From Minisyncoccota bacterium (GTDB taxonomy: Bacteria; Patescibacteriota; Minisyncoccia; Phycocordibacterales; UBA9973): a stretch of 64,000 nt of DNA. Positions 1 through 64,000 of this stretch are shown piece after piece. Location: positions 2,041 to 66,040 of the forward strand of contig JBDSNU010000017.1 in the NCBI GenBank assembly GCA_039915165.1. The letters run 5' to 3'. The notes beneath the pieces were generated by a model. That model was not told where the DNA came from. It did not search any database and saw only the letters and a list, made by a program, of their open reading frames with translations. The position numbers and the translations under genes were made by a program. Positions within the stretch are counted from its first letter, which is position 1. Each line of letters starts with the position of its first letter.

Positions 1-1
1 A

Positions 2-1645
2 TTGCGATTGTCTGGAAATGTTTATAATACATCATCACTTGCCTCTGTTAGAATGGATGTTACAAATGAGTTGCGCCCTGTCTCTTCAACTAATCCCACC
101 TCTTCGCTATTCTGGTCATTTCAAGGTAATGGCGGCGGGTATATCGACGAGGCCGTTCTTACGTCTGGCGGTAGCTACAGTGTCCTTGGCAGTATAGGAA
201 TAGGAACACTTAGTTCCCCTCAGGCATTACTGCAGATTAATCCAACTACATACACAAACTCGACAGCATATAGTGTCAACGGGTTCGCTATTCGAGTTGA
301 TCCAGCTACTTATACTACTTCTGCAGCAGGGGGCACAGTTACCACTGCTGGAGTAAGTACTTTTGGTATTTCAACACTTACTGCATCAAATGCCACTACT
401 CTCACCAGTGCGGCAACATTATATATTGCCGGTGCTCCGACGGCAGGGTCTAATGTATCAATCCCGAACCCTCTAGCATTACTCGTAGGCAGTGGATTCA
501 GTGGTTTTAATGGAGGGCTGGGTACAAATGGTCTAAACACTACTGCAAATTTGTATGTTGCAACTGGAAATGGCGCTATTAATGGATTTAATAACAGCCA
601 GTTGGTATTTGCGGGCGCCACAACTGTCACAAGTCGTATTGTAGTGAACAGTAGTACTTCAACTACTATGTCCATCGGCAATAGCTACGCAAATGCAATA
701 ATAGGTTCATCTCCTATATCTACTGCGGCTTCCGGTACACATGCGCTTCTTGCCAACATGGTAGTAAATCCAATAGGTACTATTACTCAAGGTGCTTCAT
801 CTGTAACAAATACAGCCGCTCTATATGTAGCCGGTGCTGCTTCTGCCACTGTTACTGGAGCAAACTATGCATTGTGGGTTGCATCAGGTTTGTCACAATT
901 CGGCTATGCTTCTGTGACCACGGGCACTACAGTCGCAACCTTCCAAAATGCGGGAGGAACCTGTTCCATTGTTCCCTCTACTTCAGGTGGTGTCAGTTGT
1001 TCTTCTGATATGAATTTGAAGAAAAATATTACTTTGCTCACTGACAACTCATCGTGGTCTTATAACACTAATATAACTACAGACAACCAATCTATACTAG
1101 CAAAAGTCCTTGCATTAACCCCTGTGAATTACAATTGGAATGTTGAACAAGGCTCTGATACTAAACATGCAGGTTTCATTGCACAAGAAGTACGCCAGGT
1201 ATTTCCCGATCTTGTGAACGAGGATCCTAAGACACACTTACTTGCATTGAACTATGCCGGCATTATGCCGTATGCGATTGAGGCAATAAAAGAAATGAAT
1301 CTCAATATCACCTCAATAAATGATTTAACAAAAACAAATAGTTGGAGAGATGCATTAACAAACTGGTTTGCAAGTACAGGGAATGGTATTGGTGATTTGG
1401 TTGCGAAAAAACTGAAAGCAAAAGATCAAATATGTATCAATGATACTTGTGTGACTGAAACGCAACTTAAACAAGTATTACAACAACAGGGAAGTGGAAA
1501 TACGCCTCAGACAACTACTGTGATTTCACCAGCAATTATTATCGATACTCCTCCTGCTATTACACAGACTCCGGAAACACCAGCTCCAGAAGTTGCTACT
1601 CCTATTGTTGAGAGTGAGACTATAGAAACAGCTAATCCATTGTAG
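2..1645 (+). CDS. Surface/tail-fibre-like repeat protein with C-terminal peptidase S74 (endosialidase intramolecular chaperone) domain; 5-prime partial (ORF enters window; listed TTG at nt 2 is not a real start)
   Basis: Repeated Gly/Thr/Ala-rich beta-helix-like units (LYIAGAPTAGSNVS, LYVAGAASATVTGANYALWVASG). C-terminal DMNLKKNI...HAGFIAQEVRQVFPDLV...LNYAGIMPYAIEAIKE matches the S74 chaperone domain consensus. Confidence 0.5.
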   Translation: MRLSGNVYNTSSLASVRMDVTNELRPVSSTNPTSSLFWSFQGNGGGYIDEAVLTSGGSYSVLGSIGIGTLSSPQALLQINPTTYTNSTAYSVNGFAIRVDPATYTTSAAGGTVTTAGVSTFGISTLTASNATTLTSAATLYIAGAPTAGSNVSIPNPLALLVGSGFSGFNGGLGTNGLNTTANLYVATGNGAINGFNNSQLVFAGATTVTSRIVVNSSTSTTMSIGNSYANAIIGSSPISTAASGTHALLANMVVNPIGTITQGASSVTNTAALYVAGAASATVTGANYALWVASGLSQFGYASVTTGTTVATFQNAGGTCSIVPSTSGGVSCSSDMNLKKNITLLTDNSSWSYNTNITTDNQSILAKVLALTPVNYNWNVEQGSDTKHAGFIAQEVRQVFPDLVNEDPKTHLLALNYAGIMPYAIEAIKEMNLNITSINDLTKTNSWRDALTNWFASTGNGIGDLVAKKLKAKDQICINDTCVTETQLKQVLQQQGSGNTPQTTTVISPAIIIDTPPAITQTPETPAPEVATPIVESETIETANPL

Positions 1646-1681
1646 CATTGAAAAATAAGCTTTTTCTGGTACTATAGGGCT

Positions 1682-3508
1682 ATGGAACTGAAAAATATTA
1701 GAAATTTCAGCATTATCGCACACATTGACCATGGTAAGTCTACTTTGGCTGACCGTATGCTTGAAGTAACGGGCACTATTGAAGCACGTAAAATGCGTGA
1801 TCAGGTATTGGACAATATGGAGCTTGAGCGTGAGCGCGGTATTACTATCAAAATGCAGCCGGTTAGAATGCTCTGGCATTCTAACCGCCCTGAGGGAATC
1901 GAAGGGCGTACTGTTGATACTCCTTATATGTTGAACCTCATCGACACTCCTGGGCATATCGACTTCTCATATGAAGTATCTCGTGCATTGAAAGCAGTTG
2001 AAGGTTCTTTGTTGTTAGTGGATTCAACTCAAGGTGTACAAGCACAAACGTTAACTACTTTAGCAATGGCTCGTGAGTCAGGACTCGTTATCATTCCTTG
2101 TCTAACAAAAGTTGACTCGCCACTTTCTAGAATTGAAGAAACAACATTAGAGATCTGTGCATTGATCGGTTGCGATGAAAACGATGTATTAAAAGTTTCT
2201 GGTAAAACAGGTGAAGGAGTGCCAGAACTACTCGCTGCAATTATTGAAAGAATCCCGGCACCAAAAGCTGAAGAGATACATACCAAGACACAAGCATTGG
2301 TGTTTGACTTCAGTTATTCAAACCACAAAGGTGTCATTGTTTTTGTGCGATTGTTTGGAGGAAGAATTGCTAAAGGGGACACATTATCCTTTGCAGCAAG
2401 TAAACAGCAATTTCAAGCATTAGAGGTTGGTATTTTTGCACCAGAAGCAACTCCACAAGATGCGCTTGAAGCGGGAACTATTGGATATATTGTTACTGGA
2501 ATCAAACAACCAGGTATTGCCTCAGTTGGTGATACTATTATTTCTGCAAAGAATGGCGCAGAAGCACTTCACGGTTACAGTCAGCCTCGTCCTGTGGTAT
2601 GGGCATCTATTTATCCAGAAAGTCAGGATGACTTTGATGAATTACGTATGGCATTAGCTCGTCTACGTTTATCTGATTCAGCATTTTCTTTTGAAGAAGA
2701 AGTATCAGGTGCATTGGGCCGCGGTTATCGCTGTGGATTTTTGGGTATGCTGCACTTAGAAATTATTACAGAGCGACTACGACGTGAATTCGATCTTGAA
2801 TTAATCGTTACTATGCCTTCAATTACCTACGAAGTAGAAACACGTTTGAAGCAACGCATTGTGGTGTACTCTCCACACCTTTTTCCTGATGACGGCACAG
2901 TTATGAAAGTCTATGAACCATGGATTACTGTTTCTATTATCACTCCAGAACGCTATGTCAGTGTTTTGATGCCATTTATGTATGAACATGAAGCTACGGT
3001 TGGTAGCATTGATCAATTTGGTGACGATCGTGTAAAAGTTGAAGCAGTTATGCCGTTGCGTGAACTAATGCGAGGGTTTTTTGATGGACTGAAAAGTCTG
3101 ACTTCAGGATATGCATCCGTTGCATACAAGGAAGGCGAGTTGAAAGAAGCAGATGTAGTTCGTCTAGATATTATCATCGGTGATGAGCCACAACCTGCAT
3201 TTACTCGTATTGTTTCTCGTCGCCGAGCGCTTGAAGAAGGCGAAGAGTTTGTAGAGCGTCTAGAAAAGTTGATGCCACGCCAGCAAGTGGAAATGAAAAT
3301 TCAAGCCAAGGCATTCGGACGCATTATTGCTTCTCGCACTATGAAAGCCTTTCGTAAGGACGTGACCCAACACATGTATGGAGGAGACTATTCTCGAAAA
3401 CTGAAGCTGTTAGGAAAACAGAAAAAAGGTAAAAAGAAAATGCGAGAGAACGCAATCGTTAATATCCCGCATGATATCTTTATTAAAGTAATGAAAGAGA
3501 CTGACTAA
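1682..3508 (+). CDS. lepA: Elongation factor 4 (LepA)
   Basis: N-terminus NFSIIAHIDHGKSTLADR (G1 motif), DTPGHIDF (G3), and a LepA-specific C-terminal domain. 608 aa. Confidence 0.9.
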   Translation: MELKNIRNFSIIAHIDHGKSTLADRMLEVTGTIEARKMRDQVLDNMELERERGITIKMQPVRMLWHSNRPEGIEGRTVDTPYMLNLIDTPGHIDFSYEVSRALKAVEGSLLLVDSTQGVQAQTLTTLAMARESGLVIIPCLTKVDSPLSRIEETTLEICALIGCDENDVLKVSGKTGEGVPELLAAIIERIPAPKAEEIHTKTQALVFDFSYSNHKGVIVFVRLFGGRIAKGDTLSFAASKQQFQALEVGIFAPEATPQDALEAGTIGYIVTGIKQPGIASVGDTIISAKNGAEALHGYSQPRPVVWASIYPESQDDFDELRMALARLRLSDSAFSFEEEVSGALGRGYRCGFLGMLHLEIITERLRREFDLELIVTMPSITYEVETRLKQRIVVYSPHLFPDDGTVMKVYEPWITVSIITPERYVSVLMPFMYEHEATVGSIDQFGDDRVKVEAVMPLRELMRGFFDGLKSLTSGYASVAYKEGELKEADVVRLDIIIGDEPQPAFTRIVSRRRALEEGEEFVERLEKLMPRQQVEMKIQAKAFGRIIASRTMKAFRKDVTQHMYGGDYSRKLKLLGKQKKGKKKMRENAIVNIPHDIFIKVMKETD

Positions 3509-3632
3509 CTGAAGAGCGGAAGGAGTGTAAATAACAACAATCCTGCGATCATCAGAATGGAAAAGATTTTCCATGCCAAATCTACTCGTTTTCTGTTATG
3601 ATTGAATAGCATAAGCACTATGCTACCACGCT

Positions 3633-4034
3633 ATGGCAAAAAAGCAATTTTCAGAACCACGTCAATATAGTGTCCCGCCCAAGCGCATATTAGGCGCCGC
3701 CATTTCGTTGGTGATTTTTTTTCTTTTCCTTACTTCAGTTATTGGCTTAGCTCAGAAATATTTTACAATCAAGGCTCGTAATAAAGAATTGAATATTGAA
3801 CAATCAGCATTAGCACAAAAAGAAAAAAGTCTTACTACTACCAATACCTATCTTGCCACACCAGAAGGAACAGAGCAGTCATTACGTGAGCGTTATAATT
3901 ATATCAAACCAGGAGAAGAAATGATTGTTATTACTCCCGATACTGCTCCTCCTATAGTAGAACAAAAAACCGGAGTAGCGCATTGGTGGGACCAATTACT
4001 CCGAGGGCTGGGGCTCCGTAAGGATCAACAATAA
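3633..4034 (+). CDS. FtsB/DivIC-like septum formation initiator (N-terminal TM plus coiled coil)
   Basis: TM helix ILGAAISLVIFFLFLTSVIGL, then a coiled coil and SLRERYNYIKPGEEMIVI, resembling the DivIC/FtsB C-terminal motif. Confidence 0.45.
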   Translation: MAKKQFSEPRQYSVPPKRILGAAISLVIFFLFLTSVIGLAQKYFTIKARNKELNIEQSALAQKEKSLTTTNTYLATPEGTEQSLRERYNYIKPGEEMIVITPDTAPPIVEQKTGVAHWWDQLLRGLGLRKDQQ

Positions 4035-4120
4035 TGTCGTAGACGCTAAGTGCCAGTGAAGTGCTATACTATATATAGCGATCGAATAAGGGAAATATCA
4101 GAATAATATCTTAGAAATAT

Positions 4121-4354
4121 ATGAAACCAGTAACAATCTATACAACAGACACCTGCCATTACTGTAATATGGCAAAAGCGTACTTTAAAGAAAATAACGT
4201 TGCTTATACTGAATACAATGTAGGTACAGACGCTGAAAAGCGCGCAGAAATGATCAACTTAACTCATCAGCTCGGCGTACCTGTTATTGTGGTAGGAGAC
4301 ACAGCTATGGTTGGCTTCCAAGAAAGCAAAGTAGCTGAACTTCTCGCAGCATAA
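4121..4354 (+). CDS. Glutaredoxin-like protein (NrdH/Grx family)
   Basis: 77 aa, CHYC redox motif near the N-terminus, thioredoxin-fold spacing (VPVIVVGD...GF). Confidence 0.7.
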   Translation: MKPVTIYTTDTCHYCNMAKAYFKENNVAYTEYNVGTDAEKRAEMINLTHQLGVPVIVVGDTAMVGFQESKVAELLAA

Positions 4355-4416
4355 GCAATAAAAGTGAAAGGCTTTGCTGCGCCCTAGCCCTGAACATAGC
4401 TGAAGGGCGGCGGCGA

Positions 4417-4488
4417 GTCCTTGTAGTTAAATGGATATAACTGCTCCGTCCTAAGGAGTAATTGTCAGTTCGATTCTGGCCGAGGACA
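4417..4488 (+). tRNA. tRNA-Arg (anticodon CCT)
   Basis: Hand-folded cloverleaf: acceptor GTCCTTG/CGAGGAC (one G-U), D-stem GTTA/TAAC, anticodon stem GCTCC/GGAGT with loop GTCCTAA, T-stem GTCAG/CTGGC with loop TTCGATT. No encoded CCA. Confidence 0.6.
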
Positions 4489-4520
4489 CAATAAAAATGC
4501 ATATGGTATAATTTTCTTAC

Positions 4521-4829
4521 ATGGATACAGAACTCAATGACCGTCTCGATAGAATAGAAAAAATGGTAAGCGACAACAATCGTATGCTGACCAAAATGCG
4601 TAAGGCACAAAAGAATGCTGTCTACTGGCGCATCGTATACTGGCTCGTCATCATCGGGCTGACTATTGCATCGTTTTATGCTATTCAACCCTATATAAGC
4701 CAATTTGGAGCCGCATATGGCATAGGGGGAGGCAGTAGTGCAGATAGTTCTAGTACTACTGAGACAAGTACTACCCAAACTCTTTTAAACCTGGTAAAAC
4801 AATATCAAGCAGATCAGAAAGCTAAGTAA
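4521..4829 (+). CDS. Small membrane protein, hypothetical
   Basis: 102 aa with one TM helix (YWRIVYWLVIIGLTIASFYAI) and a Ser/Thr-rich tail. Lies between two tRNAs. Confidence 0.4.
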   Translation: MDTELNDRLDRIEKMVSDNNRMLTKMRKAQKNAVYWRIVYWLVIIGLTIASFYAIQPYISQFGAAYGIGGGSSADSSSTTETSTTQTLLNLVKQYQADQKAK

Positions 4830-4955
4830 CTGAAGTTGCTTTTCGGGTGTTTTTGCGGTATAAAATAGGAGCCGAACTCGCTCAGGTAAGAAAATCTTCC
4901 CCAAGCGTCGCTCGGATATATAATGAATTCAGTATTCATTATATAGTCCTCACTA

Positions 4956-5028
4956 GCTTGGGTAGCTCAGTTGGTAGAGCGCTCCCCTGAAGAGGGAGAT
5001 GTCACCAGTTCAAATCTGGTCCCAAGCA
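4956..5028 (+). tRNA. tRNA-Phe (anticodon GAA)
   Basis: Perfect acceptor GCTTGGG/CCCAAGC, D-arm GCTC-AGTTGGTA-GAGC, anticodon loop CTGAAGA, T-arm ACCAG-TTCAAAT-CTGGT. Confidence 0.85.
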
Positions 5029-5063
5029 CTTCACTACGTTCAGTGACTGCGACGTAACAAAAA

Positions 5064-5086
5064 ATCCCTCTATGAGGGATTTTTTG
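5064..5086 (+). terminator. Rho-independent terminator after tRNA-Phe
   Basis: ATCCCTC-TATG-AGGGAT hairpin followed by TTTTTT. Confidence 0.6.
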
Positions 5087-5154
5087 CTGCATTGACATAT
5101 ATTAATATTCATTATATGGTAATAAAAATTCACAATTAAAAAAAGGAGGAAAAT

Positions 5155-6411
5155 ATGATATGGGATCCGTATGGAGCGTTCCAAACTCACACATTAGAAA
5201 ATGGTTTGACAATACACGCAGTACAAATGTCGTGTCCATGGCAAAGAATAAGATGCAGTATACATTCAGGTGGAACTCAAGATCCAGAAGACAAGTTGGG
5301 TCTGGCGCATTTCACAGAACATCTACTATCTCAAAATGCACCACTGCCTTGCGAGGAAATCAACGATTATTTTAATGATTTAGGAGGAGATGCAATGCTA
5401 GGGGCAACCAGTTATTGGAAAACGTATTATAGCTTTTACATTCCAGCAAAAGATGACGTACTGAAACAATCACTAGATTTGTTCGGGAAAATGCTACTTA
5501 GTGCTAAATTGGAAAAAAATATTGAACGTGAACGTCAGGTTATTTTAAATGAATTTCATAAAAAATATCCTGTTTCATTCAAGTATGATATTCAAATGAA
5601 AACGCACGAGGTCTTATTTAAAGGTATGGCTATGGGTCGTAGTTTGGATACTCTCGGTAATCCAGCGACCATTAAAACAATTGAAGCGAAAGATGTACAG
5701 TCATTTTATGATGAGCATTATACGCCGGCCAATATGACCATTGTTGCAGTAGGGGCATACTCTCTCGAACAACTTGTAAAATTTTTTTCAGAGAGCTCGT
5801 TTGCAATCACCAAACAAGGATCACGGAATGTATTAGAGCCAATTGTTTCATTTCCTGATGTTGATAAACAACGTATCGAAATTGTAATAAGTGATTATGT
5901 AGATACAAAGTTGTTCGCCCCCAGTTTTTCCTATGAAAGCTATGTTAAGATCCCCTTAAGTTTCAGTGAAGCTGCTGTTGCAATCTGTTGCAGGATGTTA
6001 ACTGATTTATTAGATGAAGAGGTGCGGCAAAATCAAGGCTGGACCTATGGTATTAGTTCTAAATATAGCCAATCTCCTCAGTTTAATAAAATGCAGATAT
6101 TCTCAGCATCAATCGCTATAGTGGCTTTGGATTGTATCGAAGAGAAAATAGATGGGATTATCAGTGCAATTATTAACTCAGAAGCTCTTTTTGAGAAGAT
6201 AAGAAATAATAAACTCGCTGCATCACTCATGGACGATGAAAGTGGTTCCATGATACTCAATACAGCGTCAGAGGAAATCTTCTATCATGGCAAGACCACT
6301 TCTATGAGCGAGCATCAAAGTAATCTCCGGACTGTTACATTTCAAGATGTTTGTGATGTTGCTGCATATTGGAAAACAAAAAAAAGGATAACTGTAATCA
6401 ACAGACCTTAA
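5155..6411 (+). CDS. M16-family (insulinase/pitrilysin-like) zinc peptidase
   Basis: Inverted zinc-binding motif HFTEHLL (HxxEH) near the N-terminus. 418 aa. Confidence 0.7.
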   Translation: MIWDPYGAFQTHTLENGLTIHAVQMSCPWQRIRCSIHSGGTQDPEDKLGLAHFTEHLLSQNAPLPCEEINDYFNDLGGDAMLGATSYWKTYYSFYIPAKDDVLKQSLDLFGKMLLSAKLEKNIERERQVILNEFHKKYPVSFKYDIQMKTHEVLFKGMAMGRSLDTLGNPATIKTIEAKDVQSFYDEHYTPANMTIVAVGAYSLEQLVKFFSESSFAITKQGSRNVLEPIVSFPDVDKQRIEIVISDYVDTKLFAPSFSYESYVKIPLSFSEAAVAICCRMLTDLLDEEVRQNQGWTYGISSKYSQSPQFNKMQIFSASIAIVALDCIEEKIDGIISAIINSEALFEKIRNNKLAASLMDDESGSMILNTASEEIFYHGKTTSMSEHQSNLRTVTFQDVCDVAAYWKTKKRITVINRP

Positions 6412-6419
6412 AAATCAAA

Positions 6420-6454
6420 CACCCTGCTAGTAATTACTAGCAGGGTGTTTTTCT
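6420..6454. terminator. Bidirectional hairpin terminator between convergent genes
   Basis: CACCCTGCTAG-TAATTA-CTAGCAGGGTG perfect hairpin flanked by A-tract and T-tract. Confidence 0.6.
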
Positions 6455-6459
6455 TTGGT

Positions 6460-7038
6460 CTATATAGATTTGATCTTCAGTGCCGCCTTTCGTCCCTTAT
6501 CGAGTTTAGGTAACTTGATCATGAGAAGGCCATGGCGTTCGATTGCTTCAGCATTATCGATTTCAACTTCTACTGGTAGGTCGATGATTCTTTCGAATGC
6601 GCCCCAGTATAGTTCTTGAATATGATAACTGTCTTGTGAGATTGCTTTGTTTTCTTCACGCTTGCCAGAGATTGAAACAACATCACGAGTGATATTAATA
6701 TTCAAATGTTCAGGCATAACTCCTGCGATCAGTGTCTGGATGATAACTTCATGAGCAGTTTCGTAGACATCAACAGGAAGCTGTCCAACTTCTTCTTCAG
6801 GTTGTTGCAATACTACAGGGCGTTCTTCCTCTTCATCATCATTCATAAATGCAGAACTGATAGGGAGTTCGCGTTTTTGTGGCTCAGGGAATGATTGTTG
6901 AGTTGTCAGAGTAGTGCGAATCGGTGCTTTGTATTTGATATCCTTTGATGGCTCTTCACTTGCTTCATCGAAGTCTTCTTCATTTTCATTAAAGCGAAGG
7001 TTGCCGGCTAGTCTTTCAAAAAATGATCGCTTTTTCAT
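6460..7038 (-). CDS. Hsp20/alpha-crystallin family small heat-shock protein with acidic N-terminal extension
   Basis: Alpha-crystallin domain pattern PVDVYETAHEVIIQTLIAGV...ISGKREE...G.FERIIDLP..VE.D...A...HGLLMIKLPK. Confidence 0.75.
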   Translation of the reverse strand: MKKRSFFERLAGNLRFNENEEDFDEASEEPSKDIKYKAPIRTTLTTQQSFPEPQKRELPISSAFMNDDEEEERPVVLQQPEEEVGQLPVDVYETAHEVIIQTLIAGVMPEHLNINITRDVVSISGKREENKAISQDSYHIQELYWGAFERIIDLPVEVEIDNAEAIERHGLLMIKLPKLDKGRKAALKIKSI

Positions 7039-7745
7039 AGTTGGGGTTGAGCTTGATCTTCTTGCACAGGAATGCGACGAAGTTTTTCAAGAATTATGTG
7101 ACTTATAATAGCGGCGATCCACAAGTATCCATAGATTTGCAATACGCTTGCGGTATCGTGCTTAAGTATAAAGAAGTTAAAGGTTGCATGCAAGAAAATT
7201 GCTGCAGTAATACCGACTGGAATAGATATCGAGCGGAATTTTTTTGGTGCAAGACCAATACTTATACCAATCAAACAGCTGGCAATGGTGTGAAGCAGTG
7301 TAGATCCAAAGAAACGCAGACCTCCTGTCAAAAGTATAGCGGTCATATTAGTACTCACACTTGGCTGTAGTACATAAAAAATATTTTCTAATGCAGCGAA
7401 TCCCAGTGCAACCACAATCATGTAGATAGGCGGCTCAATAGCGTGATCGTCATAATCACTTTTGTATGCAATAAAATAAAACACCAAAAATTTAATGATT
7501 TCTTCAATAGCTGCCCATACTACAATGCGCGAATTAGCCCCTACAATGGCCCCCTTAAGGCTTTGCTGTAAGAATGTGGCAACCAATACGCTAATAGCCC
7601 CTGCAATGAAGCACGTCATAAGTAAGCCAAATGGTTCCATGTGATCTTTATCAATATTCAACCAAAAAATCAGCCAAATAACTGAAGGAATAAATCCAAC
7701 CAATAGAGGGATAAGTAATCCTGAATTCATTACTTCATTGGCCAT
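7035..7745 (-). CDS. PrsW-family intramembrane metalloprotease (putative)
   Basis: Polytopic membrane protein with AIEEIIKF (EExxK) and FAALENIFY motifs typical of PrsW/CPBP-like proteases. Confidence 0.5.
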   Translation of the reverse strand: MANEVMNSGLLIPLLVGFIPSVIWLIFWLNIDKDHMEPFGLLMTCFIAGAISVLVATFLQQSLKGAIVGANSRIVVWAAIEEIIKFLVFYFIAYKSDYDDHAIEPPIYMIVVALGFAALENIFYVLQPSVSTNMTAILLTGGLRFFGSTLLHTIASCLIGISIGLAPKKFRSISIPVGITAAIFLHATFNFFILKHDTASVLQIYGYLWIAAIISHIILEKLRRIPVQEDQAQPQL

Positions 7746-9955
7746 GTTGTAACCATGAGTAATTGCTTATTATCAATCGGTAATAGATCGTAAATTGCTT
7801 CAGTCACAAATGGCATAAATGGGTGGAGTGCCGTGATAGTTTCAGAAAGTAGTGTTAACAATAATTTCTGGCGAGATAGTTTGATAGCAGGGTCTTCACT
7901 AGTAAGTAGTGATTTACTTTCTTCAAGAATAGTGTTAGCAAATTCATCCCAAATAAAGTGATATATACCTTCGGTCGCTAAGTGTAGTCTGTATGTTTCT
8001 AAATCAGTAGTAATACTTTGAAGAGTAGTGTGCCATGCAGCAAGTACTACTTCATCATCTTTTGTATATATTGCAGTACTTACTTCGGCAGAATAATTTG
8101 TGAGCACAAATCTAGCAATGTTCCAGAGCTTGTTTGCAAAAAGTTTATATCCTTTGATACGACTTTCATCAAATTTAATATCACTACCCACAGCACTTCC
8201 TACAATAAGGCCCATACGTAGCGCATCGGCACCGTATTTTTCAATCATCTCAAGAGGATCCACGCCATTGTTAAGTGATTTACTAAACTTACGGCCATCT
8301 TTTGCACGAACGAGGCCGTGAATCAATACTTTTTTAAATGGTACCTGTCCAAGGTGAAAACCACTCATCAAAATCATACGAGATACCCATAATGGCAAAA
8401 TCTCATATGCAGGGGCAATCAATGAAGTAGGGTGGTATGTTTTGAGGTCAGGAGTTTCTTCAGGCCAACCTAGTGTAGAGAATGTCCATAATGCAGAAGA
8501 AAACCATGTATCAAGTACATCTACTTCTTGCTCCCAGCCGTCTCCTTCAGGAGCTACGACGTTGCAATAAATTTCTTTACCTTTTTCTGTAGCGCGATAC
8601 CATACGGGGATACGATGACCGAACCAAATCTGACGTGAAATACACCAGTCATGCAAATTTTCAATCCAGTGAAAATATGTTTTACGAAAACCTTCCTGAG
8701 ACATATCAATTGCCCCGCTCTCCACCGCTGTTTTCATCAATGTCTTCAATGTAGTTTCGCTACCACTAGCAATGCCTGGGATTTTTGAGTGGGGAATTAT
8801 AAAAGGCTTGTTAACGCCAATGAACCATTGTTCCATGATCTGAGGTTCAATTGTTGCACCGGTTCGTTCTGATGTTGCAATGTTATGCATATAGTTCTCT
8901 TCAATACGAACTAATAAACCTTTTTCTTTAAGTTTTTCCACAATCTTTTCTCGAGCCTCAGAAATTTTCAATCCAGCAAACTCTCCAGCAATAGGAAGTA
9001 GTTTCCCATACTTATCAATAACTTGTTCTTTGTCGAGGTGGTGACGTTCAGCAATTTCAAAGTCCACCATTGAGTGCCATGGAGTAATAGTCATTGCCCC
9101 AGTACCTATTTCCGGGTCACTGGCAGCGTCTTTAATTACTGTTGCAACAATCGGGCCATTGATCCATTCGAGTTCAATTTTTTGACCATGAGTATACTCT
9201 TGGTATTTTGCATCATCAGGATTAACTACAATATATTTGTCACCAAACTTTGTTTCGGGACGAGCAGTACCGATTACGAAAGGACCGTATTGAAAATAAT
9301 AAAATTTTGCCTTTTCTTCTACGTACACCACTTCATCATCTGAAATAGTGGTTTGCCCCTTTGGATCCCAGTTAACAATACGATGACCTTGATAAATAAG
9401 CCCTGCATCATACATTCGTTTGAATGCGGTAAAGACTGCGCGATTTCTTTTTTCATCCAGTGTGTATGCATAGCGAGTCCAGTCAAGTGAAGCACCCATC
9501 TTTCGAACTTGGCCCAAAATAGTATTTTCACTATCTTTTGCGAATGCATGTACGCGTTTTACCATTTCTTCACGACCAAGATCATGCCGAGTTTTACCTC
9601 CTTCTTTTTGTAAGTTTTTTTCTACACGAGCTTGTGTCGCAATTGCTGCAGAGTCTGTTCCTGGGATCCACAAAGTTTTTTTACCATTCATACGATTAAA
9701 ACGGACAATGATATCTTGCAGTGTATCTTCGTAGGCATGACCAACGTGCAGAGTTCCTGTCACATTGGGAGGGGGGAGGACAATAGTAAATGCTTCGGCA
9801 TCAGGTTTTGTTAACCCATCCTTGATCATATTTTCTGGCGTGAAGTATCCAGAATCTTCCCACTTCTTATAAATAGACACTTCTTCTGCAGCTGGGTCGT
9901 ACGGTTTTAATAATTTTTCGGGTACTTGCCCTGAGGTATTCGAATGGGGTTGCAT
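7730..9955 (-). CDS. valS: Valyl-tRNA synthetase (short form, 741 aa)
   Basis: PPPNVTGTLHVGHAYEDTLQDIIVRFNRMNGKKTLWIPGTD (HIGH region) and KFSKSLNN (KMSKS). Editing-domain region present; C-terminal coiled-coil apparently absent. Confidence 0.85.
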   Translation of the reverse strand: MQPHSNTSGQVPEKLLKPYDPAAEEVSIYKKWEDSGYFTPENMIKDGLTKPDAEAFTIVLPPPNVTGTLHVGHAYEDTLQDIIVRFNRMNGKKTLWIPGTDSAAIATQARVEKNLQKEGGKTRHDLGREEMVKRVHAFAKDSENTILGQVRKMGASLDWTRYAYTLDEKRNRAVFTAFKRMYDAGLIYQGHRIVNWDPKGQTTISDDEVVYVEEKAKFYYFQYGPFVIGTARPETKFGDKYIVVNPDDAKYQEYTHGQKIELEWINGPIVATVIKDAASDPEIGTGAMTITPWHSMVDFEIAERHHLDKEQVIDKYGKLLPIAGEFAGLKISEAREKIVEKLKEKGLLVRIEENYMHNIATSERTGATIEPQIMEQWFIGVNKPFIIPHSKIPGIASGSETTLKTLMKTAVESGAIDMSQEGFRKTYFHWIENLHDWCISRQIWFGHRIPVWYRATEKGKEIYCNVVAPEGDGWEQEVDVLDTWFSSALWTFSTLGWPEETPDLKTYHPTSLIAPAYEILPLWVSRMILMSGFHLGQVPFKKVLIHGLVRAKDGRKFSKSLNNGVDPLEMIEKYGADALRMGLIVGSAVGSDIKFDESRIKGYKLFANKLWNIARFVLTNYSAEVSTAIYTKDDEVVLAAWHTTLQSITTDLETYRLHLATEGIYHFIWDEFANTILEESKSLLTSEDPAIKLSRQKLLLTLLSETITALHPFMPFVTEAIYDLLPIDNKQLLMVTTWPMK

Positions 9956-10101
9956 ATCAAGTTACTATATCATTAATTACCCTTTGTTTCTATAGCGCTA
10001 TGGCGATTTCTCATATGTAATAGCACAGGCAGCATCTTCATTGACTTTTATCATAAAATATGTTTTAATATAATAAATTCACCTCATTAAAATATAGTCG
10101 T

Positions 10102-10617
10102 ATGAAAATAATTTTGCTTTCCGTATTATTTTGGATAATTGCAATCGCAGTATTTGCTCAAGAAAAATGGGTACCAGTTGATGCCAATAAGAAATATCTG
10201 GCAGTAACTATTATGCCTGATGGAACATTCCAAAAAATTATTCTTGATGCAGATGAAAATGCTAAACAAGAATTTGTCCATGTAGCTTTAGCAAATACTA
10301 ACAACACTGCCCCGATTACTTTACAGCAAAGAATGTATTACATTGGTCAAACAGTTAATACAGACGACCTCTCCTCAATTTCCGAAAGTGATGCATATCG
10401 CTTTCTGGCCAATCAATTGTGTGAAAGTTGTAGTGTACAACGAGTAGTGAGTAAAAATGTAGTGACGTTTATGTGTACTCACGATTCATCCGGTAGATTG
10501 ATGCTTATACAAACGTATTGGGATCAACCAACTGCTAAATGGATTGTGAATGTCTCATACACTAACGTTGCTCATCAAACATTCAAAATCATTAAACCTT
10601 CAAGGTTTGTTTATTAA
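10102..10617 (+). CDS. Secreted hypothetical protein
   Basis: N-terminal signal peptide MKIILLSVLFWIIAIAVFA-QE. No recognisable domain. Confidence 0.45.
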   Translation: MKIILLSVLFWIIAIAVFAQEKWVPVDANKKYLAVTIMPDGTFQKIILDADENAKQEFVHVALANTNNTAPITLQQRMYYIGQTVNTDDLSSISESDAYRFLANQLCESCSVQRVVSKNVVTFMCTHDSSGRLMLIQTYWDQPTAKWIVNVSYTNVAHQTFKIIKPSRFVY

Positions 10618-10627
10618 AGCAAACTGT

Positions 10628-10672
10628 CCACATAGGCCATTACAATAATAATTGTAATGGCCTATTTTTTAT
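10628..10672. terminator. Hairpin terminator (bidirectional)
   Basis: ATAGGCCATTACAA-TAATAA-TTGTAATGGCCTAT followed by TTTTTTATT. Confidence 0.6.
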
Positions 10673-11988
10673 TGGGCGATAGAAAGATTACCATTCGCTT
10701 TGAGAGTTTCTGCTGGTTGAATAGTCATTGAACCTGATTGTATTCGAGCAAAAGCCGCCAGACCGATCATTACTGCATTGTCAGTGGCTAGCCATGGCTC
10801 CGGGAAGAGTACGACAACACCAGGCAGTTTCTTTGCTACGCGAGCAGTGAGTTGTTCTTTGAGGTAAGTGTTACCAGAAACACCACCACCAACAACAACA
10901 GTTTGAATACCAAATTCTTCAATTGCGCGCATCGTTTTTTTAGTTAATACATCGATTGCTGCATCTTCAAATGCACATGCCAGCGCTTGTTTTTCAGCTT
11001 CTGTGAGATCACGAACAGGAGCTGTCCCGAGCGTAGTCGAGGGATCTTGCACCAGATCTCGTATCGTATACAACACGGCAGTCTTCAATCCAGAAAATGA
11101 AAAATCATAATCACCTGAGTGCATCATCGGACGCGGAAATTCAAATTTATTTTCTATACCTAATAGCCGGAACTCCCTTGCCAGTTTAGAGACTGCTGGG
11201 CCTCCTGGATAGGGTAGTCCGATCATTCGCGCCACCTTATCAAAAGCTTCACCAACAGCATCATCGCGTGTCTGACCAATCTTTTCATATTCACCATAAC
11301 TTTTTGTTAATACTAGTTCAGTGTGTCCACCAGAAACGAGTAATGCCAAGAGTGGGAATTCTAATTCTTTGAATAAGTACGACTTAGTAGGAGGCAAAAC
11401 AAGAAGACCATATTGCTGGTCCTTGGTCCTCGCTAATCGCTCACCAGACGCATCAATATGGTCTTCTTGTTTTGCCTCCAGAGAAGCCTGGAATTCAATT
11501 ACCGCTGCTGTCACTACATGTCCTTCCATATGATTCACAGGAATCACTGGAATATCCCAGATCTTCGACAATACTTTTGCCGCATTGATGCCAACCCATA
11601 AAGCCGGTTCAAGTCCAGGGCCAACAGTTACTGCGATGTAATCAATGTCAGGTTTTTCATATGTATTAAAAAGGTCAACAAAACCACTAACCATTTCATC
11701 TTCCCGGTTGCAGATCGATGCAACCGTGTCCGTCAAAGCCATGTCTGATGTGGCGACGGAGGATTTGTTAATTAATACTCCAGCTTGCAGCAAAGCATCT
11801 TTTAGAAGAGGAACAATCTTTTCTGCATGCGCGCGTTTTGCCATAGCAGGGAAGACACCGCCGTATTGTGCATGAAGATCGATTTGAGATGCGAGGGCAT
11901 TGCCCAGTAATGTAATACGTTGCCCATCTTGGCTCAAAATTGAGATCCCTGTCTCGTCACAGCTAGTTTCAATAGCCAAAATTTTCAT
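10669..11988 (-). CDS. tsaD: tRNA N6-adenosine threonylcarbamoyltransferase TsaD (Kae1/Gcp family) with an internal insertion
   Basis: MKILAIETSCDETGISIL N-terminus, HMEGH metal site, LVSGGHT. Listed ORF start 12072 moved to the ATG at 11988 (MKILAIET). About 40 aa extra between HMEGH and SGGH relative to E. coli TsaD. Confidence 0.8.
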   Translation of the reverse strand: MKILAIETSCDETGISILSQDGQRITLLGNALASQIDLHAQYGGVFPAMAKRAHAEKIVPLLKDALLQAGVLINKSSVATSDMALTDTVASICNREDEMVSGFVDLFNTYEKPDIDYIAVTVGPGLEPALWVGINAAKVLSKIWDIPVIPVNHMEGHVVTAAVIEFQASLEAKQEDHIDASGERLARTKDQQYGLLVLPPTKSYLFKELEFPLLALLVSGGHTELVLTKSYGEYEKIGQTRDDAVGEAFDKVARMIGLPYPGGPAVSKLAREFRLLGIENKFEFPRPMMHSGDYDFSFSGLKTAVLYTIRDLVQDPSTTLGTAPVRDLTEAEKQALACAFEDAAIDVLTKKTMRAIEEFGIQTVVVGGGVSGNTYLKEQLTARVAKKLPGVVVLFPEPWLATDNAVMIGLAAFARIQSGSMTIQPAETLKANGNLSIAQ

Positions 11989-12062
11989 CGAATTACTATA
12001 GCATTTGATTGATTCTTTTGGAAGGTGTGGTATGATATGGCGAAATAATAAACCAATTAAAT

Positions 12063-12221
12063 ATGAGCTCAATTACTGAAAAAGATGCAGAATTAATTCG
12101 GGATGCGGTGAGATCAACTCAAAAAGTCGTTAGCTTATCTGATCACAGAAAAAAACTAGCGAAAAAACGCCAAGCTGAACAACAAAATGAACAGCTAAAC
12201 AGGCGCAGAGCGTGTTCTTAA
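12063..12221 (+). CDS. Small basic hypothetical protein (52 aa), below the ORF-track cutoff
   Basis: ATG at 12063, open to TAA at 12219-12221, followed by hairpin terminator CCCTTC-ACAT-GAAGGG plus T7 at 12254-12280. Confidence 0.3.
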   Translation: MSSITEKDAELIRDAVRSTQKVVSLSDHRKKLAKKRQAEQQNEQLNRRRACS

Positions 12222-12326
12222 CAATGTAATGTATTTACGACCCGCATCAAAAAGTCCCTTCACATGAAGGGCTTTTTTTCTTGCCAAATTATAAAAATGT
12301 GGTAATGTAATAAAAACAAAATAGTT

Positions 12327-12965
12327 ATGGAACACTCAGATAAAAAATACTTACATGAATTTCATTATCCGATATTAGAAATTTGTGGTCCTTCTGGTGT
12401 TGGTAAGTCCACATTAGTAAGAATTATGAATGAAATTTTTCCTTCGTATGAACTTTCGATTTCGTGTACTACGCGTGAACAAGACCCCCATCAAGAGGTG
12501 CATGGCAAACATTACTACTTTACTACACGAGAAGAATTTCTTCGCATGAAGTCAAATGGTGAGTTTGCTGAAACAAATCCTTTTATGAAAGGTAATTTAT
12601 ACGGCACACCGTGGTCAGAATTTTTGCGAATATTTCAAGCAGGAAAAGTACCCGCGCTCGATATTGATATAAATGGTGTTTGTCAGTTGGATAATGTTAT
12701 CCCGCGATCAAAAACATTTCGTTTGTATTTAGACGTAACACAAGAAGAGCAGCGAGCTCGATTATTGCGGAGAGGGCGAAGTACTGACACCTCAGAAGTG
12801 ATTGAAAAAAGAGTTATGTATGCCTTACAAGAAAAGGAGCAACTCCTCAAGATTGTTGAGTCTGATCCGCAAATGTTTTACATAAAAGATTACAACACCT
12901 GTGATCCAATTATGTTTGCAAATACACTTATTAATCATTTGGTTCACGGGCACCCACTAGATTAA
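12327..12965 (+). CDS. gmk: Guanylate kinase
   Basis: GPSGVGKSTL P-loop, SISCTTR, YYF, YGTP motifs in Gmk order. Confidence 0.75.
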   Translation: MEHSDKKYLHEFHYPILEICGPSGVGKSTLVRIMNEIFPSYELSISCTTREQDPHQEVHGKHYYFTTREEFLRMKSNGEFAETNPFMKGNLYGTPWSEFLRIFQAGKVPALDIDINGVCQLDNVIPRSKTFRLYLDVTQEEQRARLLRRGRSTDTSEVIEKRVMYALQEKEQLLKIVESDPQMFYIKDYNTCDPIMFANTLINHLVHGHPLD

Positions 12966-13065
12966 CCAATCCCTCACTCTACATTTTGTAGGTTGGGGGA
13001 TTTACTATTTATTAAATGTATTGCTTTTTTATAATAAAGTGTTATAATATAAAAAACAATTAGAA

Positions 13066-13431
13066 ATGAAAAAAGGGATTATTATTTTGGTTGGTCCATC
13101 CACTGAATTCAAAACAGCACTGGTTACTTGCCTCACTCAGCAGTTAACTGATTATGCTGGCATCGTTCAAACAACTGAAGTTGCTGGCATCACTAATAGC
13201 TTGGCTAGTAATATGATTTTTGTTATCGACAAAGATGAATTTACCTATGCCGGAGACATAGCTTTCAGTGTCTATCTTGATTGCACTGTTGTTGAGATGA
13301 AAGATAGAAACAAGCACACCATGGTGTTACTGTTTGATCCTGGTACCACTGATTTTCAAAAAACAGTTGAGACTATTGCTGACAGAATTTTTGAGCGCTA
13401 CCATATCTGGCGCTGTTCCGAAGAAGAGTAA
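13066..13431 (+). CDS. Hypothetical protein (121 aa)
   Basis: ORF with own terminator (CCCCACATAT-AAGC-ATATGTGGGG+TTTT at 13442-13472). No domain recognised. Confidence 0.4.
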   Translation: MKKGIIILVGPSTEFKTALVTCLTQQLTDYAGIVQTTEVAGITNSLASNMIFVIDKDEFTYAGDIAFSVYLDCTVVEMKDRNKHTMVLLFDPGTTDFQKTVETIADRIFERYHIWRCSEEE

Positions 13432-13559
13432 TCACTGTAAAACCCCCACATATAAGCATATGTGGGGTTTTGTTATGTATAAGGGAATCATTCATCACAT
13501 TGACTTTTTCATAAACTATGACATTATAGAACTAACCAAAGCACATTAAATATACGAAA

Positions 13560-13964
13560 ATGAAAAACACAGTTATTATGTTAGCAATTGCTGTAATGGC
13601 AACCTTCTGTACGAGTTGCACTCCACAAAAGGGTTCAATAATGTATTACAAAAATTTGATAAAGGTCTTAGATGAAAAAGAAGCTGAATATCTAGCACAT
13701 ATCGATCCTGTTGCTGCTGATGTTATCAGAGCGAATACTAATCGCGATGAAGACAACAGTGCTTCCGTTGCCACATACGATGCCGCTGTTCAAAAATACA
13801 AGCAAGTTTATAATCAACAGCACGGTTTGTTATTAGAAATAAAAAGTATTAGCAAAGAGATTAAAATGGCCCCGAAAGAAGATTTTAGTAAGTTTGATGA
13901 AAATCAAGCAACCACTATTCTCATGGCGACACAAATTATCGATTTCAAAATACCTAAAGAGTAA
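13560..13964 (+). CDS. Putative lipoprotein
   Basis: Signal peptide with lipobox-like ATFCTSC. Terminator at 13984-14013. Confidence 0.45.
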   Translation: MKNTVIMLAIAVMATFCTSCTPQKGSIMYYKNLIKVLDEKEAEYLAHIDPVAADVIRANTNRDEDNSASVATYDAAVQKYKQVYNQQHGLLLEIKSISKEIKMAPKEDFSKFDENQATTILMATQIIDFKIPKE

Positions 13965-14054
13965 TAATAACCACACATTGCTAAGAGACCAGTTCATCCT
14001 GGTCTTTTTTATTGACTTTTTAATAGAAAAAGGTATGGTAAAGAAAACATAAAG

Positions 14055-14492
14055 ATGAAAAAATACTTATTATATGCCGTAGTGTCATGTGCGATAGTAT
14101 TGACCACTACTCCTACGTATGCACAAATAGACCGTGTGCCACCTCTGAGTCTGGAACCAAGCGAGTTGGCCGGACAAAAGATTTGTCAGTATTATTGTCC
14201 TGATACATTGCACCTGATACAAGCTAAATATCTGAAACATACAACAGTACTTCCTGCCGGCACGCAACTTGGAGGAAATCAAATCAGTATGGACTTGGCT
14301 ATTAATTGTGCGATATATTTAGCATCAGACACTGTCACATTTCTTCCTTCCAAAAAAATATGGAATGGTATCCGTACTACCGATGGCATGCTCATCCTGT
14401 TTTGGGAAAAAGGGAAGTGGATACTCTGGTATGACAAAAAGAATCCCGATCAAATTGATCAGGAAATACAACTCTTCACGTACACAAATTAA
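14055..14492 (+). CDS. Secreted hypothetical protein
   Basis: Signal peptide MKKYLLYAVVSCAIVLTTTPTYA-Q. Terminator AAAAAGCCGCT-GCAAG-AGCGGCTTTTT at 14498-14525. Confidence 0.45.
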   Translation: MKKYLLYAVVSCAIVLTTTPTYAQIDRVPPLSLEPSELAGQKICQYYCPDTLHLIQAKYLKHTTVLPAGTQLGGNQISMDLAINCAIYLASDTVTFLPSKKIWNGIRTTDGMLILFWEKGKWILWYDKKNPDQIDQEIQLFTYTN

Positions 14493-14525
14493 AAAACAAA
14501 AAGCCGCTGCAAGAGCGGCTTTTTA

Positions 14526-14553
14526 TTGACATTTTTAATAAATAGTGTAGAGT
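14526..14553 (+). promoter_or_regulatory. Sigma70-type promoter (TTGACA-16-TAGAGT)
   Basis: The listed TTG start of ORF 14526 is actually the -35 hexamer. Same TTTTATTGAC-W-TTTTTAATA terminator-promoter module as at 14006. Confidence 0.4.
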
Positions 14554-14576
14554 TTTTAAAACGTAACATACAAATT

Positions 14577-14984
14577 ATGAAAGCAAAAAACAAAACCATT
14601 ATTATCATTGAGGTATCAGATTTGGTAACAACACTTGAGCATTCAAAAATTATTGCCGCAGGTGGAATACTCGATACAGTTACTATTAATGAGAAAAACC
14701 AAATTGAAATTGTGTTTTTAGCAGGTGGCTCTATAGAAGGTATTGAGAAAATAGTTACTGTTGTAAGCGCAGAAACAGAAGCATTTCTTAGTACGCCATT
14801 AGGTGAATTAGATTTGAGTGTATATCTTATCAATCTACTTAAAGCAAAAGATATAGTAATTATTGGCGATATTAAAAAGCATACCTGGGACGAACTTTTA
14901 AAAACCAGGGGATTTGGCGAAAAAGCCGCAAAATCACTAAAGCAGCTACTGGAAGAACACCATGTTTGTTTGACTCAAAAGTAA
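14577..14984 (+). CDS. Hypothetical protein with C-terminal RNAP alpha-CTD-like helix-hairpin-helix domain
   Basis: C-terminus LDLSVYLINLLKAKDIVIIGDIKKHTWDELLKTRGFGEKAAKSLKQLL aligns to E. coli RpoA CTD ([48 protein letters not shown]). Start moved to the ATG at 14577. Confidence 0.5.
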   Translation: MKAKNKTIIIIEVSDLVTTLEHSKIIAAGGILDTVTINEKNQIEIVFLAGGSIEGIEKIVTVVSAETEAFLSTPLGELDLSVYLINLLKAKDIVIIGDIKKHTWDELLKTRGFGEKAAKSLKQLLEEHHVCLTQK

Positions 14985-15033
14985 TTCTTGGTAAAACACA
15001 TGCAAAGCAATCTTAGAAATAAGATTGCTTTTT

Positions 15034-15177
15034 TATTTTGTGTGTACGCCCTGTCGCTCTTCGAGCTATGAGGTGGGCCCACCGCGAAGCATGAGGTCTT
15101 CGAATGCGAAGTGGTGACCCCACTGCGTGGCTTTCAGAACTTTTAAAGCAAAGTGATTATATAAAAAGTAGTATTAA
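15034..15177 (+). repeat. Cassette-boundary repeat, copy A
   Basis: TTTATTTTGTGTGTACGCC...GTGGTGACCCCACTGCGTGGCTTTCAGAACT...GTGATTATATAAAAAGTAGTATTA. Contains an internal duplication of a CATGAGGT...GCGAAG unit. Sits between convergent terminators. Confidence 0.7.
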
Positions 15178-15252
15178 TTCTCTGAGGATATTGATGAAAT
15201 AAAAAAGAGCATCACGTTAATTCGTAATGCTCTTTACTGTTTTTGAAATCCC

Positions 15253-15717
15253 TTATACAAGCTCTGTGCCGTTCTGTATCGCGAAGCGGAAGCCTCGTGA
15301 TTTAACGTAGCCTTCGAGTATGTCTACCATAGATTGACTGATACCGCGGAACTTTGTCAGCTCGGTTGCAGGCACGGAAAGCATGTCAGAAAGATACACC
15401 CAACCGCTTGCCCTTACTGCCAGACCAATGCGCGTAACACTGTTCTTGTTACCAACGGTATGGTCATGGAAGTCAATCATGAAGTCGCGCAGAGGTATCC
15501 CTTTGGCGTTCTCCATCATTTCCTGACGTTCGGAAATCTCCCTCTTCGTTAGCTTCCTCGCAAATGCAAGGTTTACGAAGATTTTATCAGGCAGGTTCGT
15601 GTTGATGGTAAAGTTCCTGTCTCCCGTGATTTTCATTGCTCCCTTTGCAAGGAGCTTAACAAGGTCTTCTTTGCCAATCTCCAGAGTGGCAGAGATGTCG
15701 TTTTTAGTTACTTTCAT
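15253..15717 (-). CDS. Hypothetical protein with C-terminal RNAP alpha-CTD-like domain
   Basis: C-terminus LAVRASGWVYLSDMLSVPATELTKFRGISQSMVDILEGYVKSRGF resembles the alpha-CTD HhH (weaker than its two neighbours). Own hairpin terminator at about 15200-15235. Confidence 0.45.
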   Translation of the reverse strand: MKVTKNDISATLEIGKEDLVKLLAKGAMKITGDRNFTINTNLPDKIFVNLAFARKLTKREISERQEMMENAKGIPLRDFMIDFHDHTVGNKNSVTRIGLAVRASGWVYLSDMLSVPATELTKFRGISQSMVDILEGYVKSRGFRFAIQNGTELV

Positions 15718-15775
15718 CAGTATAGGTTTTTAATGTTTTACATTTTTTATTTGTCCTAACCCTAGCACAAAACAC

Positions 15776-15804
15776 TTGACATGTCAACGTATTGTGGTAA
15801 TGTG
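15776..15804 (+). promoter_or_regulatory. Promoter with palindromic -35 (TTGACATGTCAA)-16-TAATGT
   Basis: Perfect 12-bp palindrome overlapping -35. Near-identical 28-nt copy at 17188-17215. The listed ORF start 15781 is the ATG inside the palindrome. Confidence 0.45.
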
Positions 15805-15906
15805 AAGGAAACACTAAAACCCAATAACGATGATAGACATACCAAATCCGCCCAAACTCGTAAGCGAGGGCCATCTCTCTCCAGAAGGAGCGGAAACACT
15901 CTTAAA

Positions 15907-16479
15907 ATGGAAGAGGCCTTTGACAAGCTCGGCTACGCCGCTGATATAGAGGAGAGCAACTCTGGCGCTGTGCTTCTAAAAAACGGTGACCTGTTATGGT
16001 TCGATTCCAATGCCGCGCCAATTGACGCTGGCGACTACGCACCGTACATCCACGGTCGTCTGACAAGTGACATGAAAGGTAGTATCTGCATTTACGATCC
16101 CGAGCACGGTTCGGAAAGGTCGTTTAAGAAATGGATAACCATGATCGAGGAAGCCGGCTCTCCTGTTAAGGAAGAAGAAACGTATGGCACGTGGGAGGAG
16201 ATATACAATATCGCCGCCAAGTACGCAGACTTCAGGAACAGCATGATTCCGCCTATCGACAACATTGAGGCCAAGGAAAAGTTCCTCGATACCAGCCTCT
16301 ACGATCTGGAGGTAAGCACACGGGTGTTTACCAGCCTTGCTGCGCAGAATATCTTGACCCCGCGCGACCTTTTAGGCTACACGGCTTCAGAACTTTTGAA
16401 ATTTAATAATTTTGGCAAGAAGACCCTTCCTGAGATTGTAGAGATTCTGAAAAGGTATGATCTTCAGCTAAAGGATTGA
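15907..16479 (+). CDS. Hypothetical protein with C-terminal RNAP alpha-CTD-like domain
   Basis: C-terminus DLEVSTRVFTSLAAQNILTPRDLLGYTASELLKFNNFGKKTLPEIVEILKRYDLQL is a strong match to alpha-CTD (ELLK..N.GKK.L.EI). Start moved from 15781 (in promoter) to ATG 15907 after GGAG. GC-rich (about 50%). Confidence 0.55.
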   Translation: MEEAFDKLGYAADIEESNSGAVLLKNGDLLWFDSNAAPIDAGDYAPYIHGRLTSDMKGSICIYDPEHGSERSFKKWITMIEEAGSPVKEEETYGTWEEIYNIAAKYADFRNSMIPPIDNIEAKEKFLDTSLYDLEVSTRVFTSLAAQNILTPRDLLGYTASELLKFNNFGKKTLPEIVEILKRYDLQLKD

Positions 16480-16523
16480 TTTATTCAAACCGCTTAAGCC
16501 CTCTCAGAAATGAGGGAGCTTTT

Positions 16524-16634
16524 TTTATTTGTGCGTGCACCGCATAGCTCGAGGTCTTCGAGAGCGACGTGGTGACCCCACTGCGTGGCTTTCAGAACTT
16601 TGTAGGAATGGTGATTATATAAAAAGTAGTATTA
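16524..16634 (+). repeat. Cassette-boundary repeat, copy B
   Basis: TTTATTTGTGCGTGCACC...CGAGGTCTTCGAGAGCGACGTGGTGACCCCACTGCGTGGCTTTCAGAACT...GTGATTATATAAAAAGTAGTATTA. Confidence 0.7.
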
Positions 16635-16707
16635 CTGTATTGGAAGTGTTAGTAAAATAAAAAAGCTTCACATCTTAATGTGAAGCTTGAAGAATTTGAT
16701 TCATAAC

Positions 16708-17127
16708 TCAGTGCGTCGGGATGACTGTTTCTTTTGTGGTGCTAATTTCCCACCTGAGCTTAAGCGCCCAGCCCTGAGCGTATGAGTCATAAAGACCCTG
16801 CATCTGCTCAAGGGACTTACATTCCATGCGCTTGTCGCCAAGGCCCTGGTCGTATATCCCGATAACCTTATCGTCTTTGCCTAGTACAGGCATAGACGTG
16901 GGTCGGCCATACAGCTCAAGCGGCCTTGAGCCCATCGCTGTGACATTGATGCCTGCGGAGCCCTTGAACCTAATAGATGCTTCATCTGCTATATTTGAAG
17001 CAATAATGGCTTCGTACCAAAAATCAGGATAGCCATCAAATGCATCTTTAACTGTGCGAATGTTTGCTTCCCATTCCTCGGCGGAAGCGCTACCTCTCAT
17101 TAGATCAATAACTTCTTGTCTTGTCAT
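16708..17127 (-). CDS. Hypothetical protein (139 aa)
   Basis: ORF with hairpin terminator (AAGCTTCACAT-CTTAA-TGTGAAGCTT) downstream. No domain recognised. Confidence 0.45.
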   Translation of the reverse strand: MTRQEVIDLMRGSASAEEWEANIRTVKDAFDGYPDFWYEAIIASNIADEASIRFKGSAGINVTAMGSRPLELYGRPTSMPVLGKDDKVIGIYDQGLGDKRMECKSLEQMQGLYDSYAQGWALKLRWEISTTKETVIPTH

Positions 17128-17187
17128 TGCAAATTTATTTAGAGTGAATTAAAAGTACTTTACTGGTTTTATAATAACAGAATGTCC

Positions 17188-17215
17188 TTGACATGTCAAT
17201 GTATTGTGGTAATGT
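17188..17215 (+). promoter_or_regulatory. Second copy of palindromic-operator promoter TTGACATGTCAA-16-TAATGT
   Basis: CCTTGACATGTCAATGTATTGTGGTAATGT, differing by one base from the 15776 copy. Confidence 0.45.
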
Positions 17216-17234
17216 AAAATAAAGTTTTAATTCC

Positions 17235-17870
17235 TTGCGGATGCAGGGTGGCTCACTTGAGCAACGGAGCATGTTCCCAGCTTCAACCTTGGGAATGTTA
17301 TTTCAAAACAATTTTCGGATGGAAATGTTAACTATCAACGACGGTCCCTCAAGGGAGGAGCTGTTCGACTCAATTCGCCGCAGCATTGATGTATGGTTTG
17401 AATTTGCACCTGTGCGTAATGGCCAAGCGCAGGTATTCTCGGTCAAGCGAGTTGTGCTCAATTATGACCAAAGCAACCATTTCTGGCACGTCATTTTCAA
17501 TGTCGGATTCAAGGGAGAGACCCTGCACGGCAAACAGTATCAGGCTTACTATTCAACAGGCAGTCGCAAGGGCTTTACCGTCGAAAAGGAGGTAAGCTTT
17601 GAACTTGTTAAAGGCGAGACTCATCATTATCCGCTCACATCGGGCGAACTGTATGCAATGCTCAAGTATTCAAAGTTATGTCCGACCTTGCACTGGAACA
17701 TGCTACACGCTCGACTTGATAAAGCCATTCCAAACTACCCGCTGACCGAAGACGTGATGAGGAGGCAGAAAAAGCTTCCGCTACTGCTGTCGAAGATAAG
17801 GAAATCCAAGAAACTGGACGCGGTGGAAAAGCACCTTCCCGAAATGATGCAACTGCTTTGCATGCCTTAA
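17235..17870 (+). CDS. Hypothetical protein (start uncertain; listed TTG)
   Basis: 211-aa ORF downstream of the operator-promoter. No domain recognised. Terminator 17884-17918. Confidence 0.45.
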   Translation: MRMQGGSLEQRSMFPASTLGMLFQNNFRMEMLTINDGPSREELFDSIRRSIDVWFEFAPVRNGQAQVFSVKRVVLNYDQSNHFWHVIFNVGFKGETLHGKQYQAYYSTGSRKGFTVEKEVSFELVKGETHHYPLTSGELYAMLKYSKLCPTLHWNMLHARLDKAIPNYPLTEDVMRRQKKLPLLLSKIRKSKKLDAVEKHLPEMMQLLCMP

Positions 17871-17910
17871 TTGCATGCTGCGCCCTGAAACCTAAAACGT
17901 TTCGGGGCTT

Positions 17911-17991
17911 TTTTATTTGCATAAGTTCTGAATACGCAATGTAGTATGTAAAAATATCTTTACATACTAGCGTTTAAAATTTGTGACCCCA
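17911..17991 (+). repeat. Cassette-boundary repeat, copy C (left-arm type 2, truncated after GTGACCCCA)
   Basis: TTTTATTTGCATAAGTTCTGAATACGCAATGTAGTATGTAAAAATATCTTTACATACTAGCGTTTAAAATTTGTGACCCCA, then unrelated sequence. Left arm shared with copy E. Confidence 0.6.
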
Positions 17992-18120
17992 AGACTTGGA
18001 TTTCCGAACTGGTCCAAGACTACTCATTGATCAAGGCGAGCATTTTTGAAATGAAAGAGTTGGATTTCTCTATCAAATAAAAAAGGCGGACATAAAGGTC
18101 CGCCTCTCAATTTACAAATT

Positions 18121-18672
18121 TTAAATTCTTTCCCTCATCCAATCAAATAGTGCCCTGCGGCTTTTGATAACTTCTGTGAGTGACGTAGGTTCAGGGTAAG
18201 GGTCAATGAACGGAGCAGCATCCTTTGTGTGAGGCTTCAGCAGTACAATGCCCGTGAGCGATCCCGCTATCACTGCAGCCATACCAATCACAACGATGAG
18301 GCTCGCGTAAGCGAAAGTGAACGCAATGGGCCCGAAGAACGCATAGTATACGATTGCCATTATCAGGCTAAATCCCAGTCCTGGCCCGATACCGACCCAC
18401 ATATCTCCCATGGTGTCCATAAAATCGTCAAAGAGGTCATCGGATGCATCGTAAGGCTTGTCTTTCTTGTTAACTACAAAGTATGACCCCAATCCGCCAA
18501 GTGCATAGACTGCCACGAGGGTAATTTTTGCAAAAAGGGCGAAATTTGAGGAGTCGTGCTCTAAGCCCCAACCCATCCGGTAAATAAGTACCCCTGCAAG
18601 AACGAATACTGCGAGTTTTGCGATCGCTACCACTGCTTTTTTCAGGAAGCTAAAGTTGAATGTTGTTTTCAT
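18121..18672 (-). CDS. Polytopic membrane protein, hypothetical
   Basis: Four or five predicted TM helices (VVAIAKLAVFVLAGVLIY, ITLVAVYALGGLGSYFVV, etc.). Confidence 0.45.
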   Translation of the reverse strand: MKTTFNFSFLKKAVVAIAKLAVFVLAGVLIYRMGWGLEHDSSNFALFAKITLVAVYALGGLGSYFVVNKKDKPYDASDDLFDDFMDTMGDMWVGIGPGLGFSLIMAIVYYAFFGPIAFTFAYASLIVVIGMAAVIAGSLTGIVLLKPHTKDAAPFIDPYPEPTSLTEVIKSRRALFDWMRERI

Positions 18673-18684
18673 TTTTTTTGTTTT

Positions 18685-19251
18685 TTAAAGAATGTTGTTT
18701 TCAATACCATACACTTTCCTAAGTGCAGTCCGAGCGTCCTCGCCCAGGCGGTCTGCCACGATAAACCAAAACGGTATGCGGCTTTCCCATTGCTCTTCTC
18801 GCGATACGCGCTGGTCAACCTCTAGGGTGTCCAGCAGCATCATCCATTGCAGCTCAACGAACTGCTTGGGCGTGACAGGAAGATTTGTCAGAAGCTCCCT
18901 GTCTAATAAAAAATAGGGTGTGTTTTCCAACACGCTTCGGTCAAAGGACTGCTGCGACATGCGGCAATAGGCATATACTAAGGCTTCTGCCTCAGCGCCA
19001 ATCTTTTCCCGTACTTCGCCACGACGCTCAAGTGAAATTGAGAAGCCGTTGAAGTTTTCAGTGCCGTAAATTGAATGGAAGAGCCCAGCCACTATCGTTG
19101 AGAATGGGCGGTTATACCTTTCCAGATATTTTGCCAAGCCTTTCAGGTGAGGGAGAAACTTTCCGTTAGTGTGCTCGACGTCTGTGACGCCAAGCGTAAG
19201 CAGGTAGTCCGATAACGGACCGTTCAGAAGCGTTTTTTCTTGTGTTGTCAT
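18685..19251 (-). CDS. Hypothetical protein
   Basis: Start moved from the listed TTG at 19278 to the ATG at 19251 (MTTQEKT...). No confident domain. Confidence 0.4.
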   Translation of the reverse strand: MTTQEKTLLNGPLSDYLLTLGVTDVEHTNGKFLPHLKGLAKYLERYNRPFSTIVAGLFHSIYGTENFNGFSISLERRGEVREKIGAEAEALVYAYCRMSQQSFDRSVLENTPYFLLDRELLTNLPVTPKQFVELQWMMLLDTLEVDQRVSREEQWESRIPFWFIVADRLGEDARTALRKVYGIENNIL

Positions 19252-19297
19252 GAGGTTACATTTTTTAACATAATGCAATATATGTTAAAAAATGTCA

Positions 19298-19367
19298 ATG
19301 TTTTGTGACCCCACTGCGTGGCTTTCAGAACTCGTTAAGAACGGTGATTGCATAAAAAGCAGTATTA
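19298..19367 (+). repeat. Cassette-boundary repeat, copy D (right arm only, fused to a promoter fragment)
   Basis: ATGTCAATGTTTTGTGACCCCACTGCGTGGCTTTCAGAACTCGTTAAGAACGGTGATTGCATAAAAAGCAGTATTA. The preceding ATGTCAATGT is a half-copy of the operator-promoter. Confidence 0.6.
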
Positions 19368-19473
19368 TAGAGTTGAGAAACATCAAGGTGGTGTGAAGCT
19401 ATTGAACCTATACGCGTTACTTGACATTTTTCATATAGATGATATTGTAATTTCAAACTTAAAACAAATAAAT

Positions 19474-20037
19474 ATGAATTGGTACTCAATCTTTTACTGG
19501 TTGACCGTAGCGGACAGCGTAAAAAAATTCTTCGATACTACAAGCAATATCTTTACTTGGTTTGCAGTTCTATCATTCCTTGTAGTAGTTGCTACGACAA
19601 TCGGCAAGTCTTATCAGATTTCCGAAAATAGCATTAAAACTCCAGAGGAAGAAGCAACGGACGCTGACGTGAGAAGTTGGGATTTCCTTAAAAGGATATC
19701 TAGCAAATTCTTCTGGTGGATGTTGCCCCTTGCCCTTGTTACATGGCTTGGTTATGTAATGACTCCTACTAAAAAGGACTGTCTGCTGATTGTTGCCGGT
19801 GGTGCTGTTGGAAACTTTATGACCACTGACACTTCCGCAAGGAAACTGCCGTCTGATGTAACCAAGTTTCTGCACTTGAGCTTAAAAAATGAAATTGCGG
19901 GACTCAGCGACACGGCGAAGAAAGAACTCGGCATAACAACTCCGAAAGATGAGTTCTTAAAGAAGGCCGCTAAAATGTCCAAAGAGCAATTGCTGAAATA
20001 CTTACAAGCAGACACAACAGTTTTAAAGGATAACTAA
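19474..20037 (+). CDS. Membrane protein, hypothetical
   Basis: Two TM helices. Start moved to the ATG at 19474 because the listed upstream start lies inside repeat D. Confidence 0.45.
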   Translation: MNWYSIFYWLTVADSVKKFFDTTSNIFTWFAVLSFLVVVATTIGKSYQISENSIKTPEEEATDADVRSWDFLKRISSKFFWWMLPLALVTWLGYVMTPTKKDCLLIVAGGAVGNFMTTDTSARKLPSDVTKFLHLSLKNEIAGLSDTAKKELGITTPKDEFLKKAAKMSKEQLLKYLQADTTVLKDN

Positions 20038-20085
20038 CTCCTTATTATTACTATCCTAAACCGCACTTTACGAAAGGGCGGTTTT

Positions 20086-20218
20086 TTATTTGCAAAAATT
20101 CTGAAGACGCATTTGGGTATATAAAAATATCTTTACAGGATAGCGTTTAAAATCTGTGACCCCACTGCGTGGCTTTCAGAACTTATGAGGAGCAGTGATT
20201 ATATAAAAAGTAGTATTA
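20086..20218 (+). repeat. Cassette-boundary repeat, copy E (full length, carries both arms)
   Basis: TTTTTTATTTGCAAAAATTCTGAAGACGCA...TAAAAATATCTTTACAGGATAGCGTTTAAAATCTGTGACCCCACTGCGTGGCTTTCAGAACT...GTGATTATATAAAAAGTAGTATTA. Confidence 0.7.
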
Positions 20219-20246
20219 TTGAACTAGTACAGCTTGTGAAATAATT

Positions 20247-20275
20247 TTGACAAAAATCTATTTTTGAAATCTAAT
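20247..20275 (+). promoter_or_regulatory. Promoter TTGACA-17-TCTAAT for umuDC
   Basis: Canonical -35 with a plausible -10, 18 nt upstream of the SOS box. Confidence 0.4.
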
Positions 20276-20292
20276 ACAGCTTCTATTTACAA

Positions 20293-20308
20293 GTGAACGT
20301 TTGTTCAC
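20293..20308 (+). promoter_or_regulatory. SOS (LexA/DinR-type) box GTGAAC-N4-GTTCAC
   Basis: Perfect inverted repeat GTGAACgtttGTTCAC matching the GAAC-N4-GTTC Cheo-box consensus, placed between promoter and umuD. Confidence 0.5.
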
Positions 20309-20750
20309 TAAACTAACCTCTGTGAAAGTATCTATTTTAACGACCTTACCTCATTCCCACCATAAAGTTATCCCTATTGTATTAGCCAAGGTACAAGCGG
20401 GTTTTCCTTCACCTGCCGATGATTATATTGAATCTGCATTGAATATTAACGACCTTTTTCAAGTGGATGAATCAAGTACCTTCTTTGTTCGTGTTGAAGG
20501 AAGTTCAATGATAAATGCAGGAATCATGAATGGAGACATATTGTGTGTCCGTAGAGATTTAGAGCCAAAAGAAGGCAAGATTGTCATTGCTATTATCGAT
20601 AGCGAATTCACCGTTAAAAGATTTATGAAAAAAGGCAAGAGAGTAATATTCGAAGCAGCTAATGATGACTACCCATCAATTGAGCCCCAGGACGGTCAGA
20701 GCGTCGAGATATGGGGTGTTGTAACAGGGTTTGCCCGAACGTTTAAATAA
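20301..20750 (+). CDS. umuD: UmuD-like S24 peptidase (translesion synthesis accessory subunit); start uncertain
   Basis: QAGFPSPADDYIE, catalytic GSSM serine and FTVKRF lysine in UmuD/LexA-C-terminal spacing. No N-terminal HTH. The listed TTG start lies inside the SOS box. Confidence 0.7.
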   Translation: MFTKLTSVKVSILTTLPHSHHKVIPIVLAKVQAGFPSPADDYIESALNINDLFQVDESSTFFVRVEGSSMINAGIMNGDILCVRRDLEPKEGKIVIAIIDSEFTVKRFMKKGKRVIFEAANDDYPSIEPQDGQSVEIWGVVTGFARTFK

Positions 20751-20751
20751 T

Positions 20752-22098
20752 ATGTACAAGAAGCTCTACGCCCTCATAGACTGCTCCTCATTCTATTGCT
20801 CTTGTGAAAGGGCTTTTCGTGCTGACTTAAAAGGAAAGGCAATTTGCGTCCTTTCAAACAACGATGGCTGTATTATTTCTTTAACACCCGATACTAAAGC
20901 ACTAGGGTTTAAAATGGGCACACCGTACTATCAAATTAAAGATGATCTCGCCCAAAAAGGGGTTGCGGTCTTTTCATCTAACTATTGTCTCTACGCTGAT
21001 ATGAGCAAGCGTATTGTGAAGATAATACGATCGTTTAGTGATTTTGTTGAGCAATACTCAATTGATGAATCGTTTGTACAGTTTGAAGCAAATACAAATA
21101 ATATAGAACAAGAAAGAATACGGTTACATGCTCTGGCTGAAGAGATACATTTTACTATCCTAAAGAAAACGGGAGTGCCAGTAAGAGTTTCAATTGCTGA
21201 AACAAAAACATTGGCTAAGGTTGGTAGTGAGTATACAAAGTGCCTTATTAAGCAAGGTATTGTCCCAGCAGTGTGCTTTTGGGAACACCCAGACAAAGAT
21301 GGCTATATGAAAACACTTCCCGTAAATGATGTATGGGGCATAGGACGACAATGGAGTAAAAAGTTAGAAATGTCAGGAATTAAAACAGCAAAAGATTTAT
21401 CAATGGCTAATCCTGACTTACTGAAAAAGAATTACTCTATTGTTATGGAGCGCACAGCAAGAGAGCTTTCTGGATTCTCTTGCATATTGTTTGAACTAGT
21501 TGCTCCTGAACGTAAAAGCCTGGTACGAAGTCGCATGTTTTCTCATAAGATAACTGATGCCAAATACCTTAAACAGGCTATTTCGTTCCACCTAGCTCGA
21601 GCCAGTGAGAAACTACGGAGTGATAAACTTATGGCTACTGAACTATCAATATTTATGTCCACTGGTAGACACACCGAAATAACTAAATATAGTTATGCAC
21701 ATCAGACATTACTTCGTCCAACGAATGACATAATAATTCTGGCAGAAGTCGCAGACAAACTATTTAAAGAATGTTATGTGAAAAATGACAAATTTGGTAA
21801 TGAATATAAGTATTCAAAAGCAGGAGTATCACTTAGTGGATTTTCAAGTATTGATAAACAGAGTGAACCACTTTTTGATATTGGTATTACAGAAAGACCC
21901 GCGTTAATGAAAATACTTGATGGGCTTAATAGAAAGTTTGGAAAGCATACCGTAGTTCTCGCTTCTATGGGGGTCCCAAAAAAACTACAGAAAATAGAAG
22001 CAGCTAAAGACGATGCTATTGAATGGGGTATGAAGAGAGGGTTAATGAGTAAGCGGTTTACAACAGTTTGGGAAGAAATTTTACAAGTTAAAATATAA
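20752..22098 (+). CDS. umuC: UmuC-like Y-family DNA polymerase
   Basis: MYKKLYALIDCSSFYCSCERAFRADLKGKAICVLSNNDGCIISLTPDTKALGFKMGTP matches the UmuC N-terminus. The ATG at 20752 is 2 nt after the umuD stop. Confidence 0.8.
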   Translation: MYKKLYALIDCSSFYCSCERAFRADLKGKAICVLSNNDGCIISLTPDTKALGFKMGTPYYQIKDDLAQKGVAVFSSNYCLYADMSKRIVKIIRSFSDFVEQYSIDESFVQFEANTNNIEQERIRLHALAEEIHFTILKKTGVPVRVSIAETKTLAKVGSEYTKCLIKQGIVPAVCFWEHPDKDGYMKTLPVNDVWGIGRQWSKKLEMSGIKTAKDLSMANPDLLKKNYSIVMERTARELSGFSCILFELVAPERKSLVRSRMFSHKITDAKYLKQAISFHLARASEKLRSDKLMATELSIFMSTGRHTEITKYSYAHQTLLRPTNDIIILAEVADKLFKECYVKNDKFGNEYKYSKAGVSLSGFSSIDKQSEPLFDIGITERPALMKILDGLNRKFGKHTVVLASMGVPKKLQKIEAAKDDAIEWGMKRGLMSKRFTTVWEEILQVKI

Positions 22099-22318
22099 GT
22101 ACTAATTATTATCATTAGTATCCTGTAATTTAGAAAGCACCTTATTTAATTTGATAAATTGTTCTTGTAACTGGTTATTTAGGTATTCAATATTTAGATA
22201 TATTTTAGTGATTTCTTCATTCATATAGGCAAGAATAGCAAATAGGTGATAAAGAAAATATCAAGAAATAATAAACTAAATAAAGTTATTTAAGTTTTTC
22301 CTTATAAACCTTTTCATA

Positions 22319-22900
22319 CTAATTGCTCACCAGCAGCAGGTCGTACTGTGCCTGAAGAAGGTCAAAGGTGTTTCGGTACTTTACATAGTCAGCGACGCCG
22401 TTCGCCTTGTCTATCGCATACTGGGCGTTAAGGATGGCCATCTGCTTTTTTGTATTCTGCAGTTTCCACGCCGTCGTGGTTTCCAGCTCCTGCTGCGCTC
22501 TCGCTGCGGCATTGGCACGGTCTGCGGCGTCTTTCATTGCCTTCAGACTAGCCGCCTCGTCATCGCGCTGCTTTTGCGCTAAAGCTGCCTGACCAGCCAT
22601 TTCAGCGTTTACCCTGATTTGGTCTGACGTGAGCTGTGGCGTTGTCGGAACAGCTGGAGCTGCTGTTGCGGGAGCGACGACTTGCGGCTGAACAACCTTG
22701 GCGGATGTGGTTGTCTTTGCCTCGGTCTTTGCCGTAGGTACGATACTTTGAGCTGTTGGCGTTACGGTAGCTGTAGCAGGCTGTTGAGCCTGAACTTCTA
22801 CAGGAACAGGAACTTGGACAGCTACAGGTGCCGCAGGTGCGGTATGTATACCGATAGCAATCAATAGTGAGCTGAAGATTTTGTGGAATATATTAAACAT
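22319..22900 (-). CDS. Secreted Ala/Pro/Val-rich protein with C-terminal coiled coil, hypothetical
   Basis: Signal peptide, low-complexity APAAPVAVQVPVPVEVQAQQPATA region, then a heptad-rich C-terminus. GC-rich relative to flanks. Confidence 0.45.
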   Translation of the reverse strand: MFNIFHKIFSSLLIAIGIHTAPAAPVAVQVPVPVEVQAQQPATATVTPTAQSIVPTAKTEAKTTTSAKVVQPQVVAPATAAPAVPTTPQLTSDQIRVNAEMAGQAALAQKQRDDEAASLKAMKDAADRANAAARAQQELETTTAWKLQNTKKQMAILNAQYAIDKANGVADYVKYRNTFDLLQAQYDLLLVSN

Positions 22901-22915
22901 TTTATTTTAAATTAA

Positions 22916-23137
22916 CTAATAGCTTAAGTTGCGAATTGAGTCATCTAGACTTGAGAAAGAATCTTCTAATATATTTCTTGTTCTTATTGAATTACTGTCT
23001 GATATGTCAGTGTTTTGAAAAATAGACTCATTGATCGTGCCTAGTCTGGTGTATATCATGACCAAGAGCAATGTAATAAAAAGCTTAAACCAGTTTTCTT
23101 TTAGAAATTCTATAGTTGTATGTGTTTTTGTTTGCAT
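22916..23137 (-). CDS. Small membrane protein, hypothetical
   Basis: 73 aa with one TM helix (WFKLFITLLLVMIYT). Confidence 0.3.
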   Translation of the reverse strand: MQTKTHTTIEFLKENWFKLFITLLLVMIYTRLGTINESIFQNTDISDSNSIRTRNILEDSFSSLDDSIRNLSY

Positions 23138-23438
23138 GGATATTGAAGGGATAATGTTTATATTTGGTGATTGATGACCCCTATAATGGGATCAGTGGAC
23201 GCAAAAATCCCACCACAAGGGTGAGAGCTTTCGCCCTCCAATACTCGTTTCCAAGTACGGCCTCTTAAGCACTCCCGTATGGCGGGGTTTTTACTTAAGA
23301 GGACTTTTGCCATGCCGTTGATTGCTCAAGGGGTTAGGCCATATCTATTGATTTGTACCCCAAAACTATACATTGTAGAGATTGTATTTACAATGGCACA
23401 TAGGTATATAATGTTCACAACGTTCACAACACTCACGC

Positions 23439-24977
23439 GTGCAATATGATATGAAGCCTGTATACCATGACTATGACAATAAGACCTATGTAGAATACCT
23501 TGATGAGGCTATATCTATCTTGATAATGACGGGTGACCAGGAGACTATGGAGAAGCTGGCTTCAAAATTATCAGGCGTTCATTCTGAGATTTTTTGGAAA
23601 ATTATCGGGTACAAAACGCTTCAAAGGATAGCAAAAGCTGGACATGCCAAGGTTTATTCAGAAAACCAGTATGATTTTGAACGACTTCATGAGTTTCGTG
23701 AACTTAAGACGGAAACTGATAGCTTATATGAAGAATATCTGGCATTGATCGAACCCGCAATCTTCCTCGAGGCAATTGCCAATATTGCATATCAATTAGC
23801 TAGATTGGTGCTAAAAAAACAAGTTGTGATTCATATAGACTTTTTAAAAGCCTGGTTGGAATGGCACATGTATCTCACTAACAAAAATAAAAACAAACGG
23901 AAAGGTGAGAAAATAAAGGAAAAACTCAGGGCTATACTTGGCGACAAGATAGATGATTTTGAGAAAATCCAACAAGAATACAGCGATAATATGCAAAGGG
24001 TAAAAGAAGGCAGGGCTAATCTTTTTGTTAATATCGACAAAGAGGTTATGACTGATGACTGTCCTTCACATGAAAACCTTTTCCTACCCCGTAGGCTTGA
24101 TGCCTCTGATATTTTAGTTGTGGAGGAACATACCAAATGCGTTGAAATTGAAGGACAAATTTATTCCCTTCGAGACTATTATGAAATAATTGAAAATAAG
24201 ATTGACCAGTCATGGCTTCAAAGCACGGACTTGCTCAAGCGGATTATCATTGTCTACCTTATCAAGAAATGTCAGAATGGGGACGAAAAAGCGTTCAATA
24301 AACTCTTTAGTTTTTACGTTACCAAAGCTGAGCATTTAGCAGTATCGTTTATCCGTCATAAAGCTCAAGGCAGAAATAAACTAGCTTTTAGTGAGGGAGG
24401 AAATCTGTCTGAAAGTGCTGCAAAAAGTGCAATCTGGACAATAATGGAAAAGCTGCTCAGAGGTGACAACCCGACTAATATCTACAAATATTTAGATAAG
24501 AATAGGAACGGGAAAAAGGGGGTTGATTTTTTAAACAAAAGACCCTACGCAGCCTTAGAAGAGTCCTACGGACTGCTTTTTCAATTGGTTAATAATCAGT
24601 ACAACATGCTAGTCCAGTACCAGTCAGACCTTATCCAAAGCACTAAAGATCCGCTGCACAGGCATAAGACAGCAAAGAAATCATCGACCAGAAAGCAGTA
24701 CATGCAAAGTCTGTTTCGTATTAGCCAGCACTATCTTCGTCATGCCGAGTATTCGTCCACAATATTCACTATGTTCGATCCGCTTGCCCTGCTCAGTATC
24801 TCTACCCTGCATAATAAAAACCTTTTCAACCCGACTAATAAGGGAAACCTGACGATATGGCTGTTCGGGGTGAAGGGTGTTTTCCCTGGGAAACTTATGG
24901 AGGGCCTTAATGATTGGTTTAAGGCAAATACCAAAACAAAGAATGGTAAAAGAATTGTCCCCGAAGATGATTACTGA
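23439..24977 (+). CDS. Hypothetical protein; weak sigma-70 region-2-like segment
   Basis: 512 aa. LLKRIIIVYLIKKCQNGDEKAFNKLFSFYVTKAEHLAVSFI resembles sigma-70 region 2 (GD..AF..L...Y). Otherwise unassigned. Confidence 0.4.
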   Translation: MQYDMKPVYHDYDNKTYVEYLDEAISILIMTGDQETMEKLASKLSGVHSEIFWKIIGYKTLQRIAKAGHAKVYSENQYDFERLHEFRELKTETDSLYEEYLALIEPAIFLEAIANIAYQLARLVLKKQVVIHIDFLKAWLEWHMYLTNKNKNKRKGEKIKEKLRAILGDKIDDFEKIQQEYSDNMQRVKEGRANLFVNIDKEVMTDDCPSHENLFLPRRLDASDILVVEEHTKCVEIEGQIYSLRDYYEIIENKIDQSWLQSTDLLKRIIIVYLIKKCQNGDEKAFNKLFSFYVTKAEHLAVSFIRHKAQGRNKLAFSEGGNLSESAAKSAIWTIMEKLLRGDNPTNIYKYLDKNRNGKKGVDFLNKRPYAALEESYGLLFQLVNNQYNMLVQYQSDLIQSTKDPLHRHKTAKKSSTRKQYMQSLFRISQHYLRHAEYSSTIFTMFDPLALLSISTLHNKNLFNPTNKGNLTIWLFGVKGVFPGKLMEGLNDWFKANTKTKNGKRIVPEDDY

Positions 24978-25160
24978 GCCGCTTTATTTTCAGAAGAAGA
25001 CTTTGATGACAACATTCACAGGGACAAACTAGTATAAAAGTGCGAAAAAACGATCTGAAATAAACCCTTATTTTAAGCCATTTTGTGGCTCTTTTTTTTA
25101 TTTTCCATATATAGAGCATACCTGAACGTTTTTCAGGCTTTAGTAACAAATAATAATAAA

Positions 25161-25427
25161 ATGAGAACCACCACACACTTACCCAATGACGAATACGAAG
25201 AGCTTTTCGACATTAACCTCGTTGCTGCTTGCGTACTCGACGACATACCAATCGAAGCCTATAACAGAGATCCTAAAAATGCACCGCGTGTAGGTTTTTT
25301 ACTTAGAAAAAGCAATAAATTGAAAAACCTTATAAACCTCTACCTTTCAGGATTGCTGACTGTGGAGCCAAAACAGTTTGCTGCAGAAATTAGAAACCTG
25401 AAAGCCCGAACTAAAATTCCTTATTAA
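25161..25427 (+). CDS. Small hypothetical protein (88 aa)
   Basis: ATG at 25161 (MRTTTHLPNDEYEELFDIN...). The listed start at 25083 extends upstream without support. Confidence 0.35.
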   Translation: MRTTTHLPNDEYEELFDINLVAACVLDDIPIEAYNRDPKNAPRVGFLLRKSNKLKNLINLYLSGLLTVEPKQFAAEIRNLKARTKIPY

Positions 25428-25447
25428 ATAACAAACACTTAAATGAT

Positions 25448-26812
25448 ATGAAAAATGAACAAAAAGAAATTCTTAAAACAACAGTAGTTACGCCTGACAC
25501 CCTATATGAGATGGTTTATGACGACATTGGTGAAACCACATCCTTTATAAAGCAATCCAAAGACGGCGATTTCGAGGCGGGAGTAGAAAAGGTTGAGATA
25601 AACGGTATGACATACACTCCTCTGCCGCCTGACTATATTCTTTTGAAGAAAAAGGTCATCTTATTCCCATCAAAAGTTTCTCCATATGTAAGCGAGGAGC
25701 AGCTTCTTGAAGAGGTTAGGTGCTTTATACACAAATACTTAGACATCTCCGAAGTGTTTGAGCAAATTGCTACTTATTACGTCTTGTTCTCATGGATGTA
25801 TGACCGTTTCAACGAAGTGCCTTACCTAAGAGCACTCGGCGACTTTGGCAGCGGCAAATCACGTTTTCTTCAGACTATTGGAATCATTTGTTATAAGCCC
25901 GTATTCACAGGCGGAGCAACTACTCCGAGTCCGATATTTCGAATTATCGACGAGGTTAAGGGGACGCTTATCATAGACGAAGCCGACTTCAAGTTCTCGG
26001 ATATGAGCTCTGAAATCGTGAAGATTCTGAACACTGGATACCAGAAGGGCATGCCAGTGCTTCGCTCCGAGGGCAAGGGCACTTTCGAGGTAAAGGCATA
26101 CGATGTCTTCTGTCCCAAGATCATTGCTACCCGCGAGACATTCACCGACAAGGCCCTTGAGAGCCGTTTTCTGATAGAGGAAATGGGCACGAGCAAGCTT
26201 CGCAACGACATACCCCGAACGCTCGATGAGAGCTTCTACAGCGACGCTGAGGGCATCAGGAACAAGCTCCTCATGTGGAGACTGGATAACTATTTCGAAC
26301 CAATCGAGAGGTGCAACGACATCATCGAGGGTATCCACCCACGTCTCAACCAGATCGTCATGCCCCTGCTCTCAATCATAAAAAGCGAGGCAATCCGCGA
26401 GCGACTCAAGACCTTTATCATCCAGTACAACACCGACCTGACTGCCGACCGAGGACTGTCATGGGAAAGCGACATTGTCTTTGCCATCCTGAAGCTCGAG
26501 CACGAGACAGGCAGCATGGAGATAACGGTGAAGCAGATAACGGAGGAGGTAAACAAGGAAAGCGACATTGGCGAAGACACGCTTCAGCCCCGAAAGGTGG
26601 GATGGTATCTGCGCGCACGCCTGCAGCTCAAGCCGTACAAGACACGCAAGGGATTCGTGCTCTCATTCAAGGAAAACCGAAAACGATTGGACATGTGGAA
26701 AGAGCGGTTTGCCATCTCTGACGCGGACATTCGCGGCGAACATGTGAACGATGTGAAGGTCGTAGAGAGCAGTGAATTTGTCATGCCAACAGCGCAGGAG
26801 CTGGGGTTTTAG
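25448..26812 (+). CDS. P-loop NTPase of the phage/plasmid primase-helicase (SF3/D5/VirE-like) type, putative replication protein
   Basis: Walker A GDFGSGKS, Walker B LIIDEADF, ATRE sensor-like segment. About 50% GC block. Confidence 0.5.
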   Translation: MKNEQKEILKTTVVTPDTLYEMVYDDIGETTSFIKQSKDGDFEAGVEKVEINGMTYTPLPPDYILLKKKVILFPSKVSPYVSEEQLLEEVRCFIHKYLDISEVFEQIATYYVLFSWMYDRFNEVPYLRALGDFGSGKSRFLQTIGIICYKPVFTGGATTPSPIFRIIDEVKGTLIIDEADFKFSDMSSEIVKILNTGYQKGMPVLRSEGKGTFEVKAYDVFCPKIIATRETFTDKALESRFLIEEMGTSKLRNDIPRTLDESFYSDAEGIRNKLLMWRLDNYFEPIERCNDIIEGIHPRLNQIVMPLLSIIKSEAIRERLKTFIIQYNTDLTADRGLSWESDIVFAILKLEHETGSMEITVKQITEEVNKESDIGEDTLQPRKVGWYLRARLQLKPYKTRKGFVLSFKENRKRLDMWKERFAISDADIRGEHVNDVKVVESSEFVMPTAQELGF

Positions 26813-26815
26813 GCT

Positions 26816-27424
26816 ATGAAAAAGAAAAAGGAACTGACCAGATACGATCCCGAAAAAACAAAGAAAATGGTGCTGCAACATACGCGCCTTACGGGGGACA
26901 AGGATGAATTGCTGGAGCTGCTCGGGCAGAAACTTTTGCCTATCCTTGCCGACGGCACGCCAGAGGAAAAAGCGACTGCCATGAAGGAGATACAGGACAA
27001 GGCGATGGAGCTGATGCGGATTTTCGAGGGCGTAACGCATTTAGGCCTCATGGAAACCTTCACGGAAAAGTACCGCATGTTCGCCCGAGAAATGGCCAAG
27101 ACCATGATCGTGGAGCTCAACTGCAGCAACGAGGCCGAGCGTGCGCTCGCAGAGCTGGCGGTAAACGCCTACGTCAGGGTTATCGACAACTCGAGACGGC
27201 TCAACAACGAGTACGAATCTCGCGAAATAACCCCGAACAGGAACGTATATATTGCAAACCTGAGCAAGCAGATCGACAGAGCGAACCGCCAGTACCTGTC
27301 GGCCATCATGACGCTCAGGCAGCTGAAATCACCTACGGTCGAAATGACCATCAAAGCCAACACTGCGTTTGTGTCCCACAACCAGCAGGTAAACGTCCAG
27401 AAAGATGAAAGCATTACCCCTTAA
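26816..27424 (+). CDS. Hypothetical protein (202 aa), GC-rich block
   Basis: ORF contiguous with and the same composition as the NTPase gene. No domain recognised. Confidence 0.45.
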   Translation: MKKKKELTRYDPEKTKKMVLQHTRLTGDKDELLELLGQKLLPILADGTPEEKATAMKEIQDKAMELMRIFEGVTHLGLMETFTEKYRMFAREMAKTMIVELNCSNEAERALAELAVNAYVRVIDNSRRLNNEYESREITPNRNVYIANLSKQIDRANRQYLSAIMTLRQLKSPTVEMTIKANTAFVSHNQQVNVQKDESITP

Positions 27425-27734
27425 TGATTTCGGAAAAAAAGTCTTAGTTGAGGACTGCCAGAAAGTCCTGATCAGCGACTTCATACGCAGTGCCAAGAGC
27501 AAGCTCAAGCAAGCGCTGCTGGCCGCAGAGCTGCAGTCTCAGGACCTGGATGTCAGCCTCACCACGTCGCCAGTGCACCGCAACGGCCTTCGATACTGGT
27601 TCGCATGCCCGCTTTGCCAAAAGCGAGTCGGGGTACTTTACGTGCATCCTATCAACCATAACCTGGGCTGCAGAGAATGCCTGAACCTGAAATACAAGAA
27701 GTGTCGATTTAAAGGGATGGTCGAGATTTTCTAA
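27405..27734 (+). CDS. Zinc-ribbon hypothetical protein
   Basis: CPLCQKR...GCRECLNLKYKKC four-Cys arrangement. Confidence 0.4.
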   Translation: MKALPLNDFGKKVLVEDCQKVLISDFIRSAKSKLKQALLAAELQSQDLDVSLTTSPVHRNGLRYWFACPLCQKRVGVLYVHPINHNLGCRECLNLKYKKCRFKGMVEIF

Positions 27735-27889
27735 CGAAAATGGTATTATGAGTGAGCTACACAACAGACCAATAAACGACGATTTTTTTGTACTCGAAGA
27801 GGGGCAAGGTGGTTCGTTGTGTAGCAACAAAGAGTCGTTTCCTTGTCCCTCTTTGGGTGTAAGGAACATCCTTACAAAAGATACTATCG

Positions 27890-29707
27890 ATGCTCTTGAA
27901 GGGCTTGGGGAGGTATTGCGGGGCATACGGAAAAGAATGTTGTCCGAAGGATATGAAATCCATAATGGAGCCGTTTCTAAAAAGCATGAGCAAGCAAATT
28001 ATTAAAACTGAAAAAGAACTCATAGCAGAGATAGTGAACGGCAAATACCGCGAGTGCTATTTTATATACAACCGCAAGAGCACTGACGATGATGACAATC
28101 AGAAAAATTCCATTTCATATCAGAAAGCAGAGAATGCTCGATTTGCATTTAAAGAAAAGCTACCGATGGCACACCTTACAATAAAGGGTTTTTGTACCGA
28201 CGGGATTGTCTCGGAAAAGCATTCAGGATTTAAGGAGGATAATGATTTTAATATCACAGCTGATGGTCTAGTTCAGTATCGTATTGATAGACCAAAGTTT
28301 CAGCAAATGCTCCAGTTCGCAAGCCAGGGGCTTATAAGAGGTGTCGTTTGTCTTTGCTGGGACCGTATTAGTAGAAACAAAGGAGATGATACCCTTGTAA
28401 GAAAGCTTATGCGCAAAGGTGTAGATTTTCGATTCGTGTATGCAAACTATGATAAGACCAGTTCTGGTGCATTGCATATGGATATTGATGGAATGTTTTC
28501 CCAGCATCACTCTAGAGTTACTAGCGAAAAAGTTTCCATCACTACAAGGCACTCCAGAGAAAAAGGTATCTGTACCTACCGTGCACCCATCGGCTATTTG
28601 AACGAGGGTAACATGGATCACAAGCCCTTTGACCCTGAGCGTGCTCCCGTAATTACCCAGATGTATGAATTTTACGCTACTGGTGAGTGGAGCTTGTCTG
28701 ACCTGGCACGATACGCTGCAGAGCAAGGCTTCGTTACTGTTCCTATGAGACGAAGGAGAACGCAGGAGGAAATACTCGGTGAAGAGGATGAATTCGACGA
28801 GATTCAAAAGACATCTAGGCCAGTAAATGAGAATCATATCAGCCGAATACTCACCAATCCTTTTTATACAGGAAAGATTTTAGACTCAGGAGGCAAGCAC
28901 ATTGAAAGCAACAGCCACGAACCCCTTGTCAGCGAAGAGCTTTTTAATAAGGTGCAGGGTGTGCTCAAAAAGAAAAAGACTAGCGTGCATTACACAGAGA
29001 AATTAGATCTCCCGCTTCGGGGCGTTGTACGTTGTGAACTTTGTGAACGTGTATATACACCATACGAGAGAAAAGGAATTCTGTATTTCAACTCCCGCTG
29101 TATTAAGGGCTGTACTAACGAGCTCAAAAACTTTAACATTTCCTTCATTACTGAAAAGATCGCTGGGCTTATTGGCAACCTATACTTTACCGATGATGAA
29201 ATGGCTCAAATGGACGCTCGTATGGGTACAGACGTAGCGTTGCTTGAAGAAAAGCGCCTAAAGCAGCTAGACCAGGTCGAGAGAAGAAAAAAGAAAGTGC
29301 GTGAAGACCTTGCATATATTCGCTCGAACAAGCTCTCACTGCTTAAGACAGGCGTCTATACTGCCGAAGCGTTAGTTGAAGAAGAGTCAAATTTAAACGA
29401 GGAGCTCTTGATTCTTCAGAATCAAGAACAGTCTTCTGACATCGCTATGCACGAAACAATGAAGGACGTACAGAAACTTTCAGAACTAGTGAAGGACGTT
29501 ATGCCATATTACAATTTTGCCAATGCACATGAAAAAGAGAAAATAATCAGAGTTATCTTTTCAGAACTGACTATTTCACAGAATACGTTTAAATATAAAT
29601 GCAAAAGTGGCTTTCAGTGCTTTGAAAATCGCTTAAATGCAATGGGTGACCCCACGGGGAATCGAACCCCGATTAACGGCTTGAAAAGCCGGCGTCCTAA
29701 CCGTTAG
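27890..29707 (+). CDS. Large serine recombinase (resolvase/invertase-type catalytic domain plus recombinase and zinc-ribbon domains); start uncertain
   Basis: FIYNRKSTDDDDNQ...SISYQ catalytic-serine motif, DRISRN, recombinase domain, Zn ribbon VRCELCERVYTPYERKGILYFNSRCIKGC, coiled coil. The ORF reads through the antisense tRNA-Glu gene. Confidence 0.7.
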   Translation: MLLKGLGRYCGAYGKECCPKDMKSIMEPFLKSMSKQIIKTEKELIAEIVNGKYRECYFIYNRKSTDDDDNQKNSISYQKAENARFAFKEKLPMAHLTIKGFCTDGIVSEKHSGFKEDNDFNITADGLVQYRIDRPKFQQMLQFASQGLIRGVVCLCWDRISRNKGDDTLVRKLMRKGVDFRFVYANYDKTSSGALHMDIDGMFSQHHSRVTSEKVSITTRHSREKGICTYRAPIGYLNEGNMDHKPFDPERAPVITQMYEFYATGEWSLSDLARYAAEQGFVTVPMRRRRTQEEILGEEDEFDEIQKTSRPVNENHISRILTNPFYTGKILDSGGKHIESNSHEPLVSEELFNKVQGVLKKKKTSVHYTEKLDLPLRGVVRCELCERVYTPYERKGILYFNSRCIKGCTNELKNFNISFITEKIAGLIGNLYFTDDEMAQMDARMGTDVALLEEKRLKQLDQVERRKKKVREDLAYIRSNKLSLLKTGVYTAEALVEEESNLNEELLILQNQEQSSDIAMHETMKDVQKLSELVKDVMPYYNFANAHEKEKIIRVIFSELTISQNTFKYKCKSGFQCFENRLNAMGDPTGNRTPINGLKSRRPNR

Positions 29708-29718
29708 ACGATGGGGCC
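29647..29718 (-). tRNA. tRNA-Glu (anticodon TTC)
   Basis: Reverse complement folds as GGCCCCA-TC-GTCT-AACGGTTA-GGAC-G-CCGGC-TTTTCAA-GCCGT-TAAT-CGGGG-TTCGATT-CCCCG-TGGGGTC-A. Followed by CCCA, not an exact CCA. Confidence 0.75.
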
Positions 29719-29811
29719 ATAGTAAATGGCGTGAGTAACGTGACCATTATAAATAAAATTTGGAAAAAGTAAACCGTGCTTGTTTTTGCAAGCACGGCAG
29801 TGGGAGGGAAT

Positions 29812-30237
29812 TTAATTGTGGAGAAATTCGGTTTTGAGCGGGTAATACCCTTTAGTTTCATTTTCATCAATCAAATAATACAGTTCATAGCCTTTGGTCT
29901 CATTGCTATGGCTATTAAATTGCACATATTCAATGAATTCAGGTGAGCCAATAGGTGTTTTGTCTAACTCTTGCACAAGCCTGGTAATTATTGATTTACA
30001 GGCTATTACAACTATTGGTTGTCCTGACGACTCTCTCGCACATAAAATTGTCTGCATAATATCCTTGATGGAATTTTTGTCATAAGAAAACAAGACCTGT
30101 GAGTCATTTAGGATTATTTCCGGAGGAACTTCAACTAGGTCTGCACCAGGAGGAATTTTTAGAAATGAAAATAAATTGAAAGTGTTTCTTTCTAGGAGCG
30201 GAATCAAACGAATAACGGAGTCTGGATAACCATTCAT
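29812..30237 (-). CDS. Hypothetical protein (141 aa)
   Basis: Start moved to the ATG at 30237, because the listed upstream extension crosses the hairpin terminator (CCCTCCATTGTAATGGAGGG, 30292-30325) of the next gene. Own terminator at 29764-29792. Confidence 0.4.
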   Translation of the reverse strand: MNGYPDSVIRLIPLLERNTFNLFSFLKIPPGADLVEVPPEIILNDSQVLFSYDKNSIKDIMQTILCARESSGQPIVVIACKSIITRLVQELDKTPIGSPEFIEYVQFNSHSNETKGYELYYLIDENETKGYYPLKTEFLHN

Positions 30238-30340
30238 ATGTGTATATTTTTTTGCATTGTGTATAAAAAATCCTATTTTGTCAATAAACAAAAACCGCCC
30301 TCCATTGTAATGGAGGGTGGGGAATGATAGGTGGTTAAAA

Positions 30341-30814
30341 TCAGGCAACAGTTTGTGCAAGGTTATGTTCAGAAATACGAATAAAATATTCATCGCAATC
30401 TTTAACTTTTGCCATGAAAATTTTACGCCCAAAACAAGGAACAATTGTTTGTTCATCTGCGTCACATATCAGATAGTTAAATGCACGATCTCTCGTATCA
30501 TTTTCTAATAGGCTTCGCACGCTGGCTAATTGTTCCGGCTGAATAAAAAGGAGTTGCTTCGGCAAATCACTCATTGCCCACTCATTTAGACTCAGAATAA
30601 TTGTATTAAGCATTTGTTCTGAAGTAAGAGCAGGGTACAGCATTTCTGTAAAACCTGACCATCCATACGTCATGAGGTTGTTGATGACATAAGTTGGAAG
30701 AGTGGCAAAGTGTGATGAAACAGAAATGTTGGCCCGCTGTTCGAGCGGGAATCTCATTACATCGTCGGCACTAGGGACATTCGGATAGCAAATAATAATC
30801 GTGAGCTCTTTCAT
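30341..30814 (-). CDS. Hypothetical protein (157 aa)
   Basis: ORF with downstream hairpin terminator. No domain recognised. Confidence 0.45.
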   Translation of the reverse strand: MKELTIIICYPNVPSADDVMRFPLEQRANISVSSHFATLPTYVINNLMTYGWSGFTEMLYPALTSEQMLNTIILSLNEWAMSDLPKQLLFIQPEQLASVRSLLENDTRDRAFNYLICDADEQTIVPCFGRKIFMAKVKDCDEYFIRISEHNLAQTVA

Positions 30815-30874
30815 ATGTTTTTTAAGTTTGAGCTAGTTTGCCTAAAATGAGATTATTTGTCAAACTATTTTTGC

Positions 30875-30948
30875 GCGCGATTAGCTCAGATGGTTAGAGC
30901 GCAACATCGACATTGTTGAGGTCACAGGTTCGATCCCCGTATCGCGCA
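30875..30948 (+). tRNA. tRNA-Val (anticodon GAC), slightly atypical
   Basis: GCGCGAT-TA-GCTC-AGATGGTTA-GAGC-G-CAACA-TCGACAT-TGTTG-AGGTC-ACAGG-TTCGATC-CCCGT-ATCGCGC-A. C at position 33 and an A-C mismatch in the T-stem. Confidence 0.5.
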
Positions 30949-31167
30949 CACTGTTGGACATAAACTTACAAAGCGTAAAAACCTTACCCAACAAGGTTAT
31001 TATGGCACATAACAACCTTGATTTTTTATTCGTCAATTCACCCTGGAGGGATCGAACCTCTGTCCGCCTATTTAGGCTTTTTCAGCGGTGTAATTAAAAA
31101 ACAAACTTTTATACCAAAGCCCTGTATTATTTATAGGTGCTATGTTGCACTGTTAAATTTTACGACC

Positions 31168-31362
31168 ATGGGACATAAAGAAAAAGGAATCGATGATGCT
31201 CGCGCAGGTAAACCGTATGAAGAACCTACAAAGGATCTTATCGATCATGTTGGACTTGGTTACTCTAATGAGGAAATTAAGAACCAAAAGGATGATTATG
31301 GCTCGGGATATGAAATTGGCACCGCACAAAGAGTAGCCGATTCTAACGAGAAAAAAGACTAA
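31168..31362 (+). CDS. Small hydrophilic hypothetical protein (64 aa)
   Basis: In-frame ATG at 31168 (MGHKEKGIDDARAG...). The listed TTG start at 31018 overlaps a tRNA-like fragment. Confidence 0.3.
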   Translation: MGHKEKGIDDARAGKPYEEPTKDLIDHVGLGYSNEEIKNQKDDYGSGYEIGTAQRVADSNEKKD

Positions 31363-31391
31363 TAATCCGGGTAAGGGCAACTTATCAGCCC

Positions 31392-32060
31392 TTACCCGAT
31401 TACCTTATACACGTACAACCTGTGAGAGCCAAAGGTTGGCCCCGGTACGTGAATGGTTCTCACTAATTTTAGGTTTGAAAGGGCGAAATCGTAGCTAACG
31501 ATTATTGTACCACCCCTGCATTCGGACAGAATCTTTCTCTCCAGTTCGAGTATGGTTGCTGGAAGGAGGTACATATAGATGTGTGTGGCCTCCTGAAGAT
31601 TTACCTTATTGAAGTCCATGGATAATATTTTAACGTTCATATTCCTCGTCCTAAATCTTGCAATGGTAGAAGCAATTATGTTTACTTCTATTCCTACCCC
31701 TTTGGAGCAATTGGTTTGCTTCATCGCAGTTTCCAAGATTCTTCCATCGCCGCACCCTAAATCGTATAGTACGCTGCCATTGTCCAAATTAAGTGCAGCA
31801 ATTGCCAAGTTCACACCCTCCTGCTTTGTCGTGACGAAAGGCGGCCTCCTTAATATAACTGCCTTAATGTGATAAAACAAAAAAGCACAAAGCAGTGAGA
31901 AAAGTGCGCATAGTCCTATTAGTGAAAAAATCATAAAGGTTATTGTTTTATATTTATACCACATAAAGACAATACGCGGGAATAGGCTACCCAACAGTAC
32001 CGTCGTGATTAAAATTTCATAAGCAGGTTCCGAACGTCCTGTAGTAGGGTGCACAAACAA
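31392..32060 (-). CDS. Membrane-anchored class I SAM-dependent methyltransferase
   Basis: Two N-terminal TM helices, then VLYDLGCGDGRILE (motif I) and downstream motif II/III spacing. Confidence 0.6.
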   Translation of the reverse strand: MFVHPTTGRSEPAYEILITTVLLGSLFPRIVFMWYKYKTITFMIFSLIGLCALFSLLCAFLFYHIKAVILRRPPFVTTKQEGVNLAIAALNLDNGSVLYDLGCGDGRILETAMKQTNCSKGVGIEVNIIASTIARFRTRNMNVKILSMDFNKVNLQEATHIYMYLLPATILELERKILSECRGGTIIVSYDFALSNLKLVRTIHVPGPTFGSHRLYVYKVIG

Positions 32061-32074
32061 AAAAGTCGCTAGTG

Positions 32075-32425
32075 TTAACTAACGACTTCCAGATGATGGA
32101 TGCGTTTACAGTCCCAAAGAACTTCCCCTAAGTTAGAGGTAGTTATTGTAACTAGTTTGCCCCAGTTTTTCATATTTTTTTCGAAGGCGAGAATACCATC
32201 AACCAGTGGCTGACACTGAGCTCGTAGCGTAGCCATAATAACAAGGTCGGGATTGGTGGCAGTATTGTTATCTACGTCGCTAGTATCTATACCTGCAAAC
32301 TTTCCTTGTTTAGAAATCGCTCCGATTTTTTTGAAAAGATCTTTTTCCTGTTCTTTGGTAAAACAAAAAACAGCTTTGTAAATTTTAATGCCACCTCTGG
32401 TGACGGTTAATTCAAACTTTTTCAT
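32075..32425 (-). CDS. Hypothetical protein (116 aa)
   Basis: ORF only. Confidence 0.4.
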   Translation of the reverse strand: MKKFELTVTRGGIKIYKAVFCFTKEQEKDLFKKIGAISKQGKFAGIDTSDVDNNTATNPDLVIMATLRAQCQPLVDGILAFEKNMKNWGKLVTITTSNLGEVLWDCKRIHHLEVVS

Positions 32426-32561
32426 TTTCGTTTTTTTTGTTTATATTGCCTTATTGGTTGATAATGTCAATTCTAGCTCTTGTATGGTTTTAATATTCCA
32501 AAGACACCGATATTTAAAATAAAAAGTGCATCCCATGTAAATAGAATGCACTGATAGTGAA

Positions 32562-33032
32562 TTAAAAGATGCTGTCGGAGTTATCCAGGGTGAACTGTAA
32601 TAGCTCTTCGAAAAAAAGTAATTTTTTAATTGCCCGAGGTAGATCTTTTAGTACGGCCTCTTCGCCTAGCTCACTAACTGCTTGAGGCGATACCCAAACA
32701 CGATTCATGTAATTGCTGTATCCAAAATTTTCGACACGAACTGATTTACTGTCAGCGCGGATAAGGTCATCTGCAGAAAATTTAATAACAGTAACATCAT
32801 AATGGGCCGCTTTGAATTCTTTTCCAAATGAATCCTCTGGCCAGTTTACATAGACCAGCAGGCTTTGCCGGAGCATGTGTATTGCCCGCGGGTCGCTGGT
32901 ATATTTTTCTTCAGTTTCATTATCCACCTCGAAGGGGATGTTCAATGTCATTGCCGTAAGAATAGGGCACCGTAACTCAATTTTATTTTCCATATTTAAT
33001 GTAATTTCCCTTACTCTACGTTTTATTATCAA
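32562..33032 (-). CDS. Hypothetical protein (start possibly at M14, nt 32993)
   Basis: ORF only. Confidence 0.4.
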   Translation of the reverse strand: MIIKRRVREITLNMENKIELRCPILTAMTLNIPFEVDNETEEKYTSDPRAIHMLRQSLLVYVNWPEDSFGKEFKAAHYDVTVIKFSADDLIRADSKSVRVENFGYSNYMNRVWVSPQAVSELGEEAVLKDLPRAIKKLLFFEELLQFTLDNSDSIF

Positions 33033-33329
33033 TATGTCAATAGATTAGTGGTATACAAAAAATTCCTTGACATATAAAGTAGGAGGTATACACTCCCATT
33101 GTAAGTTCTTCATAGATCTTACAAAGCATGGGTGAATTATTTTCACACATACAAGCAACCTTTCAGCTGTTTTCAACAAAAAGTTTGCTTGTACCCATTC
33201 TTTATTTGTTCTTTCCGTACTTATCCCGTACCTCCTTGGTACGTCAACATATAGCTCAGTTATATTTTAAAAAAGCCTTTCTCCGGAAAGGCTTTTTCTT
33301 TTTTATATATAACTAAAATTAAAACCCTA

Positions 33330-33719
33330 TCAGCTTGCTGCTGATAGGGTTGGTGAAACAATTTTTTTAATTCGATAGGCAGAACCATTTTGAGTTGTCA
33401 CTAAAATGGTATCAGCCCTGGTTTTATCTATTCGCTTAATTCGTCCTGTGGGCTGGCCATCTATAATGATGGGCTGATTACACACTATTGAATGTGATAA
33501 CACAATTTCAATTGGCTCGGCGAGATAGGGTACAGGGGATTTGGAGTGAGGAGCATCTGTGATTTTTTTAATCGAAACAGTGTCACCTTTTTTTAGGAAC
33601 TTTTCCTCAGAGGATCTCCAGAATTTAAAATCAGATAATAGGTTGCGGAAGAAAAATTTGCTAAATATCATGTTTTTTCTTTTACCATAAATCATTAAAC
33701 ACTGTTTGTCAACAGTCAT
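33330..33719 (-). CDS. Hypothetical protein (129 aa)
   Basis: ORF only. Hairpin CCCTATCAG-CTTGCTG-CTGATAGGG at its 3-prime end. Confidence 0.4.
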   Translation of the reverse strand: MTVDKQCLMIYGKRKNMIFSKFFFRNLLSDFKFWRSSEEKFLKKGDTVSIKKITDAPHSKSPVPYLAEPIEIVLSHSIVCNQPIIIDGQPTGRIKRIDKTRADTILVTTQNGSAYRIKKIVSPTLSAAS

Positions 33720-33761
33720 ATATTGATATAAATTTTACCCCGCACATGTTATAGTTGTGGC

Positions 33762-34661
33762 ATGAAAATTCTCGTATCATTCAAATGGTTATACCGTTGG
33801 CTCGGAAAAAAAATGGCAGTACCACGCTTTGTATTTATAGTGGTCACACTCTTTGCATTGATTGGTTTGGTTTTTACAGCAGTATTTTTTGCGATGCAAT
33901 ATGGATTGTTGAATGTTAAAGGTTCAAGCATTGCTCGTAATATTTCTCTTGGTGCAATTCCTCAAGCTGCGATTGTAAGTACCTGTGCCACAGTGAATGG
34001 TACAACTCCCAAGACCTGCGACTGGTCAGCAACATCTGAATGGGGCGTGCTTCATAGTGCGATCACAAAAGATAGTAGTGTGTTAAATAAAGTAGCTGAC
34101 CAAACAGGTGTCTCTGGACGGTTGATTGCTTCGGCTGTGGTACCTGAACAACTTCGTTACTTTACTTCCAATCGTGAAAGTTTTAAGAAATATTTTGAAC
34201 CATTGAAAATCCTCTCATCGCTTTCAAAGTTTTCACTCGGTGTGTCAGGTATTAAGCAAGACACCGCTATTCAGATTGAACAATATGCCAACAATCCCAA
34301 CTCACAGTTTTATCCCGGTCCAGAAATCGCACCACTACTTGCATATCCTGCCGGCGTAGATCATGACACCGAGCTCTACAATCGTCTAACAGATGCGCAT
34401 GACCACTATTACTCATATTTGTATACGGCAGCATTTATTAAAGAGGTTGAGGCACAGTGGGCCAAAGCAGGGTATGATGTAACCAATCGTCCAGATGTAG
34501 TCGTAACGCTTTTCAATATAGGTTTTGGTGTGTCACATCCCAATGCCAATCCACAAGTTGCTGGCTCCAAAATCACCCTTGGTGGCAAAGACTATGCTTT
34601 TGGCGAACTCGGCACATTGTTCTACCAATCAGATCAATTGCTCAATATATTGCCACGATAA
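33762..34661 (+). CDS. Secreted/membrane-anchored hypothetical protein
   Basis: N-terminal TM/signal anchor (FVFIVVTLFALIGLVFTAVFFA). Ends 14 nt before glyA. Confidence 0.45.
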   Translation: MKILVSFKWLYRWLGKKMAVPRFVFIVVTLFALIGLVFTAVFFAMQYGLLNVKGSSIARNISLGAIPQAAIVSTCATVNGTTPKTCDWSATSEWGVLHSAITKDSSVLNKVADQTGVSGRLIASAVVPEQLRYFTSNRESFKKYFEPLKILSSLSKFSLGVSGIKQDTAIQIEQYANNPNSQFYPGPEIAPLLAYPAGVDHDTELYNRLTDAHDHYYSYLYTAAFIKEVEAQWAKAGYDVTNRPDVVVTLFNIGFGVSHPNANPQVAGSKITLGGKDYAFGELGTLFYQSDQLLNILPR

Positions 34662-34674
34662 TGAATCACAAACT

Positions 34675-35850
34675 ATGCACGATAAAGAAATTCACACATT
34701 ACTCAATCAAGAAATTCAGCGACAAGACCATGTCGTTAATTTAATCGCGTCTGAAAACTATGTTTCAAAAGACGTACTAGTTGCACTTGGTAGTGTATTC
34801 ACCAACAAGTATGCAGAAGGATATCCCTCAGCACGCTACTATGGCGGCAATACCATTATTGATCAATTAGAAAAACTGACCCAACAGCGGGCATTAGCAT
34901 TATTTGGTTTGTCTGCTGATGAATGGTCAGTGAATGTACAGGCGCTCTCTGGTTCTCCTGCAAACTTGGCGGTATATACAGCACTCGTTCCACTCGGTCA
35001 GTCCATCATGGGACTATCTCTTGATCAAGGAGGACATCTTACTCATGGCCACAAAGCATCAGTGACAGGCAAATGGTGGAAACAAATTCCGTATACATTG
35101 AACAAAGAAACTGAGTTGTTGGATTATGATGCAATAGCTACTTCTGCAACTGCAGAGAAGCCCGCTATGATTGTGGCAGGATATACCGCATACTCAGGCA
35201 CTATTGATTGGGCAGCACTCCGTACAATTGCCGATGTATCTGGTGCATTACTCCATGCGGATGTATCACATACTGCAGGATTGATCGCTGGCGGTGTACA
35301 AGAAAGCCCTTTTGCCTATGCAGATACAGTAGTGATGACTACTCACAAAACATTACGCGGTCCACGTGGTGCTTTGATCTTTTCAAAGAAACAGTTCTCA
35401 GACAAAATCGACAAAGCAGTCTTCCCAGGACTACAAGGCGGTCCACATATGAATACTATCGCTGGTATTGCTGTAGCATTGCACGAAGCTCAACAATCAT
35501 CCTTCAAAGAATATGCTGCTCACGTTATACAAAATGCTCAAACACTGGCACGAGTATTACAAGACAGTGGTTGGCGTATTATTTCTGGCGGAACTGATAG
35601 TCATTTATTCTTAGTTGATACATGGAGTAATGGTATTTCTGGTAAAGATGCTAGTGATGCATTGGAACAAGCGGGGATTATTGTTAACAAAAATACTATC
35701 CCTTTTGATGAACGGAGCCCCGTCGATCCTTCGGGTATTCGCATCGGTACTGCAGCAGAAACCACTCGTGGCAAAACAACTGCAGACATGATTGAGATCG
35801 CACAAAAAATAGATAGCATTTTAAGAAGCAGTACACTCACTGTAAAATAA
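34675..35850 (+). CDS. glyA: Serine hydroxymethyltransferase
   Basis: LIASENYVSKDVLVALGSVFTNKYAEGYPSARYYGG and THKTLRGPRG (PLP-lysine region). Start moved to the ATG at 34675. Confidence 0.85.
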   Translation: MHDKEIHTLLNQEIQRQDHVVNLIASENYVSKDVLVALGSVFTNKYAEGYPSARYYGGNTIIDQLEKLTQQRALALFGLSADEWSVNVQALSGSPANLAVYTALVPLGQSIMGLSLDQGGHLTHGHKASVTGKWWKQIPYTLNKETELLDYDAIATSATAEKPAMIVAGYTAYSGTIDWAALRTIADVSGALLHADVSHTAGLIAGGVQESPFAYADTVVMTTHKTLRGPRGALIFSKKQFSDKIDKAVFPGLQGGPHMNTIAGIAVALHEAQQSSFKEYAAHVIQNAQTLARVLQDSGWRIISGGTDSHLFLVDTWSNGISGKDASDALEQAGIIVNKNTIPFDERSPVDPSGIRIGTAAETTRGKTTADMIEIAQKIDSILRSSTLTVK

Positions 35851-35852
35851 TT

Positions 35853-36662
35853 ATGGTTATTGATGCACCAACAATTAAAAAAGATATTTTGGAAGAAATC
35901 ATCGCAGTAAACAGGACTTCGCTAAAAAAGAAGCGAGTATGTTTCGTGCAATTTGGTAATGATGCTAGTAGTACAAAGTTTATCGAAATGAAAGTAAAGA
36001 TGGCACAAGACTTAGGCATTGAAGCAGTAGTAGTAAAAGACCCTTCAATAACTACTGAAGAGGCGTTGTTGTCACTTGGCACTGTTATCGAGCAAGAATA
36101 TGATGGCATAGTGGTACAGCTACCCTTGCCTGAAGGTATTGATACCAACCTGGTGATCGATAGTATTCCGACAGAAATGGATATCGATATGATCAGTGAA
36201 GATTCAAAGGTTCACTATCGTGCAGCAGATACTGAGCGTACTGCTCCTGTGGCGGCTGCCGTGCAAGCCATGCTTTGGTATCACAAGATTATTTTGATAG
36301 ATAAAAAAGTAGTGGTGGTAGGCCGCGGCCGTCTTGTTGGTGAGTCAATACTGATGTTGCTTGATCGCCAAGAGCTTCCTTATACTGTGATTGATATCAA
36401 CACTCCTGAAGAAGAAAAATTAGCCGCATTACAATCTGCTGACGTTATCATTTCTGGTACTGGTGTACCGCATAGTATCACTGTAGATATGGTCAAAGAA
36501 GGAGTAGTACTTATCGATGCTGGCACAAGTGAACAAGCAGGCAAGCTCGTTGGCGATATAGATCCGGCATGTTATGAAAAAGCACAATGGTATACGCCCG
36601 TTCCAGGTGGAGTTGGTCCACTGACTGTGGTGTGTTTATTTAGAAACCTTTTTCTGAGTTAA
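35853..36662 (+). CDS. folD: Methylenetetrahydrofolate dehydrogenase/cyclohydrolase
   Basis: IVVQLPLPEGID, VVGRGRLVGESI, TPVPGGVGPLTV motifs. Adjacent to glyA. Confidence 0.75.
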   Translation: MVIDAPTIKKDILEEIIAVNRTSLKKKRVCFVQFGNDASSTKFIEMKVKMAQDLGIEAVVVKDPSITTEEALLSLGTVIEQEYDGIVVQLPLPEGIDTNLVIDSIPTEMDIDMISEDSKVHYRAADTERTAPVAAAVQAMLWYHKIILIDKKVVVVGRGRLVGESILMLLDRQELPYTVIDINTPEEEKLAALQSADVIISGTGVPHSITVDMVKEGVVLIDAGTSEQAGKLVGDIDPACYEKAQWYTPVPGGVGPLTVVCLFRNLFLS

Positions 36663-37247
36663 TTTGTTAACTAGATATCTTCCACCAAAAATAATGATAG
36701 CAACAATAAGGAGTAAAAGTACTCCTTTTTGTATGCCTTTCACTGCGTATTGTGCATTAAGCCAATATTTTCCCAGAATTCTTCCTAATAATACATAGCC
36801 GCCAGTCCATACTATTGCAGAAGCAATAACAGATAAAAGAAATTTCTTTGGTTTAATGTGTAATAGCCCCGCTGCCACTGAAGCATATCCTCGTACTAAC
36901 GGCAGCATTCTGCCAATGAAAATCCCCCATGAGCCATGCTTTTCTACTCGGTCAATTAACCCCGCGATACTATCTTGAGAAATAGGGATCCACTTTTTGG
37001 CTAAAATTTTAGGCCCTACTGTATAAAAGACCCAATATAGTAATGTTGTGCCAATAATATCAGCGGTAACAGCAGAAAGAAAAATTAATGGAAATGAAAG
37101 CACCCCGCTATATCCTAAAGATCCCGCAAAAAGCAACACAAGTTCATTGGTGATTGGATTGGGTATACCAATTTCTTGTAAAAAAACTAATGCAAAAATT
37201 GCAGCGTAGCCATAATGAGTAATAAATAAAATGAGAGATTGAGGCAT
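36636..37247 (-). CDS. DedA/SNARE-associated family membrane protein
   Basis: ALVFLQEIGIPNPITNELVLLFAGSLG and VRGYASVAAG motifs. About 200 aa, polytopic. Confidence 0.55.
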   Translation of the reverse strand: MPQSLILFITHYGYAAIFALVFLQEIGIPNPITNELVLLFAGSLGYSGVLSFPLIFLSAVTADIIGTTLLYWVFYTVGPKILAKKWIPISQDSIAGLIDRVEKHGSWGIFIGRMLPLVRGYASVAAGLLHIKPKKFLLSVIASAIVWTGGYVLLGRILGKYWLNAQYAVKGIQKGVLLLLIVAIIIFGGRYLVNKLTQKKVSK

Positions 37248-37250
37248 AGG

Positions 37251-38444
37251 TTACTCTTTCTTAATTGATATTTTTGAATAAAGTTTTGTGAACTCTGTAG
37301 AAATTTCTGGCCAGGTAAAATGTGTAATATTTTTTGAATAGTGTGATTTTAATTCAATACAAGCATTTGGATTATCAAGTAAGAAAGAGGTTTTTTCATA
37401 AAAGCTTGCGGGGTCTTTTGTTTTTGCCAATATTCCAAAACCAAATTTTTCATGAGTGATAATATGGGCGGGAGTATCTGCAACTATAGTTACAAGATTG
37501 GAAGCAACTGCCTCCAGTGACACTCGTTCAAAAACTTCTGTACTTGAAGGGAAAAGAAAAATATCTGAAGATGCATAGATAGTTGAGAGCTCGGCTCCTT
37601 GCTTATGTCCCAAAAATAATGCTGTAGGCAATAATTTTCTCAAGGCTTCTTTTGCAGGGCCTTCACCAACAATTACTAATGCAAAATCAGTACGATTTTT
37701 TTTAAGCATAGCATAGGTGTCTGCTAGTGTTTTAATATCTTTATACCACACTAGTCTACCAACATAGAGTAGTATAGTTTTTTGATTCTCTTTAAGAATA
37801 GTATGGCGCCATGCCTCAGAGCGAAATGCCGCACTAAATTTTTCTGTATCCACGCCCCATGCTATTGTTTTTACATTTTTTATATTGCGTTCAGCAAGCT
37901 CATTTGTTGCACCATATGATGGGGTAGTGACTACGTCCATTTTATTGTATAAGTTGCTCAGATACTTCCACAATATTGGCTTTAATGAAGAGAGGTGGAA
38001 GTAATTAAGATATCTACCAAAATTAGTGTGATATGTTGCTGCTATAGGAACTTTATATTTCTTAGCAAACCTTAACGCAGCCCATGCTGAGGTTTCAGGA
38101 CTGTGGACATGTAAAATATCGGGCTTGAAATCAAGCAATGCTTTCTCAAAGCCTTTTATGCCAGGGAGAGGGATTTTGTATTCTTTATAAAGTGGAAAAG
38201 AAAGAGATGTTGTTTTAATTACAGGCACAGGCACAATAAAATCTTCATCAACATGTCCTGTTATAATGATCACCTCGTCACCTTTTTTGACTGATTCGTT
38301 GATAAGATCAAGTAATACTAATCCTACGCCATCTTCTTTTTTGATAGTACCTACAAAGTGAGCAATTCTCATAAGATGGTATTGTACATTATTTAATTCC
38401 GGCGTGTTAGTTTGCCTTTTTAATCCAGATGTAAAGATCCTCAA
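37251..38444 (-). CDS. GT4-family glycosyltransferase
   Basis: GT-B fold length with C-terminal E-x7-E-like segment (FPSSTEVFERVSLEAVA). Confidence 0.6.
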   Translation of the reverse strand: MRIFTSGLKRQTNTPELNNVQYHLMRIAHFVGTIKKEDGVGLVLLDLINESVKKGDEVIIITGHVDEDFIVPVPVIKTTSLSFPLYKEYKIPLPGIKGFEKALLDFKPDILHVHSPETSAWAALRFAKKYKVPIAATYHTNFGRYLNYFHLSSLKPILWKYLSNLYNKMDVVTTPSYGATNELAERNIKNVKTIAWGVDTEKFSAAFRSEAWRHTILKENQKTILLYVGRLVWYKDIKTLADTYAMLKKNRTDFALVIVGEGPAKEALRKLLPTALFLGHKQGAELSTIYASSDIFLFPSSTEVFERVSLEAVASNLVTIVADTPAHIITHEKFGFGILAKTKDPASFYEKTSFLLDNPNACIELKSHYSKNITHFTWPEISTEFTKLYSKISIKKE

Positions 38445-39342
38445 TTGCTTTCACTGCATCTCCAGCAGCGATGTTGTTTTGGTGATAGAGGCCATCAGTA
38501 CAATCTCCTGCAGCCCACATGCCTTCAACGCTAGTACGCTGGTTCTTTGGGTCAACAATAACTTTCTTGTATTCGTTTAAGGCTACGGTACCGGCTACGA
38601 GGTCAGTGTTTGGCAACTGTCCTATTTCTACGAAGACTGCATTCACGGCAAGTTCAATACTTTCTTCACTACCATTGTTTTTATATGTCAGGCCGTTAAC
38701 GAACATGTCACCCTTTACTTCTGCTAAGGTAACATTAGTAAGTACTGTTACATTTGTTAATGCGCGAACTTTTTCGACAGTGATCTCATCGGCGCGAAAT
38801 TCGTTACTGCGATGTAATAGGGTAACGTGTGAAGTGTAGGCGGCGAGTTGCAGTACCGCTTCAAGTGCAGCGTTTCCTCCACCAATCACTGCTACCGGCT
38901 GCCCACTAAAGAGTGGTCCATCACATGATGCACAATAGGTAATACCTTTGTTGTCGAACTCTACCGCTCCAGGCACTTCGATGTGTCGATGGCGAGACCC
39001 TGTTGCTACGAGTACACTCTTGGCAGTAAATGATTCTTTGTCAGTTGTTACCACAAAACCTTCTTCGGACTTCGTTACTAAGTTGGCCCGGTGCCCAATG
39101 GAAAGGGTGAGAGTATTGTTGTCTTTGGCATAGTATTCGAGATGAGACTGCAGGGTCTTTGCAAGATCGGGGCCAGTAATTTCTGGTGTACCAATCCAGT
39201 TGAAAATAGTATCAGATACAATAGACTGACCTCCTATCTCCTCTGCGATGACCAATGTATTGAGTCGTTTACGTGCTGCATATACTGCGGCAGAGACGCC
39301 AGCTGGAGCTCCTCCAATAATAATTAGGTCATAGGTATTCAT
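38407..39342 (-). CDS. trxB: Thioredoxin-disulfide reductase
   Basis: YDLIIIGGAPAG FAD motif, CASCDG redox-active disulfide, VIGGGNAALE NADPH motif. Confidence 0.8.
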   Translation of the reverse strand: MNTYDLIIIGGAPAGVSAAVYAARKRLNTLVIAEEIGGQSIVSDTIFNWIGTPEITGPDLAKTLQSHLEYYAKDNNTLTLSIGHRANLVTKSEEGFVVTTDKESFTAKSVLVATGSRHRHIEVPGAVEFDNKGITYCASCDGPLFSGQPVAVIGGGNAALEAVLQLAAYTSHVTLLHRSNEFRADEITVEKVRALTNVTVLTNVTLAEVKGDMFVNGLTYKNNGSEESIELAVNAVFVEIGQLPNTDLVAGTVALNEYKKVIVDPKNQRTSVEGMWAAGDCTDGLYHQNNIAAGDAVKAIEDLYIWIKKAN

Positions 39343-39396
39343 AAGGTAATTATACTCTAGTCGTCAAGAAAAAAGAAAAATAGGGTCAGGTACTAT

Positions 39397-39423
39397 TGAC
39401 ATTTTGATCAAAATGTGTATAAT
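39397..39423 (+). promoter_or_regulatory. Near-consensus sigma70 promoter TTGACA-15-TGTGTATAAT
   Basis: Exact -35 and -10 with a TGn extension, upstream of small ORF 39450. Confidence 0.5.
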
Positions 39424-39449
39424 ATAATCAAACTTAAAAAGCAAAAAAC

Positions 39450-39650
39450 ATGCAAAACAACGCAGTGAGAACTAGTCGCATCCCGAGGGATTTGCTTATG
39501 TGTGGATTTGGCGAACCGCTAATCAGAACACCAAAGAAATTTAATGTAGCAGTAAACGTTCCTGATAAGGGAATTAAAACTTTTACACTGCCATCTGGCT
39601 ACGAAAACCATGAATTGTTAAACGAAGAGCTTGATGAAATAGTTGAATAA
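39450..39650 (+). CDS. Small hypothetical protein (66 aa)
   Basis: ORF with strong promoter and hairpin terminator (39668-39706). No homology recognised. Confidence 0.3.
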   Translation: MQNNAVRTSRIPRDLLMCGFGEPLIRTPKKFNVAVNVPDKGIKTFTLPSGYENHELLNEELDEIVE

Positions 39651-39721
39651 CAATTTTCATCCAAAAAAGCCTCAACATACTTAGATATGGTGAGGCTTTT
39701 CTTTTTGGTAATTAGTAAAAA

Positions 39722-40948
39722 TTATTTTTTATTGCGGCGGAGAAATGCTGGAATTGCGCCCCAGTCTTCTTCTTCATTGCCTTCCGGTTCGATCACTTCT
39801 GGTTCAGTTGCAGGACGGATGTCTGCTTTTTGTACCATTGGACGAACTGGCTCTCGTTCAACTTGCTGTTGAGGCATTTGTTGTTGAACTGCTGGCTGTT
39901 GTTGCTGCTGTAATGGAGCGGGTGCTGATTGCTGTTCTGCACGATTGAAGAGTTGTGCATTACCGCCAAACAGATTTTGCTTTTTTGAAGTGTCAGTAGG
40001 GAATCCTGTAGCGATCACAGTGATTTTCATTTCACCTTTTTTCATACGATCATCAACGATGGTACCGATGATAACGCGAGCGTCTTTGTCGATTGATTCG
40101 GTGATTACTTTTGCTGAGTCCTGGAATTCAGCCATAGTGAGGTCATCATTGGAAGAGATGGCGAATAGTACGCCACGAGCACCGTTAATAGAGATATCAA
40201 GCAAAGGAGAGTTAATAGCTTGGATGGCAGCTTTTTCAGCACGACCTTCACCAGAAGCACTACCAACACCCATCAATGCTGTACCAGCATCAGTGAGGAC
40301 TGATTTCATATCGGCGAAGTCGACGTTGATGATACCTGGAGAGGCAATAAGATCAGAGATGCCTTCAACTGCCTGACGAAGTACCTCATCACACTTGGCA
40401 AATGCATCCTTGAATGTTGTGTCCTTGCCAGCGATAGCAAGCAATCGGTCGTTAGGAATAACGATGATAGCATCTACTTCACTTTCAAGTTCTTCAATAC
40501 CGCGCTCAGCGATTTTCATGCGCTGGTTACCCTCGAAGAAGAATGGCTTTGTAACCACAGCAACAGTCAGGATACCCTGTTCTTTTGCTGCACGTGCTAC
40601 TACTGGAGCAGCACCTGTTCCTGTACCACCGCCCATTCCACAAGCGATGAATACCATGTCGGCACCCTTCACTGCATCTTGAATTTCGGCTTTTGTTTCC
40701 TCGGCTGCACGCATACCCACTTCTGGGTTCATGCCGGCTCCAAGACCCTTAGTAAGATTCTTACCAAGGTGAATTTTCTTTTCTGCGGCTGACTTGTGCA
40801 AATCCTGCACGTCAGTATTCATAACGATAAATTCCACAGAACGGACTCTTCCTCCGATCATATGGTTTACGGCATTGCTGCCTGATCCACCCACGCCAAT
40901 CACTTTGATGCGCGCGGCAGTTTCAATTTCTGGGCTTAATTTTGGCAT
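39722..40948 (-). CDS. ftsZ: Cell division GTPase FtsZ
   Basis: [23 protein letters not shown] tubulin signature, NTD in FtsZ order. Disordered Q/P-rich C-terminal linker. Confidence 0.9.
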
Positions 40949-41315
40949 ATTTCACTCTCCCTTCCACGGGCTATTGCTATGGTGACAATAGTACCACAAG
41001 GCGTTAAAAGGGCAATCAGCATTGACAATAAAGGATATTAGTAGTATTTTTTGAGAAACCCTAACCATTATGTGCAACATAAGACGCCCGATCATTACTG
41101 ACGAGTTCGTCAATAGTGATCCACTCGATGTAAAATATTTATTGTCAGGAGGAGGAGTAAGTAATATTACTTCAGCAAAAGAGTTTGCAGCAACGATCGA
41201 TGAGTTACCTCAAAAATTATCACCATTTGATGTTATTATCCCGATTGCTGATATTTATTTCCCCCGACACTAAATAAAAAGCTTTCCCATACTATTATGA
41301 GAAAGCTTTTTTTAT

Positions 41316-42506
41316 TTACGGAATTAATTGTTTGAAGAATGCTTTGATAGTGTCTACGATACCGTCGCCGTCACCACTACTGATCTTGGGCATGATGGAT
41401 TTGCGAGTACTAGTTGAACCACCTTGCTGACTTTCTTCATTACTTGCAGCAATTGCATACGCAACAAGTAGCCGGTTATCTTTCACAGGACCCTTGGTGC
41501 CTGGCAGATCAACATGGGCTACCTTAACCGGTATACGTAACAAGCCTTTTGCAACAGGGTCAACAAGCTGCATGCGACTACCGCCGCCAATAATAATTGC
41601 TCCTGCTGGTAACAGTCCGCTACGACCAATCTTTTTAAAATACTTATCTATTAGTTCAAAAATATCTGATAGTCGTGCATCAATAATCTCATCAAGTTTC
41701 TTCTTGGGTGCATGTTGAAATGAAACAGTGCCCAGCTTAATACTCTCAGCTTCTTCTGGAGTCACACGCAAACCAAGTGCAATGTCTTTTGTAATATCTA
41801 ATGAGCCGAGTCCAAATACAAAAAGGGAAGTCAGGGTATTGTTTTCAAATACAGATACAGAAACAGTCTCTGCCCCGATGTCGATCAGACTACAACCGAA
41901 GTTGCGTTGTAGATCTGTTAATAAAAGTTTTTGTGTAGCAAGAGGGGTAGCGGTGAAGCCACTGATACGAATGCCAATATCATGAGCCACCGCAAGTAAG
42001 TCATCGAGGTGTTGCTGGAAACAAGTGACAAACAATGTTTTCACTTCTAGTTTGATGCCATTGATTCCTTCAGGGCGAGCAGGCAGTTCCTTGCCGTCTA
42101 CACGGAAGACAATCGGAAAGGCATGAAGGATAGCTTTGTTTTTGAGGTCAATATGAGTTTCAGAGTCCGCTATAGCTTTTTCAATATCAAATTTACTAAT
42201 GATGCCGTCAGCTCGTGAAGCGATAGCATTACCGATTGCATATTCAGAACCAATGCCAACACCGCCAATGGCAATAGCAGCTGTTTTGATTTTGGTGCCA
42301 AGCTCCTTTTCTACTTCTGAGATTGCCTGACGAAGACTCGCTGATACTTCTTCACGGTTAGTGATATAGCCATGACGCATACCACGAGTTTCAACAGATG
42401 CATGTGCCGCAATTTTTGGAAGCGAGCCAGTGCCGTCATCAATACACGCTACGACGCGAGTCATAGAAGTACCAATATCAATACCGATTCGTAGCTGTTG
42501 CTTCAT
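41316..42506 (-). CDS. ftsA: Cell division protein FtsA
   Basis: Actin-fold motifs GIDIGTSMTRVVA, IIGGGS. Located immediately upstream of ftsZ. Confidence 0.8.
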   Translation of the reverse strand: MKQQLRIGIDIGTSMTRVVACIDDGTGSLPKIAAHASVETRGMRHGYITNREEVSASLRQAISEVEKELGTKIKTAAIAIGGVGIGSEYAIGNAIASRADGIISKFDIEKAIADSETHIDLKNKAILHAFPIVFRVDGKELPARPEGINGIKLEVKTLFVTCFQQHLDDLLAVAHDIGIRISGFTATPLATQKLLLTDLQRNFGCSLIDIGAETVSVSVFENNTLTSLFVFGLGSLDITKDIALGLRVTPEEAESIKLGTVSFQHAPKKKLDEIIDARLSDIFELIDKYFKKIGRSGLLPAGAIIIGGGSRMQLVDPVAKGLLRIPVKVAHVDLPGTKGPVKDNRLLVAYAIAASNEESQQGGSTSTRKSIMPKISSGDGDGIVDTIKAFFKQLIP

Positions 42507-42509
42507 GTG

Positions 42510-42893
42510 TTAGTTAAAAAGTGCGAGGTAATCCCGCTCCTTACGCTCCATTGTACTCCCATGTTCGTATCCTTTCAAATGCAACATGCTGTGGATGATA
42601 ATAAAAATGAGATATTGATCGTATTCCATATCAAAATCTTTGTATTCACGACGCATTGCAGAGCGACAAAGAATAATTTCTCCACTGGTTTCAGAAAGAG
42701 GGAATGATAATGTATTGGGAATGTAGTCCTTGTTACGATGAGTAATGTTTAATGCCTGTGCTTCTGCTGGTGCAACAAAACGAATTGAGAGTTCGTATTT
42801 CTTGCCGAGAATTTTTTCCTTCATTGCCAAAAAAGGCACGCTGGGTAGCGTGCCTTTTGAGGATACTGTCATTGTGTCAGTATCGAGTGTCAT
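42510..42893 (-). CDS. ybeY: rRNA maturation endoribonuclease YbeY
   Basis: HSMLHLKGYEH (HxxxHxxxxxH zinc motif). 127 aa. Confidence 0.7.
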   Translation of the reverse strand: MTLDTDTMTVSSKGTLPSVPFLAMKEKILGKKYELSIRFVAPAEAQALNITHRNKDYIPNTLSFPLSETSGEIILCRSAMRREYKDFDMEYDQYLIFIIIHSMLHLKGYEHGSTMERKERDYLALFN

Positions 42894-42895
42894 AA

Positions 42896-43156
42896 TTACA
42901 TCTTTCCGAGCTTTTTGAGTTTTTCAACTTCTACACGGCGAGACAGGCGACGGATCTTCATGTTCTTTTCCGCTAGTTTTGAAATTGGACGAATATTGTA
43001 TTTCTGTCCTTTTACTTTCGGGATGATTCCGCTTTCTTGCATCTTGCGACTGAAACGACGAATAACACCGAGGGCGTTTTCTGTTCCATTTCTTTTGATT
43101 TCTACATTAGTCATTGGCATGGGAGTGATAATAACACGGCTTTTATTATCCTGCAA
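42896..43156 (-). CDS. rpsU: Ribosomal protein bS21 (probable; true start likely at MPMTN or MTNVEI)
   Basis: VEIKRNGTENALGVIRRFSRKMQESGII...RRLSRR basic pattern similar to S21. Confidence 0.45.
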   Translation of the reverse strand: MQDNKSRVIITPMPMTNVEIKRNGTENALGVIRRFSRKMQESGIIPKVKGQKYNIRPISKLAEKNMKIRRLSRRVEVEKLKKLGKM

Positions 43157-43360
43157 CCAATTTTAGGGGACTGTCCCCATCGATTCGCTCTAAAATAAAG
43201 GGGTCTGACCCTATTTCTAAAGTATCCTTTATATTAATACTAGTTTTAGCCTTATTTTAAAGAAAAACATATTTGATGAAATCTCGAGACCTGTCCCCAA
43301 AGAATATATTGACTTTATAAGAAAATTAGGTAAAGTACTTAAAAATTAAATAACGTAACA

Positions 43361-43843
43361 ATGAAAAAAATAGTATGTATCGTAGTTGTGATGGCATTTG
43401 TCATTACACAATTTTCTTGTATTAAAGAAGCGTTCAAGGTTTATTATTTCCCTAAGACGCACTTCCTGGCATTAGATCATGATCCATATACTGGAAATCC
43501 TTTGCCTGATACGACTTCCTTTTTGCTACTAACGGGGCCTATTGGTGATGACTTAATAATGAGCTGTCGTACAATCTATAAAAATAGGATGACAGGTTTA
43601 ATCCTCAGTACAGGGCACAGTACAATAGACAACTTGCCGGACGACAGAATTTTTTTTGGACCAGATGAGGTGAGAGTTCCTCTTAAGTTCGGCTCTGTTA
43701 TCACTACTAGTCCTGATAGTTTGCGATTTAAGGCAGATAGTATAATAGCCGGTAGGCAATACGTGATATTGCGACGCCGCAATAATCCAGCATCACCTGA
43801 GAAAGATTATTTTGTCATCGAAACACTATCCGCAACTCAATGA
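43361..43843 (+). CDS. Putative lipoprotein
   Basis: Signal peptide with Cys (VITQFSC). Confidence 0.45.
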   Translation: MKKIVCIVVVMAFVITQFSCIKEAFKVYYFPKTHFLALDHDPYTGNPLPDTTSFLLLTGPIGDDLIMSCRTIYKNRMTGLILSTGHSTIDNLPDDRIFFGPDEVRVPLKFGSVITTSPDSLRFKADSIIAGRQYVILRRRNNPASPEKDYFVIETLSATQ

Positions 43844-43895
43844 TCAAAGTACTCGGAGTACTTAAAAGCCGCCATTCCTTGGACGGCTTTTATTT

Positions 43896-45773
43896 TTATA
43901 ATCGCTCTGGGTTTTCTTCAATCATATAAGGGAAATGAAGTGAAGTCAGGAATGAAGCCAATGATGGACCTTCTTCTTCAATATAAGAGGTATTGGTTTT
44001 GAGGATCCAAGTCAGCAAGACTTTCATGCTGCCAACACTGATACGTCGCGCTGGCATCATTGTTGCTTCCATATCTGTAAGAAAGGCCTGCATCTTTTCA
44101 ATAACTGCAAGACGATAGCCTTCAGGGACGGTTAAGCTAATTTTTATAATACTGCCATATGGTGGATAGCCAATTTCTTTTCGTAATACTAATTCCTCAG
44201 CAATCAATGAATTAATTTTTTGTGTCTCAAGCTGCTTAATCAAAGGAAACTCAGGCTGGCGAGTAAAAAGTAGTACACCATCAGATGCTTTTTCATTACA
44301 TTCCATTACTAACCGCAATGTATTTTCTGTTGTATAGAGTGATGGTGTTGAAAGCAGTCGATCGAAAAATGGAAAAAGTGTGTAATTAATATTTTTTAAA
44401 AATGGCAATACTTTTATTGTGCCAATGATTACGGAAAACTTTTGCTTCTCTGTATTTGCAAGCAGTGTTTCAATGGTGTTGCCATTAGGGGTCAGGTCGT
44501 CATCAATTGTGGTCACTGCTTCATATCCAACAAGTGCAGCAATGGCATCACGAATACTTTCCGTGCCAATTGATACAGGGGTAATATTCCAACTACCACA
44601 ATAGGTACAAGTATGTGATGCAGGCAATGTAGCTACGCAATGAGTGCAGACGAAATACCGCTCTTCGAGTCCTTCGCTGTTACGGCGATTTTTCAATACC
44701 ATTGGCAGTCCGCATACTTCACAGGTCACTATGGTGCCACAGTCAGCACAGCGGGACAGTGGGGCAACACCTTTACGGGTAGCGTATATGTACAGCCGCT
44801 TCTTTTTTGTTTCAGCGTGACGAATGATCTCGATCACTTCTGTTGGCAAGATGGTTCGATACGGCTCTACGGGGACCACATGAAGCTTGTCGGCAATAAA
44901 GGCCCGTGGTAATTGGGTTTTTTGTGTTCGCTCTAATGTTTCAAATCGTGGAATAGTATCTCCCCAGCATAGTTGCAATTGTGCTGACTTGGCAAACGCT
45001 CCTAAAAATATTCGTAAATCAGTTTTGAAGCGGTCACTACTTTTATATAAAGAATTACTCTCATCTTCAACGATCAATGTGCCGATATCATGACGGGGCA
45101 ATACTGAGTATCCCGGTGTAGCAAATATGATCAACGGGCGATCACTTTGCTTGATCAATGCAAATGCGCTGCGCAAATCTTTTTTTGTCGCCTTACTGTG
45201 AACTGTTACAACGTGTTTAGGAATACCTTTTTGTAAAATACTTTTCCATTGCTCGAGATTTTTAATTGTAGGAGCAATAAATAAAATACTTCTCTTCGCA
45301 GCAAAAGAAGTACGGATCAGTCGTTTGTAATAATCAGTACGATCAACAATGGTGCCAACTACACTTTCTTCTTTGTATGATTTTTTATTTATTTCTTGTT
45401 CGGCGGCGTCTGATGCGATGACAATTTTTTCAACTGTTACATAATCAAACAGAGTACTTGGCATGACGCATCCGGCAATTGCTCCTAGAGGACTCAGTGT
45501 GCGTGCTGAAGTTTCTACGAGGCCATCAATGACTGCTCCAAGTAATGGAACATGGCCAACTGTAGAGGTGATTTTTTTTAATGCGAACGATGCCTGCTTG
45601 GTTGCAGTTTTGGCTTCCGATAGGTTGTGGCACTCTGCGATAATTGCATTGATTTTTTGTTTGCCGAAGGGGACAGAAACAATTGTGCCGCGATCAAGAA
45701 GCTCGGCACTATAGTAGCTAAGTGTGTCAAAAGGGATGCCTTTACTGATTGGAATGACTGTTGCGATGTACAT
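43896..45773 (-). CDS. priA: Primosomal protein N-prime (PriA) homologue with degenerate Walker A and DEEH motifs
   Basis: N-terminal 3-prime-DNA-binding domain, Cys-rich zinc region CADCGTIVTCEVCG...CTHCVATLPASHTCTYCGS, C-terminal domain. The Walker A position reads GTIVDRTDYY (E. coli GVTGSGKTEVY); motif II reads VEDESN (E. coli IDEEHD). Confidence 0.65.
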   Translation of the reverse strand: MYIATVIPISKGIPFDTLSYYSAELLDRGTIVSVPFGKQKINAIIAECHNLSEAKTATKQASFALKKITSTVGHVPLLGAVIDGLVETSARTLSPLGAIAGCVMPSTLFDYVTVEKIVIASDAAEQEINKKSYKEESVVGTIVDRTDYYKRLIRTSFAAKRSILFIAPTIKNLEQWKSILQKGIPKHVVTVHSKATKKDLRSAFALIKQSDRPLIIFATPGYSVLPRHDIGTLIVEDESNSLYKSSDRFKTDLRIFLGAFAKSAQLQLCWGDTIPRFETLERTQKTQLPRAFIADKLHVVPVEPYRTILPTEVIEIIRHAETKKKRLYIYATRKGVAPLSRCADCGTIVTCEVCGLPMVLKNRRNSEGLEERYFVCTHCVATLPASHTCTYCGSWNITPVSIGTESIRDAIAALVGYEAVTTIDDDLTPNGNTIETLLANTEKQKFSVIIGTIKVLPFLKNINYTLFPFFDRLLSTPSLYTTENTLRLVMECNEKASDGVLLFTRQPEFPLIKQLETQKINSLIAEELVLRKEIGYPPYGSIIKISLTVPEGYRLAVIEKMQAFLTDMEATMMPARRISVGSMKVLLTWILKTNTSYIEEEGPSLASFLTSLHFPYMIEENPERL

Positions 45774-45828
45774 ATTTTTTCAGCGCGCTTTACATCAGTG
45801 CTAAGGCCACTATACTATAGTCATTCAT

Positions 45829-46848
45829 ATGTGGAAACTTCCCGGAAAAAAGAAGCTCGGAATTGATCTTGGTACTGCCAATACGCTAGTTTTTATGGCA
45901 GGAAGCGGCATTGTGCTCAACGAGCCGACTGTGGTAGCAATCAACCGTACTACTAAATCAATTGAGGCAATTGGTAATGATGCAAAAGACATGATCGGTA
46001 AAACACCCGACTCTGTTTCTGTGCACCGACCTATGCAAGATGGTGTAATTGCCAACTATACTGTGACCTATGCTATGTTGCACCACTTCATAAACAAAGC
46101 CTTAGGACGAACATCCTTGTTCAAGCCTGATGTACTTGTTTCTGTTCCTGTTGGCATTACTTCAACGGAGCGTCGTGCTGTGATCGAAGCAACGATGAAA
46201 GCCGGTGCGCGCACTGCAATCATTGTGAAAGAACCAATTCTGGCGGCTCTAGGTGCTGGTGTTCCTATTAATGAAGCTCGCGGCTGTATGATCATCGACT
46301 CAGGTGGCGGTACGACTGATGTCGCAGTGATCTCTCTCGGCGGTATTATTGCTTCGACGTCTGTAAAATGTGCCGGTAATAAATTTGATCAAGCGATCAT
46401 CGACTATATTCGTCATACATATAATGTAGCGATTGGTGATCAGACTGCAGAAGAAATTAAAAAAACACTGTGCTCAGCATTGGCAGTAAATCCAGATGTC
46501 AGTGGGGAAGTAAAAGGACGCGACATTGTTACAGGCTTGCCAAAAACACTGACTATTACTACAAATGAGCTAGTAAAGGCTATTCAGTATGAATTGGAAA
46601 TTATTATTAAGGCAATTAAGACTGTCTTGGAAAATACCCCACCAGAGCTAGCATCAGACATTATCGACTACGGTATTGTTATGACAGGCGGCACTTCATC
46701 ATTGGCACATCTACCAGAGCTTATTGAGCAGCAAACTGGTGTAAAGGTTCGTCTTGCTGATGATCCTTTATACTGTGTAGTAAAAGGCACTGGTGTATTG
46801 CTCGGACACCTTGATGATTATAAGCGTTCTATTTTAGCGAAAAGATAA
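45829..46848 (+). CDS. mreB: Rod-shape-determining actin homologue MreB
   Basis: LGIDLGTANTLV, DSGGGTTDVAV, VMTGGTSSLAHL motifs. Confidence 0.85.
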   Translation: MWKLPGKKKLGIDLGTANTLVFMAGSGIVLNEPTVVAINRTTKSIEAIGNDAKDMIGKTPDSVSVHRPMQDGVIANYTVTYAMLHHFINKALGRTSLFKPDVLVSVPVGITSTERRAVIEATMKAGARTAIIVKEPILAALGAGVPINEARGCMIIDSGGGTTDVAVISLGGIIASTSVKCAGNKFDQAIIDYIRHTYNVAIGDQTAEEIKKTLCSALAVNPDVSGEVKGRDIVTGLPKTLTITTNELVKAIQYELEIIIKAIKTVLENTPPELASDIIDYGIVMTGGTSSLAHLPELIEQQTGVKVRLADDPLYCVVKGTGVLLGHLDDYKRSILAKR

Positions 46849-46860
46849 TACAATAGGTAT

Positions 46861-47490
46861 ATGACTATTGATGACTTCATAGCATCTGCCCCACAAAAAA
46901 CATTTTTATTACAAGGTGATGAAAATCAATTTGATGAGCTTTTTGCTACAGCTGTAGTAAATAATCCACTTACCAATGGCATGGCCGTACCACGCTTCAC
47001 TACTGACCATGCGAAAAATTTAGTAACATTTATCAACGAAGGCACAGGCACCGATAGATATTTTATTGTATATTTTTCTATTTTTTCTCCTGATGCAGCA
47101 GAGATCTTACTTAAATCTCTCGAAGAACCAGATCTTGATACAACTATTATTTTAATGACACCGCATCCTTATTTGGTGCCGGGAACTATTCGATCTCGAA
47201 CGATGCTTATACAATCCCACTCCGCACTGAGTGCTACGCGGGACGTCGCACCACGTATACTTTCAAGAGAGGTGGTGCTAGCCCAAATCAAAGATGAATT
47301 CGCCAGTGATGCAGATGACGATGCTGCAACGCGCCGAGCAAAAGCAATAGAGATGCTGGACATTCTTGAAGCCTATGTTCGATCGACTCCAAAAAAAGCC
47401 GATATAATTTATAAAGCCAAGGACATGCTCTTCGCTGGTAATCTGCCAACAAAGTATGTACTTGAATATGCGGCAAGTATGGTGCTCTAA
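46861..47490 (+). CDS. holB: DNA polymerase III delta-prime-like clamp-loader subunit lacking P-loop
   Basis: LLKSLEEPDLDTTIILMT...PGTIRSRTM matches the delta-prime box VII/sensor region (LLKTLEEPP...TIRSRC). No Walker A. Confidence 0.45.
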   Translation: MTIDDFIASAPQKTFLLQGDENQFDELFATAVVNNPLTNGMAVPRFTTDHAKNLVTFINEGTGTDRYFIVYFSIFSPDAAEILLKSLEEPDLDTTIILMTPHPYLVPGTIRSRTMLIQSHSALSATRDVAPRILSREVVLAQIKDEFASDADDDAATRRAKAIEMLDILEAYVRSTPKKADIIYKAKDMLFAGNLPTKYVLEYAASMVL

Positions 47491-47506
47491 CTTTATGGTA
47501 TAATCA

Positions 47507-48049
47507 TTGTCTATGTACGATTTAAACCCTTTCAAACAAGAAGTAAAACAAGCTCAAGAATGGCTTGTAAAAGAATATTCACAAATTCACACTGGTCGTG
47601 CTGCCCCAGCACTATTGGATGGAGTTAATGTAGAAGCCTACGGTTCATTTCAACCATTGAAGAATGTAGCCACTACTACTATTGAAGATCCAAAGACGCT
47701 TCGTATTTCACCGTGGGACAAAGGTCAGATCAAAGATATTGAGCGCGCATTGTATGCTGCTGACCTCAATTTCTCTGTAGTTGTTGATGATTCAGGTATT
47801 CGCGTTATCATTCCTGCACTAACTACTGAAACTCGTCAGAAACTTGCTAAGAGTGCAAAAGAACGTCTCGAAGATGCACGTATCACTATTCGCAAAGCCC
47901 GCGAAAGTGCTCTTGATGAATGTAAGAAACTTAGTCTTCCTGAAGATGCTATGCGTAATGCAAAAGAAGACATCCAGAAACTTGTTGATAGTGCAAACAA
48001 TGATCTTGAATCGTTGTACAAAAAGAAAGAAGGAGAAATTCTTAACTAA
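47507..48049 (+). CDS. frr: Ribosome recycling factor
   Basis: Full-length similarity pattern (IHTGRAAPALLDGVNVEAYG...ISPWDK...IERAL...DDSGIRVIIP...TEERR). Confidence 0.85.
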   Translation: MSMYDLNPFKQEVKQAQEWLVKEYSQIHTGRAAPALLDGVNVEAYGSFQPLKNVATTTIEDPKTLRISPWDKGQIKDIERALYAADLNFSVVVDDSGIRVIIPALTTETRQKLAKSAKERLEDARITIRKARESALDECKKLSLPEDAMRNAKEDIQKLVDSANNDLESLYKKKEGEILN

Positions 48050-48052
48050 TAT

Positions 48053-49105
48053 ATGACCATTATCATTTTCATCTTGGTGCTGCTCGTTACCGTTATCGTA
48101 CATGAATGGGGGCATTTTTTTATTGCGCGCAAAAGCGGGATGGCGGTAGAAGAATTTGGTTTCGGTATTCCACCACGATTGTTTTCATGGAAGCGAGGGG
48201 AAACACTCTACACTATTAACCTATTACCAATCGGTGGCTTTGTAAAAATCGCAGGTGAAAATGGTATTGAAGGCGGCTTTCCTGTTGAGAGACAGTTTGA
48301 ATCAAAGCCGTGGTATTTGAAGAGCGCTGTACTGATTGCTGGTGTCGTGATGAACCTCGTGCTCGCCATTGTATTGTTTACAGCTGCATATACTATCGGT
48401 ATGCCTGTAACCAGTGATCATGGCACTCCAACCATCGTAAGTGTTGTTGCTGGTTCTCCTTCAGCACAAAGTGGTTTATCTGTAGGCGACACTGTAACGA
48501 GTGTGACAGTTGGCGGTACTACATTGCCCGCCCCCATCTCTACAGATGCACTTCACAGTGCGGTGATGAAAAGCACTGGTCCTATTACGGTTACGTATAA
48601 TCACTTAGGCAAGTCTCACACAGTTGATGTGATGCCCTCTGGTAGTGGTGCTTCACGTATTGTTGGTCTAGCAATCGAACCTGTAAGTAATGTACGGTTA
48701 TCATTGCCAGCTGCATTTGTTGCAGCGTTGCACCAAACCTACACTATTGGTTCAGAAATTTTTAGTACACTCGCTAGTTTGATAGCCGGTATTTTTCATC
48801 ATAACAATACTGCTAGTGGCTTAGTAGGGCCTGTGGGTCTAGCTCAAGAAGTAGGAAGTGCGGCAAGTATCGGCTTCACCTACCTGCTGGCATTCACTGC
48901 AGCAATTTCAGTAAACTTAGCGGTCATCAATATTATGCCATTTCCAGCTTTGGATGGAGGGCGATTGATTGTAGTGCTCCTTGAGGCTATTACTCGACGC
49001 AAATTCTCGCAAAATACCGTTGGTATTATTCATGCAATTGGGTTTTTGCTTCTTTTGGGACTGATGGTATTTCTCACAGTCGGAGACGTTCGCCGGCTCT
49101 TATAG
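48053..49105 (+). CDS. rseP: RseP-type site-2 protease (M50) with PDZ domain
   Basis: HEWGHFFIAR (HExxH) in TM1, PDZ-like segment, C-terminal LDGG motif (ALDGGRLIVVL). Confidence 0.8.
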   Translation: MTIIIFILVLLVTVIVHEWGHFFIARKSGMAVEEFGFGIPPRLFSWKRGETLYTINLLPIGGFVKIAGENGIEGGFPVERQFESKPWYLKSAVLIAGVVMNLVLAIVLFTAAYTIGMPVTSDHGTPTIVSVVAGSPSAQSGLSVGDTVTSVTVGGTTLPAPISTDALHSAVMKSTGPITVTYNHLGKSHTVDVMPSGSGASRIVGLAIEPVSNVRLSLPAAFVAALHQTYTIGSEIFSTLASLIAGIFHHNNTASGLVGPVGLAQEVGSAASIGFTYLLAFTAAISVNLAVINIMPFPALDGGRLIVVLLEAITRRKFSQNTVGIIHAIGFLLLLGLMVFLTVGDVRRLL

Positions 49106-49193
49106 GGTAGGGAGGTACTCTTGACAAAAGTTTGACTTTTATTTTATATATGATAAAGTATTAACTATATAACTAATATAAAAACACAGACAC

Positions 49194-50228
49194 ATGGCAA
49201 CTATCAGTTTTAAACCTAAACAAGTCACTAAGCGCTTGCTTTCCAATCTCCAAGATCGCGCACATGACATTATCGTGAACCGATACGGTCTCGAGGATAC
49301 AGCTGATTCAAAAACACTGGAAGCAATCGGGAAAAAATACGGTATCACTCGTGAACGTGTTCGCCAAATCGAAAACGCGGCTCTTGCTGCGATTCGTAAG
49401 AGTGATAACTTCAAAGCCGAAACAAAAGTATTTGGTGAATTGAAGGAACTTGTAGAAGCTATGGGCAGTATGGTTCATGAAGATGACTTCCTTTCTTACG
49501 TGTCAAAAGACAAGGCAGTGCAGAACCACATTCGTTTTTATATGGTACTCGGTGATGAATTTGAAAAGATGAAAGAAGATGATCACTTCGAAACTCGTTG
49601 GACAGTTGATCAGGAACTTTCTGAAGTAATTCATGATGCATTACACAAAGTGTACAAAAGTCTCGATGACAAAGAATTGCTCAGTGAAGATGACCTTGTA
49701 GTACGTTTTCTTGATGAATTGAAAGGGGTAGCCGTTCAATACAAAAATGAAGAAGTTGCTCGTCGCTGGTTAAATATCTCAAAGAAAATCGGCAAAAATC
49801 CTCTCGGTGAATGGGGTCCTTCTGAATCTCAGAACATTAAAACTCGAGGCATCAAAGACTATGCATTCTTAATGATGCGCAAACATGGTTCACCGATGCA
49901 CTTCCGTGAAGTAGCAAAAGCTATTGTTGATACATTTGGTCGCAAGACACATGTTGCAACTACTCACAATGAATTGATCAAAGACCCACGTTTTGTTCTT
50001 GTTGGTCGCGGTTACTACGCGCTCTCTGAATGGGGATACAAGCCAGGTGTTGTGCGTGATGTTATTAAGGAAATTCTTGTAAAAGAAGGCCCTCTTACTA
50101 AAGAAGATGTTGTAGACCGAGTGTTAAAAGAACGTTTCCTTAAAAAGAACACTATTCTTGTTAACCTCCAGAACGCAAAATACTTTACTAAATTAGAGAA
50201 CGGTACATATACCGTTGCAAAGAAATAG
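49194..50228 (+). CDS. Protein with N-terminal sigma-70 region-4-like HTH, otherwise unassigned
   Basis: TLEAIGKKYGITRERVRQIENAALAAIRK is a classic region-4.2 HTH. No region 2 detected downstream. Confidence 0.4.
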   Translation: MATISFKPKQVTKRLLSNLQDRAHDIIVNRYGLEDTADSKTLEAIGKKYGITRERVRQIENAALAAIRKSDNFKAETKVFGELKELVEAMGSMVHEDDFLSYVSKDKAVQNHIRFYMVLGDEFEKMKEDDHFETRWTVDQELSEVIHDALHKVYKSLDDKELLSEDDLVVRFLDELKGVAVQYKNEEVARRWLNISKKIGKNPLGEWGPSESQNIKTRGIKDYAFLMMRKHGSPMHFREVAKAIVDTFGRKTHVATTHNELIKDPRFVLVGRGYYALSEWGYKPGVVRDVIKEILVKEGPLTKEDVVDRVLKERFLKKNTILVNLQNAKYFTKLENGTYTVAKK

Positions 50229-50231
50229 CAT

Positions 50232-50978
50232 ATGGCTGACGCTCCAAGTGGTGGTAGTGGAAGCGGCTGGGGTGCGCTTGAGGTAATCTTGGCGCTCATT
50301 CTCGGTATCGGACTTATTACGACACTTACTGGCGGCACTATTCAGCCACTCTTTGGTACAGCAACAACCGGCAAAAAAACTGTTGCGACTGGTACTGCAA
50401 AAACAACCGCGCCTACTGGATGCGGCATTGTTGTTAGTCGACCAAAAACAAAAGAAAAAGTAACTACTGAAGTAGCTGTGGCCGGTAGTTTCCCAGAATG
50501 TATTACAGCAGCAAATATTCCTACTACGATCAATGCACAAGTTGTTGATAGTACCGGCACACCGCTTTCTGTATATACTTCTATCCCCATAAATAAAGGA
50601 TTTTTTGGATTGGGTGGCGGATCTACTTTTAATGCGACTATTCCATTGGTTGGTGTAGCACATAGTACTAGCGGATATTTGATACTTTCTGCTCCAACAC
50701 AAGCAGATGGCAGTGTGTTATCTACACGTGTGGCGATTCAATTTGCCACAGGCACAACTTCCAATGCAACAAATGCTGGTCAGCCAACATATATTCCGAA
50801 TACCACTACGACTGGTGGTTCATATTTTGTACCTAGTACAACATATCCTTCAAATACCTCAGGACAAACAACTACGACCACCACTACTAATACAAATACT
50901 CAGACTACTGCACCGACCTATACTCCTCCTGCAACAACTACCGGATCAGGATCAGGTTCTGGAAGTAACACTTTTTAA
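50232..50978 (+). CDS. Secreted Thr/Gly-rich low-complexity protein
   Basis: N-terminal hydrophobic anchor. T-runs (TTTTTTTNTNTQTT) and GSGSGSGS tail. Confidence 0.45.
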   Translation: MADAPSGGSGSGWGALEVILALILGIGLITTLTGGTIQPLFGTATTGKKTVATGTAKTTAPTGCGIVVSRPKTKEKVTTEVAVAGSFPECITAANIPTTINAQVVDSTGTPLSVYTSIPINKGFFGLGGGSTFNATIPLVGVAHSTSGYLILSAPTQADGSVLSTRVAIQFATGTTSNATNAGQPTYIPNTTTTGGSYFVPSTTYPSNTSGQTTTTTTTNTNTQTTAPTYTPPATTTGSGSGSGSNTF

Positions 50979-51004
50979 ACACTCAATGGTATACTAATAC
51001 CTAT

Positions 51005-52270
51005 ATGCAACAAACGATCATCGCTCCTTCATTTTGGCAAGGAGTAATCGGACTTATTATCGCTGCTCCTGTACTAACATATCTTGCTTGGCATCTTTGG
51101 GTAACATATGTTCAGACACTTTGGCTCAATTCACTGAAGTGGACATTGTTAGAAGTGAAACCGCCAAAAGAAGTTTTTAAATCTCCACTAGCAATGGAGC
51201 TGGTGATTAATTCACTCTATCAAACAGGGGGTCACGGTAACTGGCTGCAAAAATATTGGCTAGGTGCTATGCGCGCATGGTTCTCATTGGAAATTGTTTC
51301 CAATGAAGGAAACATTCATTTTTATATTCGTACTCAAACTAAATTCAAAAATGTTATCCAGTCACAAATTTATGCGCAGTATCCACAAGCAGAAGTAAGT
51401 GAAGTAGAAGACTATACCAGTTCAGTGCCAGACTTCACGAGTGGTACTATTGGATTGTGGGGGTGTAATTTAGTATTAACAAAAGACGATCCATATCCTA
51501 TCAAAACATATATTGATTTTGGTCTTGACCGTGCAGTGGGTTCTTTGGATGAAGAGCAACGTATTGACCCTATCACTCCGATGTTGGAATTCATGGGCTC
51601 AATTGGTGTAGGTGAACAAATCTGGTTTCAAATTTTAGTGCGAGCAGATACCAAGCGTTTTACTATTAAAGGTAAAGAAGGGGATGAAACTGGTAAGGGC
51701 TGGACTGATAAAGCAAAAGAGCTGATCAAGGATTTTAATATTAGTCTGACTGAAAAAGATAAAGAAGGGAAAACTATTGCCACTCGCCGTGCTACAAAAG
51801 GTGAAATGGGTGTTATCGATGCATTAGAACGCAATGCCAGTAAGTTTGGCTTTGATGCTGGTGTACGCACACTGTATATCACTCAAAAAGATAAATTCGA
51901 TGCAAACAAAATTGCTGGATTAACAGGTATGGTCCGTCAATACAACTCCAATGATTTCAATAGTTTCAAGCCAGATGGCGCAACGGCTTTTGATTTCCCT
52001 TGGCAAGATATTACAGGCAAGAGAATTATCAAACTCAAACAAGGCATTCTTGATGCATACAAAGGTCGCGCTTATTTCTACGGAGCATTTGATATCAAGA
52101 AACCGGAAAAATATTTTACCTATCCTGAAAAGTCTGGTGCAAAGCCTTTTATTCTTTCAACAGAAGAGCTCGCTACAATGTTCCACTTGCCTGGTCGTGT
52201 TGCTGAAACTCCAAGCTTCACTCGTATTGAGGCGACAAAAGCAGAGCCACCAGCGAACCTTCCAATGTAA
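51005..52270 (+). CDS. Membrane-anchored hypothetical protein (421 aa)
   Basis: N-terminal TM (VIGLIIAAPVLTYLAWHLW). Confidence 0.45.
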   Translation: MQQTIIAPSFWQGVIGLIIAAPVLTYLAWHLWVTYVQTLWLNSLKWTLLEVKPPKEVFKSPLAMELVINSLYQTGGHGNWLQKYWLGAMRAWFSLEIVSNEGNIHFYIRTQTKFKNVIQSQIYAQYPQAEVSEVEDYTSSVPDFTSGTIGLWGCNLVLTKDDPYPIKTYIDFGLDRAVGSLDEEQRIDPITPMLEFMGSIGVGEQIWFQILVRADTKRFTIKGKEGDETGKGWTDKAKELIKDFNISLTEKDKEGKTIATRRATKGEMGVIDALERNASKFGFDAGVRTLYITQKDKFDANKIAGLTGMVRQYNSNDFNSFKPDGATAFDFPWQDITGKRIIKLKQGILDAYKGRAYFYGAFDIKKPEKYFTYPEKSGAKPFILSTEELATMFHLPGRVAETPSFTRIEATKAEPPANLPM

Positions 52271-52272
52271 TC

Positions 52273-53184
52273 ATGCAGCATTTTCACAGAGAATTTCAAA
52301 AAGGGTTTATTGGACAGGCATTACTCACTATCATACTGGGGGTGATATTTTTCAGTGCAGTGAACAAAACATTTGTGGCAGCTCCGAGTTCATTTCCCTC
52401 ACCATATACACTTACTGTTTCTTCTGGAGAAAGTTTGGCGGATATTTCAAAACAGCTGCGCACTGACGGCGCAATTACATCTGCTCGAGTATTTGAATTA
52501 TCAATGCGTATTCTTGGTGATGATAAACATATTAGTGAGGGAGAATATAGTTTTGATCAACCTTTGTCTTCACTGAGTATTGCTATGAGAATTTCTGGTA
52601 AAGAGTTTGGTATCAATAAACAAAAAATTACTTTCCCTGAAGGATATACCAATGCAGACATGGCGCACCATCTCAAACAAATATTTCCAGAATTTGATGC
52701 GACACAATTCATGGTGCTAACAAAAGAAAAACAAGGATATTTATTCCCGGACACATACAGTTTCTTCCCAACACCATTACCCGGTGATGTAGTAATTTCT
52801 ATTCAAAAAAATTATGAAAAGAAAGTTGCCCCACTACGTGATGATATTGCCGCCAGTGGTCATACAGAGTCAGAAATAATCATCATGGCGTCTATTATTG
52901 AAAAGGAGGCACACGGAGCGAATGATCGAGCTATCATTGCAGGTATATTGTGGAACCGTATTAATAATGGTATGGCATTGCAGGTTGATGCTGCTCCAAC
53001 CACATATAAACATAAAGGATTGCCGGACAGTCCTATTAGTAACCCTGGTCTTGCAACGATCAAGGCTGCTATTGCACCTGTTGCTTCAAACTATGTCTAC
53101 TATTTACATGACAGCGCTGGCAACATACACTATGCTTCTACTTACAAAGAACACGAACAGAATATTACAAAGTATTTAAAATAA
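52273..53184 (+). CDS. mltG: Endolytic murein transglycosylase MltG (YceG-like)
   Basis: N-terminal TM, YceG-like core with conserved Glu region (IIEKEAHG) and GLPP-like segment. Confidence 0.65.
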   Translation: MQHFHREFQKGFIGQALLTIILGVIFFSAVNKTFVAAPSSFPSPYTLTVSSGESLADISKQLRTDGAITSARVFELSMRILGDDKHISEGEYSFDQPLSSLSIAMRISGKEFGINKQKITFPEGYTNADMAHHLKQIFPEFDATQFMVLTKEKQGYLFPDTYSFFPTPLPGDVVISIQKNYEKKVAPLRDDIAASGHTESEIIIMASIIEKEAHGANDRAIIAGILWNRINNGMALQVDAAPTTYKHKGLPDSPISNPGLATIKAAIAPVASNYVYYLHDSAGNIHYASTYKEHEQNITKYLK

Positions 53185-53185
53185 T

Positions 53186-53728
53186 ATGATCCTCCAACAA
53201 TCACTGGCATTTATAGACGTAGAGACTACCGGTCTCGATCATGACAAGGCTGAAATCATTGAACTCGGTGTAGTTATCGCCAAGCTTCGAGATGGTGAAC
53301 TTGTCGTTACTGATCAGCTTGATGTGAAAATTCACCCAAAACATTTGGAGACTGCCGAACCGGCAGCACTTCGCATCAATGGCTATAACGAAGCTGATTG
53401 GATGTTTGCTGTTTCTCTTGAAGATGCAATGAAAAGTTTTGCGGACAAAACTGACGGTGCAGTATTCGTCGCGCATAATATTACTTTTGATTATGGTTTT
53501 GTTGAAAAAGCATTCAAAGACACTGGCATAGAAAACAAAATGCATTATCACAAGCTCGATACAATCGCTATGGCATTCGGTATTTTGCATGACCAAGATG
53601 ACATTAGCCGCTTTTCATTGAAAGCATTGTGCGAATACTACGGCATCGAAAATAAAAAAGCCCACTCAGCATTTGCAGATGCGTACGCAACGTATGAGGT
53701 GTTTAAGAAGTTATTAAAGTTGAAATAA
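53186..53728 (+). CDS. DnaQ-like DEDDh 3-prime-5-prime exonuclease
   Basis: Exo I FIDVETTGLD, Exo II VAHNITFDYGF, Exo III HSAFADAYATY. Confidence 0.7.
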   Translation: MILQQSLAFIDVETTGLDHDKAEIIELGVVIAKLRDGELVVTDQLDVKIHPKHLETAEPAALRINGYNEADWMFAVSLEDAMKSFADKTDGAVFVAHNITFDYGFVEKAFKDTGIENKMHYHKLDTIAMAFGILHDQDDISRFSLKALCEYYGIENKKAHSAFADAYATYEVFKKLLKLK

Positions 53729-53797
53729 GTACTACAGGTATACCCTGGCATCTATATCCACAGCCACTATATGTGCGTTGCTAAGCAAAGCACATAG

Positions 53798-54898
53798 TTG
53801 TGTGTTACTATCAAAATCGTGAAAGATAAAGAAACAATTTTAGTAGGGATCTCTGGCGGAGTGGATAGCTCTGTTGCAGCTTTTTTGTTGAAAGAGCAAG
53901 GATATGATGTTCAGGGGATTTTTGTGAAGACCTGGGCTCCTGACTGGGTGCCCTGTACATGGGTAGATGAAAAGAGAGATGCAATGCGTATTTGCGCCGC
54001 ATTGGATATTCCTTTTCATTTCCTCGATGCGAGTGAAGAATACAAACAAGGCGTTGCTGACTATATGATCAGTGAATACAAACTTGGGCGCACTCCCAAC
54101 CCGGACGTACTCTGTAACAAAATTATTAAGTTTGGTGCCATGTGGAAGTATGCACAAGAACACGGGGCAAAATTTATTGCCACCGGGCACTATGCGCGCA
54201 ATGCTCACATTGCGCGTCCCGAGGGAATCGAGGGATCTATTCTTCAAAAAGGGGTGGACCCTGCCAAAGACCAATCCTATTTCCTCTGGATGGTGCCAAA
54301 AGAACTACTCCCTCAAATCAAGTTTTCCATTGGTCATCTGCAAAAGAAAGAAGTACGTGCCATTGCGGAAAGAGCGGGATTGTTTACCGCAGTAAAAAAG
54401 GATAGTCAGGGTATTTGCTTCCTCGGTGAAATAGATATGAAAGATTTTTTACGTCACTACATTGATGAAAAGCCAGGAGTAGTACTAAATGATGATGGGG
54501 TAGTTGTTGGCGAACATAATGGTGTTTGGTTTTATACACTCGGTGAGCGTCACGGTTTTCGCATCACAGAAAAAGATACTAACCGCACGCCGTATTATAT
54601 TGTTGGCAAAGATGTTGAAAACAATACCATTACAGTTGCTCGTAGTGTAAATAATAATATCAAGACAGACGGCAAAGTGATTATAAAGTTGCGTGATACA
54701 AACTGGTTTATTGATCCAAAGCAGGGAATTGAGTACACGGCACAGATCCGATATCACGGAGCACTTTTGCAGGCAAAAATGCTCGATAGTCATACAGTGG
54801 TACTGCAATGTAATGAAGCAATTCCTCTCGGTCAATCATTGTTACTATATCAAGGTGACAATGTGATCGGTGGTGGAGTGCTTGACATTTTAGCATAA
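53798..54898 (+). CDS. mnmA: tRNA-specific 2-thiouridylase MnmA
   Basis: PP-loop SGGVDSSVAA, catalytic Cys region, GHYAR motif. Confidence 0.85.
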   Translation: MCVTIKIVKDKETILVGISGGVDSSVAAFLLKEQGYDVQGIFVKTWAPDWVPCTWVDEKRDAMRICAALDIPFHFLDASEEYKQGVADYMISEYKLGRTPNPDVLCNKIIKFGAMWKYAQEHGAKFIATGHYARNAHIARPEGIEGSILQKGVDPAKDQSYFLWMVPKELLPQIKFSIGHLQKKEVRAIAERAGLFTAVKKDSQGICFLGEIDMKDFLRHYIDEKPGVVLNDDGVVVGEHNGVWFYTLGERHGFRITEKDTNRTPYYIVGKDVENNTITVARSVNNNIKTDGKVIIKLRDTNWFIDPKQGIEYTAQIRYHGALLQAKMLDSHTVVLQCNEAIPLGQSLLLYQGDNVIGGGVLDILA

Positions 54899-54962
54899 AA
54901 GTGCTATAGTATTAGGGAAGTTCAAAGAGTTCATCACAAACAAACCACATAAAAAACACATC

Positions 54963-55199
54963 ATGAAAAAGTTACTTTCAGTTATCGCAGTATTAACTTT
55001 AATTGCTACCTCATTTTCTTCATGCGCAGTAGGTAATGCTGCCCTGAATGCTTACGCAAACGGATATCGCCCAGGCCAAACAATCTATGGCCCGCCAGCG
55101 CAACATCCATTTGGTTCCGTATCAACACATACTGACCCGGCCGTTGCTGCAGCACAAACACAACATGTTGCCTCCGTAGGCTTAGGCAGTACTTACTAA
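54963..55199 (+). CDS. Small secreted hypothetical protein
   Basis: Signal peptide with Cys (SFSSCAVG). Confidence 0.35.
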   Translation: MKKLLSVIAVLTLIATSFSSCAVGNAALNAYANGYRPGQTIYGPPAQHPFGSVSTHTDPAVAAAQTQHVASVGLGSTY

Positions 55200-55286
55200 A
55201 CCACTACCGGTTAAAATTCAAGAGCATATACATTTTATAAATGTGTATGCTTTTTTTATTTCCTCGCTCTACTGTATACTATCTGC

Positions 55287-55763
55287 ATGACTGCAATATT
55301 AACGAATGTTATTTATATTAAATTATTCATGGCCATGCTTTTGGGTATGATCTTGGGTGTGGAACGCTTTGTCGCCCACAAAACTGCTGGTATGCGCACC
55401 TACACATTGGTATCGCTTGGCGCTGCAATGTTTGTTGTTATTTCTCAAATGGTTTCTGCACAATACGGCATCACCACCTACGACTTTCACTTAGTAGCAG
55501 CCATTGTTTCTGCTGCCGGATTCCTTGGTGTCGGCTCTATCATTCGTAGTGATATGAAAGTGATCGGTATCACTACTGCAACAGGTCTCTGGGTTGCTAC
55601 TGGTATAGGTATGGCCTGCGGCTTTGGTTTTTATCAACTTGCTTCAATCGTAACAATGCTGACCCTCTTTGCATTTATAGTATTGTGGTTTGTTGAGAAA
55701 CAAGTAAGCAAACTTAGTATTATGAAAATCGATCCGACCACGCCGATCGATCCGCAGTTATAG
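55287..55763 (+). CDS. MgtC/SapB family membrane protein
   Basis: MLLGMILGVERFVAHKTAGMRTYTLVSLGAAMF is the family-defining N-terminal segment. Confidence 0.65.
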   Translation: MTAILTNVIYIKLFMAMLLGMILGVERFVAHKTAGMRTYTLVSLGAAMFVVISQMVSAQYGITTYDFHLVAAIVSAAGFLGVGSIIRSDMKVIGITTATGLWVATGIGMACGFGFYQLASIVTMLTLFAFIVLWFVEKQVSKLSIMKIDPTTPIDPQL

Positions 55764-55767
55764 AAAT

Positions 55768-57798
55768 ATGGAAAACCCACTACTGAACTTGCATACATTA
55801 GGAAACAATGAATACATTCCTTTTGATAAAATTAAGAATGAACATTTTGAATCCGCTTTTGCAGTTGCGTTTACAGTAGCACGAGAAAATCTTGAGAAAA
55901 TCATCACTAATACTGAAGTAGCTACATTTGAAAATACAATTGAAGCAATAGAATATTGTAGTGAACAGCTTGATGCAATCGTAAGAGTATTCACTAATCT
56001 AAAAGAAGCTCATACAAACGACGAGATTAATCGCATTGCTGAAACATTGATGCCACAGCTCGCTGATTGGGCAAATGATCTTTTATTAAATGAAAAACTT
56101 TTTGAAAGAGTTAAATATGTATTTGAATCAAATCCAGATTTAAAAAGTGTAGAGCAAAAAAGATTGTTGCAAAATACCTACGATTCATTTGTAGTTAATG
56201 GCGCACTGTTATCTAATGAGGATAAAGTGCTATTAAGAAATTACGATCAGCAAATAGAATCACTGAGTGAATCTTTTGCTAGCAATGTGCTTAATGCCAC
56301 AAATGCATATGAACTCGTTATTGATAATGAGCAAGATTTAGCAGGGTTGCCTGAACGTGTCCGCGAAGGAGCTAAGGGGGAGGCAGTATCAAGAGGAAAA
56401 GATCAGAGCTGGATATTCACACTGCAGCACCCAAGTTATGGTCCGTTTTTACAATATGCAGACAGTGAAAAGTTACGAAGGGAATTATCAATTGCATTGG
56501 CTTCCCGAGCTATGAGCGGTGAATACAATAATCAGTCAATTGTACTTGAGATGGTAAGCCTGCGTAATAAAAAGGCAGCACTACTGGGATTCAATAGTTT
56601 TGCAGATCTTGTTTTGCATAATCGAATGGCCAAGACCCCTCAAAAAGTATACGATTTTTTCAACGAGTTATATTCTGTAGCGAGACCTAAAGCAGAAGAA
56701 GATTTTGAAGAATTACGAGCCCACAAAGAATTATTAACTGGTAATAACGTACTAGAATCTTGGGATGTTTCTTATATTGCCGAAAAGATTAAACAAAGTA
56801 AGTATGAGTTTAATGAAGAGGCTTTTAGGCCTTATTTTGAAATTAATAATGTATTGGAAAGTGTGTTTGAGCATGCTCGCCGTTTGTATGGTCTACAATT
56901 TAAGCAAATAAAAGATATTCCTGTATATCATGAGGATGTTACAGCATATGAAATAAAAGATGACGCTGGAAAATATGTCGGTACTATGTATTTTGACTTA
57001 TTTACTCGGGCCTCAAAAAGGGGTGGGGCCTGGATTGATGCACTTCGCATGCAACACAATAAGAACGGAAAAAATATTCGTTCGCAGGCACTCATTGTTG
57101 GAAGTTTAACAAAGCCAACAAAAACAGTTCCATCCCTACTTAGTTTTTGGGATGTTGAAACACTATTTCATGAATTTGGACATGGCATGCATTTAATACT
57201 TTCACAGTGTACATATCCGTCTCTGGCAGGTTTCAACAGCCTATGGGATTTTGTTGAAATGCCCTCCCAGTTTATGCAGGCTTTTGCAACACAAAAAGAA
57301 TCGTTGGAAATTATTGGAAAGCATTATCAGACAGGGGAGCTAATACCCGCTGAGTTTATTGAAAAAAATACCGCAGTAAAAAGGTTTATGGCAGCATATT
57401 ATATGATTGGACAAATTGGCGCTGCTGCTTTGGATATGAAATGGCATGATGGCAGTGCAATAGATGCAACTAGCGTAGAATCATTTGAGTATGAGGCAAG
57501 AAAGCCATATAGATTTTTTCAACCAATACCAGGAACAAGTCACTCAGCTACTTTTAGTCATATCTTTCATGGAGGGTATCCTGCCGGGTATTATAGTTAT
57601 CATTGGGCTGAAGTACTTTCTGCAGATGCATTTGAATATTTTAAACAGAATGGATTATTCAATAAAGATTTAGCACAATCACTCAAAGATAACATTCTCT
57701 CAAGAGGCAACACTGAAGAACCGATGGTGCTATACAAAAGATTTAGAGGGCAAGAGCCTGATCCTCATGCTTTGTTGCGCATTAAAGGATTGCTGTAA
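55768..57798 (+). CDS. M3-family oligopeptidase (oligoendopeptidase/Dcp-like)
   Basis: HEFGHGMH zinc motif with downstream Glu, M3 length and layout. Confidence 0.75.
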   Translation: MENPLLNLHTLGNNEYIPFDKIKNEHFESAFAVAFTVARENLEKIITNTEVATFENTIEAIEYCSEQLDAIVRVFTNLKEAHTNDEINRIAETLMPQLADWANDLLLNEKLFERVKYVFESNPDLKSVEQKRLLQNTYDSFVVNGALLSNEDKVLLRNYDQQIESLSESFASNVLNATNAYELVIDNEQDLAGLPERVREGAKGEAVSRGKDQSWIFTLQHPSYGPFLQYADSEKLRRELSIALASRAMSGEYNNQSIVLEMVSLRNKKAALLGFNSFADLVLHNRMAKTPQKVYDFFNELYSVARPKAEEDFEELRAHKELLTGNNVLESWDVSYIAEKIKQSKYEFNEEAFRPYFEINNVLESVFEHARRLYGLQFKQIKDIPVYHEDVTAYEIKDDAGKYVGTMYFDLFTRASKRGGAWIDALRMQHNKNGKNIRSQALIVGSLTKPTKTVPSLLSFWDVETLFHEFGHGMHLILSQCTYPSLAGFNSLWDFVEMPSQFMQAFATQKESLEIIGKHYQTGELIPAEFIEKNTAVKRFMAAYYMIGQIGAAALDMKWHDGSAIDATSVESFEYEARKPYRFFQPIPGTSHSATFSHIFHGGYPAGYYSYHWAEVLSADAFEYFKQNGLFNKDLAQSLKDNILSRGNTEEPMVLYKRFRGQEPDPHALLRIKGLL

Positions 57799-57837
57799 TA
57801 TCTTTATTTATTGATCTTTTTTTGCTACAGTAGCCTT

Positions 57838-59604
57838 ATGACCTCCTCAGAAATTCGTCAGAGATTTTTAGACTTTTTTGCCAAGCGCGGACATGCTATT
57901 TTGCCGAGCGCTTCTTTGGTACCAAAGAATGATCCTTCAGTATTGTTTAATACTGCTGGTATGCAGCCGCTGGTTCCTTATCTAATGGGCCGTCCACACC
58001 CACTTGGTAACCGTCTCGCTAGTTCACAGAAATGTGTACGTACTGGTGATATTGAAGATGTAGGCGACTCTCGTCACCTGACCTTTTTTGAAATGCTGGG
58101 TAACTGGTCACTCGGTGATTATTTTAAGGAAGATGCTATTAAATGGAGTTATGAATTCTTAACTTCAAAAGAAGAAGGGCTCGGGCTTGATCCTGCTCGC
58201 CTATATGTAACTGTATTTGAAGGTGATGAAAATGCACCACGTGATTTGGAGGCGGTAGAAATCTGGAAAAACTATATGCCAGAAAATCGCATTTATTTCT
58301 TACCAGCAAAAAATAATTGGTGGAGTGCTGGTGATAATGGACCTTGCGGTCCTGACAGTGAAATGTTTTATGATCCAACACCTGAAGGTTTGGGTGATAT
58401 GACACATGAACAATATATTGCTGCTGATGAAGCAGGAGATATTGTTGAAATCTGGAATGATGTGTTCATGGAATTCGAGAAAGAAAACGGCAAAGTAATC
58501 GGCAAACTTGGGTTAAAAAATATTGATACAGGTTCTGGTCTTGAGCGTATCAGTATGATGGTGCAAGGCAAATCAAATGTATACGAAGCCGATATGTTTG
58601 CTCCAGTGATGCAGTTGATAAAAGAACATGCTGGTAACTACTCAGAACGCAATGCTCGCATTGTTGCTGATCATTTGCGCACAGCACTATTTTTAATTGC
58701 TGATGGCGTTACTCCTTCAAATAAAGACCAGGGATATATCTTGCGTCGTATTATTCGCCGCGGTGTATTGAAGATGCGTACATTGATGCTGCCCGAAGGT
58801 ACACCAATTGGTAACAATATTCTTGATCACTACATAAACTTTTATGCAGAGGCATATCCTGAGATTTTGAAAGCTGATGTTCGTGCAATATTTAAAATCG
58901 AAGAAGATAAATTTCAAAAGACATTGATCAGTGGTTTGAAAGAGTTCGAAAAAGGGGTAGATCCGTTCATGCTTGCAACAACATATGGTTTCCCAATTGA
59001 GATCACTGAAGAGTTAGCATTTGAGCGCGGACTGGTAATCGATCGTGAACTATTTAATACACAAATGAGAGCTCATCAAGACTCGTCTCGTGCCGGTGCT
59101 GCTGCCAAGTTCAAAGGTGGACTAGCTGATACTAGTGAAAAGACTACACAGCTCCATACAACCCATCACTTATTACTTGCTGCATTACAACAAGTTCTCG
59201 GACCAGAAGTTCATCAGCGGGGAAGTAATATTACAGAAGAACGTCTTCGTACCGACTTCAACTTCGACCGCAAGATGACAGATGAAGAAAAATCTTCAGT
59301 TGAGCAGCTGGTTAATAGTTGGATACAGACCAATCACAAAGTATGTCGTAAGGAAATGCCTTTGGCTGAAGCGAAACAACTAGGTGCCGAAATGGAGTTT
59401 GGAGCAAAATATCCGGATATAGTGAGTGTTTATTATATAAGCCCTTCAACTAGCGTTCAGGGCGATACTATGGCTGACGCCATTAGTATCGAATTTTGTG
59501 GCGGACCTCATGTAGAACAAACTTCAGGACTCGGTACATTCAAGATACAAAAAGAAGAAGCCGTCGCTGCAGGGATACGTCGTATCAAAGCAACGCTTTC
59601 GTAA
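57838..59604 (+). CDS. alaS: Alanyl-tRNA synthetase, short form lacking C-Ala domain
   Basis: FLDFFAKRGHAILPSASLVP...DPSVLFNTAGM class II motifs. Editing-domain HHLL...CGGPHV present; protein ends soon after. Start moved to the ATG at 57838. Confidence 0.8.
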   Translation: MTSSEIRQRFLDFFAKRGHAILPSASLVPKNDPSVLFNTAGMQPLVPYLMGRPHPLGNRLASSQKCVRTGDIEDVGDSRHLTFFEMLGNWSLGDYFKEDAIKWSYEFLTSKEEGLGLDPARLYVTVFEGDENAPRDLEAVEIWKNYMPENRIYFLPAKNNWWSAGDNGPCGPDSEMFYDPTPEGLGDMTHEQYIAADEAGDIVEIWNDVFMEFEKENGKVIGKLGLKNIDTGSGLERISMMVQGKSNVYEADMFAPVMQLIKEHAGNYSERNARIVADHLRTALFLIADGVTPSNKDQGYILRRIIRRGVLKMRTLMLPEGTPIGNNILDHYINFYAEAYPEILKADVRAIFKIEEDKFQKTLISGLKEFEKGVDPFMLATTYGFPIEITEELAFERGLVIDRELFNTQMRAHQDSSRAGAAAKFKGGLADTSEKTTQLHTTHHLLLAALQQVLGPEVHQRGSNITEERLRTDFNFDRKMTDEEKSSVEQLVNSWIQTNHKVCRKEMPLAEAKQLGAEMEFGAKYPDIVSVYYISPSTSVQGDTMADAISIEFCGGPHVEQTSGLGTFKIQKEEAVAAGIRRIKATLS

Positions 59605-59687
59605 AATAAAAAACGTAGAGGTTCGACTTCTACGTTTTTTTATTTTATTAACACTGCAATTTACTTCGTTGCTGCTATACTATACGC

Positions 59688-60851
59688 ATGGCTTCACAAG
59701 CAACTCCTATTGCGGTTTTTGATATTAGTTCAAGTAGTGTTGGCGGTGCGCACGCATTAGTATCACGCAATTCATCAGGTCAAAATGCTGTGACTATTTT
59801 AGTACAAGAGCGTCGTGATAGTGGCCTTGATGATGAATTGAACATTGAGCGATTCGTTGAAGATACAACGAAGGCATTAGAGGTCGTTATCGATCACGTA
59901 CGTACTGCAGATGTTCATCATCCTGAAGCAATTCAAATATTGCTGAGCTCACCATGGTATGTCGCACATACTCGCACTATTGTATATAACAAGACTACAG
60001 TATTTAGCTGTACGCGACGCCTCGTAGACTCTTTAATTGAAAAAGAAGTAGAGTTTTTGTTGAAACAAGCTTCTACCACTGGCGATGCCTTCGGATCCAA
60101 TTTTAAAGTAGTTGAACAACAGATTACAGAAATACTAGTGAATGGGTATCCAACAGGCGATGCATTTGGCAAAAAGGGTCAATCATTACAGATCACATTG
60201 ATGGTGACGCTTGTCCCTGATGTCGTCGTAGACCGATTTACTAGCGTATTGCGACGCAGCTATGGTGATCGTAAGATTCATGTAACTACAGCGGCACATG
60301 CAGCCTATGTGGCACTACGTGATAATGGCGGAGTACAAGCAAATTGTCTCATTGTTGATGTTGGCGAGGAAGTTACTGACATAGCATTCGTAAAAAATAA
60401 TTTATTTCTATCGCAGCATTCATTTCCTATCGGTACCTATGAACTATATCGTTCACTCGGTGCTTATACTGGCAGTACTTCTGAGGCGCGTACATTAGTT
60501 GAAGCATATCGTTTGAAGAAGCTCTCGCCGGGCAATGTTCGTTTGGTAGAAAAGGCAATTCAAACATTTGCTCTGCAGTGGCAAAAATCTTTACACCTAT
60601 CTATTGAAGAAGGTGCCCAGGGTTTTCGCATACCTGCACAATGGTATATAACTGCTGATCACCGATTTGAAACTCTTTTCCCGGCACTCCTCTCTTCTGA
60701 TACATTTTTGCAACATACCAGTGCCTCAAAAGATTTGCAGGTTACTTTTATCAAGGCAATGAGTTTCTCGGGTACAATAAAAACCATGAGCGCAGAAGAT
60801 GCTGATGCCAATTTGACCATTGGAGCATTATTTATAGAACGACTGTTATAA
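59688..60851 (+). CDS. Actin-fold (ASKHA) ATPase-like protein, PilM/FtsA-like
   Basis: IAVFDISSSSVGGA (phosphate-1-like) and CLIVDVGEEVTDIAFV (phosphate-2-like). Confidence 0.35.
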   Translation: MASQATPIAVFDISSSSVGGAHALVSRNSSGQNAVTILVQERRDSGLDDELNIERFVEDTTKALEVVIDHVRTADVHHPEAIQILLSSPWYVAHTRTIVYNKTTVFSCTRRLVDSLIEKEVEFLLKQASTTGDAFGSNFKVVEQQITEILVNGYPTGDAFGKKGQSLQITLMVTLVPDVVVDRFTSVLRRSYGDRKIHVTTAAHAAYVALRDNGGVQANCLIVDVGEEVTDIAFVKNNLFLSQHSFPIGTYELYRSLGAYTGSTSEARTLVEAYRLKKLSPGNVRLVEKAIQTFALQWQKSLHLSIEEGAQGFRIPAQWYITADHRFETLFPALLSSDTFLQHTSASKDLQVTFIKAMSFSGTIKTMSAEDADANLTIGALFIERLL

Positions 60852-60853
60852 TT

Positions 60854-62149
60854 ATGGCAATGAAACTCTATGATGTAATACGTAAGGAGCACAAGGACAA
60901 AGGAATTGTAGATCCTGAACCAATGCCAACTATGTGGAAGGGTAGTCTCGAAGAGATCGAGCAACGCAAACATATTTCCGAACTCGGTGTTGAGGGTGCA
61001 AAGCGCGCCAATTGGAGAAAGCTTGTAGTGATTGTATGTGCTTTGACATTCATAGGGGGGCTTTATTTAGTTGGTATCAAATTGGTACATGCCAAGGTAA
61101 CTATTACGGAACGACGCATACCGTTTTCACTTTTCAATACACAGCTAGAGGTTGCAAATGAAAAAAACGTTGATTCAGGAAGATTATCTTTTCAAACAAT
61201 GGTAGTGACTGATACTGTTACTCGACAAGTGTTTGGTTCCGCATTGACTACCAGTACCACTAAAGCAACAGGGAGTGCTGTTGTATTCAACCAATATAGT
61301 AAGTCCGCTCAAACTATCCGCAGTGGAACTACGTTTACAGGCGCTAATGGTAAAAAATATGTTACCCAAGCATCAGTAACAGTTCCTGGATATACAGGCA
61401 CGGGTACCACTAAGGCAGCAGGGAGTACAACTGTTAATTTGATAGCAGTAGACGTTGGTCCAACATATAACTCAACTGGCACATCATTCACTATTGCAGG
61501 ATGGTCTGGTGCAAATGCAAAACTTTTATATGCTAGCTCAGCCGGAGCAATTAATGGAGGGCAAAATGGAGCTGTGCATACATTGACTGAAAGTGATCGC
61601 CAACAAGCATTGATAACACTACAAGGCGCGTTACAAGAAAAATTGGCTAGAGAAACTCGATCACAGATCCCGGACGACTTGGTAACATTCCCAGATATTC
61701 AATTTACTTCAGTTGATAGTTCGACATTAGTATTGCAAGGAACCACCATTCAATTTCCAGTTACCATCAAAGGTACAATGGTTTCTTATCTTATTCCCAG
61801 AGATCGTTTAGAGCAGGCAATTGCGAGCAAAGCTATCAGTGATCATTTATATCCTGATGTGAGTATTCCTGATCTAGGTTCAATACATGTAGAGCCTGTT
61901 TCCGTCTTACCTGCAGATCCAAAAAATATCCCATCAAGTATTTCAATTTCTGTTTCAGGACAGGGGACTATCATTACTAAAGCACCATTAACTACTATTC
62001 AACAAGCATTGCTGGGGGCTTCACATAGTGAATTTGAGCGAGTTATTTCATCTATTCCGGAAATCGATACCGCTCAATACTCTCTAACACCATTTTGGGC
62101 ACCGTATTTCCCCTATAATGCTGATCGAATAAAGCTACAAGTGAAGTAA
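60854..62149 (+). CDS. Bitopic membrane protein with large extracytoplasmic Thr/Gly-rich domain
   Basis: Cytoplasmic N-terminus, one TM (LVVIVCALTFIGGLYLVGI). Start overlaps the upstream gene stop by 2 nt. Confidence 0.4.
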   Translation: MAMKLYDVIRKEHKDKGIVDPEPMPTMWKGSLEEIEQRKHISELGVEGAKRANWRKLVVIVCALTFIGGLYLVGIKLVHAKVTITERRIPFSLFNTQLEVANEKNVDSGRLSFQTMVVTDTVTRQVFGSALTTSTTKATGSAVVFNQYSKSAQTIRSGTTFTGANGKKYVTQASVTVPGYTGTGTTKAAGSTTVNLIAVDVGPTYNSTGTSFTIAGWSGANAKLLYASSAGAINGGQNGAVHTLTESDRQQALITLQGALQEKLARETRSQIPDDLVTFPDIQFTSVDSSTLVLQGTTIQFPVTIKGTMVSYLIPRDRLEQAIASKAISDHLYPDVSIPDLGSIHVEPVSVLPADPKNIPSSISISVSGQGTIITKAPLTTIQQALLGASHSEFERVISSIPEIDTAQYSLTPFWAPYFPYNADRIKLQVK

Positions 62150-62186
62150 TGCTTGACCCATATTGGAATCTTTAGTATAGTGTCAC

Positions 62187-62414
62187 TTGTCAATGGCAAC
62201 ACAAGAAGAATCAGTTAGAGGAACCGTCACAGAAGCCCTCCCAAACACTATGTTTCGGGTGGAATTTGTCTCTGGTATCACTACTGGTGACACTCTCGTA
62301 TGTTACCTCGCTGGTAAAATGCGGTTGCACCGAATTAAGGTTTTAGTAGGTGATACTGTTGAAGTATTACTCGATCCCTATGGAGGAAAAGGACGTATTG
62401 TCAGAAGAGTTTAA
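62187..62414 (+). CDS. infA: Translation initiation factor IF-1
   Basis: GTVTEALPNTMFRVEF...GKMR...VGDTVEVLLDPYGGKGRIVRR. Confidence 0.85.
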   Translation: MSMATQEESVRGTVTEALPNTMFRVEFVSGITTGDTLVCYLAGKMRLHRIKVLVGDTVEVLLDPYGGKGRIVRRV

Positions 62415-62462
62415 ATAGTATATACTACTCCGGCTTGACTCAATTGAGATCAATTTTTATTT

Positions 62463-62573
62463 ATGAAGATAAAATCAACAGTAAAAAAAATGTGCGATAA
62501 GTGTAAGATTGTTAAACGCAATCGCCACTTAGTAGTGATTTGTGATAACCCAAAGCACAAGCAAAAACAATAA
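62463..62573 (+). CDS. rpmJ: Ribosomal protein bL36
   Basis: [36 protein letters not shown] (36 aa; C-x2-C...C-x4-H zinc ribbon). Below the ORF-track cutoff. Confidence 0.8.
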
Positions 62574-62587
62574 ACCATCAGTAATAT

Positions 62588-62968
62588 ATGCGTATTTTAG
62601 GTATAAACATTCCAAATGAAAAGCGTCTCGACATTGGCCTCACTACCCTTTATGGTATTGGCCGTGCGACTGCAAACAAAGTTCTAGCTGATGCTGGAGT
62701 TACTCCAGAAACAAAGCCTACAGATCTTTCTGTAGAAAAAGAAAACGTTATTCGTAAGAATATCGAAGACCGCACTATTGAAGGAAACCTCAAGCGTGAG
62801 ATCTCTGCAAACATCAAACGTTTGAAAGATATCAAAGCATACCGTGGCGTACGTCACATGCGCAAATTACCAGTAAAGGGCCAGCGTACCAAAACTAATT
62901 CTCGAACTGTTCGTGGAAACGTTCGTAATACTATGGGAAGTGGTCGCCGTAAAGAAAGTAAGACATAA
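62588..62968 (+). CDS. rpsM: Ribosomal protein uS13
   Basis: MRILGINIPNEKRLDIGLTTLYGIGRATANKVL...YRGVRHMRKLPVKGQRTKTN. Confidence 0.9.
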   Translation: MRILGINIPNEKRLDIGLTTLYGIGRATANKVLADAGVTPETKPTDLSVEKENVIRKNIEDRTIEGNLKREISANIKRLKDIKAYRGVRHMRKLPVKGQRTKTNSRTVRGNVRNTMGSGRRKESKT

Positions 62969-62973
62969 ATAGT

Positions 62974-63408
62974 ATGGGAAAGAAACGTATTGCAACTCAA
63001 GAAGGACAATTGGTGGATGCTGACAAGCGCGGTCGCGCTGTTGGACGTACTCCAAAAAAGAAACTCACTACAGCTGTGTTAGCTATTGAAGCTACTTTTA
63101 ATAATACAAAGGCTGTAGTTAGTGACGTTAAAGGTAACATCCTATTTTGGTCTTCATCAGGATCTCTTGGATTCAAAGGTGCAAAAAAGGGTACACCTTT
63201 TGCTGCCTCTAAGGTGGGTGAAATTCTTGCTGAAAAAGCTGTAACTGCTGGTATCAAAGAAGTAAATGTTATGGTAAAAGGTGTTGGAAGTGGACGCGAA
63301 CCCTTGATCCGCGCATTCGTTGCACCCGGTATCGAACTATTATCAATTAAAGATAAGACTCCGGTTCCACACAATGGTCCAAAGGCTAAGAAGCCACGAA
63401 GAGTTTAA
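62974..63408 (+). CDS. rpsK: Ribosomal protein uS11
   Basis: FNNTKAVVSDVKGNILFWSSSGSLGFKGAKKGTPFAA...VKGVGSGRE. Confidence 0.9.
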   Translation: MGKKRIATQEGQLVDADKRGRAVGRTPKKKLTTAVLAIEATFNNTKAVVSDVKGNILFWSSSGSLGFKGAKKGTPFAASKVGEILAEKAVTAGIKEVNVMVKGVGSGREPLIRAFVAPGIELLSIKDKTPVPHNGPKAKKPRRV

Positions 63409-63419
63409 AGTAAAAATAT

Positions 63420-64000
63420 ATGATTTTAGGAGCAAAATACAAAATGTGTCGTCGATTGGGTTCTGGAGTGTTTGAAAAGTGTCAAACTCCAAAATACCTT
63501 TTGTCTGAGGCAAAAAAATCTAAAGTAGGTAAAGGCAAGCGCCCAAAGGCTTTGTCTGGCTACGGTACACAGCTTATTGAAAAGCAAAAAGTTCGTTTTT
63601 CATATGGTGTTAGTGAACGTCAGCTTTCAAACTATGTAAAAAGTGCTACACAAGTAAAAGGTATGCCTGTTACTGACAAGCTTTACGAGGAACTAGAAAA
63701 TCGTCTTGATAACGTAGTGTATCGTCTAGGTTTTGCACACACACGTCGTTTCGCCCGTCAGCTCGTTTCTCACGGTCACTTCACTGTTAATGGCAAGAAA
63801 ACTACTGTTGCATCTCAAACAGTTCACGTGGGTGATATTGTTGCAGTTCGCGAAGGTAGTCGTAAGAGTCCAATCTTCACTGACTTTACTACAAAAGTTA
63901 AAAACTACACTTGGCCAAAATGGTTGAAACTTACACCTGAATCTCTTCAGGCAGAAGTGGTATCAAAGCCAAAAAATGAAGAAAACTTTCTTCAGTTCGA
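63420..64000 (+). CDS. rpsD: Ribosomal protein uS4 (3-prime partial, runs off window)
   Basis: Own translation from ATG 63420: MILGAKYKMCRRLG...YGTQLIEKQKVRFSYGVSERQ...LDNVVYRLGFAHTRRFARQLVSHGHFTVNGKK. Not in ORF track because there is no stop in the window. Confidence 0.85.
   Translation, partial: MILGAKYKMCRRLGSGVFEKCQTPKYLLSEAKKSKVGKGKRPKALSGYGTQLIEKQKVRFSYGVSERQLSNYVKSATQVKGMPVTDKLYEELENRLDNVVYRLGFAHTRRFARQLVSHGHFTVNGKKTTVASQTVHVGDIVAVREGSRKSPIFTDFTTKVKNYTWPKWLKLTPESLQAEVVSKPKNEENFLQF

What the first reader, a model, noticed from the sequence alone, without database searches (positions are those of the whole stretch)
14577..16479. Three consecutive cassette genes encode proteins ending in an RNA polymerase alpha-subunit CTD-like domain
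CDS 14577-14984, 15253-15717 (minus strand) and 15907-16479 have unrelated N-terminal regions of about 80-130 aa, but each ends with a 50-60-aa helix-hairpin-helix segment. The third aligns especially well with the E. coli RpoA CTD (DLEVSTRVFTSLAAQNILTPRDLLGYTASELLKFNNFGKKTLPEIVEILKRYDLQL against [56 protein letters not shown]). The alpha-CTD contacts UP-element DNA and activators. Free alpha-CTD-like modules fused to variable heads, clustered in a mobile cassette array, could be RNAP decoys or recruiters, that is, transcription-hijacking factors of the element. They could also be a diversified family of DNA-binding effectors.
Basis: partly seen in the sequence, partly recalled or inferred. 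Interest (0 to 1): 0.7.

Follow-up and report, generated by a model that had tools for sequence, protein, structure and literature searches.

The report
Free-standing RNA polymerase alpha-CTD proteins
Three neighbouring small genes in a variable, recombinase-associated island of an uncultured Paceibacterota bacterium each end in a copy of the RNA polymerase alpha-subunit C-terminal domain without the part that builds the enzyme, so they are accessory proteins of an annotated but functionally unstudied kind, not polymerase subunits.

Summary

None has the alpha N-terminal assembly domain. The organism's own complete rpoA lies about 90 nt past the window end. Its CTD is only 28-31% identical to P1 and P3, so these are not rpoA duplicates.

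The setting is not an integron. It is a modular, hypervariable island between gmk and tRNA-Glu. Each gene has its own promoter-like and terminator-like sites. A roughly 90-nt element is repeated five times, and a phage-type serine integrase sits at the tRNA end.

Homologues are very rare and lie in similar islands, one near a terminase. The P3 head occurs elsewhere with a different CTD (82% against 32% identity) or with none.

Function is inferred only: free alpha-CTD modules acting in trans at promoters or on alpha-CTD partners. GenBank already labels P1 and P3 this way, and phages carry similar small proteins. Interest is moderate.

The parts
14526..14553 (+). Promoter-like site upstream of P1 (TTGACA, 16 nt, TAGAGT).
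   Evidence: Consensus scan, 10 of 12 matches. This is a consensus match only.
14577..14984 (+). P1: 135-aa protein with a 66-aa head and an alpha-CTD (GenBank MEO5646163.1).
   Evidence: Pfam RNA_pol_A_CTD E 5.8e-12, residues 67-127. All significant PDB matches are RpoA. A full-length homologue (29% identity, E 7e-15) lies next to a P2-family gene in L012.
14775..14957 (+). alpha-CTD domain of P1 (residues 67-127). The R265 equivalent is Y; N268, G296 and K298 are kept.
   Evidence: alignment with E. coli and host RpoA CTDs.
15004..15031 (+). Terminator-like hairpin after P1.
15114..15201 (+). Copy 1 of the repeated island element (small-ORF frame ...GDPTAWLSELLKQSDYIKSSINSLRILMK*). It lies between the P1 and P2 terminators.
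15204..15235 (-). Terminator-like hairpin after P2.
15253..15717 (-). P2: 154-aa protein with a small beta-alpha-beta head, two linker helices and a divergent alpha-CTD-like domain (GenBank MEO5646164.1, annotated 'hypothetical protein').
15280..15459 (-). alpha-CTD-like region of P2 (about residues 87-146). The hairpin reads GIS instead of the family's GIG; the K298 equivalent is S.
15776..15811 (.). Shared divergent promoter region of P2 and P3, with a palindromic -35 (TTGACATGTCAA, 15776-15787). The + strand has TTGACA then TAATGT. The same block is repeated at 17187-17223.
   Evidence: Repeat family D4. The TTGACA and TAAT(G/A)T boxes are conserved upstream of P3 homologues in L001, L004 and L007. 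At the 17188 copy the scan finds an 11 of 12 promoter on the - strand. Function is inferred.
15830..15912 (+). Ancestral 5' end of P3 (MIDIPNPPKLVSEGHLSPEGAETLLKWK), now out of frame because of a 1-nt deletion near 15912.
   Evidence: DNA alignment with L001, L004 and L007. Translation. The same sequence appears in an independent Logan assembly.
15907..16479 (+). P3 as annotated: 190 aa, an acidic 120-aa head plus an alpha-CTD (GenBank MEO5646165.1).
   Evidence: Pfam RNA_pol_A_CTD E 2.3e-14. PDB matches are RpoA only. Homologues P0002 (head plus a different CTD) and P0003 (head only).
16267..16452 (+). alpha-CTD domain of P3 (residues 121-182). It keeps the equivalents of D259, E261, R265, G296, K297 and K298.
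16501..16518 (+). Terminator-like hairpin after P3.
16572..16659 (+). Copy 2 of the repeated island element.
27890..29707 (+). Large serine recombinase (phage-type integrase) at the tRNA-Glu end of the island. It gives context for mobility.
   Evidence: Pfam Resolvase and Recombinase. phrog_95 integrase E 1.1e-54. It is 82% identical to the recombinase 6.8 kb from the P2 homologue in L005.
29643..29719 (-). tRNA-Glu, the island boundary. The same tRNA flanks the P1-like and P2-like pair in L012.

Best explanation
P1, P2 and P3 are accessory proteins of the flexible gene pool of a Candidatus Paceibacterota (CPR) bacterium. Each consists of a lineage-specific N-terminal head and a free copy of the RNA polymerase alpha-subunit C-terminal domain. 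None has the alpha N-terminal domain, so none can assemble into the enzyme (shown).

Each is its own transcription unit in a modular, hypervariable island that ends in a phage-type serine integrase at tRNA-Glu. Their few relatives lie in comparable islands, one beside a terminase. They therefore most likely travel as cargo of integrative elements or prophage remnants (inferred from context).

Proposed mechanism (inferred, untested): the free alpha-CTD acts in trans on whatever the polymerase's own tethered alpha-CTD normally touches. P3 keeps the equivalents of the DNA-contact residues R265, G296 and K298 and of the sigma-contact residues D259 and E261. It would sit on A/T-rich UP-like DNA beside promoters and either block or bridge RNA polymerase. 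P1 lacks R265, so it would more likely bind a protein partner of alpha-CTD. P2 has lost the hairpin glycine and the K298 lysine that most of its family keeps, so its mode is least clear. The head would give specificity or oligomerisation. The CTD appears to be exchangeable, because the same P3 head occurs with a different CTD and with none.
For: Domain identity:
- Pfam matches for P1 and P3.
- PDB sequence matches that are RpoA at every E-value below 0.5.
- The P2 family profile, model and fold matches.

Not subunits:
- NCBIfam rpoA models score 35-45 bits against cut-offs of 228 bits or more, and align only to their C-terminal ends.
- An intact host rpoA lies in the S13-S11-S4-rpoA-L17 cluster.

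Not recent duplicates:
- Identity to the host CTD is 28% and 31%, against 39% and 43% to the E. coli CTD.

Residue pattern:
- The alignment.

Independent transcription units:
-.

Island variability and modularity:
- The same gene modules sit in different islands: L001 and L012 in the TsaD-gmk island, and L005, L007 and L023 in the PBP island.
- DNA homology blocks begin at the promoter and end at the repeat.

Mobility markers:
- A serine integrase at tRNA-Glu.
- The same integrase type near the P2 homologue in L005.
- A terminase and a DNA methyltransferase near P0011 in L023.
- Y-family polymerase or S24 peptidase genes near P2-family genes in the window, L021 and L014.

CTD exchange:
- P3 against P0002 is 82% identical in the head and 32% in the tail. 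P0003 is head only.
- DNA homology between the window and L007 stops at about 16241, the head/CTD junction.

Precedent:
- Small phage proteins annotated 'RNA polymerase, alpha subunit, C-terminal' are the best viral fold matches of P2, though the scores are weak.
Against: - No experiment or computation here shows binding to DNA, RNA polymerase, sigma or any activator.
- None of the three keeps the full E. coli DNA-binding set R265, N268, C269, G296, K298, S299.
- The host's own alpha-CTD is atypical: it has a GIGDKG hairpin and no D259 or E261 equivalents. Rules taken from E. coli may therefore not transfer.
- P3 is frameshifted at its 5' end and may be decaying.
- No homologue was found in IMG/VR viral contigs or in the phage and plasmid collections. 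The element-borne status rests on neighbourhood alone.
- P1 and P3 are acidic overall (pI 5.8 and 4.6), which is unusual for DNA-coating proteins.
Confidence: 0.4

Rival explanations
1. The alpha-CTD fold serves here only as a generic helix-hairpin-helix nucleic-acid-binding module, unconnected to RNA polymerase. The proteins would be small DNA-binding regulators, nucleoid-associated proteins, or accessories of defence or anti-defence functions in the island.
For: An alpha-CTD-like helical domain is described as the nucleic-acid-binding part of the BREX/Pgl kinase PglW (PMC12839542). P1 and P3 give weak matches to that stretch of the PglW models (PADLOC E 0.014 and 1.5e-4; NCBIfam E 0.008). 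The P2 family consensus hairpin, GIG, is the classical HhH motif, and P2 is basic (pI 9.6). The P2 homologue in L005 lies among AAA_15/AAA_21 ATPase, PP2C and Macro genes.
Against: PADLOC gives no significant defence-system assignment for any island protein. P1 and P3 are acidic. P1 lacks the minor-groove arginine. No conserved partner gene accompanies the family across loci.
Confidence: 0.3
2. They are decaying remnants of prophage or integrative-element genes and have no present function in this genome.
For: P3 has a 5' frameshift. P2 itself has lost the hairpin glycine and lysine that most of its family keeps. P1 and P3 have almost no homologues among 5.8 billion proteins. The island is full of orphan genes.
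Against: The P2 family keeps full length and architecture across 16 diverged representatives down to about 20% identity. P1 aligns over its whole length, with a single one-residue gap, to a 29%-identical homologue. The P3 head is 82% identical to P0002 over 142 residues. All three ORFs are intact downstream of their start codons and have promoter-like and terminator-like sites.
Confidence: 0.12
3. They are integron-type gene cassettes, or truncated duplicates of the organism's rpoA.
For: The genes are short and consecutive, and a repeated element separates them.
Against: No tyrosine integrase is present. The repeat is not an attC-like imperfect palindrome and shows a coding signature. Each gene has its own promoter-like and terminator-like sites. 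The host rpoA is intact and its CTD is only 28-31% identical.
Confidence: 0.02

Closest known systems
C-terminal domain of the bacterial RNA polymerase alpha subunit (RpoA alpha-CTD, Pfam PF03118; for example E. coli 1LB2/3K4G and B. subtilis 1Z3E chain B)
   Same: The fold and sequence family are the same. P1 and P3 pass the Pfam cut-off. The P2 model superposes on 1z3e_B at 2.1 A over 66 of 67 residues. P3 keeps the equivalents of R265, G296, K298, D259 and E261.
   Different: There is no alpha N-terminal dimerisation and assembly domain and no flexible linker to one. The genes lie outside the ribosomal-protein/rpoA cluster. An unrelated head domain takes the place of the N-terminal domain. 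The DNA-contact set is incomplete, and in P1 R265 is Y.
Stand-alone 'RNA polymerase alpha subunit C-terminal domain-containing' proteins annotated in genomes and phages (for example UniProt A0A6J5MNY7, A0A6J5NZM6 and A0A6J5QDR9 from uncultured Caudovirales, 111-135 aa, and A0A2P1JY10 from Rhodococcus phage Finch)
   Same: These are small proteins of similar size built around a free alpha-CTD. GenBank already gives P1 and P3 this name. They are the best viral fold matches of P2.
   Different: No detectable sequence relationship was found outside the domain. The fold matches are weak (E 0.24-0.7). I found no paper that tests the function of any of them. The Paceibacterota heads are lineage-specific.
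alpha-CTD-like helical domain of the BREX type 2 / Pgl kinase PglW
   Same: It is an alpha-CTD-type module used outside RpoA, described as the nucleic-acid-binding component (PMC12839542). P1 and P3 give weak HMM matches to that region.
   Different: PglW is a protein of about 1400 aa with kinase, wHTH and STAND-like domains. No BREX or Pgl genes are present here.
Integron gene cassettes
   Same: Short genes of unrelated function lie in a row, separated by a recurring sequence, in a variable region.
   Different: There is no IntI and no attC. The genes are in both orientations and have their own promoter-like and terminator-like sites. The associated recombinase is a large serine integrase.
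H-NS/MvaT/Lsr2-type xenogeneic silencers (an analogy of working principle only, from general knowledge)
   Same: They have similar size and two-part layout: an N-terminal head and a C-terminal module. In RpoA that module reads the A/T-rich minor groove.
   Different: There is no homology and no coiled-coil head. P1 and P3 are acidic. Nothing was tested.

Membership tests
Pfam PF03118 RNA_pol_A_CTD (domain family) | Match to the family HMM above the gathering score (23.8 bits). | tested here: met
   P1 scores 45.6 bits and P3 53.3 bits. P2 alone is not met: it has no hit at E up to 1, and one of 17 family members reaches E 0.0021.
Pfam PF03118 RNA_pol_A_CTD (domain family) | Compact helical HhH fold that superposes on solved alpha-CTD structures. 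| tested here: met
Pfam PF03118 RNA_pol_A_CTD (domain family) | Profile-level homology of the divergent member (P2) to alpha-CTD. | tested here: met
   hhalign of A3 against A4 gives probability 95.7%, E 9.6e-9. The P2 CTD against the P1 CTD gives 94.9%. The family profile against PDB has RpoA 9n9p_A as top hit at E 0.0013.
UP-element-binding alpha-CTD (functional class, E. coli paradigm) | The DNA-contact '265 determinant': R265, N268, C269, G296, K298, S299. | tested here: not met
   From the alignment, P3 has R, T, S, G, K, T and P1 has Y, N, L, G, K, A. P2 has G296 as S and K298 as S. No protein has the full set. The host RpoA has R, N, A, G, K, G.
RNA polymerase alpha subunit (RpoA, TIGR02027) | N-terminal dimerisation and assembly domain (Pfam RNA_pol_L and RNA_pol_A_bac). 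| tested here: not met
   No such Pfam hits. TIGR02027 scores are 35.5 and 45.5 bits against a cut-off of 227.8, and cover only the C-terminal end of the model.
RNA polymerase alpha subunit (RpoA, TIGR02027) | Position in the rpsM-rpsK-rpsD-rpoA-rplQ cluster. | tested here: not met
   The genuine rpoA (334 aa, all three domains) follows S13, S11 and S4 about 90 nt beyond the window end, in L018. L018 is 100% identical to the window over 11 kb.
Integron gene cassette array | An adjacent IntI tyrosine recombinase, attC recombination sites and promoterless cassettes. | tested here: not met
   The only recombinase is a large serine integrase. The repeated element shows a coding signature, not attC symmetry. 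Each gene has its own promoter-like and terminator-like sites.
Other HhH families (NusA AR1/AR2, Tex, ComEA, RuvA domain II) | Best profile or structure match to that family rather than to alpha-CTD. | tested here: not met
   PDB sequence searches return RpoA for every significant match. Pfam HHH_5 is only sub-threshold (E 0.049 and 0.21).
Cargo of a phage or integrative element | Location between attachment sites of an element, or presence on viral or plasmid sequences. | tested here: inconclusive
   An integrase lies at tRNA-Glu 12 kb away, and relatives lie near an integrase (L005) or a terminase (L023). Element ends were not defined. There were no hits in IMG/VR, and only true rpoA genes were found in the phage and plasmid collections.
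Trans-acting alpha-CTD mimic (decoy or adaptor) | Binding to UP-like DNA, sigma region 4, NusA or alpha-CTD-dependent activators, and an effect on transcription. | not testable with these tools
   This needs biochemistry or complex modelling. Only residue conservation is available.

The most novel reading that the evidence does not exclude
A family of trans-acting alpha-CTD mimics with exchangeable CTD modules. Mobile-element or prophage cargo in CPR bacteria would release free alpha-CTD domains on variable heads. These would titrate or redirect the host polymerase's promoter-proximal contacts (UP-like DNA, sigma region 4, activators, NusA). This would be a way of hijacking or insulating transcription that has not been shown experimentally for any stand-alone alpha-CTD protein. 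The finding that the P3 head carries a different CTD in one relative and none in another would then reflect arms-race or target switching.
Probability: 0.2. Interest if true: 0.7.

Novelty: new member of a known kind. Interest (0 to 1): 0.42.

Why it matters
The alpha-CTD is the main docking point through which promoters and activators recruit bacterial RNA polymerase. A protein that supplies this domain free of the enzyme could compete with it or substitute for it. Genome annotation already recognises stand-alone alpha-CTD proteins, and GenBank names P1 and P3 accordingly. In the literature I could search, none has a tested function.

This locus offers three diverged examples side by side in a minimal-genome CPR bacterium. 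It also gives evidence that the domain is swapped between otherwise near-identical proteins, and it reveals a previously unannotated divergent family (P2, 'hypothetical protein').

If the mimic idea is right, it would add a new class of transcription modulators from the mobile gene pool. If it is wrong, these are simply small HhH DNA-binding proteins, and the locus is of local interest only.

Tried and rejected
**P2 checks that failed before the family alignment was available**
- Direct Pfam and PDB sequence searches of P2 found nothing.
- AlphaFold2 with a 2-sequence alignment gave mean pLDDT 46 and was unusable. The model became usable only with the 17-sequence alignment.

**Ideas tested and dropped**
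- A fourth family member at 10102-10617, suggested by synteny with L016, was rejected. It is a signal-peptide protein with no profile match.
- The truncated rpoA duplicate idea was rejected.
- The integron idea was rejected.
- A common origin of the P1 and P2 heads was suggestive but not significant. The P3 head is unrelated to both.

**Database and literature searches with no useful result**
- Searches of the heads against PDB, PHROGs, PADLOC and NCBIfam gave no assignment.
- GTDB representative genomes gave no P2-family relative. For the P3 query they gave only three Gemmatimonadaceae matches to the CTD portion, which I took to be rpoA without inspecting them.
- IMG/VR gave no relatives of P1, P2 or P3.
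- The phage and plasmid collections returned only genuine rpoA genes on mis-binned chromosomal records.
- Literature searches for characterised stand-alone alpha-CTD proteins found none.
- The afdb50 fold library was unavailable.
- A search for a second tRNA-Glu fragment marking the far end of an integrated element found only two 11-mers, both inside the repeated element.
Full report
**Source and gene calls.** The three proteins are identical to GenBank entries MEO5646163-65 from a Candidatus Paceibacterota (CPR) MAG contig of 119 kb. GenBank names P1 and P3 'DNA-directed RNA polymerase subunit alpha C-terminal domain-containing protein' and P2 'hypothetical protein'. The ORFs are at 14577-14984 (+, P1, 135 aa), 15253-15717 (-, P2, 154 aa) and 15907-16479 (+, P3, 190 aa).

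**Checking the observation.** P1 and P3 match Pfam RNA_pol_A_CTD at E 5.8e-12 and 2.3e-14, with 45.6 and 53.3 bits against a cut-off of 23.8. phmmer against all PDB chains returns RpoA at every E-value below 0.5. Family profiles give the same result. No NusA AR, Tex or other HhH family appears.

P2 gave nothing by direct search and only a weak BLASTP match to the P3 CTD (E 0.003). A full HMMER scan of 1.84 billion representative proteins found 16 relatives, nearly all about 155 aa and aligned end to end.
- Their alignment (A3) compared with an alignment of alpha-CTDs gives hhalign probability 95.7%, E 9.6e-9.
- The profile's best PDB hit is an RpoA CTD (E 0.0013).
- AlphaFold2 failed with two sequences (pLDDT 46). 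With 17 sequences it gave a confident model (mean pLDDT 88.9).
- Foldseek hits against PDB are almost all RpoA, and isolated alpha-CTD chains reach target-normalised TM-score 0.65-0.77.

All three C-termini are therefore alpha-CTD-like, with P2 a divergent member. No other ORF in the window matches, so the clustering is real.

**Not polymerase subunits and not rpoA duplicates.** None of the three has the alpha N-terminal domains. The rpoA equivalog models score 35-45 bits against cut-offs of 228 bits or more. The last gene of the window is rpsK. A Logan contig that is 100% identical to the window over 11,027 nt (L018) continues with rpsD, then a 334-aa RpoA with RNA_pol_L, RNA_pol_A_bac and RNA_pol_A_CTD, then rplQ. 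The organism therefore has a normal alpha subunit about 90 nt beyond the window.

Its CTD (…GLSTRTLNALSAANIRTIGGIARKRVDDLLEIDGIGDKGITEIKEALAQFNLSLKD) is 28% identical to the P1 CTD and 31% to the P3 CTD. That is lower than their identity to the E. coli CTD (39% and 43%). The CTDs of P1 and P3 are 31% identical to each other. These are old or horizontally acquired copies.

**Functional residues (alignment, E. coli numbering from general knowledge).**
- P3 keeps D259, E261, R265, G296, K297 and K298. N268 is T, C269 is S and S299 is T.
- P1 keeps N268, G296 and K298 but has Y at R265, the key minor-groove residue. Its L012 homologue has G there.
- P2 aligns an arginine at the R265 position, but its hairpin reads GIS-Q-S. 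Most of its family has G-[IV]-G-x-K.
- The host RpoA has R265, N268, G296 and K298 but lacks the D259 and E261 equivalents.
- Computed pI values are 5.8 for P1, 9.6 for P2 and 4.6 for P3.

**Heads.** The P1 head (about 66 aa), the P2 head (beta-hairpin, helix, strand, then two helices, about 86 aa) and the P3 head (120 aa, acidic) match nothing in Pfam, PDB, PHROGs, PADLOC or NCBIfam.
- P1 and P2 align over their full lengths at the profile level (probability 72%, E 3.5e-5). With the CTD removed, the head signal is weak (ungapped 42 columns, P 0.006).
- The P3 head is unrelated to either.

**P3 is frameshifted.** Three homologous loci (L001, L004, L007) align from a conserved promoter through an ATG that corresponds to window 15830. 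The window lacks one base near 15912 (AATGGAA-GAGG). The upstream frame reads MIDIPNPPKLVSEGHLSPEGAETLLKWK, matching the N-termini of P0002 and P0003. An independent Logan assembly carries the same sequence. The annotated 190-aa product starts at an internal ATG.

**The CTD is an exchangeable module.** P3 and P0002 are 82% identical over the 142-residue head but 32% identical over the tail. DNA homology between the window and L007 ends at about 16241, the head/CTD junction. P0003 is the same head with no CTD, ending a few residues after the junction.

**Genomic setting.** The region between gmk (12327-12965) and tRNA-Glu (29643-29719) is a variable island.
- Related genomes have the same flanks (tRNA synthetase, TsaD, gmk, tRNA-Glu, tRNA-Val) with different small orphan genes between them (L001, L012).
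- In L012 a 136-aa P1 homologue (29% identity over the whole length, E 7e-15) sits directly beside a P2-family gene next to tRNA-Glu.
- Other relatives lie in a second variable island downstream of a PBP gene. P0008 in L005 is 6.8 kb from a large serine recombinase and lies among AAA_15/AAA_21, PP2C and Macro genes. P0007 in L007 lies among orphans. P0011 in L023 is about 5 kb from a terminase large subunit and a DNA methyltransferase.
- The window's island ends with a large serine recombinase (27890-29707; Resolvase plus Recombinase; phrog_95 integrase E 1.1e-54). It abuts tRNA-Glu and is 82% identical to the L005 enzyme.
- GC content rises to 0.43-0.47 across 15-19 kb and to 0.50-0.52 at 26-28 kb, against about 0.35-0.40 nearby.
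- UmuD and UmuC lie at 20301-22098. Y-family polymerase or S24 peptidase genes also neighbour P2-family genes in L021 and L014.
- No relative was found in IMG/VR. GTDB representatives yielded no P2-family relative, and for P3 only matches to its CTD portion. In the phage and plasmid collections the CTD query hit only true rpoA genes.

**Architecture of the array.** Each gene has its own promoter-like and terminator-like sites.
- P2 and P3 diverge from a block containing a palindromic -35, TTGACATGTCAA (15776-15787). The same block recurs at 17187-17223 between the next divergent pair.
- Between convergent genes lies an element of about 90-135 nt, present five times in the window and also in L005 and L007.
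- This is a modular arrangement, but it is not an integron. There is no IntI, no attC symmetry, and the genes are not promoterless.

**Mechanism.** Shown: domain identity, absence of the assembly domain, an intact host rpoA, independent transcription signals, island variability, integrase association and CTD exchange. Inferred: that the proteins act through what alpha-CTD normally binds.

I commit to a trans-acting alpha-CTD model with confidence 0.4. P3 would be a UP-like DNA and sigma-proximal binder, and P1 a protein-partner binder. The main rival is generic HhH DNA binding unrelated to RNA polymerase, as proposed for the alpha-CTD-like domain of PglW (PMC12839542; weak HMM matches), at 0.3. 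Gene decay is at 0.12.

**Known or new.** Stand-alone alpha-CTD proteins are an annotated class. GenBank already names P1 and P3 that way. The BFVD library holds phage proteins of 111-135 aa called 'RNA polymerase, alpha subunit, C-terminal', and these are the best, though weak, viral fold matches of P2. I found no paper that tests the function of any such protein.

Four things are new here:
- recognition of the P2 family as alpha-CTD-like;
- the three-gene cluster;
- the evidence for CTD swapping;
- the comparison with the host's own rpoA.

I file it as a new member of a known kind, of moderate interest.

Noticed in passing
window 15114-15201, 16572-16659, 17983-18069, 19305-19385, 20156-20243; also L005 10521-10608 and L007 7760-7839, 11859-11939, 13471-13558: A repeated element of about 90-135 nt lies in intergenic DNA after + strand genes. 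One frame encodes ...CDP[TK]xW[LI]SEL....[DN]xIKxSI..[LM]..L..K*. That frame shows an excess of synonymous differences (135 synonymous to 361 nonsynonymous, against 62:430 and 60:461 in the other two frames). This suggests a small ORF of 30-45 aa, although several copies lack a canonical start codon.
   Followed up: partly
window 29607-29617 and 29645-29655, against the repeat copies (for example 15113-15137): The repeat's conserved box shares two exact 11-mers with the junction between the serine integrase 3' end and tRNA-Glu. GGTGACCCCAC is the reverse complement of the tRNA-Glu 3' end, and GTGGCTTTCAG lies 38 nt upstream of it. In the repeat the two occur in the opposite order. This may be a relic of attachment sites; it remains unexplained.
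   Followed up: partly
window 15776-15787 and 17188-17199: A palindromic -35 hexamer pair, TTGACATGTCAA, sits inside a 37-nt block repeated at 89% identity. At each site it lies between a divergent gene pair: P2/P3, and 16708-17127(-)/17235-17870(+). It suggests back-to-back promoters or a shared operator.
   Followed up: partly
window 15830-15949: P3 has a 1-nt deletion near 15912 relative to homologues in L001, L004 and L007. The conserved first 28 codons, starting at ATG 15830, are therefore out of frame. The same sequence is present in an independent assembly.
   Followed up: yes
window 23223-23340 (-): A match to the Rfam LOOT RNA family (RF03000, 72.4 bits against a gathering score of 46.4). 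It lies between an orphan gene and a 512-aa ORF with no family match.
   Followed up: no
window 27890-29719: A large serine recombinase (phage-type integrase, 605-aa ORF) has a 3' end that overlaps tRNA-Glu on the opposite strand. The preceding 2 kb has unusually high GC (0.50-0.52). The ORFs from 23439 to 27734 match no Pfam, PHROG or NCBIfam family above threshold.
   Followed up: partly
window 20301-22098: A UmuD-like S24 peptidase and a UmuC-like Y-family polymerase form an overlapping pair inside the island. Similar genes neighbour P2-family genes in L021 and L014.
   Followed up: partly
L018 11117-12121 (same genome, about 90 nt beyond the window's 3' end): The organism's own RpoA has an atypical CTD. 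Its hairpin reads GIGDKG instead of N(L/F)GKKS, and it lacks the D259 and E261 equivalents. P3's CTD is closer than the host's own to the E. coli CTD (43% against 38% identity).
   Followed up: partly
window 10669-12072 (-): The TsaD ORF is 467 aa. It is longer than the TsaD genes called in related loci (405-453 aa in L012 and L016).
   Followed up: no
window 18685-19278 (-) and 19348-20037 (+): A DUF6817 protein (Pfam E 7e-24, phrog_20220 E 2.4e-17) and a neighbouring ORF matching phrog_3878 (E 1.5e-5). These are the only island proteins, apart from UmuD and the integrase, that match phage protein families.
   Followed up: no

What the first reader, a model, noticed from the sequence alone, without database searches (positions are those of the whole stretch)
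15034..20218. Five-copy intergenic repeat family partitions one- and two-gene cassettes into an array
Copies A (15034-15177), B (16524-16634), C (17911-17991), D (19298-19367) and E (20086-20218) all lie on the + strand in the same orientation. Four of them share the 28-nt core GTGACCCCACTGCGTGGCTTTCAGAACT, about 10 variable nt, then GTGATTATATAAAAAGTAGTATTA. Two alternative left arms exist. Type 1 (TTTATTTGTG-YGT-RC-RCC...GAGGTCTTCGA) is in A and B. Type 2 (TTTATTTGCA-WAA-RTTCTGAA-KACGCA...TAAAAATATCTTTACA...TAGCGTTTAAAAT-YTGTGACCCCA) is in C and E. Each repeat begins exactly at the T-tract of a gene-specific hairpin terminator, and the hairpin stem sequence differs every time. The units between repeats hold one or two genes in varying orientation, each with its own promoter and terminator. 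Copy A contains an internal tandem duplication. This resembles a cassette array such as an integron or tandem island, but the repeats are neither attC-like 59-be elements nor CRISPR repeats.
Basis: seen in the sequence. Interest (0 to 1): 0.8.

Follow-up and report, generated by a model that had tools for sequence, protein, structure and literature searches.

The report
Integration scars of stacked genomic islands
The five "intergenic repeats" are junction scars left where mobile elements inserted one after another into the same tRNA-Glu gene. Each scar is a 10-base piece of the tRNA end fused to the cut-off last 29-32 codons of a serine recombinase gene, so the "cassette array" is a stack of integrated islands whose recombinase splits its own gene.

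Summary
The 28-nt core occurs exactly four times, with 0 expected by chance. A fifth copy, C, is a diverged but full-length core. All five lie on the + strand within 5.2 kb.

The repeats are not non-coding boundary elements. Their first 10 nt (GTGACCCCAC) are the reverse complement of the 3' end of tRNA-Glu. The next ~80 nt form an open frame, (G/C)DPTAWLSEL....DYIKSSI..L..L.K*. This is the C-terminal tail of a large serine recombinase (LSR).

The window's only LSR gene (27890-29707) runs in the same frame through the same 10-mer into the intact tRNA-Glu (29643-29719, - strand). Intact homologues elsewhere carry the tail contiguously.

Each unit is therefore an attL-type junction: displaced tRNA end plus the split-off recombinase 3' end. 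The array is a stack of elements integrated at tRNA-Glu in a CPR (Paceibacterota/Nomurabacteria-like) genome.

Unit E to the tRNA (9.5 kb: umuDC ... LSR) looks like the complete element. The four segments between units A and E are small and have no recombinase.

Tandem islands at tRNA genes are known. An attP inside a bacterial serine recombinase's own reading frame, and 0.6-2.7-kb recombinase-less cassettes with conserved ends, are the unusual parts.

Excision, the order of insertions and any activity of the small cassettes were not shown.

The parts
14577..14984 (+). 135-aa protein with an RNA polymerase alpha C-terminal domain, followed by a terminator. This is the sequence left of unit A. 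It may belong to an older element or to the chromosome; this is unresolved.
   Evidence: Pfam PF03118, E 5.8e-12. G+C 33-35%.
15041..15112 (+). Left arm type 1 of unit A. It is G+C-rich and of unresolved origin.
   Evidence: 44 nt are about 86% identical to arm B. The recombinase C-terminal profile does not extend into it.
15113..15202 (+). Unit A. It contains the tRNA-Glu-derived 10-mer (15114-15123) and an orphan recombinase tail frame, GDPTAWLSELLKQSDYIKSSINSLRILMK*.
   Evidence: Tail profile E 1e-11.
15203..16530 (.). Cassette 1. It holds a 154-aa gene (15253-15717, -) and a 190-aa alpha-CTD-domain gene (15907-16479, +) with a divergent promoter region and a terminator at each end.
   Evidence: G+C 46%. 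A homologue of the 154-aa gene lies next to the unit in L024.
16531..16660 (+). Unit B. It comprises arm type 1 (16531-16570), the 10-mer (16572-16581) and the tail frame 16571-16660, GDPTAWLSELCRNGDYIKSSITVLEVLVK*.
   Evidence: Tail profile E 8.7e-11.
16661..17917 (.). Cassette 2. It holds a 139-aa gene (16708-17127, -) and a 183-aa gene (17319-17870, +). Its 32-37-nt promoter/operator block is also present in cassette 1.
   Evidence: (family D4).
17918..18080 (+). Unit C. It comprises arm type 2 (17918-17981), a variant 10-mer GTGACCCCAA (17983-17992) and a diverged tail frame 17982-18080, CDPKTWISELVQDYSLIKASIFEMKELDFSIK*.
   Evidence: Tail profile E 5.5e-9. The arm is about 80% identical to the flank of the genuine tRNA-Glu in L018.
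18081..19303 (.). Cassette 3. It holds a 183-aa membrane protein gene (18121-18672, -) and a DUF6817 protein gene (18685-19251, -). Their promoter region abuts unit D.
   Evidence: PF20680, E 6.5e-24.
19304..19396 (+). Unit D. It has no arm. It comprises the 10-mer (19305-19314) and the tail frame CDPTAWLSELVKNGDCIKSSIIELRNIKVV*.
   Evidence: Tail profile E 1.5e-11.
19397..20090 (.). Cassette 4. It holds its own promoter, a 187-aa membrane protein gene (19474-20037, +) and a terminator.
   Evidence: It has the same layout as the 0.63-kb element abutting tRNA-Glu in L018.
20091..20244 (+). Unit E. It comprises arm type 2 (20091-20154), the 10-mer (20156-20165) and the tail frame 20155-20244, CDPTAWLSELMRSSDYIKSSIIELVQLVK*. 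It is the presumed attL of the recombinase-bearing element.
   Evidence: Tail profile E 6.9e-12.
20245..27889 (.). Cargo of the recombinase-bearing element. It includes umuD (20301-20750) and umuC (20731-22098) with an SOS box, a LOOT RNA (23223-23340, -) and several genes without family matches.
27890..29707 (+). Large serine recombinase gene. Its reading frame runs ...NAMGDPT through the 10-mer GTGACCCCAC (29646-29655) and on into the tRNA gene (...GNRTPINGLKSRRPNR*).
   Evidence: Pfam Resolvase and Recombinase domains. PHROG integrase, E 1e-54. Translation. Sequence. Coordinates.
29643..29719 (-). Intact tRNA-Glu(ttc). It is the integration target and the attR side. Its 3' end is the reverse complement of the first 10 nt of every unit.

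Best explanation
Each repeat unit is an attL-type junction made by site-specific integration of a mobile element into the 3' end of tRNA-Glu.

Anatomy of a unit:
- The first 10 nt (GTGACCCCAC) are the overlap shared with the tRNA 3' end.
- The next ~80 nt are the last 26-29 codons of the element's own large serine recombinase gene.
- The element's attachment site (attP) therefore lies inside that gene. Integration detaches the tail to the far end of the element.
- The bulk of the recombinase gene ends up abutting the tRNA and reads on into it.

Origin of the array:
The window holds the products of at least five such insertions at one tRNA-Glu. Unit E to the tRNA (20155-29719) is an apparently complete 9.5-kb element (umuDC ... 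recombinase). The four segments between units A and E are short foreign segments of 0.85-2.7 kb that keep a tail but have no recombinase. They are either remnants of larger elements or recombinase-less mini-elements moved in trans.

Shown here:
- the sequence relationships;
- the reading-frame continuity;
- the tRNA-Glu association in every informative locus;
- the contiguous tail in intact homologues.

Inferred, not shown:
- that the recombinase catalysed these events;
- the order of the insertions;
- whether any part can still excise.
For: 1. tRNA match. The first 10 nt of the units equal the reverse complement of the 3' end of the tRNA-Glu at 29643-29719. The same 10-mer lies at 29646-29655 inside the 3' end of the recombinase ORF.
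2. Frame continuity. The recombinase reads ...AAT GCA ATG GGT GAC CCC AC|G GGG... (NAMGDPT|GNRTP). The units read xGT GAC CCC AC|T GCG TGG CTT TCA GAA CTx (DPT|AWLSEL...).
3. Coding signature. The tail frame is open for at least 29 codons in 24 of 25 unique copies, against 2 and 0 in the other two frames. It ends at a conserved stop. Positional entropy follows codon position 2 < 1 < 3. Changes in the core are synonymous or conservative: ACT>ACC, GCG>GCA, CTT>TTG.
4. Intact homologues. A recombinase C-terminus reconstructed with tail E finds 47 homologues. Eight cover 98-100% of it, and these plus P0017 (92%) carry the tail contiguously, for example P0014 ...FLVCDPTAWLSELLKLGQSIKISLDELYSVINSKAN. 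Integrated ones switch after CDPT into tRNA-encoded residues, for example P0044 ...CDPTGNRTRITGLKSRCPNR.
5. Clean break at the junction. A profile of the last 73 residues of the nine intact homologues matches all 30 unit translations tested (E 2e-13 to 3e-5). The alignments begin at the xCDPT junction.
6. tRNA-Glu association. In all six loci where a tRNA lies to the right of a unit, it is tRNA-Glu on the opposite strand, 0.6-14.5 kb away (window, L004, L014, L016, L018, L024). L024 is a simple 9-kb island: tRNA-Glu overlapped by a recombinase gene at one end and one unit at the other.
7. Arrays elsewhere. Arrays of 2-3 same-orientation units also occur in L002, L011, L013 and L018.
8. Precursor state. 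The sequence left of units C and E is about 80% identical over about 80 nt to the sequence abutting the genuine tRNA-Glu in L018. The predicted pre-insertion arrangement therefore exists in a relative.
9. Break in homology at the unit. One island is found in three metagenome contigs with 99-100% identical proteins to the right of the unit and unrelated sequence to its left. The break falls at the left edge of the 10-mer.
10. Independent acquisitions. The five tails are 48-80% identical to one another and the cargo genes are unrelated. This argues for separate acquisitions rather than local duplication.
Against: - No empty site, circular junction or excision product was found for this genome. 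Other assemblies of the same population show the same order, with contigs breaking at the units.
- Only one recombinase gene is present for five units. Four of the five events therefore need an extra step: deletion, or mobilisation in trans.
- Serine integrases normally recombine only attP with attB. Repeated use of an occupied site requires tolerance of very different left arms (type 1, type 2, none, recombinase 3' end). This was not tested.
- The reconstructed attP and attB show no dyad symmetry above shuffled controls. The crossover dinucleotide cannot be placed.
- The type-1 arms of A and B have no identified origin.
- In L004, L016 and L018 the resident tRNA reads GTGACCCTAC while the units read GTGACCCCAC or GTGAACCCAC. 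The 10-mer of a unit is therefore not always a copy of the tRNA now present.
Confidence: 0.85

Rival explanations
1. Integron-like platform. The units are recombination sites that fold as single-stranded DNA, in the manner of attC. A dedicated integrase inserts promoterless cassettes one by one at them.
For: The units lie in consecutive intergenic regions in one orientation with 1-2 genes between them. Arm type 2 contains an imperfect inverted copy of part of the core, so copy E can draw a long hairpin.
Against: Folding is not better than shuffles for D (z 0.26) and E (z -0.77), and there is no common structure. The arm is absent from D and from many copies elsewhere. No tyrosine integrase was found among the proteins scanned. 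The cassettes have their own promoters and both orientations. The units match a serine recombinase C-terminus from the junction onwards.
Confidence: 0.03
2. Regulatory DNA or a small RNA. The unit is a promoter, an operator or an sRNA gene repeated in front of accessory genes.
For: On the reverse strand, box 2 contains a perfect TATAAT in most copies, and the core is very conserved.
Against: No -35 element lies at a proper distance on either strand (by inspection). No Rfam family matches at gathering or permissive thresholds. The downstream genes have their own promoters and either orientation. Variation follows codon positions and an open frame, not base pairs.
Confidence: 0.03
3. Local duplication. 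One junction plus neighbouring DNA was duplicated in place by unequal or homologous recombination, without repeated site-specific integration.
For: A/B and C/E share longer stretches including their arms (135 nt at 79% and 107 nt at 81%). Cassettes 1 and 2 share a 32-37-nt promoter block.
Against: The cargo proteins of the four cassettes are unrelated apart from a shared alpha-CTD domain at 32% identity. The tails differ by 20-52%, and C belongs to a different tail lineage (DPKTW) that is also seen in L011 and P0036. Similar arrays with different cargo occur in other genomes.
Confidence: 0.06
4. REP/MITE-like dispersed repeat that happens to cluster here.
For: The unit is short, repeated, usually intergenic and often next to terminators.
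Against: There are no other copies in 64 kb. A related MAG has two copies. Only 16 contigs in the metagenome collection carry the 20-mer. The unit has no terminal inverted repeats or target duplications. Its position is tied to tRNA-Glu.
Confidence: 0.01

Closest known systems
Tandem arrays of integrative genetic elements (genomic islands) at tRNA/tmRNA genes
   Same: An intact target gene lies at one end with the recombinase gene beside it. Displaced 3' fragments of the target recur as direct repeats in one orientation, and unrelated cargo lies between them. Repeated integration into a restored site is the accepted origin of such arrays (PMC7192596, read).
   Different: Here the tRNA-derived part of the repeat is only 10 nt. 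Most of the repeat is element-derived coding sequence, the recombinase tail. Four of the five segments have no integrase and are only 0.85-2.7 kb. The recombinase is a serine, not a tyrosine, enzyme. The host is a CPR bacterium.
Dehalococcoides ssrA genomic islands (CcrB-type serine recombinase DsiB)
   Same: A serine recombinase is involved, and tandem islands lie downstream of one small RNA gene. The direct repeats of its 3' end carry extra conserved adjacent bases. Many islands lack an integration module and were proposed to be cis-mobilisable by accretion (PMC3146451, read).
   Different: The target is tRNA-Glu, not tmRNA. In Dehalococcoides the paper places the integration module, beginning with the recombinase gene, adjacent to one island boundary (its attL), and the passages read do not mention a split recombinase gene. 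Here the attachment site lies inside the recombinase reading frame. The repeat is therefore a gene fragment.
SSV-type 'suicidal' integrases of archaeal viruses and plasmids
   Same: The attachment site lies within the recombinase's own gene. Integration into a tRNA gene partitions that gene, and the two parts end up at opposite ends of the integrated element (PMC8371274, read).
   Different: Those are tyrosine recombinases. The review states that self-disrupting recombinases are found only in Archaea. Here the enzyme is a bacterial large serine recombinase. Only the last 26-29 residues (two predicted helices) are detached and replaced by 16 tRNA-encoded residues. The catalytic and DNA-binding domains stay intact, so the enzyme may remain active.
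Integration-dependent immunity of cluster G-type mycobacteriophages (from my own knowledge: Broussard et al. 2013)
   Same: attP lies inside the 3' end of a phage gene. The integrated and free forms therefore encode proteins with different C-termini, which makes integration state a regulatory signal.
   Different: There the split gene is the repressor and the integrase is a tyrosine recombinase. No regulatory consequence has been shown here.
Integron cassette arrays (attC)
   Same: Small units of one or two genes are separated by recurring recombination-site-derived sequences in one orientation.
   Different: There is no IntI, no attC hairpin and no common promoter Pc. The cassettes here have their own promoters and terminators and both orientations. 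The repeats are tRNA and recombinase fragments.

Membership tests
Integrative element at a tRNA gene (attL/attR-bounded island) | Intact tRNA gene at one end, with a site-specific recombinase gene next to it | tested here: met
   tRNA-Glu at 29643-29719 (-) is overlapped by the 3' end of an ORF with Resolvase and Recombinase domains at 27890-29707. L024 and L031 have the same layout.
Integrative element at a tRNA gene (attL/attR-bounded island) | A displaced copy of the tRNA 3' end as a direct repeat at the other end | tested here: met
   GTGACCCCAC occurs at 29646-29655 and at the start of units A, B, D and E. C has GTGACCCCAA. The shared segment is only 10-11 nt.
Integrative element at a tRNA gene (attL/attR-bounded island) | Evidence of mobility: an empty site in a relative, or a circular junction | tested here: inconclusive
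   The predicted pre-insertion arrangement (arm 2 abutting tRNA-Glu) exists in L018. One island occurs with three different left flanks. No empty site or attP junction was obtained for this genome.
Tandem array of integrative elements | Several same-orientation copies of the junction repeat downstream of one target gene, with unrelated DNA between them | tested here: met
   Five units lie on the + strand, 9.5-14.5 kb from the tRNA, with unrelated cargo between them.
Tandem array of integrative elements | Each member carries its own integrase | tested here: not met
   Only one recombinase gene is present. Cassettes 1-4 hold 1-2 genes without recombinase domains.
Self-splitting (SSV-type) integrase | attP lies inside the recombinase ORF, so integration partitions the gene | tested here: met
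   There is in-frame continuity across the 10-mer. Orphan tails lie at the far end of the islands. Intact homologues carry the tail contiguously. This is a sequence inference; recombination was not assayed.
Self-splitting (SSV-type) integrase | Tyrosine recombinase of the SSV family | tested here: not met
   The enzyme has serine recombinase domains PF00239 and PF07508.
Self-splitting (SSV-type) integrase | The split inactivates the enzyme | not testable with these tools
   Only two C-terminal helices are removed. The catalytic, recombinase, zinc-ribbon and coiled-coil regions remain in the 27890-29707 ORF.
Integron | IntI-type tyrosine integrase with attI and Pc next to the array | tested here: not met
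   No Phage_integrase match was found among the proteins scanned between 12.3 and 35.8 kb. ORFs outside that range were not scanned.
Integron | attC sites: imperfect inverted repeats folding as single-stranded hairpins | tested here: not met
   DNA folds of D and E are no better than shuffles, and no structure is shared among the five.
REP/MITE-type dispersed repeat | Many copies scattered over the genome | tested here: not met
   No copy lies outside 15.0-20.3 kb in this window. A related MAG has two copies.
Structured RNA family (Rfam) | Match to a curated covariance model | tested here: not met
   No match was found at the units at gathering or permissive thresholds.

The most novel reading that the evidence does not exclude
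A family of large serine recombinases in CPR bacteria places its attachment site inside its own reading frame. Integration at tRNA-Glu then swaps a conserved two-helix C-terminal tail for a tRNA-encoded peptide. This gives the enzyme a built-in read-out of integration state, for example a directionality or activity switch without a separate factor.

The detached tails, together with conserved right-end arms, would define recombinase-less mini-cassettes of 0.6-2.7 kb. The enzyme could stack these in trans at the tRNA. That would be a gene-capture platform that works like an integron but is built on a serine recombinase and a tRNA gene.
Probability: 0.25. Interest if true: 0.75.

Novelty: new variant of a known kind. 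Interest (0 to 1): 0.55.

Why it matters
- It turns an apparently new "cassette boundary repeat" into something interpretable: junctions of elements stacked at a tRNA gene.
- It gives a simple rule for finding such elements in CPR genomes, where mobile elements are poorly described. Look for an orphan ...DPTAWLSEL... frame on the strand opposite a nearby tRNA-Glu.
- If the inference holds, a recombinase that splits its own gene on integration is not confined to archaeal tyrosine integrases, contrary to a recent review (PMC8371274).
- The tail swap would be a testable candidate for how a serine integrase senses whether it is integrated.
- The small recombinase-less cassettes with conserved ends are candidates for gene capture in trans.
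- The att sequences (tRNA-Glu 3' end plus TGCGTGGCTTTCAGAACT) are directly usable for biochemical tests.

Tried and rejected
- Promoter reading. I looked for -35/-10 arrangements on both strands by inspection of the copies listed. The reverse strand has a perfect TATAAT but no -35. I dropped this idea once the coding frame was seen.
- Structured RNA or single-stranded DNA. Folds of both strands show no shared structure, and z-scores are near 0 for the minimal copy. Rfam gives nothing.
- Xer/dif-like 11-6-11 site, sigma-54 or ECF promoter, hammerhead-like core, IS200/IS605 end, CRISPR repeat. I considered each by inspection and rejected it for lack of the defining symmetry or motifs, and because of the coding pattern.
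- Resemblance of the core to 5S rRNA (UGACCCCA...UCAGAA). This is a partial similarity from recall, and no Rfam 5S match supports it. I rejected it.
- Arms as decayed recombinase 3' ends. This looked suggestive by eye for L004 (GVFRPLSSARTSALYGDPT against NGFRALETRNFLVCDPT). The recombinase profiles do not extend upstream of the junction in the window's A and B, so I do not claim it for this window.
- Dyad symmetry in the reconstructed attP and attB. It is not above shuffles.
- Alternative cassette orders. Exact-protein look-ups returned only the same order, or contigs broken at the units.
- Relatives of the gene beyond the tRNA. The search found only the same genome.
- Relatives of the recombinase in viral contigs. 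None was found, and the 22-mer is absent from viral contigs.
- The 'CGCGACCCCG.CTCGGC' motif seen about 100 nt upstream of units in several loci. It is absent from the window and I did not pursue it.

Full report
**The observation**

The 28-nt core GTGACCCCACTGCGTGGCTTTCAGAACT is present exactly four times (15114, 16572, 19305, 20156), always on the + strand. No further match with up to three mismatches exists in the 64-kb window, and none appeared in 100 shuffles. The repeat finder recovers an 89-nt family in A, B, D and E and the two kinds of left arm: A/B, 135 nt at 79%, and C/E, 107 nt at 81%.

Copy C was described as ending at GTGACCCCA. It is in fact a full-length diverged unit, GTGACCCCAAGACTTGGATTTCCGAACT. 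The genes between the copies are richer in G+C (46% in cassettes 1-3, 40% in cassette 4) than the left flank (35%).

Two details of the finding do not hold. Copy D does not follow a terminator. Tandem Repeats Finder sees no tandem duplication in copy A.

**Host and distribution**

The window carries housekeeping genes and sigma-70-like promoters. Its proteins are recorded under a "Candidatus Paceibacterota" MAG.

An exact 22-mer of the core is found in a Candidatus Nomurabacteria MAG (two contigs) and in one contig binned as Gammaproteobacteria. It is found in no viral contig. A 20-mer of the core is in 16 metagenome contigs. The repeat is therefore rare and low-copy, not a dispersed REP/MITE.

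A DNA profile of the unit finds additional, diverged, same-orientation copies in four of those loci: L018 (48 and 2518), L002 (1748 and 3434), L013 (717 and 1330) and L011 (394, 1197 and 2284). Small arrays are thus a recurring feature.

**What the unit is**

Three observations settle it.

First, the intact tRNA-Glu at 29643-29719 (- strand) has a 3' end whose reverse complement is GTGACCCCAC, the first 10 nt of the core. That same 10-mer (29646-29655) lies inside the 3' end of a large serine recombinase ORF at 27890-29707. The ORF has Resolvase and Recombinase domains and matches a PHROG integrase family. It runs on into the tRNA gene.

Second, the reading frame matches. The recombinase reads GGT GAC CCC AC|G GGG AAT... 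(...NAMGDPT|GNRTPINGLKSRRPNR*). In the same frame every unit reads xGT GAC CCC AC|T GCG TGG CTT TCA GAA CTx and stays open for 29-32 codons to a conserved stop:
- A: GDPTAWLSELLKQSDYIKSSINSLRILMK*
- B: ...CRNGDYIKSSITVLEVLVK*
- C: CDPKTWISELVQDYSLIKASIFEMKELDFSIK*
- D: ...VKNGDCIKSSIIELRNIKVV*
- E: ...MRSSDYIKSSIIELVQLVK*

. Across 25 unique copies from all loci this frame is open for at least 29 codons in 24, against 2 and 0 for the other two frames. Variability follows codon position (2 < 1 < 3). The substitutions seen in the core are synonymous or conservative.

Third, I queried the protein collection with the recombinase C-terminus joined to tail E. Eight homologues cover 98-100% of it, and these plus P0017 (92% coverage) carry the tail contiguously, for example ...KNGFRALETRNFLVCDPTAWLSELLKLGQSIKISLDELYSVINSKAN. 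Others switch after CDPT into tRNA-encoded residues, for example ...CDPTGNRTRITGLKSRCPNR.

A profile of the last 73 residues of the nine intact proteins matches the in-frame translation of all 30 units tested (E 2e-13 to 3e-5; the window's five score between 7e-12 and 5.5e-9). The alignments begin at the xCDPT junction. AlphaFold2 models the tail of an intact homologue as two helices with pLDDT 81-93.

The "variable 10 nt" and "GTGATTATATAAAAAGTAGTATTA" of the finding are therefore codons 11-22 of this tail.

**Context in other loci**

In every locus where a tRNA lies within the sequence to the right of a unit, it is tRNA-Glu on the opposite strand, 0.6-14.5 kb away. These are the window, L004, L014, L016, L018 and L024.

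L024 extends the Nomurabacteria-like contig L003. It shows the simple case: tRNA-Glu overlapped by a 563-aa recombinase gene, about 9 kb of cargo, then a single unit, then chromosomal genes. The cargo gene next to that unit is a 67%-identical homologue of the window's 154-aa cassette-1 gene.

L031 has two recombinase genes in tandem, the second overlapping tRNA-Glu(ttc). There the shared 10-mer is GTGATCCTAC, which still encodes D-P-T.

One island carrying a reverse transcriptase occurs in three metagenomes. Its proteins to the right of the unit are 99-100% identical, while the sequence to the left is unrelated. The break falls at the left edge of the 10-mer.

**Interpretation**

The unit is an attL-type junction: target-derived sequence on the left, a 10-nt overlap with the tRNA 3' end, and the element's distal arm on the right. 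That distal arm is the detached 3' end of the recombinase gene, because attP lies inside that gene.

In the window, unit E to the tRNA (20155-29719) has all the parts of one element: tail, umuDC with an SOS box, a LOOT RNA, unknown genes and the recombinase. Units A-D mark further insertions at the same tRNA.

The left arms fit this reading. Arm type 2 (C, E), including the preceding terminator T-tract, is about 80% identical over about 80 nt to the sequence abutting the genuine tRNA-Glu in L018. The state expected before an insertion therefore exists in a relative.

L018 also has a 0.63-kb element of tail, one 128-aa gene, terminator and arm 2, sitting directly on the tRNA. This is the same layout as the window's cassette 4. 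Likewise, the arm left of the L004 unit matches the flank of the tRNA-Glu in L004 and L016. The type-1 arms of A and B resemble each other (44 nt, about 86%) but have no identified source.

**What is inferred and what is open**

- That the recombinase made these junctions is inferred from sequence only.
- The order of insertions is not determined. New elements entering at the tRNA side and new elements entering at the distal junction both predict the observed structure.
- Four segments lack a recombinase. They may be remnants of larger elements after deletion. Or they may be small recombinase-less elements with conserved ends moved in trans, as proposed for integrase-less islands in Dehalococcoides (PMC3146451). 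I cannot decide between these.
- Serine integrases normally use only attP x attB. Repeated use of an occupied tRNA implies tolerance of very different left arms. The reconstructed attP and attB show no dyad symmetry above shuffles, so the crossover position within or next to the 10-mer is unknown.
- No excision product or empty site was found for this genome. Other assemblies of the same population have the same order and break at the units, and the search for relatives of the gene beyond the tRNA found only the same genome.

**Comparison with known systems**

Tandem arrays of integrative elements at tRNA and tmRNA genes, bounded by direct repeats of the target's 3' end, are well known (PMC7192596). 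The closest described case is the stack of serine-recombinase islands at ssrA in Dehalococcoides, which includes islands without an integration module (PMC3146451).

What differs here is that the repeat is mostly a fragment of the recombinase gene itself. Recombinases whose attachment site lies in their own gene are described for archaeal SSV-type tyrosine integrases. A recent review says they occur only in Archaea (PMC8371274).

The present family is a bacterial serine recombinase, and only its last 26-29 residues are detached and replaced by 16 tRNA-encoded residues. It is therefore an analogue, not a member, and it need not be inactivated. Integrons are similar only in appearance.

**Verdict**

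The "integron-like" reading is not supported, and the "tandem island" alternative is supported.

It is a new variant of a known kind: stacked tRNA-Glu islands of a CPR bacterium whose junction repeats are split-off recombinase tails. Interest is moderate. The array itself is ordinary once explained. The self-splitting serine recombinase and the conserved-end mini-cassettes are worth a test.

Noticed in passing
window 20293-20308: A perfect palindrome GTGAACGTTTGTTCAC lies between a promoter-like TTGACA and umuD-umuC (20301-22098). It contains the Gram-positive-type SOS box GAAC-N4-GTTC at 20295-20306. This suggests LexA control of the element's first cargo operon.
   Followed up: partly
window 23223-23340 (-): A LOOT RNA (Rfam RF03000, 72.4 bits against a gathering score of 46.4) lies inside the recombinase-bearing element, between unknown genes. 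Its association with a mobile element may be informative about this orphan RNA class.
   Followed up: no
window 15775-15811 and 17187-17223: Cassettes 1 and 2 share a 32-37-nt block, CTTGACATGTCAA(C/T)GTATTGTGGTAATGT (89-94% identical), in their divergent promoter regions. The -35-like TTGACA is part of a 12-nt palindrome, TTGACATGTCAA, which looks like a common operator.
   Followed up: no
window 14577-14984, 15907-16479, 15253-15717: Two small proteins carry an RNA polymerase alpha C-terminal domain (E 6e-12 and 2e-14). A third, the 154-aa protein, resembles it weakly (27% over 59 residues, E 0.03). All three lie next to units. Free-standing alpha-CTD proteins as mobile-element cargo are unexplained.
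   Followed up: no
window 17925-17939 and 20100-20112, against the core: Arm type 2 contains an imperfect inverted copy of part of the recombinase-tail DNA: AGTTCTGAA.ACGCA against TGCGTGGCTTTCAGAACT. It sits about 55-70 nt left of the 10-mer. It is also present next to the genuine tRNA-Glu in L018. Its role is unknown.
   Followed up: partly
L005, L006, L011, L018, L019 (about 85-110 nt right of the core): Direct repeats of GTTCAC at a spacing of about 10-11 nt follow the tail in several loci, for example GTTCACTAAGTTCACAATGTTCAC in L006. They may be operator sites of the elements' first cargo genes.
   Followed up: no
L004, L007/L015, L012, L017 (1.3-4.1 kb right of the unit): The island in these loci carries a reverse transcriptase (PF00078, E 1e-23). 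It also carries a 274-287-aa protein that is 68-91% identical between loci in the stretches that align (covering 84 to 286 residues). This looks like a diversity-generating retroelement as cargo.
   Followed up: no
L031 1-831 and 4733-5921: Two recombinase genes of this family lie in tandem. The first is followed by a degenerate fragment of the tRNA-Glu body (GTGATCCTACGGGGAGCGATTTGGAACC). The second overlaps the intact tRNA-Glu(ttc). This arrangement differs from the window's and is not explained by the simple model.
   Followed up: partly
L004, L016, L018 against their units: The resident tRNA-Glu reads GTGACCCTAC at its 3' end, while the units in the same loci read GTGACCCCAC or GTGAACCCAC. 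The 10-mer in a unit therefore does not always copy the tRNA now present.
   Followed up: no
L007, L014, L016, L019, L012 (about 60-130 nt left of the unit): A shared motif, (T)CGCGACCCCG.CTCGGC ... CCG.CTTCACA, with a variable hairpin in between, precedes the units in these loci. It is absent from the window. It may be another kind of element right end.
   Followed up: partly
window 19258-19296: A 39-nt near-palindrome (87%) lies in the promoter region of the DUF6817 gene, immediately left of unit D.
   Followed up: no
window 22319-22900 (-): A 193-aa Ala/Pro/Thr/Gln-rich low-complexity protein is encoded by a segment with 50-58% G+C, inside the otherwise 35-42% G+C element.
   Followed up: no

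What the first reader, a model, noticed from the sequence alone, without database searches (positions are those of the whole stretch)
15114..29718. Repeat core GGTGACCCCAC equals the 3-prime end of tRNA-Glu, which abuts a large serine recombinase: a tRNA-linked mosaic element
The minus-strand tRNA-Glu has its 3-prime acceptor strand, discriminator and two following nt at plus-strand 29645-29655 (GGTGACCCCAC). Repeats A and B carry exactly this 11-mer in the same orientation: GTGGTGACCCCAC at 15111-15123 and 16569-16581. Copies D and E carry the 10-mer GTGACCCCAC, and copy C stops at GTGACCCCA. The segment lies on the 3-prime side of the tRNA, which is the usual side for tRNA-targeting elements. 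The serine recombinase gene (27890-29707) is the tRNA-proximal gene. The segment also carries an SF3-type replication NTPase and umuDC. Composition is mosaic: about 50-55% GC at 15.8-16.5, 22.3-22.9 and 25.4-27.7 kb, against roughly 38-40% elsewhere. Direct repeats of a tRNA 3-prime segment delimiting successive modules are what serial site-specific insertions at one attB would leave. I propose a serine-recombinase-driven cassette-accreting or tandem-island element. Serine-integrase-based cassette arrays are not an established system type, to my knowledge.
Basis: partly seen in the sequence, partly recalled or inferred. Interest (0 to 1): 0.75.

Follow-up and report, generated by a model that had tools for sequence, protein, structure and literature searches.

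The report
Recombinase-tail repeats beside tRNA-Glu
A mobile element of a tiny uncultured bacterium (Paceibacterota) sits at the end of a tRNA-Glu gene, its serine recombinase has its attachment site inside the end of its own gene, and the five 'repeats' are spare copies of that gene end left beside small cargo modules.

Summary
GGTGACCCCAC occurs at 15113, 16571 and 29645, with one-mismatch copies at 19304 and 20155 and a diverged copy at 17982.

Only about 10 nt of each 90-135-nt repeat matches the tRNA. The rest encodes, in frame, the missing C-terminal ~30 residues of the large serine recombinase (27986-29707). That gene now reads through the shared word into antisense tRNA-Glu. Among its 120 best homologues, 26 keep this tail and 74 end in antisense-tRNA peptide. 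One circular 9.3-kb contig carries an intact gene. So attP lies inside the recombinase gene, and integration at the tRNA discriminator (crossover within GTGA) swaps the enzyme's tail.

Repeat E is the far junction of a 9.5-kb element carrying umuDC. Repeats A-D head four recombinase-less modules of 0.85-1.5 kb. Similar arrays occur in other genomes, with and without a recombinase, and inside the circular form.

A dedicated cassette-capture system is not shown, and SCC composite islands are a precedent.

What is new: a tRNA-targeting serine integrase family, a bacterial att site inside its own gene, and modules with a conserved right-end arm.

The parts
29647..29718 (-). tRNA-Glu(UUC). It is the right (B') arm of the attachment site and remains intact.
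   Evidence: Rfam tRNA hit of 62.2 bits at 29647-29718. ARAGORN places it at 29643-29719.
29646..29649 (+). GTGA, the smallest block shared by paired junctions. It must contain the crossover dinucleotide. On the tRNA it corresponds to C74-A73-C72-U71.
   Evidence: Left and right junctions compared in L001, L004, L009, L027, L077 and the window.
27986..29707 (+). Large serine recombinase in its integrated form. Its last 19 residues (GNRTPINGLKSRRPNR and neighbours) are read from antisense tRNA. The ORF is open from 27890.
   Evidence: Pfam Resolvase and Recombinase domains. 100% identical to P0001, 573 aa. The model of a homologue matches solved serine integrases at E = 5e-15.
29616..29668 (+). 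Right junction (attR). It joins the recombinase-gene arm (TTTGAAAATCGC...), GTGA and the tRNA arm (CCCCACGGGGAATCGAAC).
   Evidence: Sequence. Alignment of 74 recombinase 3' ends.
20155..20244 (+). Repeat E: core plus tail ORF CDPTAWLSELMRSSDYIKSSIIELVQLVK*. It is the nearest far junction (attL) and marks the left end of the 9.5-kb recombinase-bearing element.
   Evidence: Single tails lie 5-11.5 kb upstream of the recombinase end in L001, L004, L005, L009, L014 and others.
20078..20163 (+). X arm: the conserved right end of module M4. It starts with AATTCTGAA, an inverted copy of TTCAGAACT with one mismatch.
   Evidence: nhmmer E = 1e-18. Inverted-word analysis.
19304..19396 (+). Repeat D: core plus tail ORF CDPTAWLSELVKNGDCIKSSIIELRNIKVV*. 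Its left flank, ATGTCAATGTTTTGTG, is a truncated copy of the M1/M2 promoter region.
   Evidence: families D1 and D12.
17982..18080 (+). Repeat C: a diverged core (TGTGACCCCAAGACTTGGATTTCCGAACT) plus tail ORF CDPKTWISELVQDYSLIKASIFEMKELDFSIK*.
   Evidence: The TGGATTTCCGAAC variant is also seen in L066 and L074.
17905..17990 (+). X arm: the conserved right end of module M2. It starts with AAGTTCTGAAT.
   Evidence: nhmmer E = 6e-18. The inverted word sits at -60.
16531..16660 (+). Repeat B: left arm (GGTCTTCGAGAGCGACGT), core and tail ORF GDPTAWLSELCRNGDYIKSSITVLEVLVK*.
   Evidence: family D2, 79% identical to A over 135 nt.
15073..15202 (+). Repeat A: left arm (GGTCTTCGAATGCGAAGT), core and tail ORF GDPTAWLSELLKQSDYIKSSINSLRILMK*. 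It is the outermost recognisable junction.
15203..16530 (.). Module M1. It holds divergent ORFs 15253-15717 (-) and 15781-16479 (+, RNA_pol_A_CTD domain) around the palindromic promoter TTGACATGTCAA.
   Evidence: No recombinase or backbone remnant was found.
16661..17904 (.). Module M2. It holds divergent ORFs 16708-17127 (-) and 17235-17870 (+) with the same promoter block.
   Evidence: family D5, 89% identity over 37 nt.
18081..19303 (.). Module M3. It holds ORFs 18121-18672 (-) and 18685-19278 (-, DUF6817). Its right half is missing.
19397..20077 (.). Module M4, a single gene at 19474-20037 (+) encoding a membrane protein.
20301..22098 (+). umuD (20301-20750) and umuC (20731-22098), cargo of the recombinase-bearing element.
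   Evidence: Pfam Peptidase_S24, IMS, IMS_C and DUF4113. NCBIfam scores UmuD at 138 bits (cut-off 110) and UmuC at 343 bits (cut-off 431).
25448..26812 (+). Conserved backbone P-loop NTPase. Some relatives are fused to a Prim-Pol primase.
   Evidence: 62-80% identical over the 12 loci listed, of 21 with a hit. More than 4,600 homologues. Prim-Pol fusions in 2 of 19.
27405..27734 (+). Conserved small Cys-rich ORF next to the recombinase gene. It is a candidate accessory or directionality factor, which is inference only.
   Evidence: tblastn hits in 20 related loci. No family assignment.
29477..29568 (+). Two internal copies of the word YTTTCMGAACT (29477 and 29558), in the same frame and orientation as the tail copy.

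Best explanation
**What it is.** Window 20155-29647 is a 9.5-kb integrative element of a Paceibacterota (Patescibacteria) bacterium. It is probably self-replicating. Its large serine recombinase inserted it at the very 3' end of tRNA-Glu(UUC).

**Where the attachment site lies.** The element's attachment site (attP) lies inside the last ~30 codons of the recombinase gene.
- The left arm is the coding sequence ...FENRLNAMG.
- The crossover falls within GTGA, at tRNA positions 72-74.
- The right arm (P') is GACCCCACTGCGTGGCTTTCAGAACT, which encodes DPTAWLSEL.
- The tRNA arm carries the related word ATCGAAC (T arm) 5 bp closer to the crossover. This is the attB geometry known for serine integrases.

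**What integration does.** Integration leaves the tRNA whole. It detaches the recombinase's two-helix C-terminal tail, which stays at the far junction, and gives the enzyme 19 residues read from antisense tRNA. Excision rejoins gene and tail.

**What the repeats are.**
- The five repeats are far junctions (attL type).
- E belongs to the resident element.
- A-D head four recombinase-less modules of one or two genes, accreted by earlier events.
- M2 and M4 end in a conserved ~70-nt 'X arm'.

**How the modules move.** Because each junction keeps an intact P' arm and tail, the recombinase-bearing element can probably excise from any of them and carry the modules in between. It can also leave modules behind when it excises from the inner junction.

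**Shown and inferred.**
- Shown: site anatomy, in-frame tails, both protein forms in nature, a circular form, and arrays elsewhere.
- Inferred: the catalytic events, the order of accretion, mobilisation in trans, and any functional difference between the two recombinase forms.
For: - **Frame.** The recombinase ORF reads GGT GAC CCC AC in frame into antisense tRNA. All five repeats continue that frame for 29-32 codons to a stop. Copy C differs in nucleotides but keeps the residues.
- **Both protein forms exist.** Of the 120 best homologues, 26 end ...DP(T/I)xWLSEL..I..SI..L...* and 74 end ...DPT(G/E)(N/S)RT...PNR*.
- **Related loci.** In 80 genome loci the recombinase end abuts a minus-strand tRNA (mostly Glu, also Ala, Val and Ser). 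A single orphan tail lies 5-11.5 kb upstream on the same strand.
- **Circular form.**
  - Contig L094 (9,440 nt) has a 141-nt terminal overlap, so it is circular, and it carries a full-length gene.
  - It also contains a second tail behind a one-gene module and an X arm.
  - L095 shows the same arrangement in an independent assembly.
- **Crossover.** Paired junctions share at least GTGA.
- **5-bp shift.** GAAC ends 25 nt from GAC in the P' arm and 20 nt from GAC in the tRNA arm. This matches Rutherford et al. 2013.
- **Frozen codons.** Synonymous sites of W-L-S-E are fixed: CTT in 39 of 41 Leu codons against a 28% background, and GAA in 45 of 45.
- **Fold and domains.** The model matches SPbeta, LI, phiC31 and Bxb1 integrases. 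The tail is modelled as two helices at pLDDT 82-86.
- **Arrays elsewhere.** L027 has 4 tails. L091 has tails and X arms abutting tRNA-Glu with no recombinase.
- **X arms.**
  - They recur in the window (2 copies), L027 (2 copies) and L091 (2 copies), with an X-like arm in L094.
  - Among the orphan junctions scored, their inverted word appears only at internal junctions of arrays.
- **Assembly.** Positions 16572-27127 are confirmed at 100% identity by two independent assemblies.
Against: - No reads or experiments show excision, and no empty site was found in a close relative.
- Canonical serine-integrase rules allow only attP x attB, or attL x attR with a directionality factor. They do not explain how a second element enters an occupied site, or how X-arm junctions are made.
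- Whether X is a P-type or a B-type arm is unresolved. The position-weight-matrix test gave z of about 2.5 only.
- The frozen word YTTTCMGAACT also occurs twice more inside the gene. Codon freezing is therefore not specific to the half-site.
- Some relatives keep a full-length gene on megabase chromosomal contigs with no tRNA nearby, for example L043, L058 and L064. Integration into tRNA may therefore not be universal in the family.
- Module cargo has no relatives in other arrays.
- The A-B join rests on one assembly, because the k=31 assemblies break at B.
Confidence: 0.8

Rival explanations
1. **Fossil tandem array.** Complete recombinase-bearing elements integrated one after another at tRNA-Glu. 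The older ones then lost their backbone and recombinase by deletion. Repeats A-D are inert scars, and the modules are not mobilised.
For: - Decay intermediates exist elsewhere.
  - The tail at L045:2580 is preceded by a recombinase 3' fragment (PWM score 27.8).
  - L036 and L060 show weaker remnants.
  - L081 holds a 69-residue recombinase fragment.
- Repeat D abuts a truncated promoter.
- Tandem arrays of integrative elements are common.
- Most of the related loci examined have a single junction.
Against: - No backbone or recombinase remnant lies in 15.1-20.2 kb.
- A, B, D and E keep a 28-nt identical core, and all five keep open tails.
- X arms are conserved between unrelated genomes while the cargo differs.
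- A module with an X arm travels inside a circular element.
- An array without a recombinase ends X-tRNA in L091.
Confidence: 0.3
2. **Integron-like platform.** A dedicated serine-recombinase system captures single-gene cassettes through a cassette-borne site: the X arm, the core and the start of the tail, an 86-88-bp unit with terminal inverted repeats. It stacks the cassettes next to the tRNA.
For: - There are seven X-arm modules of 0.55-1.4 kb in four independent loci.
- The inverted word AGTTCTGAA sits at -59 to -62 in 4 of 39 orphan junctions, against 0.014 expected per junction.
- Arrays occur with and without the recombinase.
Against: - There is no fixed platform, because the recombinase is itself on the mobile element.
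- The modules carry their own promoters and terminators and lie in both orientations.
- M1 and M3 lack X arms.
- There is no convincing hairpin of the attC kind (z from -0.9 to -2.7).
- Arrays are a minority of the loci examined.
- The nearest M4 homologues sit at ordinary loci.
- The pairing of sites needed is not a canonical serine-integrase reaction.
Confidence: 0.2
3. **Chance or assembly artefact.** The 11-mer identity is coincidental, or the array is a chimeric join of metagenomic contigs at a repeat.
For: Two k=31 assemblies end exactly at core B (16572), because A and B share a 33-nt exact repeat.
Against: - None of 100 shuffles reaches the observed count.
- Junctions C, D and E and the element are reproduced at 100% identity in two samples.
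- The same architecture occurs in dozens of independent genomes.
Confidence: 0.03

Closest known systems
SCC / SCCmec composite islands of staphylococci (Ccr large serine recombinases)
   Same: - A large serine recombinase inserts elements at the 3' end of a conserved housekeeping gene.
- The short core is repeated at every junction.
- Tandem islands include recombinase-less (Psi) elements, bounded by direct repeats and thought to be moved by a neighbour's enzyme (details of Psi-element mobilisation are from my own knowledge).
   Different: - The target here is a tRNA gene, not rlmH/orfX.
- The recombinase is not a Ccr: 48 bits against a CcrB cut-off of 900.
- The site lies inside the recombinase gene, so the repeated unit encodes the enzyme's tail.
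- The modules are 0.6-1.5 kb rather than tens of kb.
Phage-type large serine integrases (LI/A118, SPbeta, phiC31, Bxb1)
   Same: - The domain order is catalytic domain, recombinase domain, then zinc ribbon with a long coiled coil.
- The fold matches at E = 5e-15.
- The outer word is 5 bp closer to the crossover on the host side than on the element side.
   Different: - There is no significant sequence match to any solved chain.
- An extra C-terminal region of about 110 residues is present.
- attP is inside the gene.
- The target is a tRNA. This use was called unreported in 2020, when 14 of 297 predicted cases lacked experimental proof.
- Three frozen direct copies of an 11-nt word are present.
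SSV-type 'suicidal' tyrosine integrases of archaeal viruses and plasmids
   Same: The att site lies within the integrase's own gene, the target is a tRNA gene, and integration changes the gene product.
   Different: - They are a different enzyme superfamily (tyrosine) in a different domain of life. The 2021 review states that such recombinases are found exclusively in archaea.
- There the gene is split and inactivated.
- Here only the last ~30 residues are exchanged, and the ORF stays open.
Integration-dependent immunity of mycobacteriophages (attP inside the repressor gene)
   Same: Integration at a site in the 3' end of a phage gene yields a C-terminally altered protein. The integrated and free states therefore make different isoforms (from my own knowledge; not checked here).
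   Different: - The gene affected there is the repressor, not the recombinase.
- The integrase there is a tyrosine enzyme.
- A functional consequence is proven there and unknown here.
Tandem arrays of integrative elements and CIMEs (cis-mobilisable elements beside ICEs)
   Same: There is accretion at one tRNA site, internal att sites, and integrase-less units flanked by att sites (CIMEs are from my own knowledge).
   Different: Those use tyrosine integrases, whose core sites are regenerated on both sides. For serine integrases, re-use of hybrid sites is not expected.
Integrons
   Same: There are arrays of small, mostly single-gene units separated by a recurring recombination-site-like sequence with inverted ends.
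   Different: - Integrons use a tyrosine recombinase IntI, attI with a Pc promoter, and folded single-stranded attC sites.
- Their cassettes lack promoters and share one orientation.
- None of these features is met here.

Membership tests
Large serine recombinase (serine integrase) superfamily | N-terminal resolvase-type catalytic domain with the serine nucleophile | tested here: met
   Pfam Resolvase hit at E = 1.2e-12. Y28-x-R30-K31-S32-T33 is invariant in 26 homologues. Assigning S32 as the nucleophile is inference.
Large serine recombinase (serine integrase) superfamily | Recombinase domain followed by a zinc ribbon with an inserted coiled coil | tested here: met
   Pfam Recombinase hit at E = 4.7e-13. 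Four Cys residues are invariant (C350, C353, C372, C376). The model has long helices at 403-482. Foldseek matches SPbeta, LI, phiC31 and Bxb1 at E from 5e-15 to 9e-7.
Large serine recombinase (serine integrase) superfamily | Short attP and attB sites with a 2-bp crossover, and the outer (ZD) motif 5 bp nearer the centre in attB | tested here: inconclusive
   The right arms fit: GAAC ends at +25 in P' and at +20 in the tRNA arm, and the shared block is GTGA. The left arms are only weakly symmetric. No biochemistry was done.
Large serine recombinase (serine integrase) superfamily | A separate recombination directionality factor for excision | not testable with these tools
   The conserved small ORF at 27405-27734 is a candidate only.
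SCC elements (Ccr-mediated) | Recombinase of the CcrA, CcrB or CcrC families | tested here: not met
   NCBIfam CcrB score of 47.8 bits against a cut-off of 900.
SCC elements (Ccr-mediated) | Integration at the 3' end of rlmH (orfX) | tested here: not met
   The target here is tRNA-Glu.
SCC elements (Ccr-mediated) | Tandem composite islands, with recombinase-less members, delimited by repeats of the core | tested here: met
   Five junctions and four recombinase-less modules. This is a resemblance in behaviour, not membership.
Integron | IntI tyrosine recombinase with attI and Pc | tested here: not met
   The only recombinase in the segment is a serine enzyme.
Integron | attC sites that fold as imperfect hairpins; promoterless cassettes in one orientation | tested here: not met
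   Only a 9-11-nt terminal inverted repeat is present, with z from -0.9 to -2.7. The modules have promoters and terminators and lie on both strands.
Recombinases carrying the att site in their own gene (SSV type) | att site inside the integrase ORF, so that integration alters the gene | tested here: met
Recombinases carrying the att site in their own gene (SSV type) | Tyrosine recombinase of the SSV1 subfamily; the gene is split into two non-functional parts | tested here: not met
   This is a serine recombinase, and only the last ~30 codons are exchanged.
   No family or PDB hit. The ATPase core of the model has pLDDT below 50. Walker A and B motifs are visible in the sequence. Prim-Pol fusions occur in 2 of 19 homologues.

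The most novel reading that the evidence does not exclude
The family is a new kind of serine-recombinase mobility system with two unusual properties.

1. **A built-in state switch.** The att site lies in the enzyme's own gene. A free circle therefore makes a full-length enzyme with its two-helix tail, competent for integration. The integrated copy makes a tail-swapped enzyme with different directionality or stability. Three frozen copies of the word YTTTCMGAACT may act as extra protein-binding ('arm-type') sites.

2. **Trafficking of small cassettes.** Recombinase-less single-gene cassettes, bounded by the tail on one side and the conserved X arm on the other, are picked up, carried on the circle and dropped next to tRNA genes. 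This would be a serine-recombinase analogue of integron cassette traffic in Patescibacteria and Bacteroidota.
Probability: 0.3. Interest if true: 0.85.

Novelty: new variant of a known kind. Interest (0 to 1): 0.65.

Why it matters
- **tRNA targeting.** Serine integrases were thought hardly ever to use tRNA genes. In 2020 such use was described as unreported. This family does so routinely: 74 of the 120 closest homologues are fused to antisense tRNA.
- **Site inside its own gene.** Recombinases with the att site in their own gene were stated to be exclusive to archaea and to tyrosine enzymes. This is a bacterial serine counterpart. It leaves the gene open but changes the protein's end, which makes a state-dependent control of directionality directly testable.
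- **Abundance and use.** The family is abundant in Patescibacteria, which lack genetic tools. A small self-contained integration module with a conserved tRNA target could become such a tool, or a new orthogonal integrase.
- **Gene flow.** The modules with conserved X arms suggest a route by which ultra-small genomes gain and lose single genes.

Tried and rejected
- **attC-like hairpin.** X-core-tail units close only a 9-11-nt terminal stem, and z-scores are weak. Rejected.
- **X arm as a relic of the recombinase 3' end.** A position-weight matrix of 70 recombinase arms scores the window's X arms at only -9, at offset +2 (z about 2.5). True relics score 28 (L045) and 5.6 (L036). Unresolved.
- **A conserved 'F-type' left arm across loci.**
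  - A and B resemble each other. L081 and L027-4 resemble each other.
  - The shared TCGA motifs sit at different distances from the crossover.
  - I did not keep this as one class.
- **Symmetry centre.** I first placed it at the first two bases of the Cys/Gly codon. The paired junctions exclude this.
- **Structure of the NTPase.** The core was modelled too poorly for a fold search.
- **Same cargo in cassettes elsewhere.** M4 homologues at 55-61% identity lie next to pilM, next to dnaK/HU, in a phage-like contig or on short contigs. None has a core or X arm.
- **Module proteins against related loci, PHROGs and PADLOC.** Nothing useful.
- **Viral contigs.** No match to the core or to the general P' pattern.
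- **Annotated plasmids and phages.** The best recombinase matches are at most 27% identical.
- **Circularity of other small contigs with full-length genes (L092, L096, L097).** No terminal overlap.
- **Strain variants of the array.** The only other assemblies are 100% identical and stop at core B.
- **Empty tRNA-Glu site in a close relative.** None is available. Related genomes are only 65-75% identical and rearranged.

Full report
**1. The observation**

ARAGORN finds tRNA-Glu(UUC) on the minus strand at 29643-29719. Rfam places it at 29647-29718, so its 3' end is the discriminator base at 29647.

GGTGACCCCAC is exact at 15113, 16571 and 29645. TGTGACCCCAC is at 19304 and 20155. None of 100 dinucleotide shuffles gives five hits. 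Copy C at 17982 reads TGTGACCCCAag.

The repeats are far longer than the shared word. A, B, D and E share a 28-nt identical core, GTGACCCCACTGCGTGGCTTTCAGAACT. The families extend over 89-135 nt.

Pfam confirms a large serine recombinase (Resolvase plus Recombinase) and UmuD/UmuC. GC is mosaic but milder than stated: 47.6%, 51.9% and 49.3% in the three named stretches.

**2. What the repeats encode**

The recombinase ORF reads ...FENRLNAM-GGT GAC CCC AC... in frame and continues through antisense tRNA to a stop at 29705-29707 (…GDPTGNRTPINGLKSRRPNR*).

In the same frame every repeat continues as an open tail of 29-32 codons:

| Repeat | Tail |
|---|---|
| A | GDPTAWLSELLKQSDYIKSSINSLRILMK* |
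| B | GDPTAWLSELCRNGDYIKSSITVLEVLVK* |
| C | CDPKTWISELVQDYSLIKASIFEMKELDFSIK* |
| D | CDPTAWLSELVKNGDCIKSSIIELRNIKVV* |
| E | CDPTAWLSELMRSSDYIKSSIIELVQLVK* |

. Copy C differs widely in nucleotides but keeps the residues, so these are coding sequences.

**3. Test with homologues**

I searched with the recombinase joined to tail E and listed the 120 best homologues. They are 60-100% identical, and where a source names them they are from Parcubacteria/Patescibacteria.
- 26 end with the tail (for example ...GDPITWLSELYKERVYIKSAIENL...).
- 74 end in ...DPT(G/E)(N/S)RT...PNR*, which is antisense tRNA.

A scan of one genome per species gave 80 loci. In most Patescibacteria loci the gene end overlaps a minus-strand tRNA: Glu-UUC or Glu-CUC, and sometimes Ala, Val or Ser. 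One orphan tail lies 5-11.5 kb upstream on the same strand.

Contig L094 (9,440 nt, k=141 assembly) has a 141-nt terminal overlap, so it is circular. It carries a full-length gene with its tail.

I conclude that the attachment site of these elements lies inside the 3' end of the recombinase gene. Integration exchanges the last ~30 residues, and the far junction stores the tail.

**4. Anatomy of the site**

Paired left and right junctions in L001, L004, L009, L027, L077 and the window share at least GTGA. The crossover dinucleotide therefore lies in 29646-29649, which is tRNA positions 71-74. The tRNA body stays chromosomal and intact.

I aligned 74 recombinase 3' ends.
- The element-side right arm reads GACCC.A....TGGCTTTC(A/C)GAAC.
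- The tRNA arm reads GACCC(T/C)AC.G.GA.TCGAAC.
- The word GAAC ends at +25 in the first and at +20 in the second.

This 5-bp inward shift of the outer motif in attB is the rule proposed for serine integrases (Rutherford et al. 2013, PMC3783163).

Synonymous sites of W-L-S-E are frozen in 45 distinct tails.
- Leu is CTT in 39 of 41 codons, against a 28% background.
- Ser is never AGY, against a 43% background.
- Glu is GAA in 45 of 45, against a 68% background.

**5. The enzyme**

An AlphaFold model of the full-length homologue P0035 has mean pLDDT 77.9. It shows the catalytic domain, the recombinase domain, a zinc ribbon with four invariant Cys, a long coiled coil and a further C-terminal region. 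The tail forms two helices (556-564 and 567-580) at pLDDT 82-86.

Foldseek's best PDB matches are SPbeta, LI, phiC31 and Bxb1 integrases, with E down to 5e-15. No solved chain matches by sequence.

NCBIfam scores fall far below the XisF and CcrB cut-offs. Annotated phages and plasmids hold nothing above 27% identity.

The enzyme is a member of the large-serine-recombinase superfamily, but of an uncharacterised family.

**6. The resident element**

Only the NTPase ORF (25448-26812), the small ORFs after it and the recombinase are conserved across related loci. The umuDC cargo and the rest are not.

The NTPase has more than 4,600 homologues and no family assignment. Two of 19 homologues are fused to Prim-Pol plus PriCT_1, which suggests a replication module. 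'SF3' remains unverified.

The identical NCBI protein is from a Candidatus Paceibacterota MAG.

**7. The array**

Between A and E lie four modules without any recombinase or backbone remnant.
- M1 and M2 each hold a divergent gene pair around a shared palindromic promoter block, TTGACATGTCAA (89% identity over 37 nt).
- M3 holds two minus-strand genes. It ends in a 16-nt piece of that same promoter block fused to core D. This looks like recombination at a pseudo-site or a microhomology deletion.
- M4 holds one gene.

The left arms fall into classes.
- A and B are 79% alike over 135 nt, including the gene upstream (RNA_pol_A_CTD in both).
- C and E share a ~70-nt 'X arm'.

X arms recur in L027 (2 copies) and L091 (2 copies), and an X-like arm occurs in L094. 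All start with AGTTCTGAA, or a one-mismatch variant. This is the inverse of the tail's TTCAGAACT and lies about 60 nt left of the crossover. Four of 39 orphan junctions carry it at -59 to -62, against 0.014 expected per junction. None of the lone far junctions scored carries it.

X is therefore the right end of a class of small modules (0.55-1.4 kb), not a native tRNA trailer.

**8. Evidence on how modules travel**

The circular L094 carries the recombinase with tail 1, then a one-gene module, then an X-like arm with core and tail 2, then the rest of the element. L095 shows the same arrangement in an independent assembly. This is what excision from an outer junction would produce.

L091 shows the opposite state. 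Tails, cargo and X arms abut tRNA-Glu(CUC) as X-core-tRNA, with no recombinase. This is what excision from the inner junction would leave.

L027 has four tails upstream of a 5.5-kb element. L045, L036, L060 and L081 show decaying recombinase fragments at junctions, so plain tandem integration followed by decay also happens.

**9. What remains unexplained**

- Canonical serine-integrase rules do not account for insertion into an occupied site or for the birth of X-arm junctions.
- The arm type of X is unresolved, and it does not form a convincing hairpin.
- The word YTTTCMGAACT occurs six times in the window against 0.24 expected. Two copies lie inside the recombinase gene, encoding KLSEL and IFSEL. 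Both are as frozen at synonymous sites as the tail copy.
- The three LSEL motifs lie in helix, strand and helix in the model. A DNA-level (or RNA-level) function therefore seems imposed on the ORF.
- Some relatives in Bacteroidota, Verrucomicrobia and Kordiimonas keep full-length genes on large chromosomal contigs.

**10. Reliability of the assembly**

Two independent assemblies from two runs are 100% identical to window 16572-27127 and 16572-25840. Both stop at 16572, where the 33-nt A/B repeat exceeds their k-mer. The A-B join rests on the source contig alone.

**11. Comparison with known systems**

- The behaviour is closest to SCC composite islands. These use Ccr serine recombinases, direct repeats at orfX and ccr-less Psi elements. 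It also resembles tandem arrays of integrative elements. The enzyme, the target and the site-in-gene arrangement all differ.
- The site-in-own-gene arrangement parallels SSV-type archaeal tyrosine integrases, which a 2021 review calls exclusive to archaea.
- tRNA use by serine integrases was called unreported in 2020.
- My literature searches found no description of this family.

**12. Verdict**

This is a new variant of a known kind: a serine-integrase element with tandem accretion. Three features deserve experiments.
- tRNA targeting.
- The attachment site inside the recombinase gene, with exchange of the enzyme's tail.
- Small recombinase-less modules with conserved X arms.

Noticed in passing
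window 23223-23340 (-): Rfam LOOT RNA (RF03000) scores 72.4 bits against a gathering score of 46.4. It lies inside the recombinase-bearing element, between ORF 22916-23137 (-) and ORF 23439-24977 (+).
   Followed up: no
window 29477-29487 and 29558-29568, plus tails at 15131, 16589, 19322 and 20173: The 11-nt word YTTTCMGAACT is repeated three times in direct orientation and the same frame across the reconstituted recombinase 3' end (KLSEL, IFSEL, WLSEL). All three copies are frozen at synonymous sites in 58-70 diverged genes. The word resembles the antisense T arm.
   Followed up: partly
window 15775-15811 and 17187-17223; partial copy at 19292-19307: Modules M1 and M2 share a promoter block with 89% identity, containing the perfect palindrome TTGACATGTCAA. 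This may be a bidirectional -35 or an operator. A 16-nt piece of it abuts core D.
   Followed up: partly
window 14526-14984 and 15781-16479: Two small proteins consist mainly of an RNA-polymerase alpha C-terminal domain (Pfam E = 7e-12 and 8e-15). Each is followed by a terminator and a similar left arm. The stretch 13.0-15.1 kb has 35% GC and no homologues in related loci, so it may be older accreted DNA.
   Followed up: partly
L019 7180, L063 11647, and L029, L030, L042: In some family members the recombinase right arm is neither tail nor tRNA. Examples are GAGCCAATACTTCCTAGGGTGGAACAC, and peptide ends such as E(L/V)I..FARTYF. This suggests other integration targets.
   Followed up: no
L043, L058, L064, L069 (Verrucomicrobia, Chitinophagaceae, Kordiimonas): Full-length, tail-bearing recombinase genes with the same TGGCTTTC(A/C)GAAC word sit on contigs of 0.6-1.3 Mb. 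L043, L064 and L069 have no tRNA in the fetched flanks, and L058 has only a tRNA-Met about 6 kb away.
   Followed up: no
L094 304-2208: The circular element carries a 634-residue reverse transcriptase (RVT_1) as cargo, next to a DUF5659 protein. The window's ORF 25083-25427 also gives a weak DUF5659 hit.
   Followed up: no
L091 about 2150-2290: A decayed fragment reads like a small resolvase N-terminus (…PDRLSRNASAIGTVVDLID…). It lies inside the recombinase-less array (read by eye).
   Followed up: no
L081/L084, L087, L090: One identical P' arm and tail (…ELYSNRDYIKSSIQDLNVILATV*) is joined to three different left flanks in different metagenome contigs. This is expected for a recently active element inserted in different genomes.
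   Followed up: partly
window 16572: Two public k=31 assemblies of the same strain end exactly here, because cores A and B share 33 identical bases. Such arrays will be systematically fragmented in short-k assemblies.
   Followed up: yes
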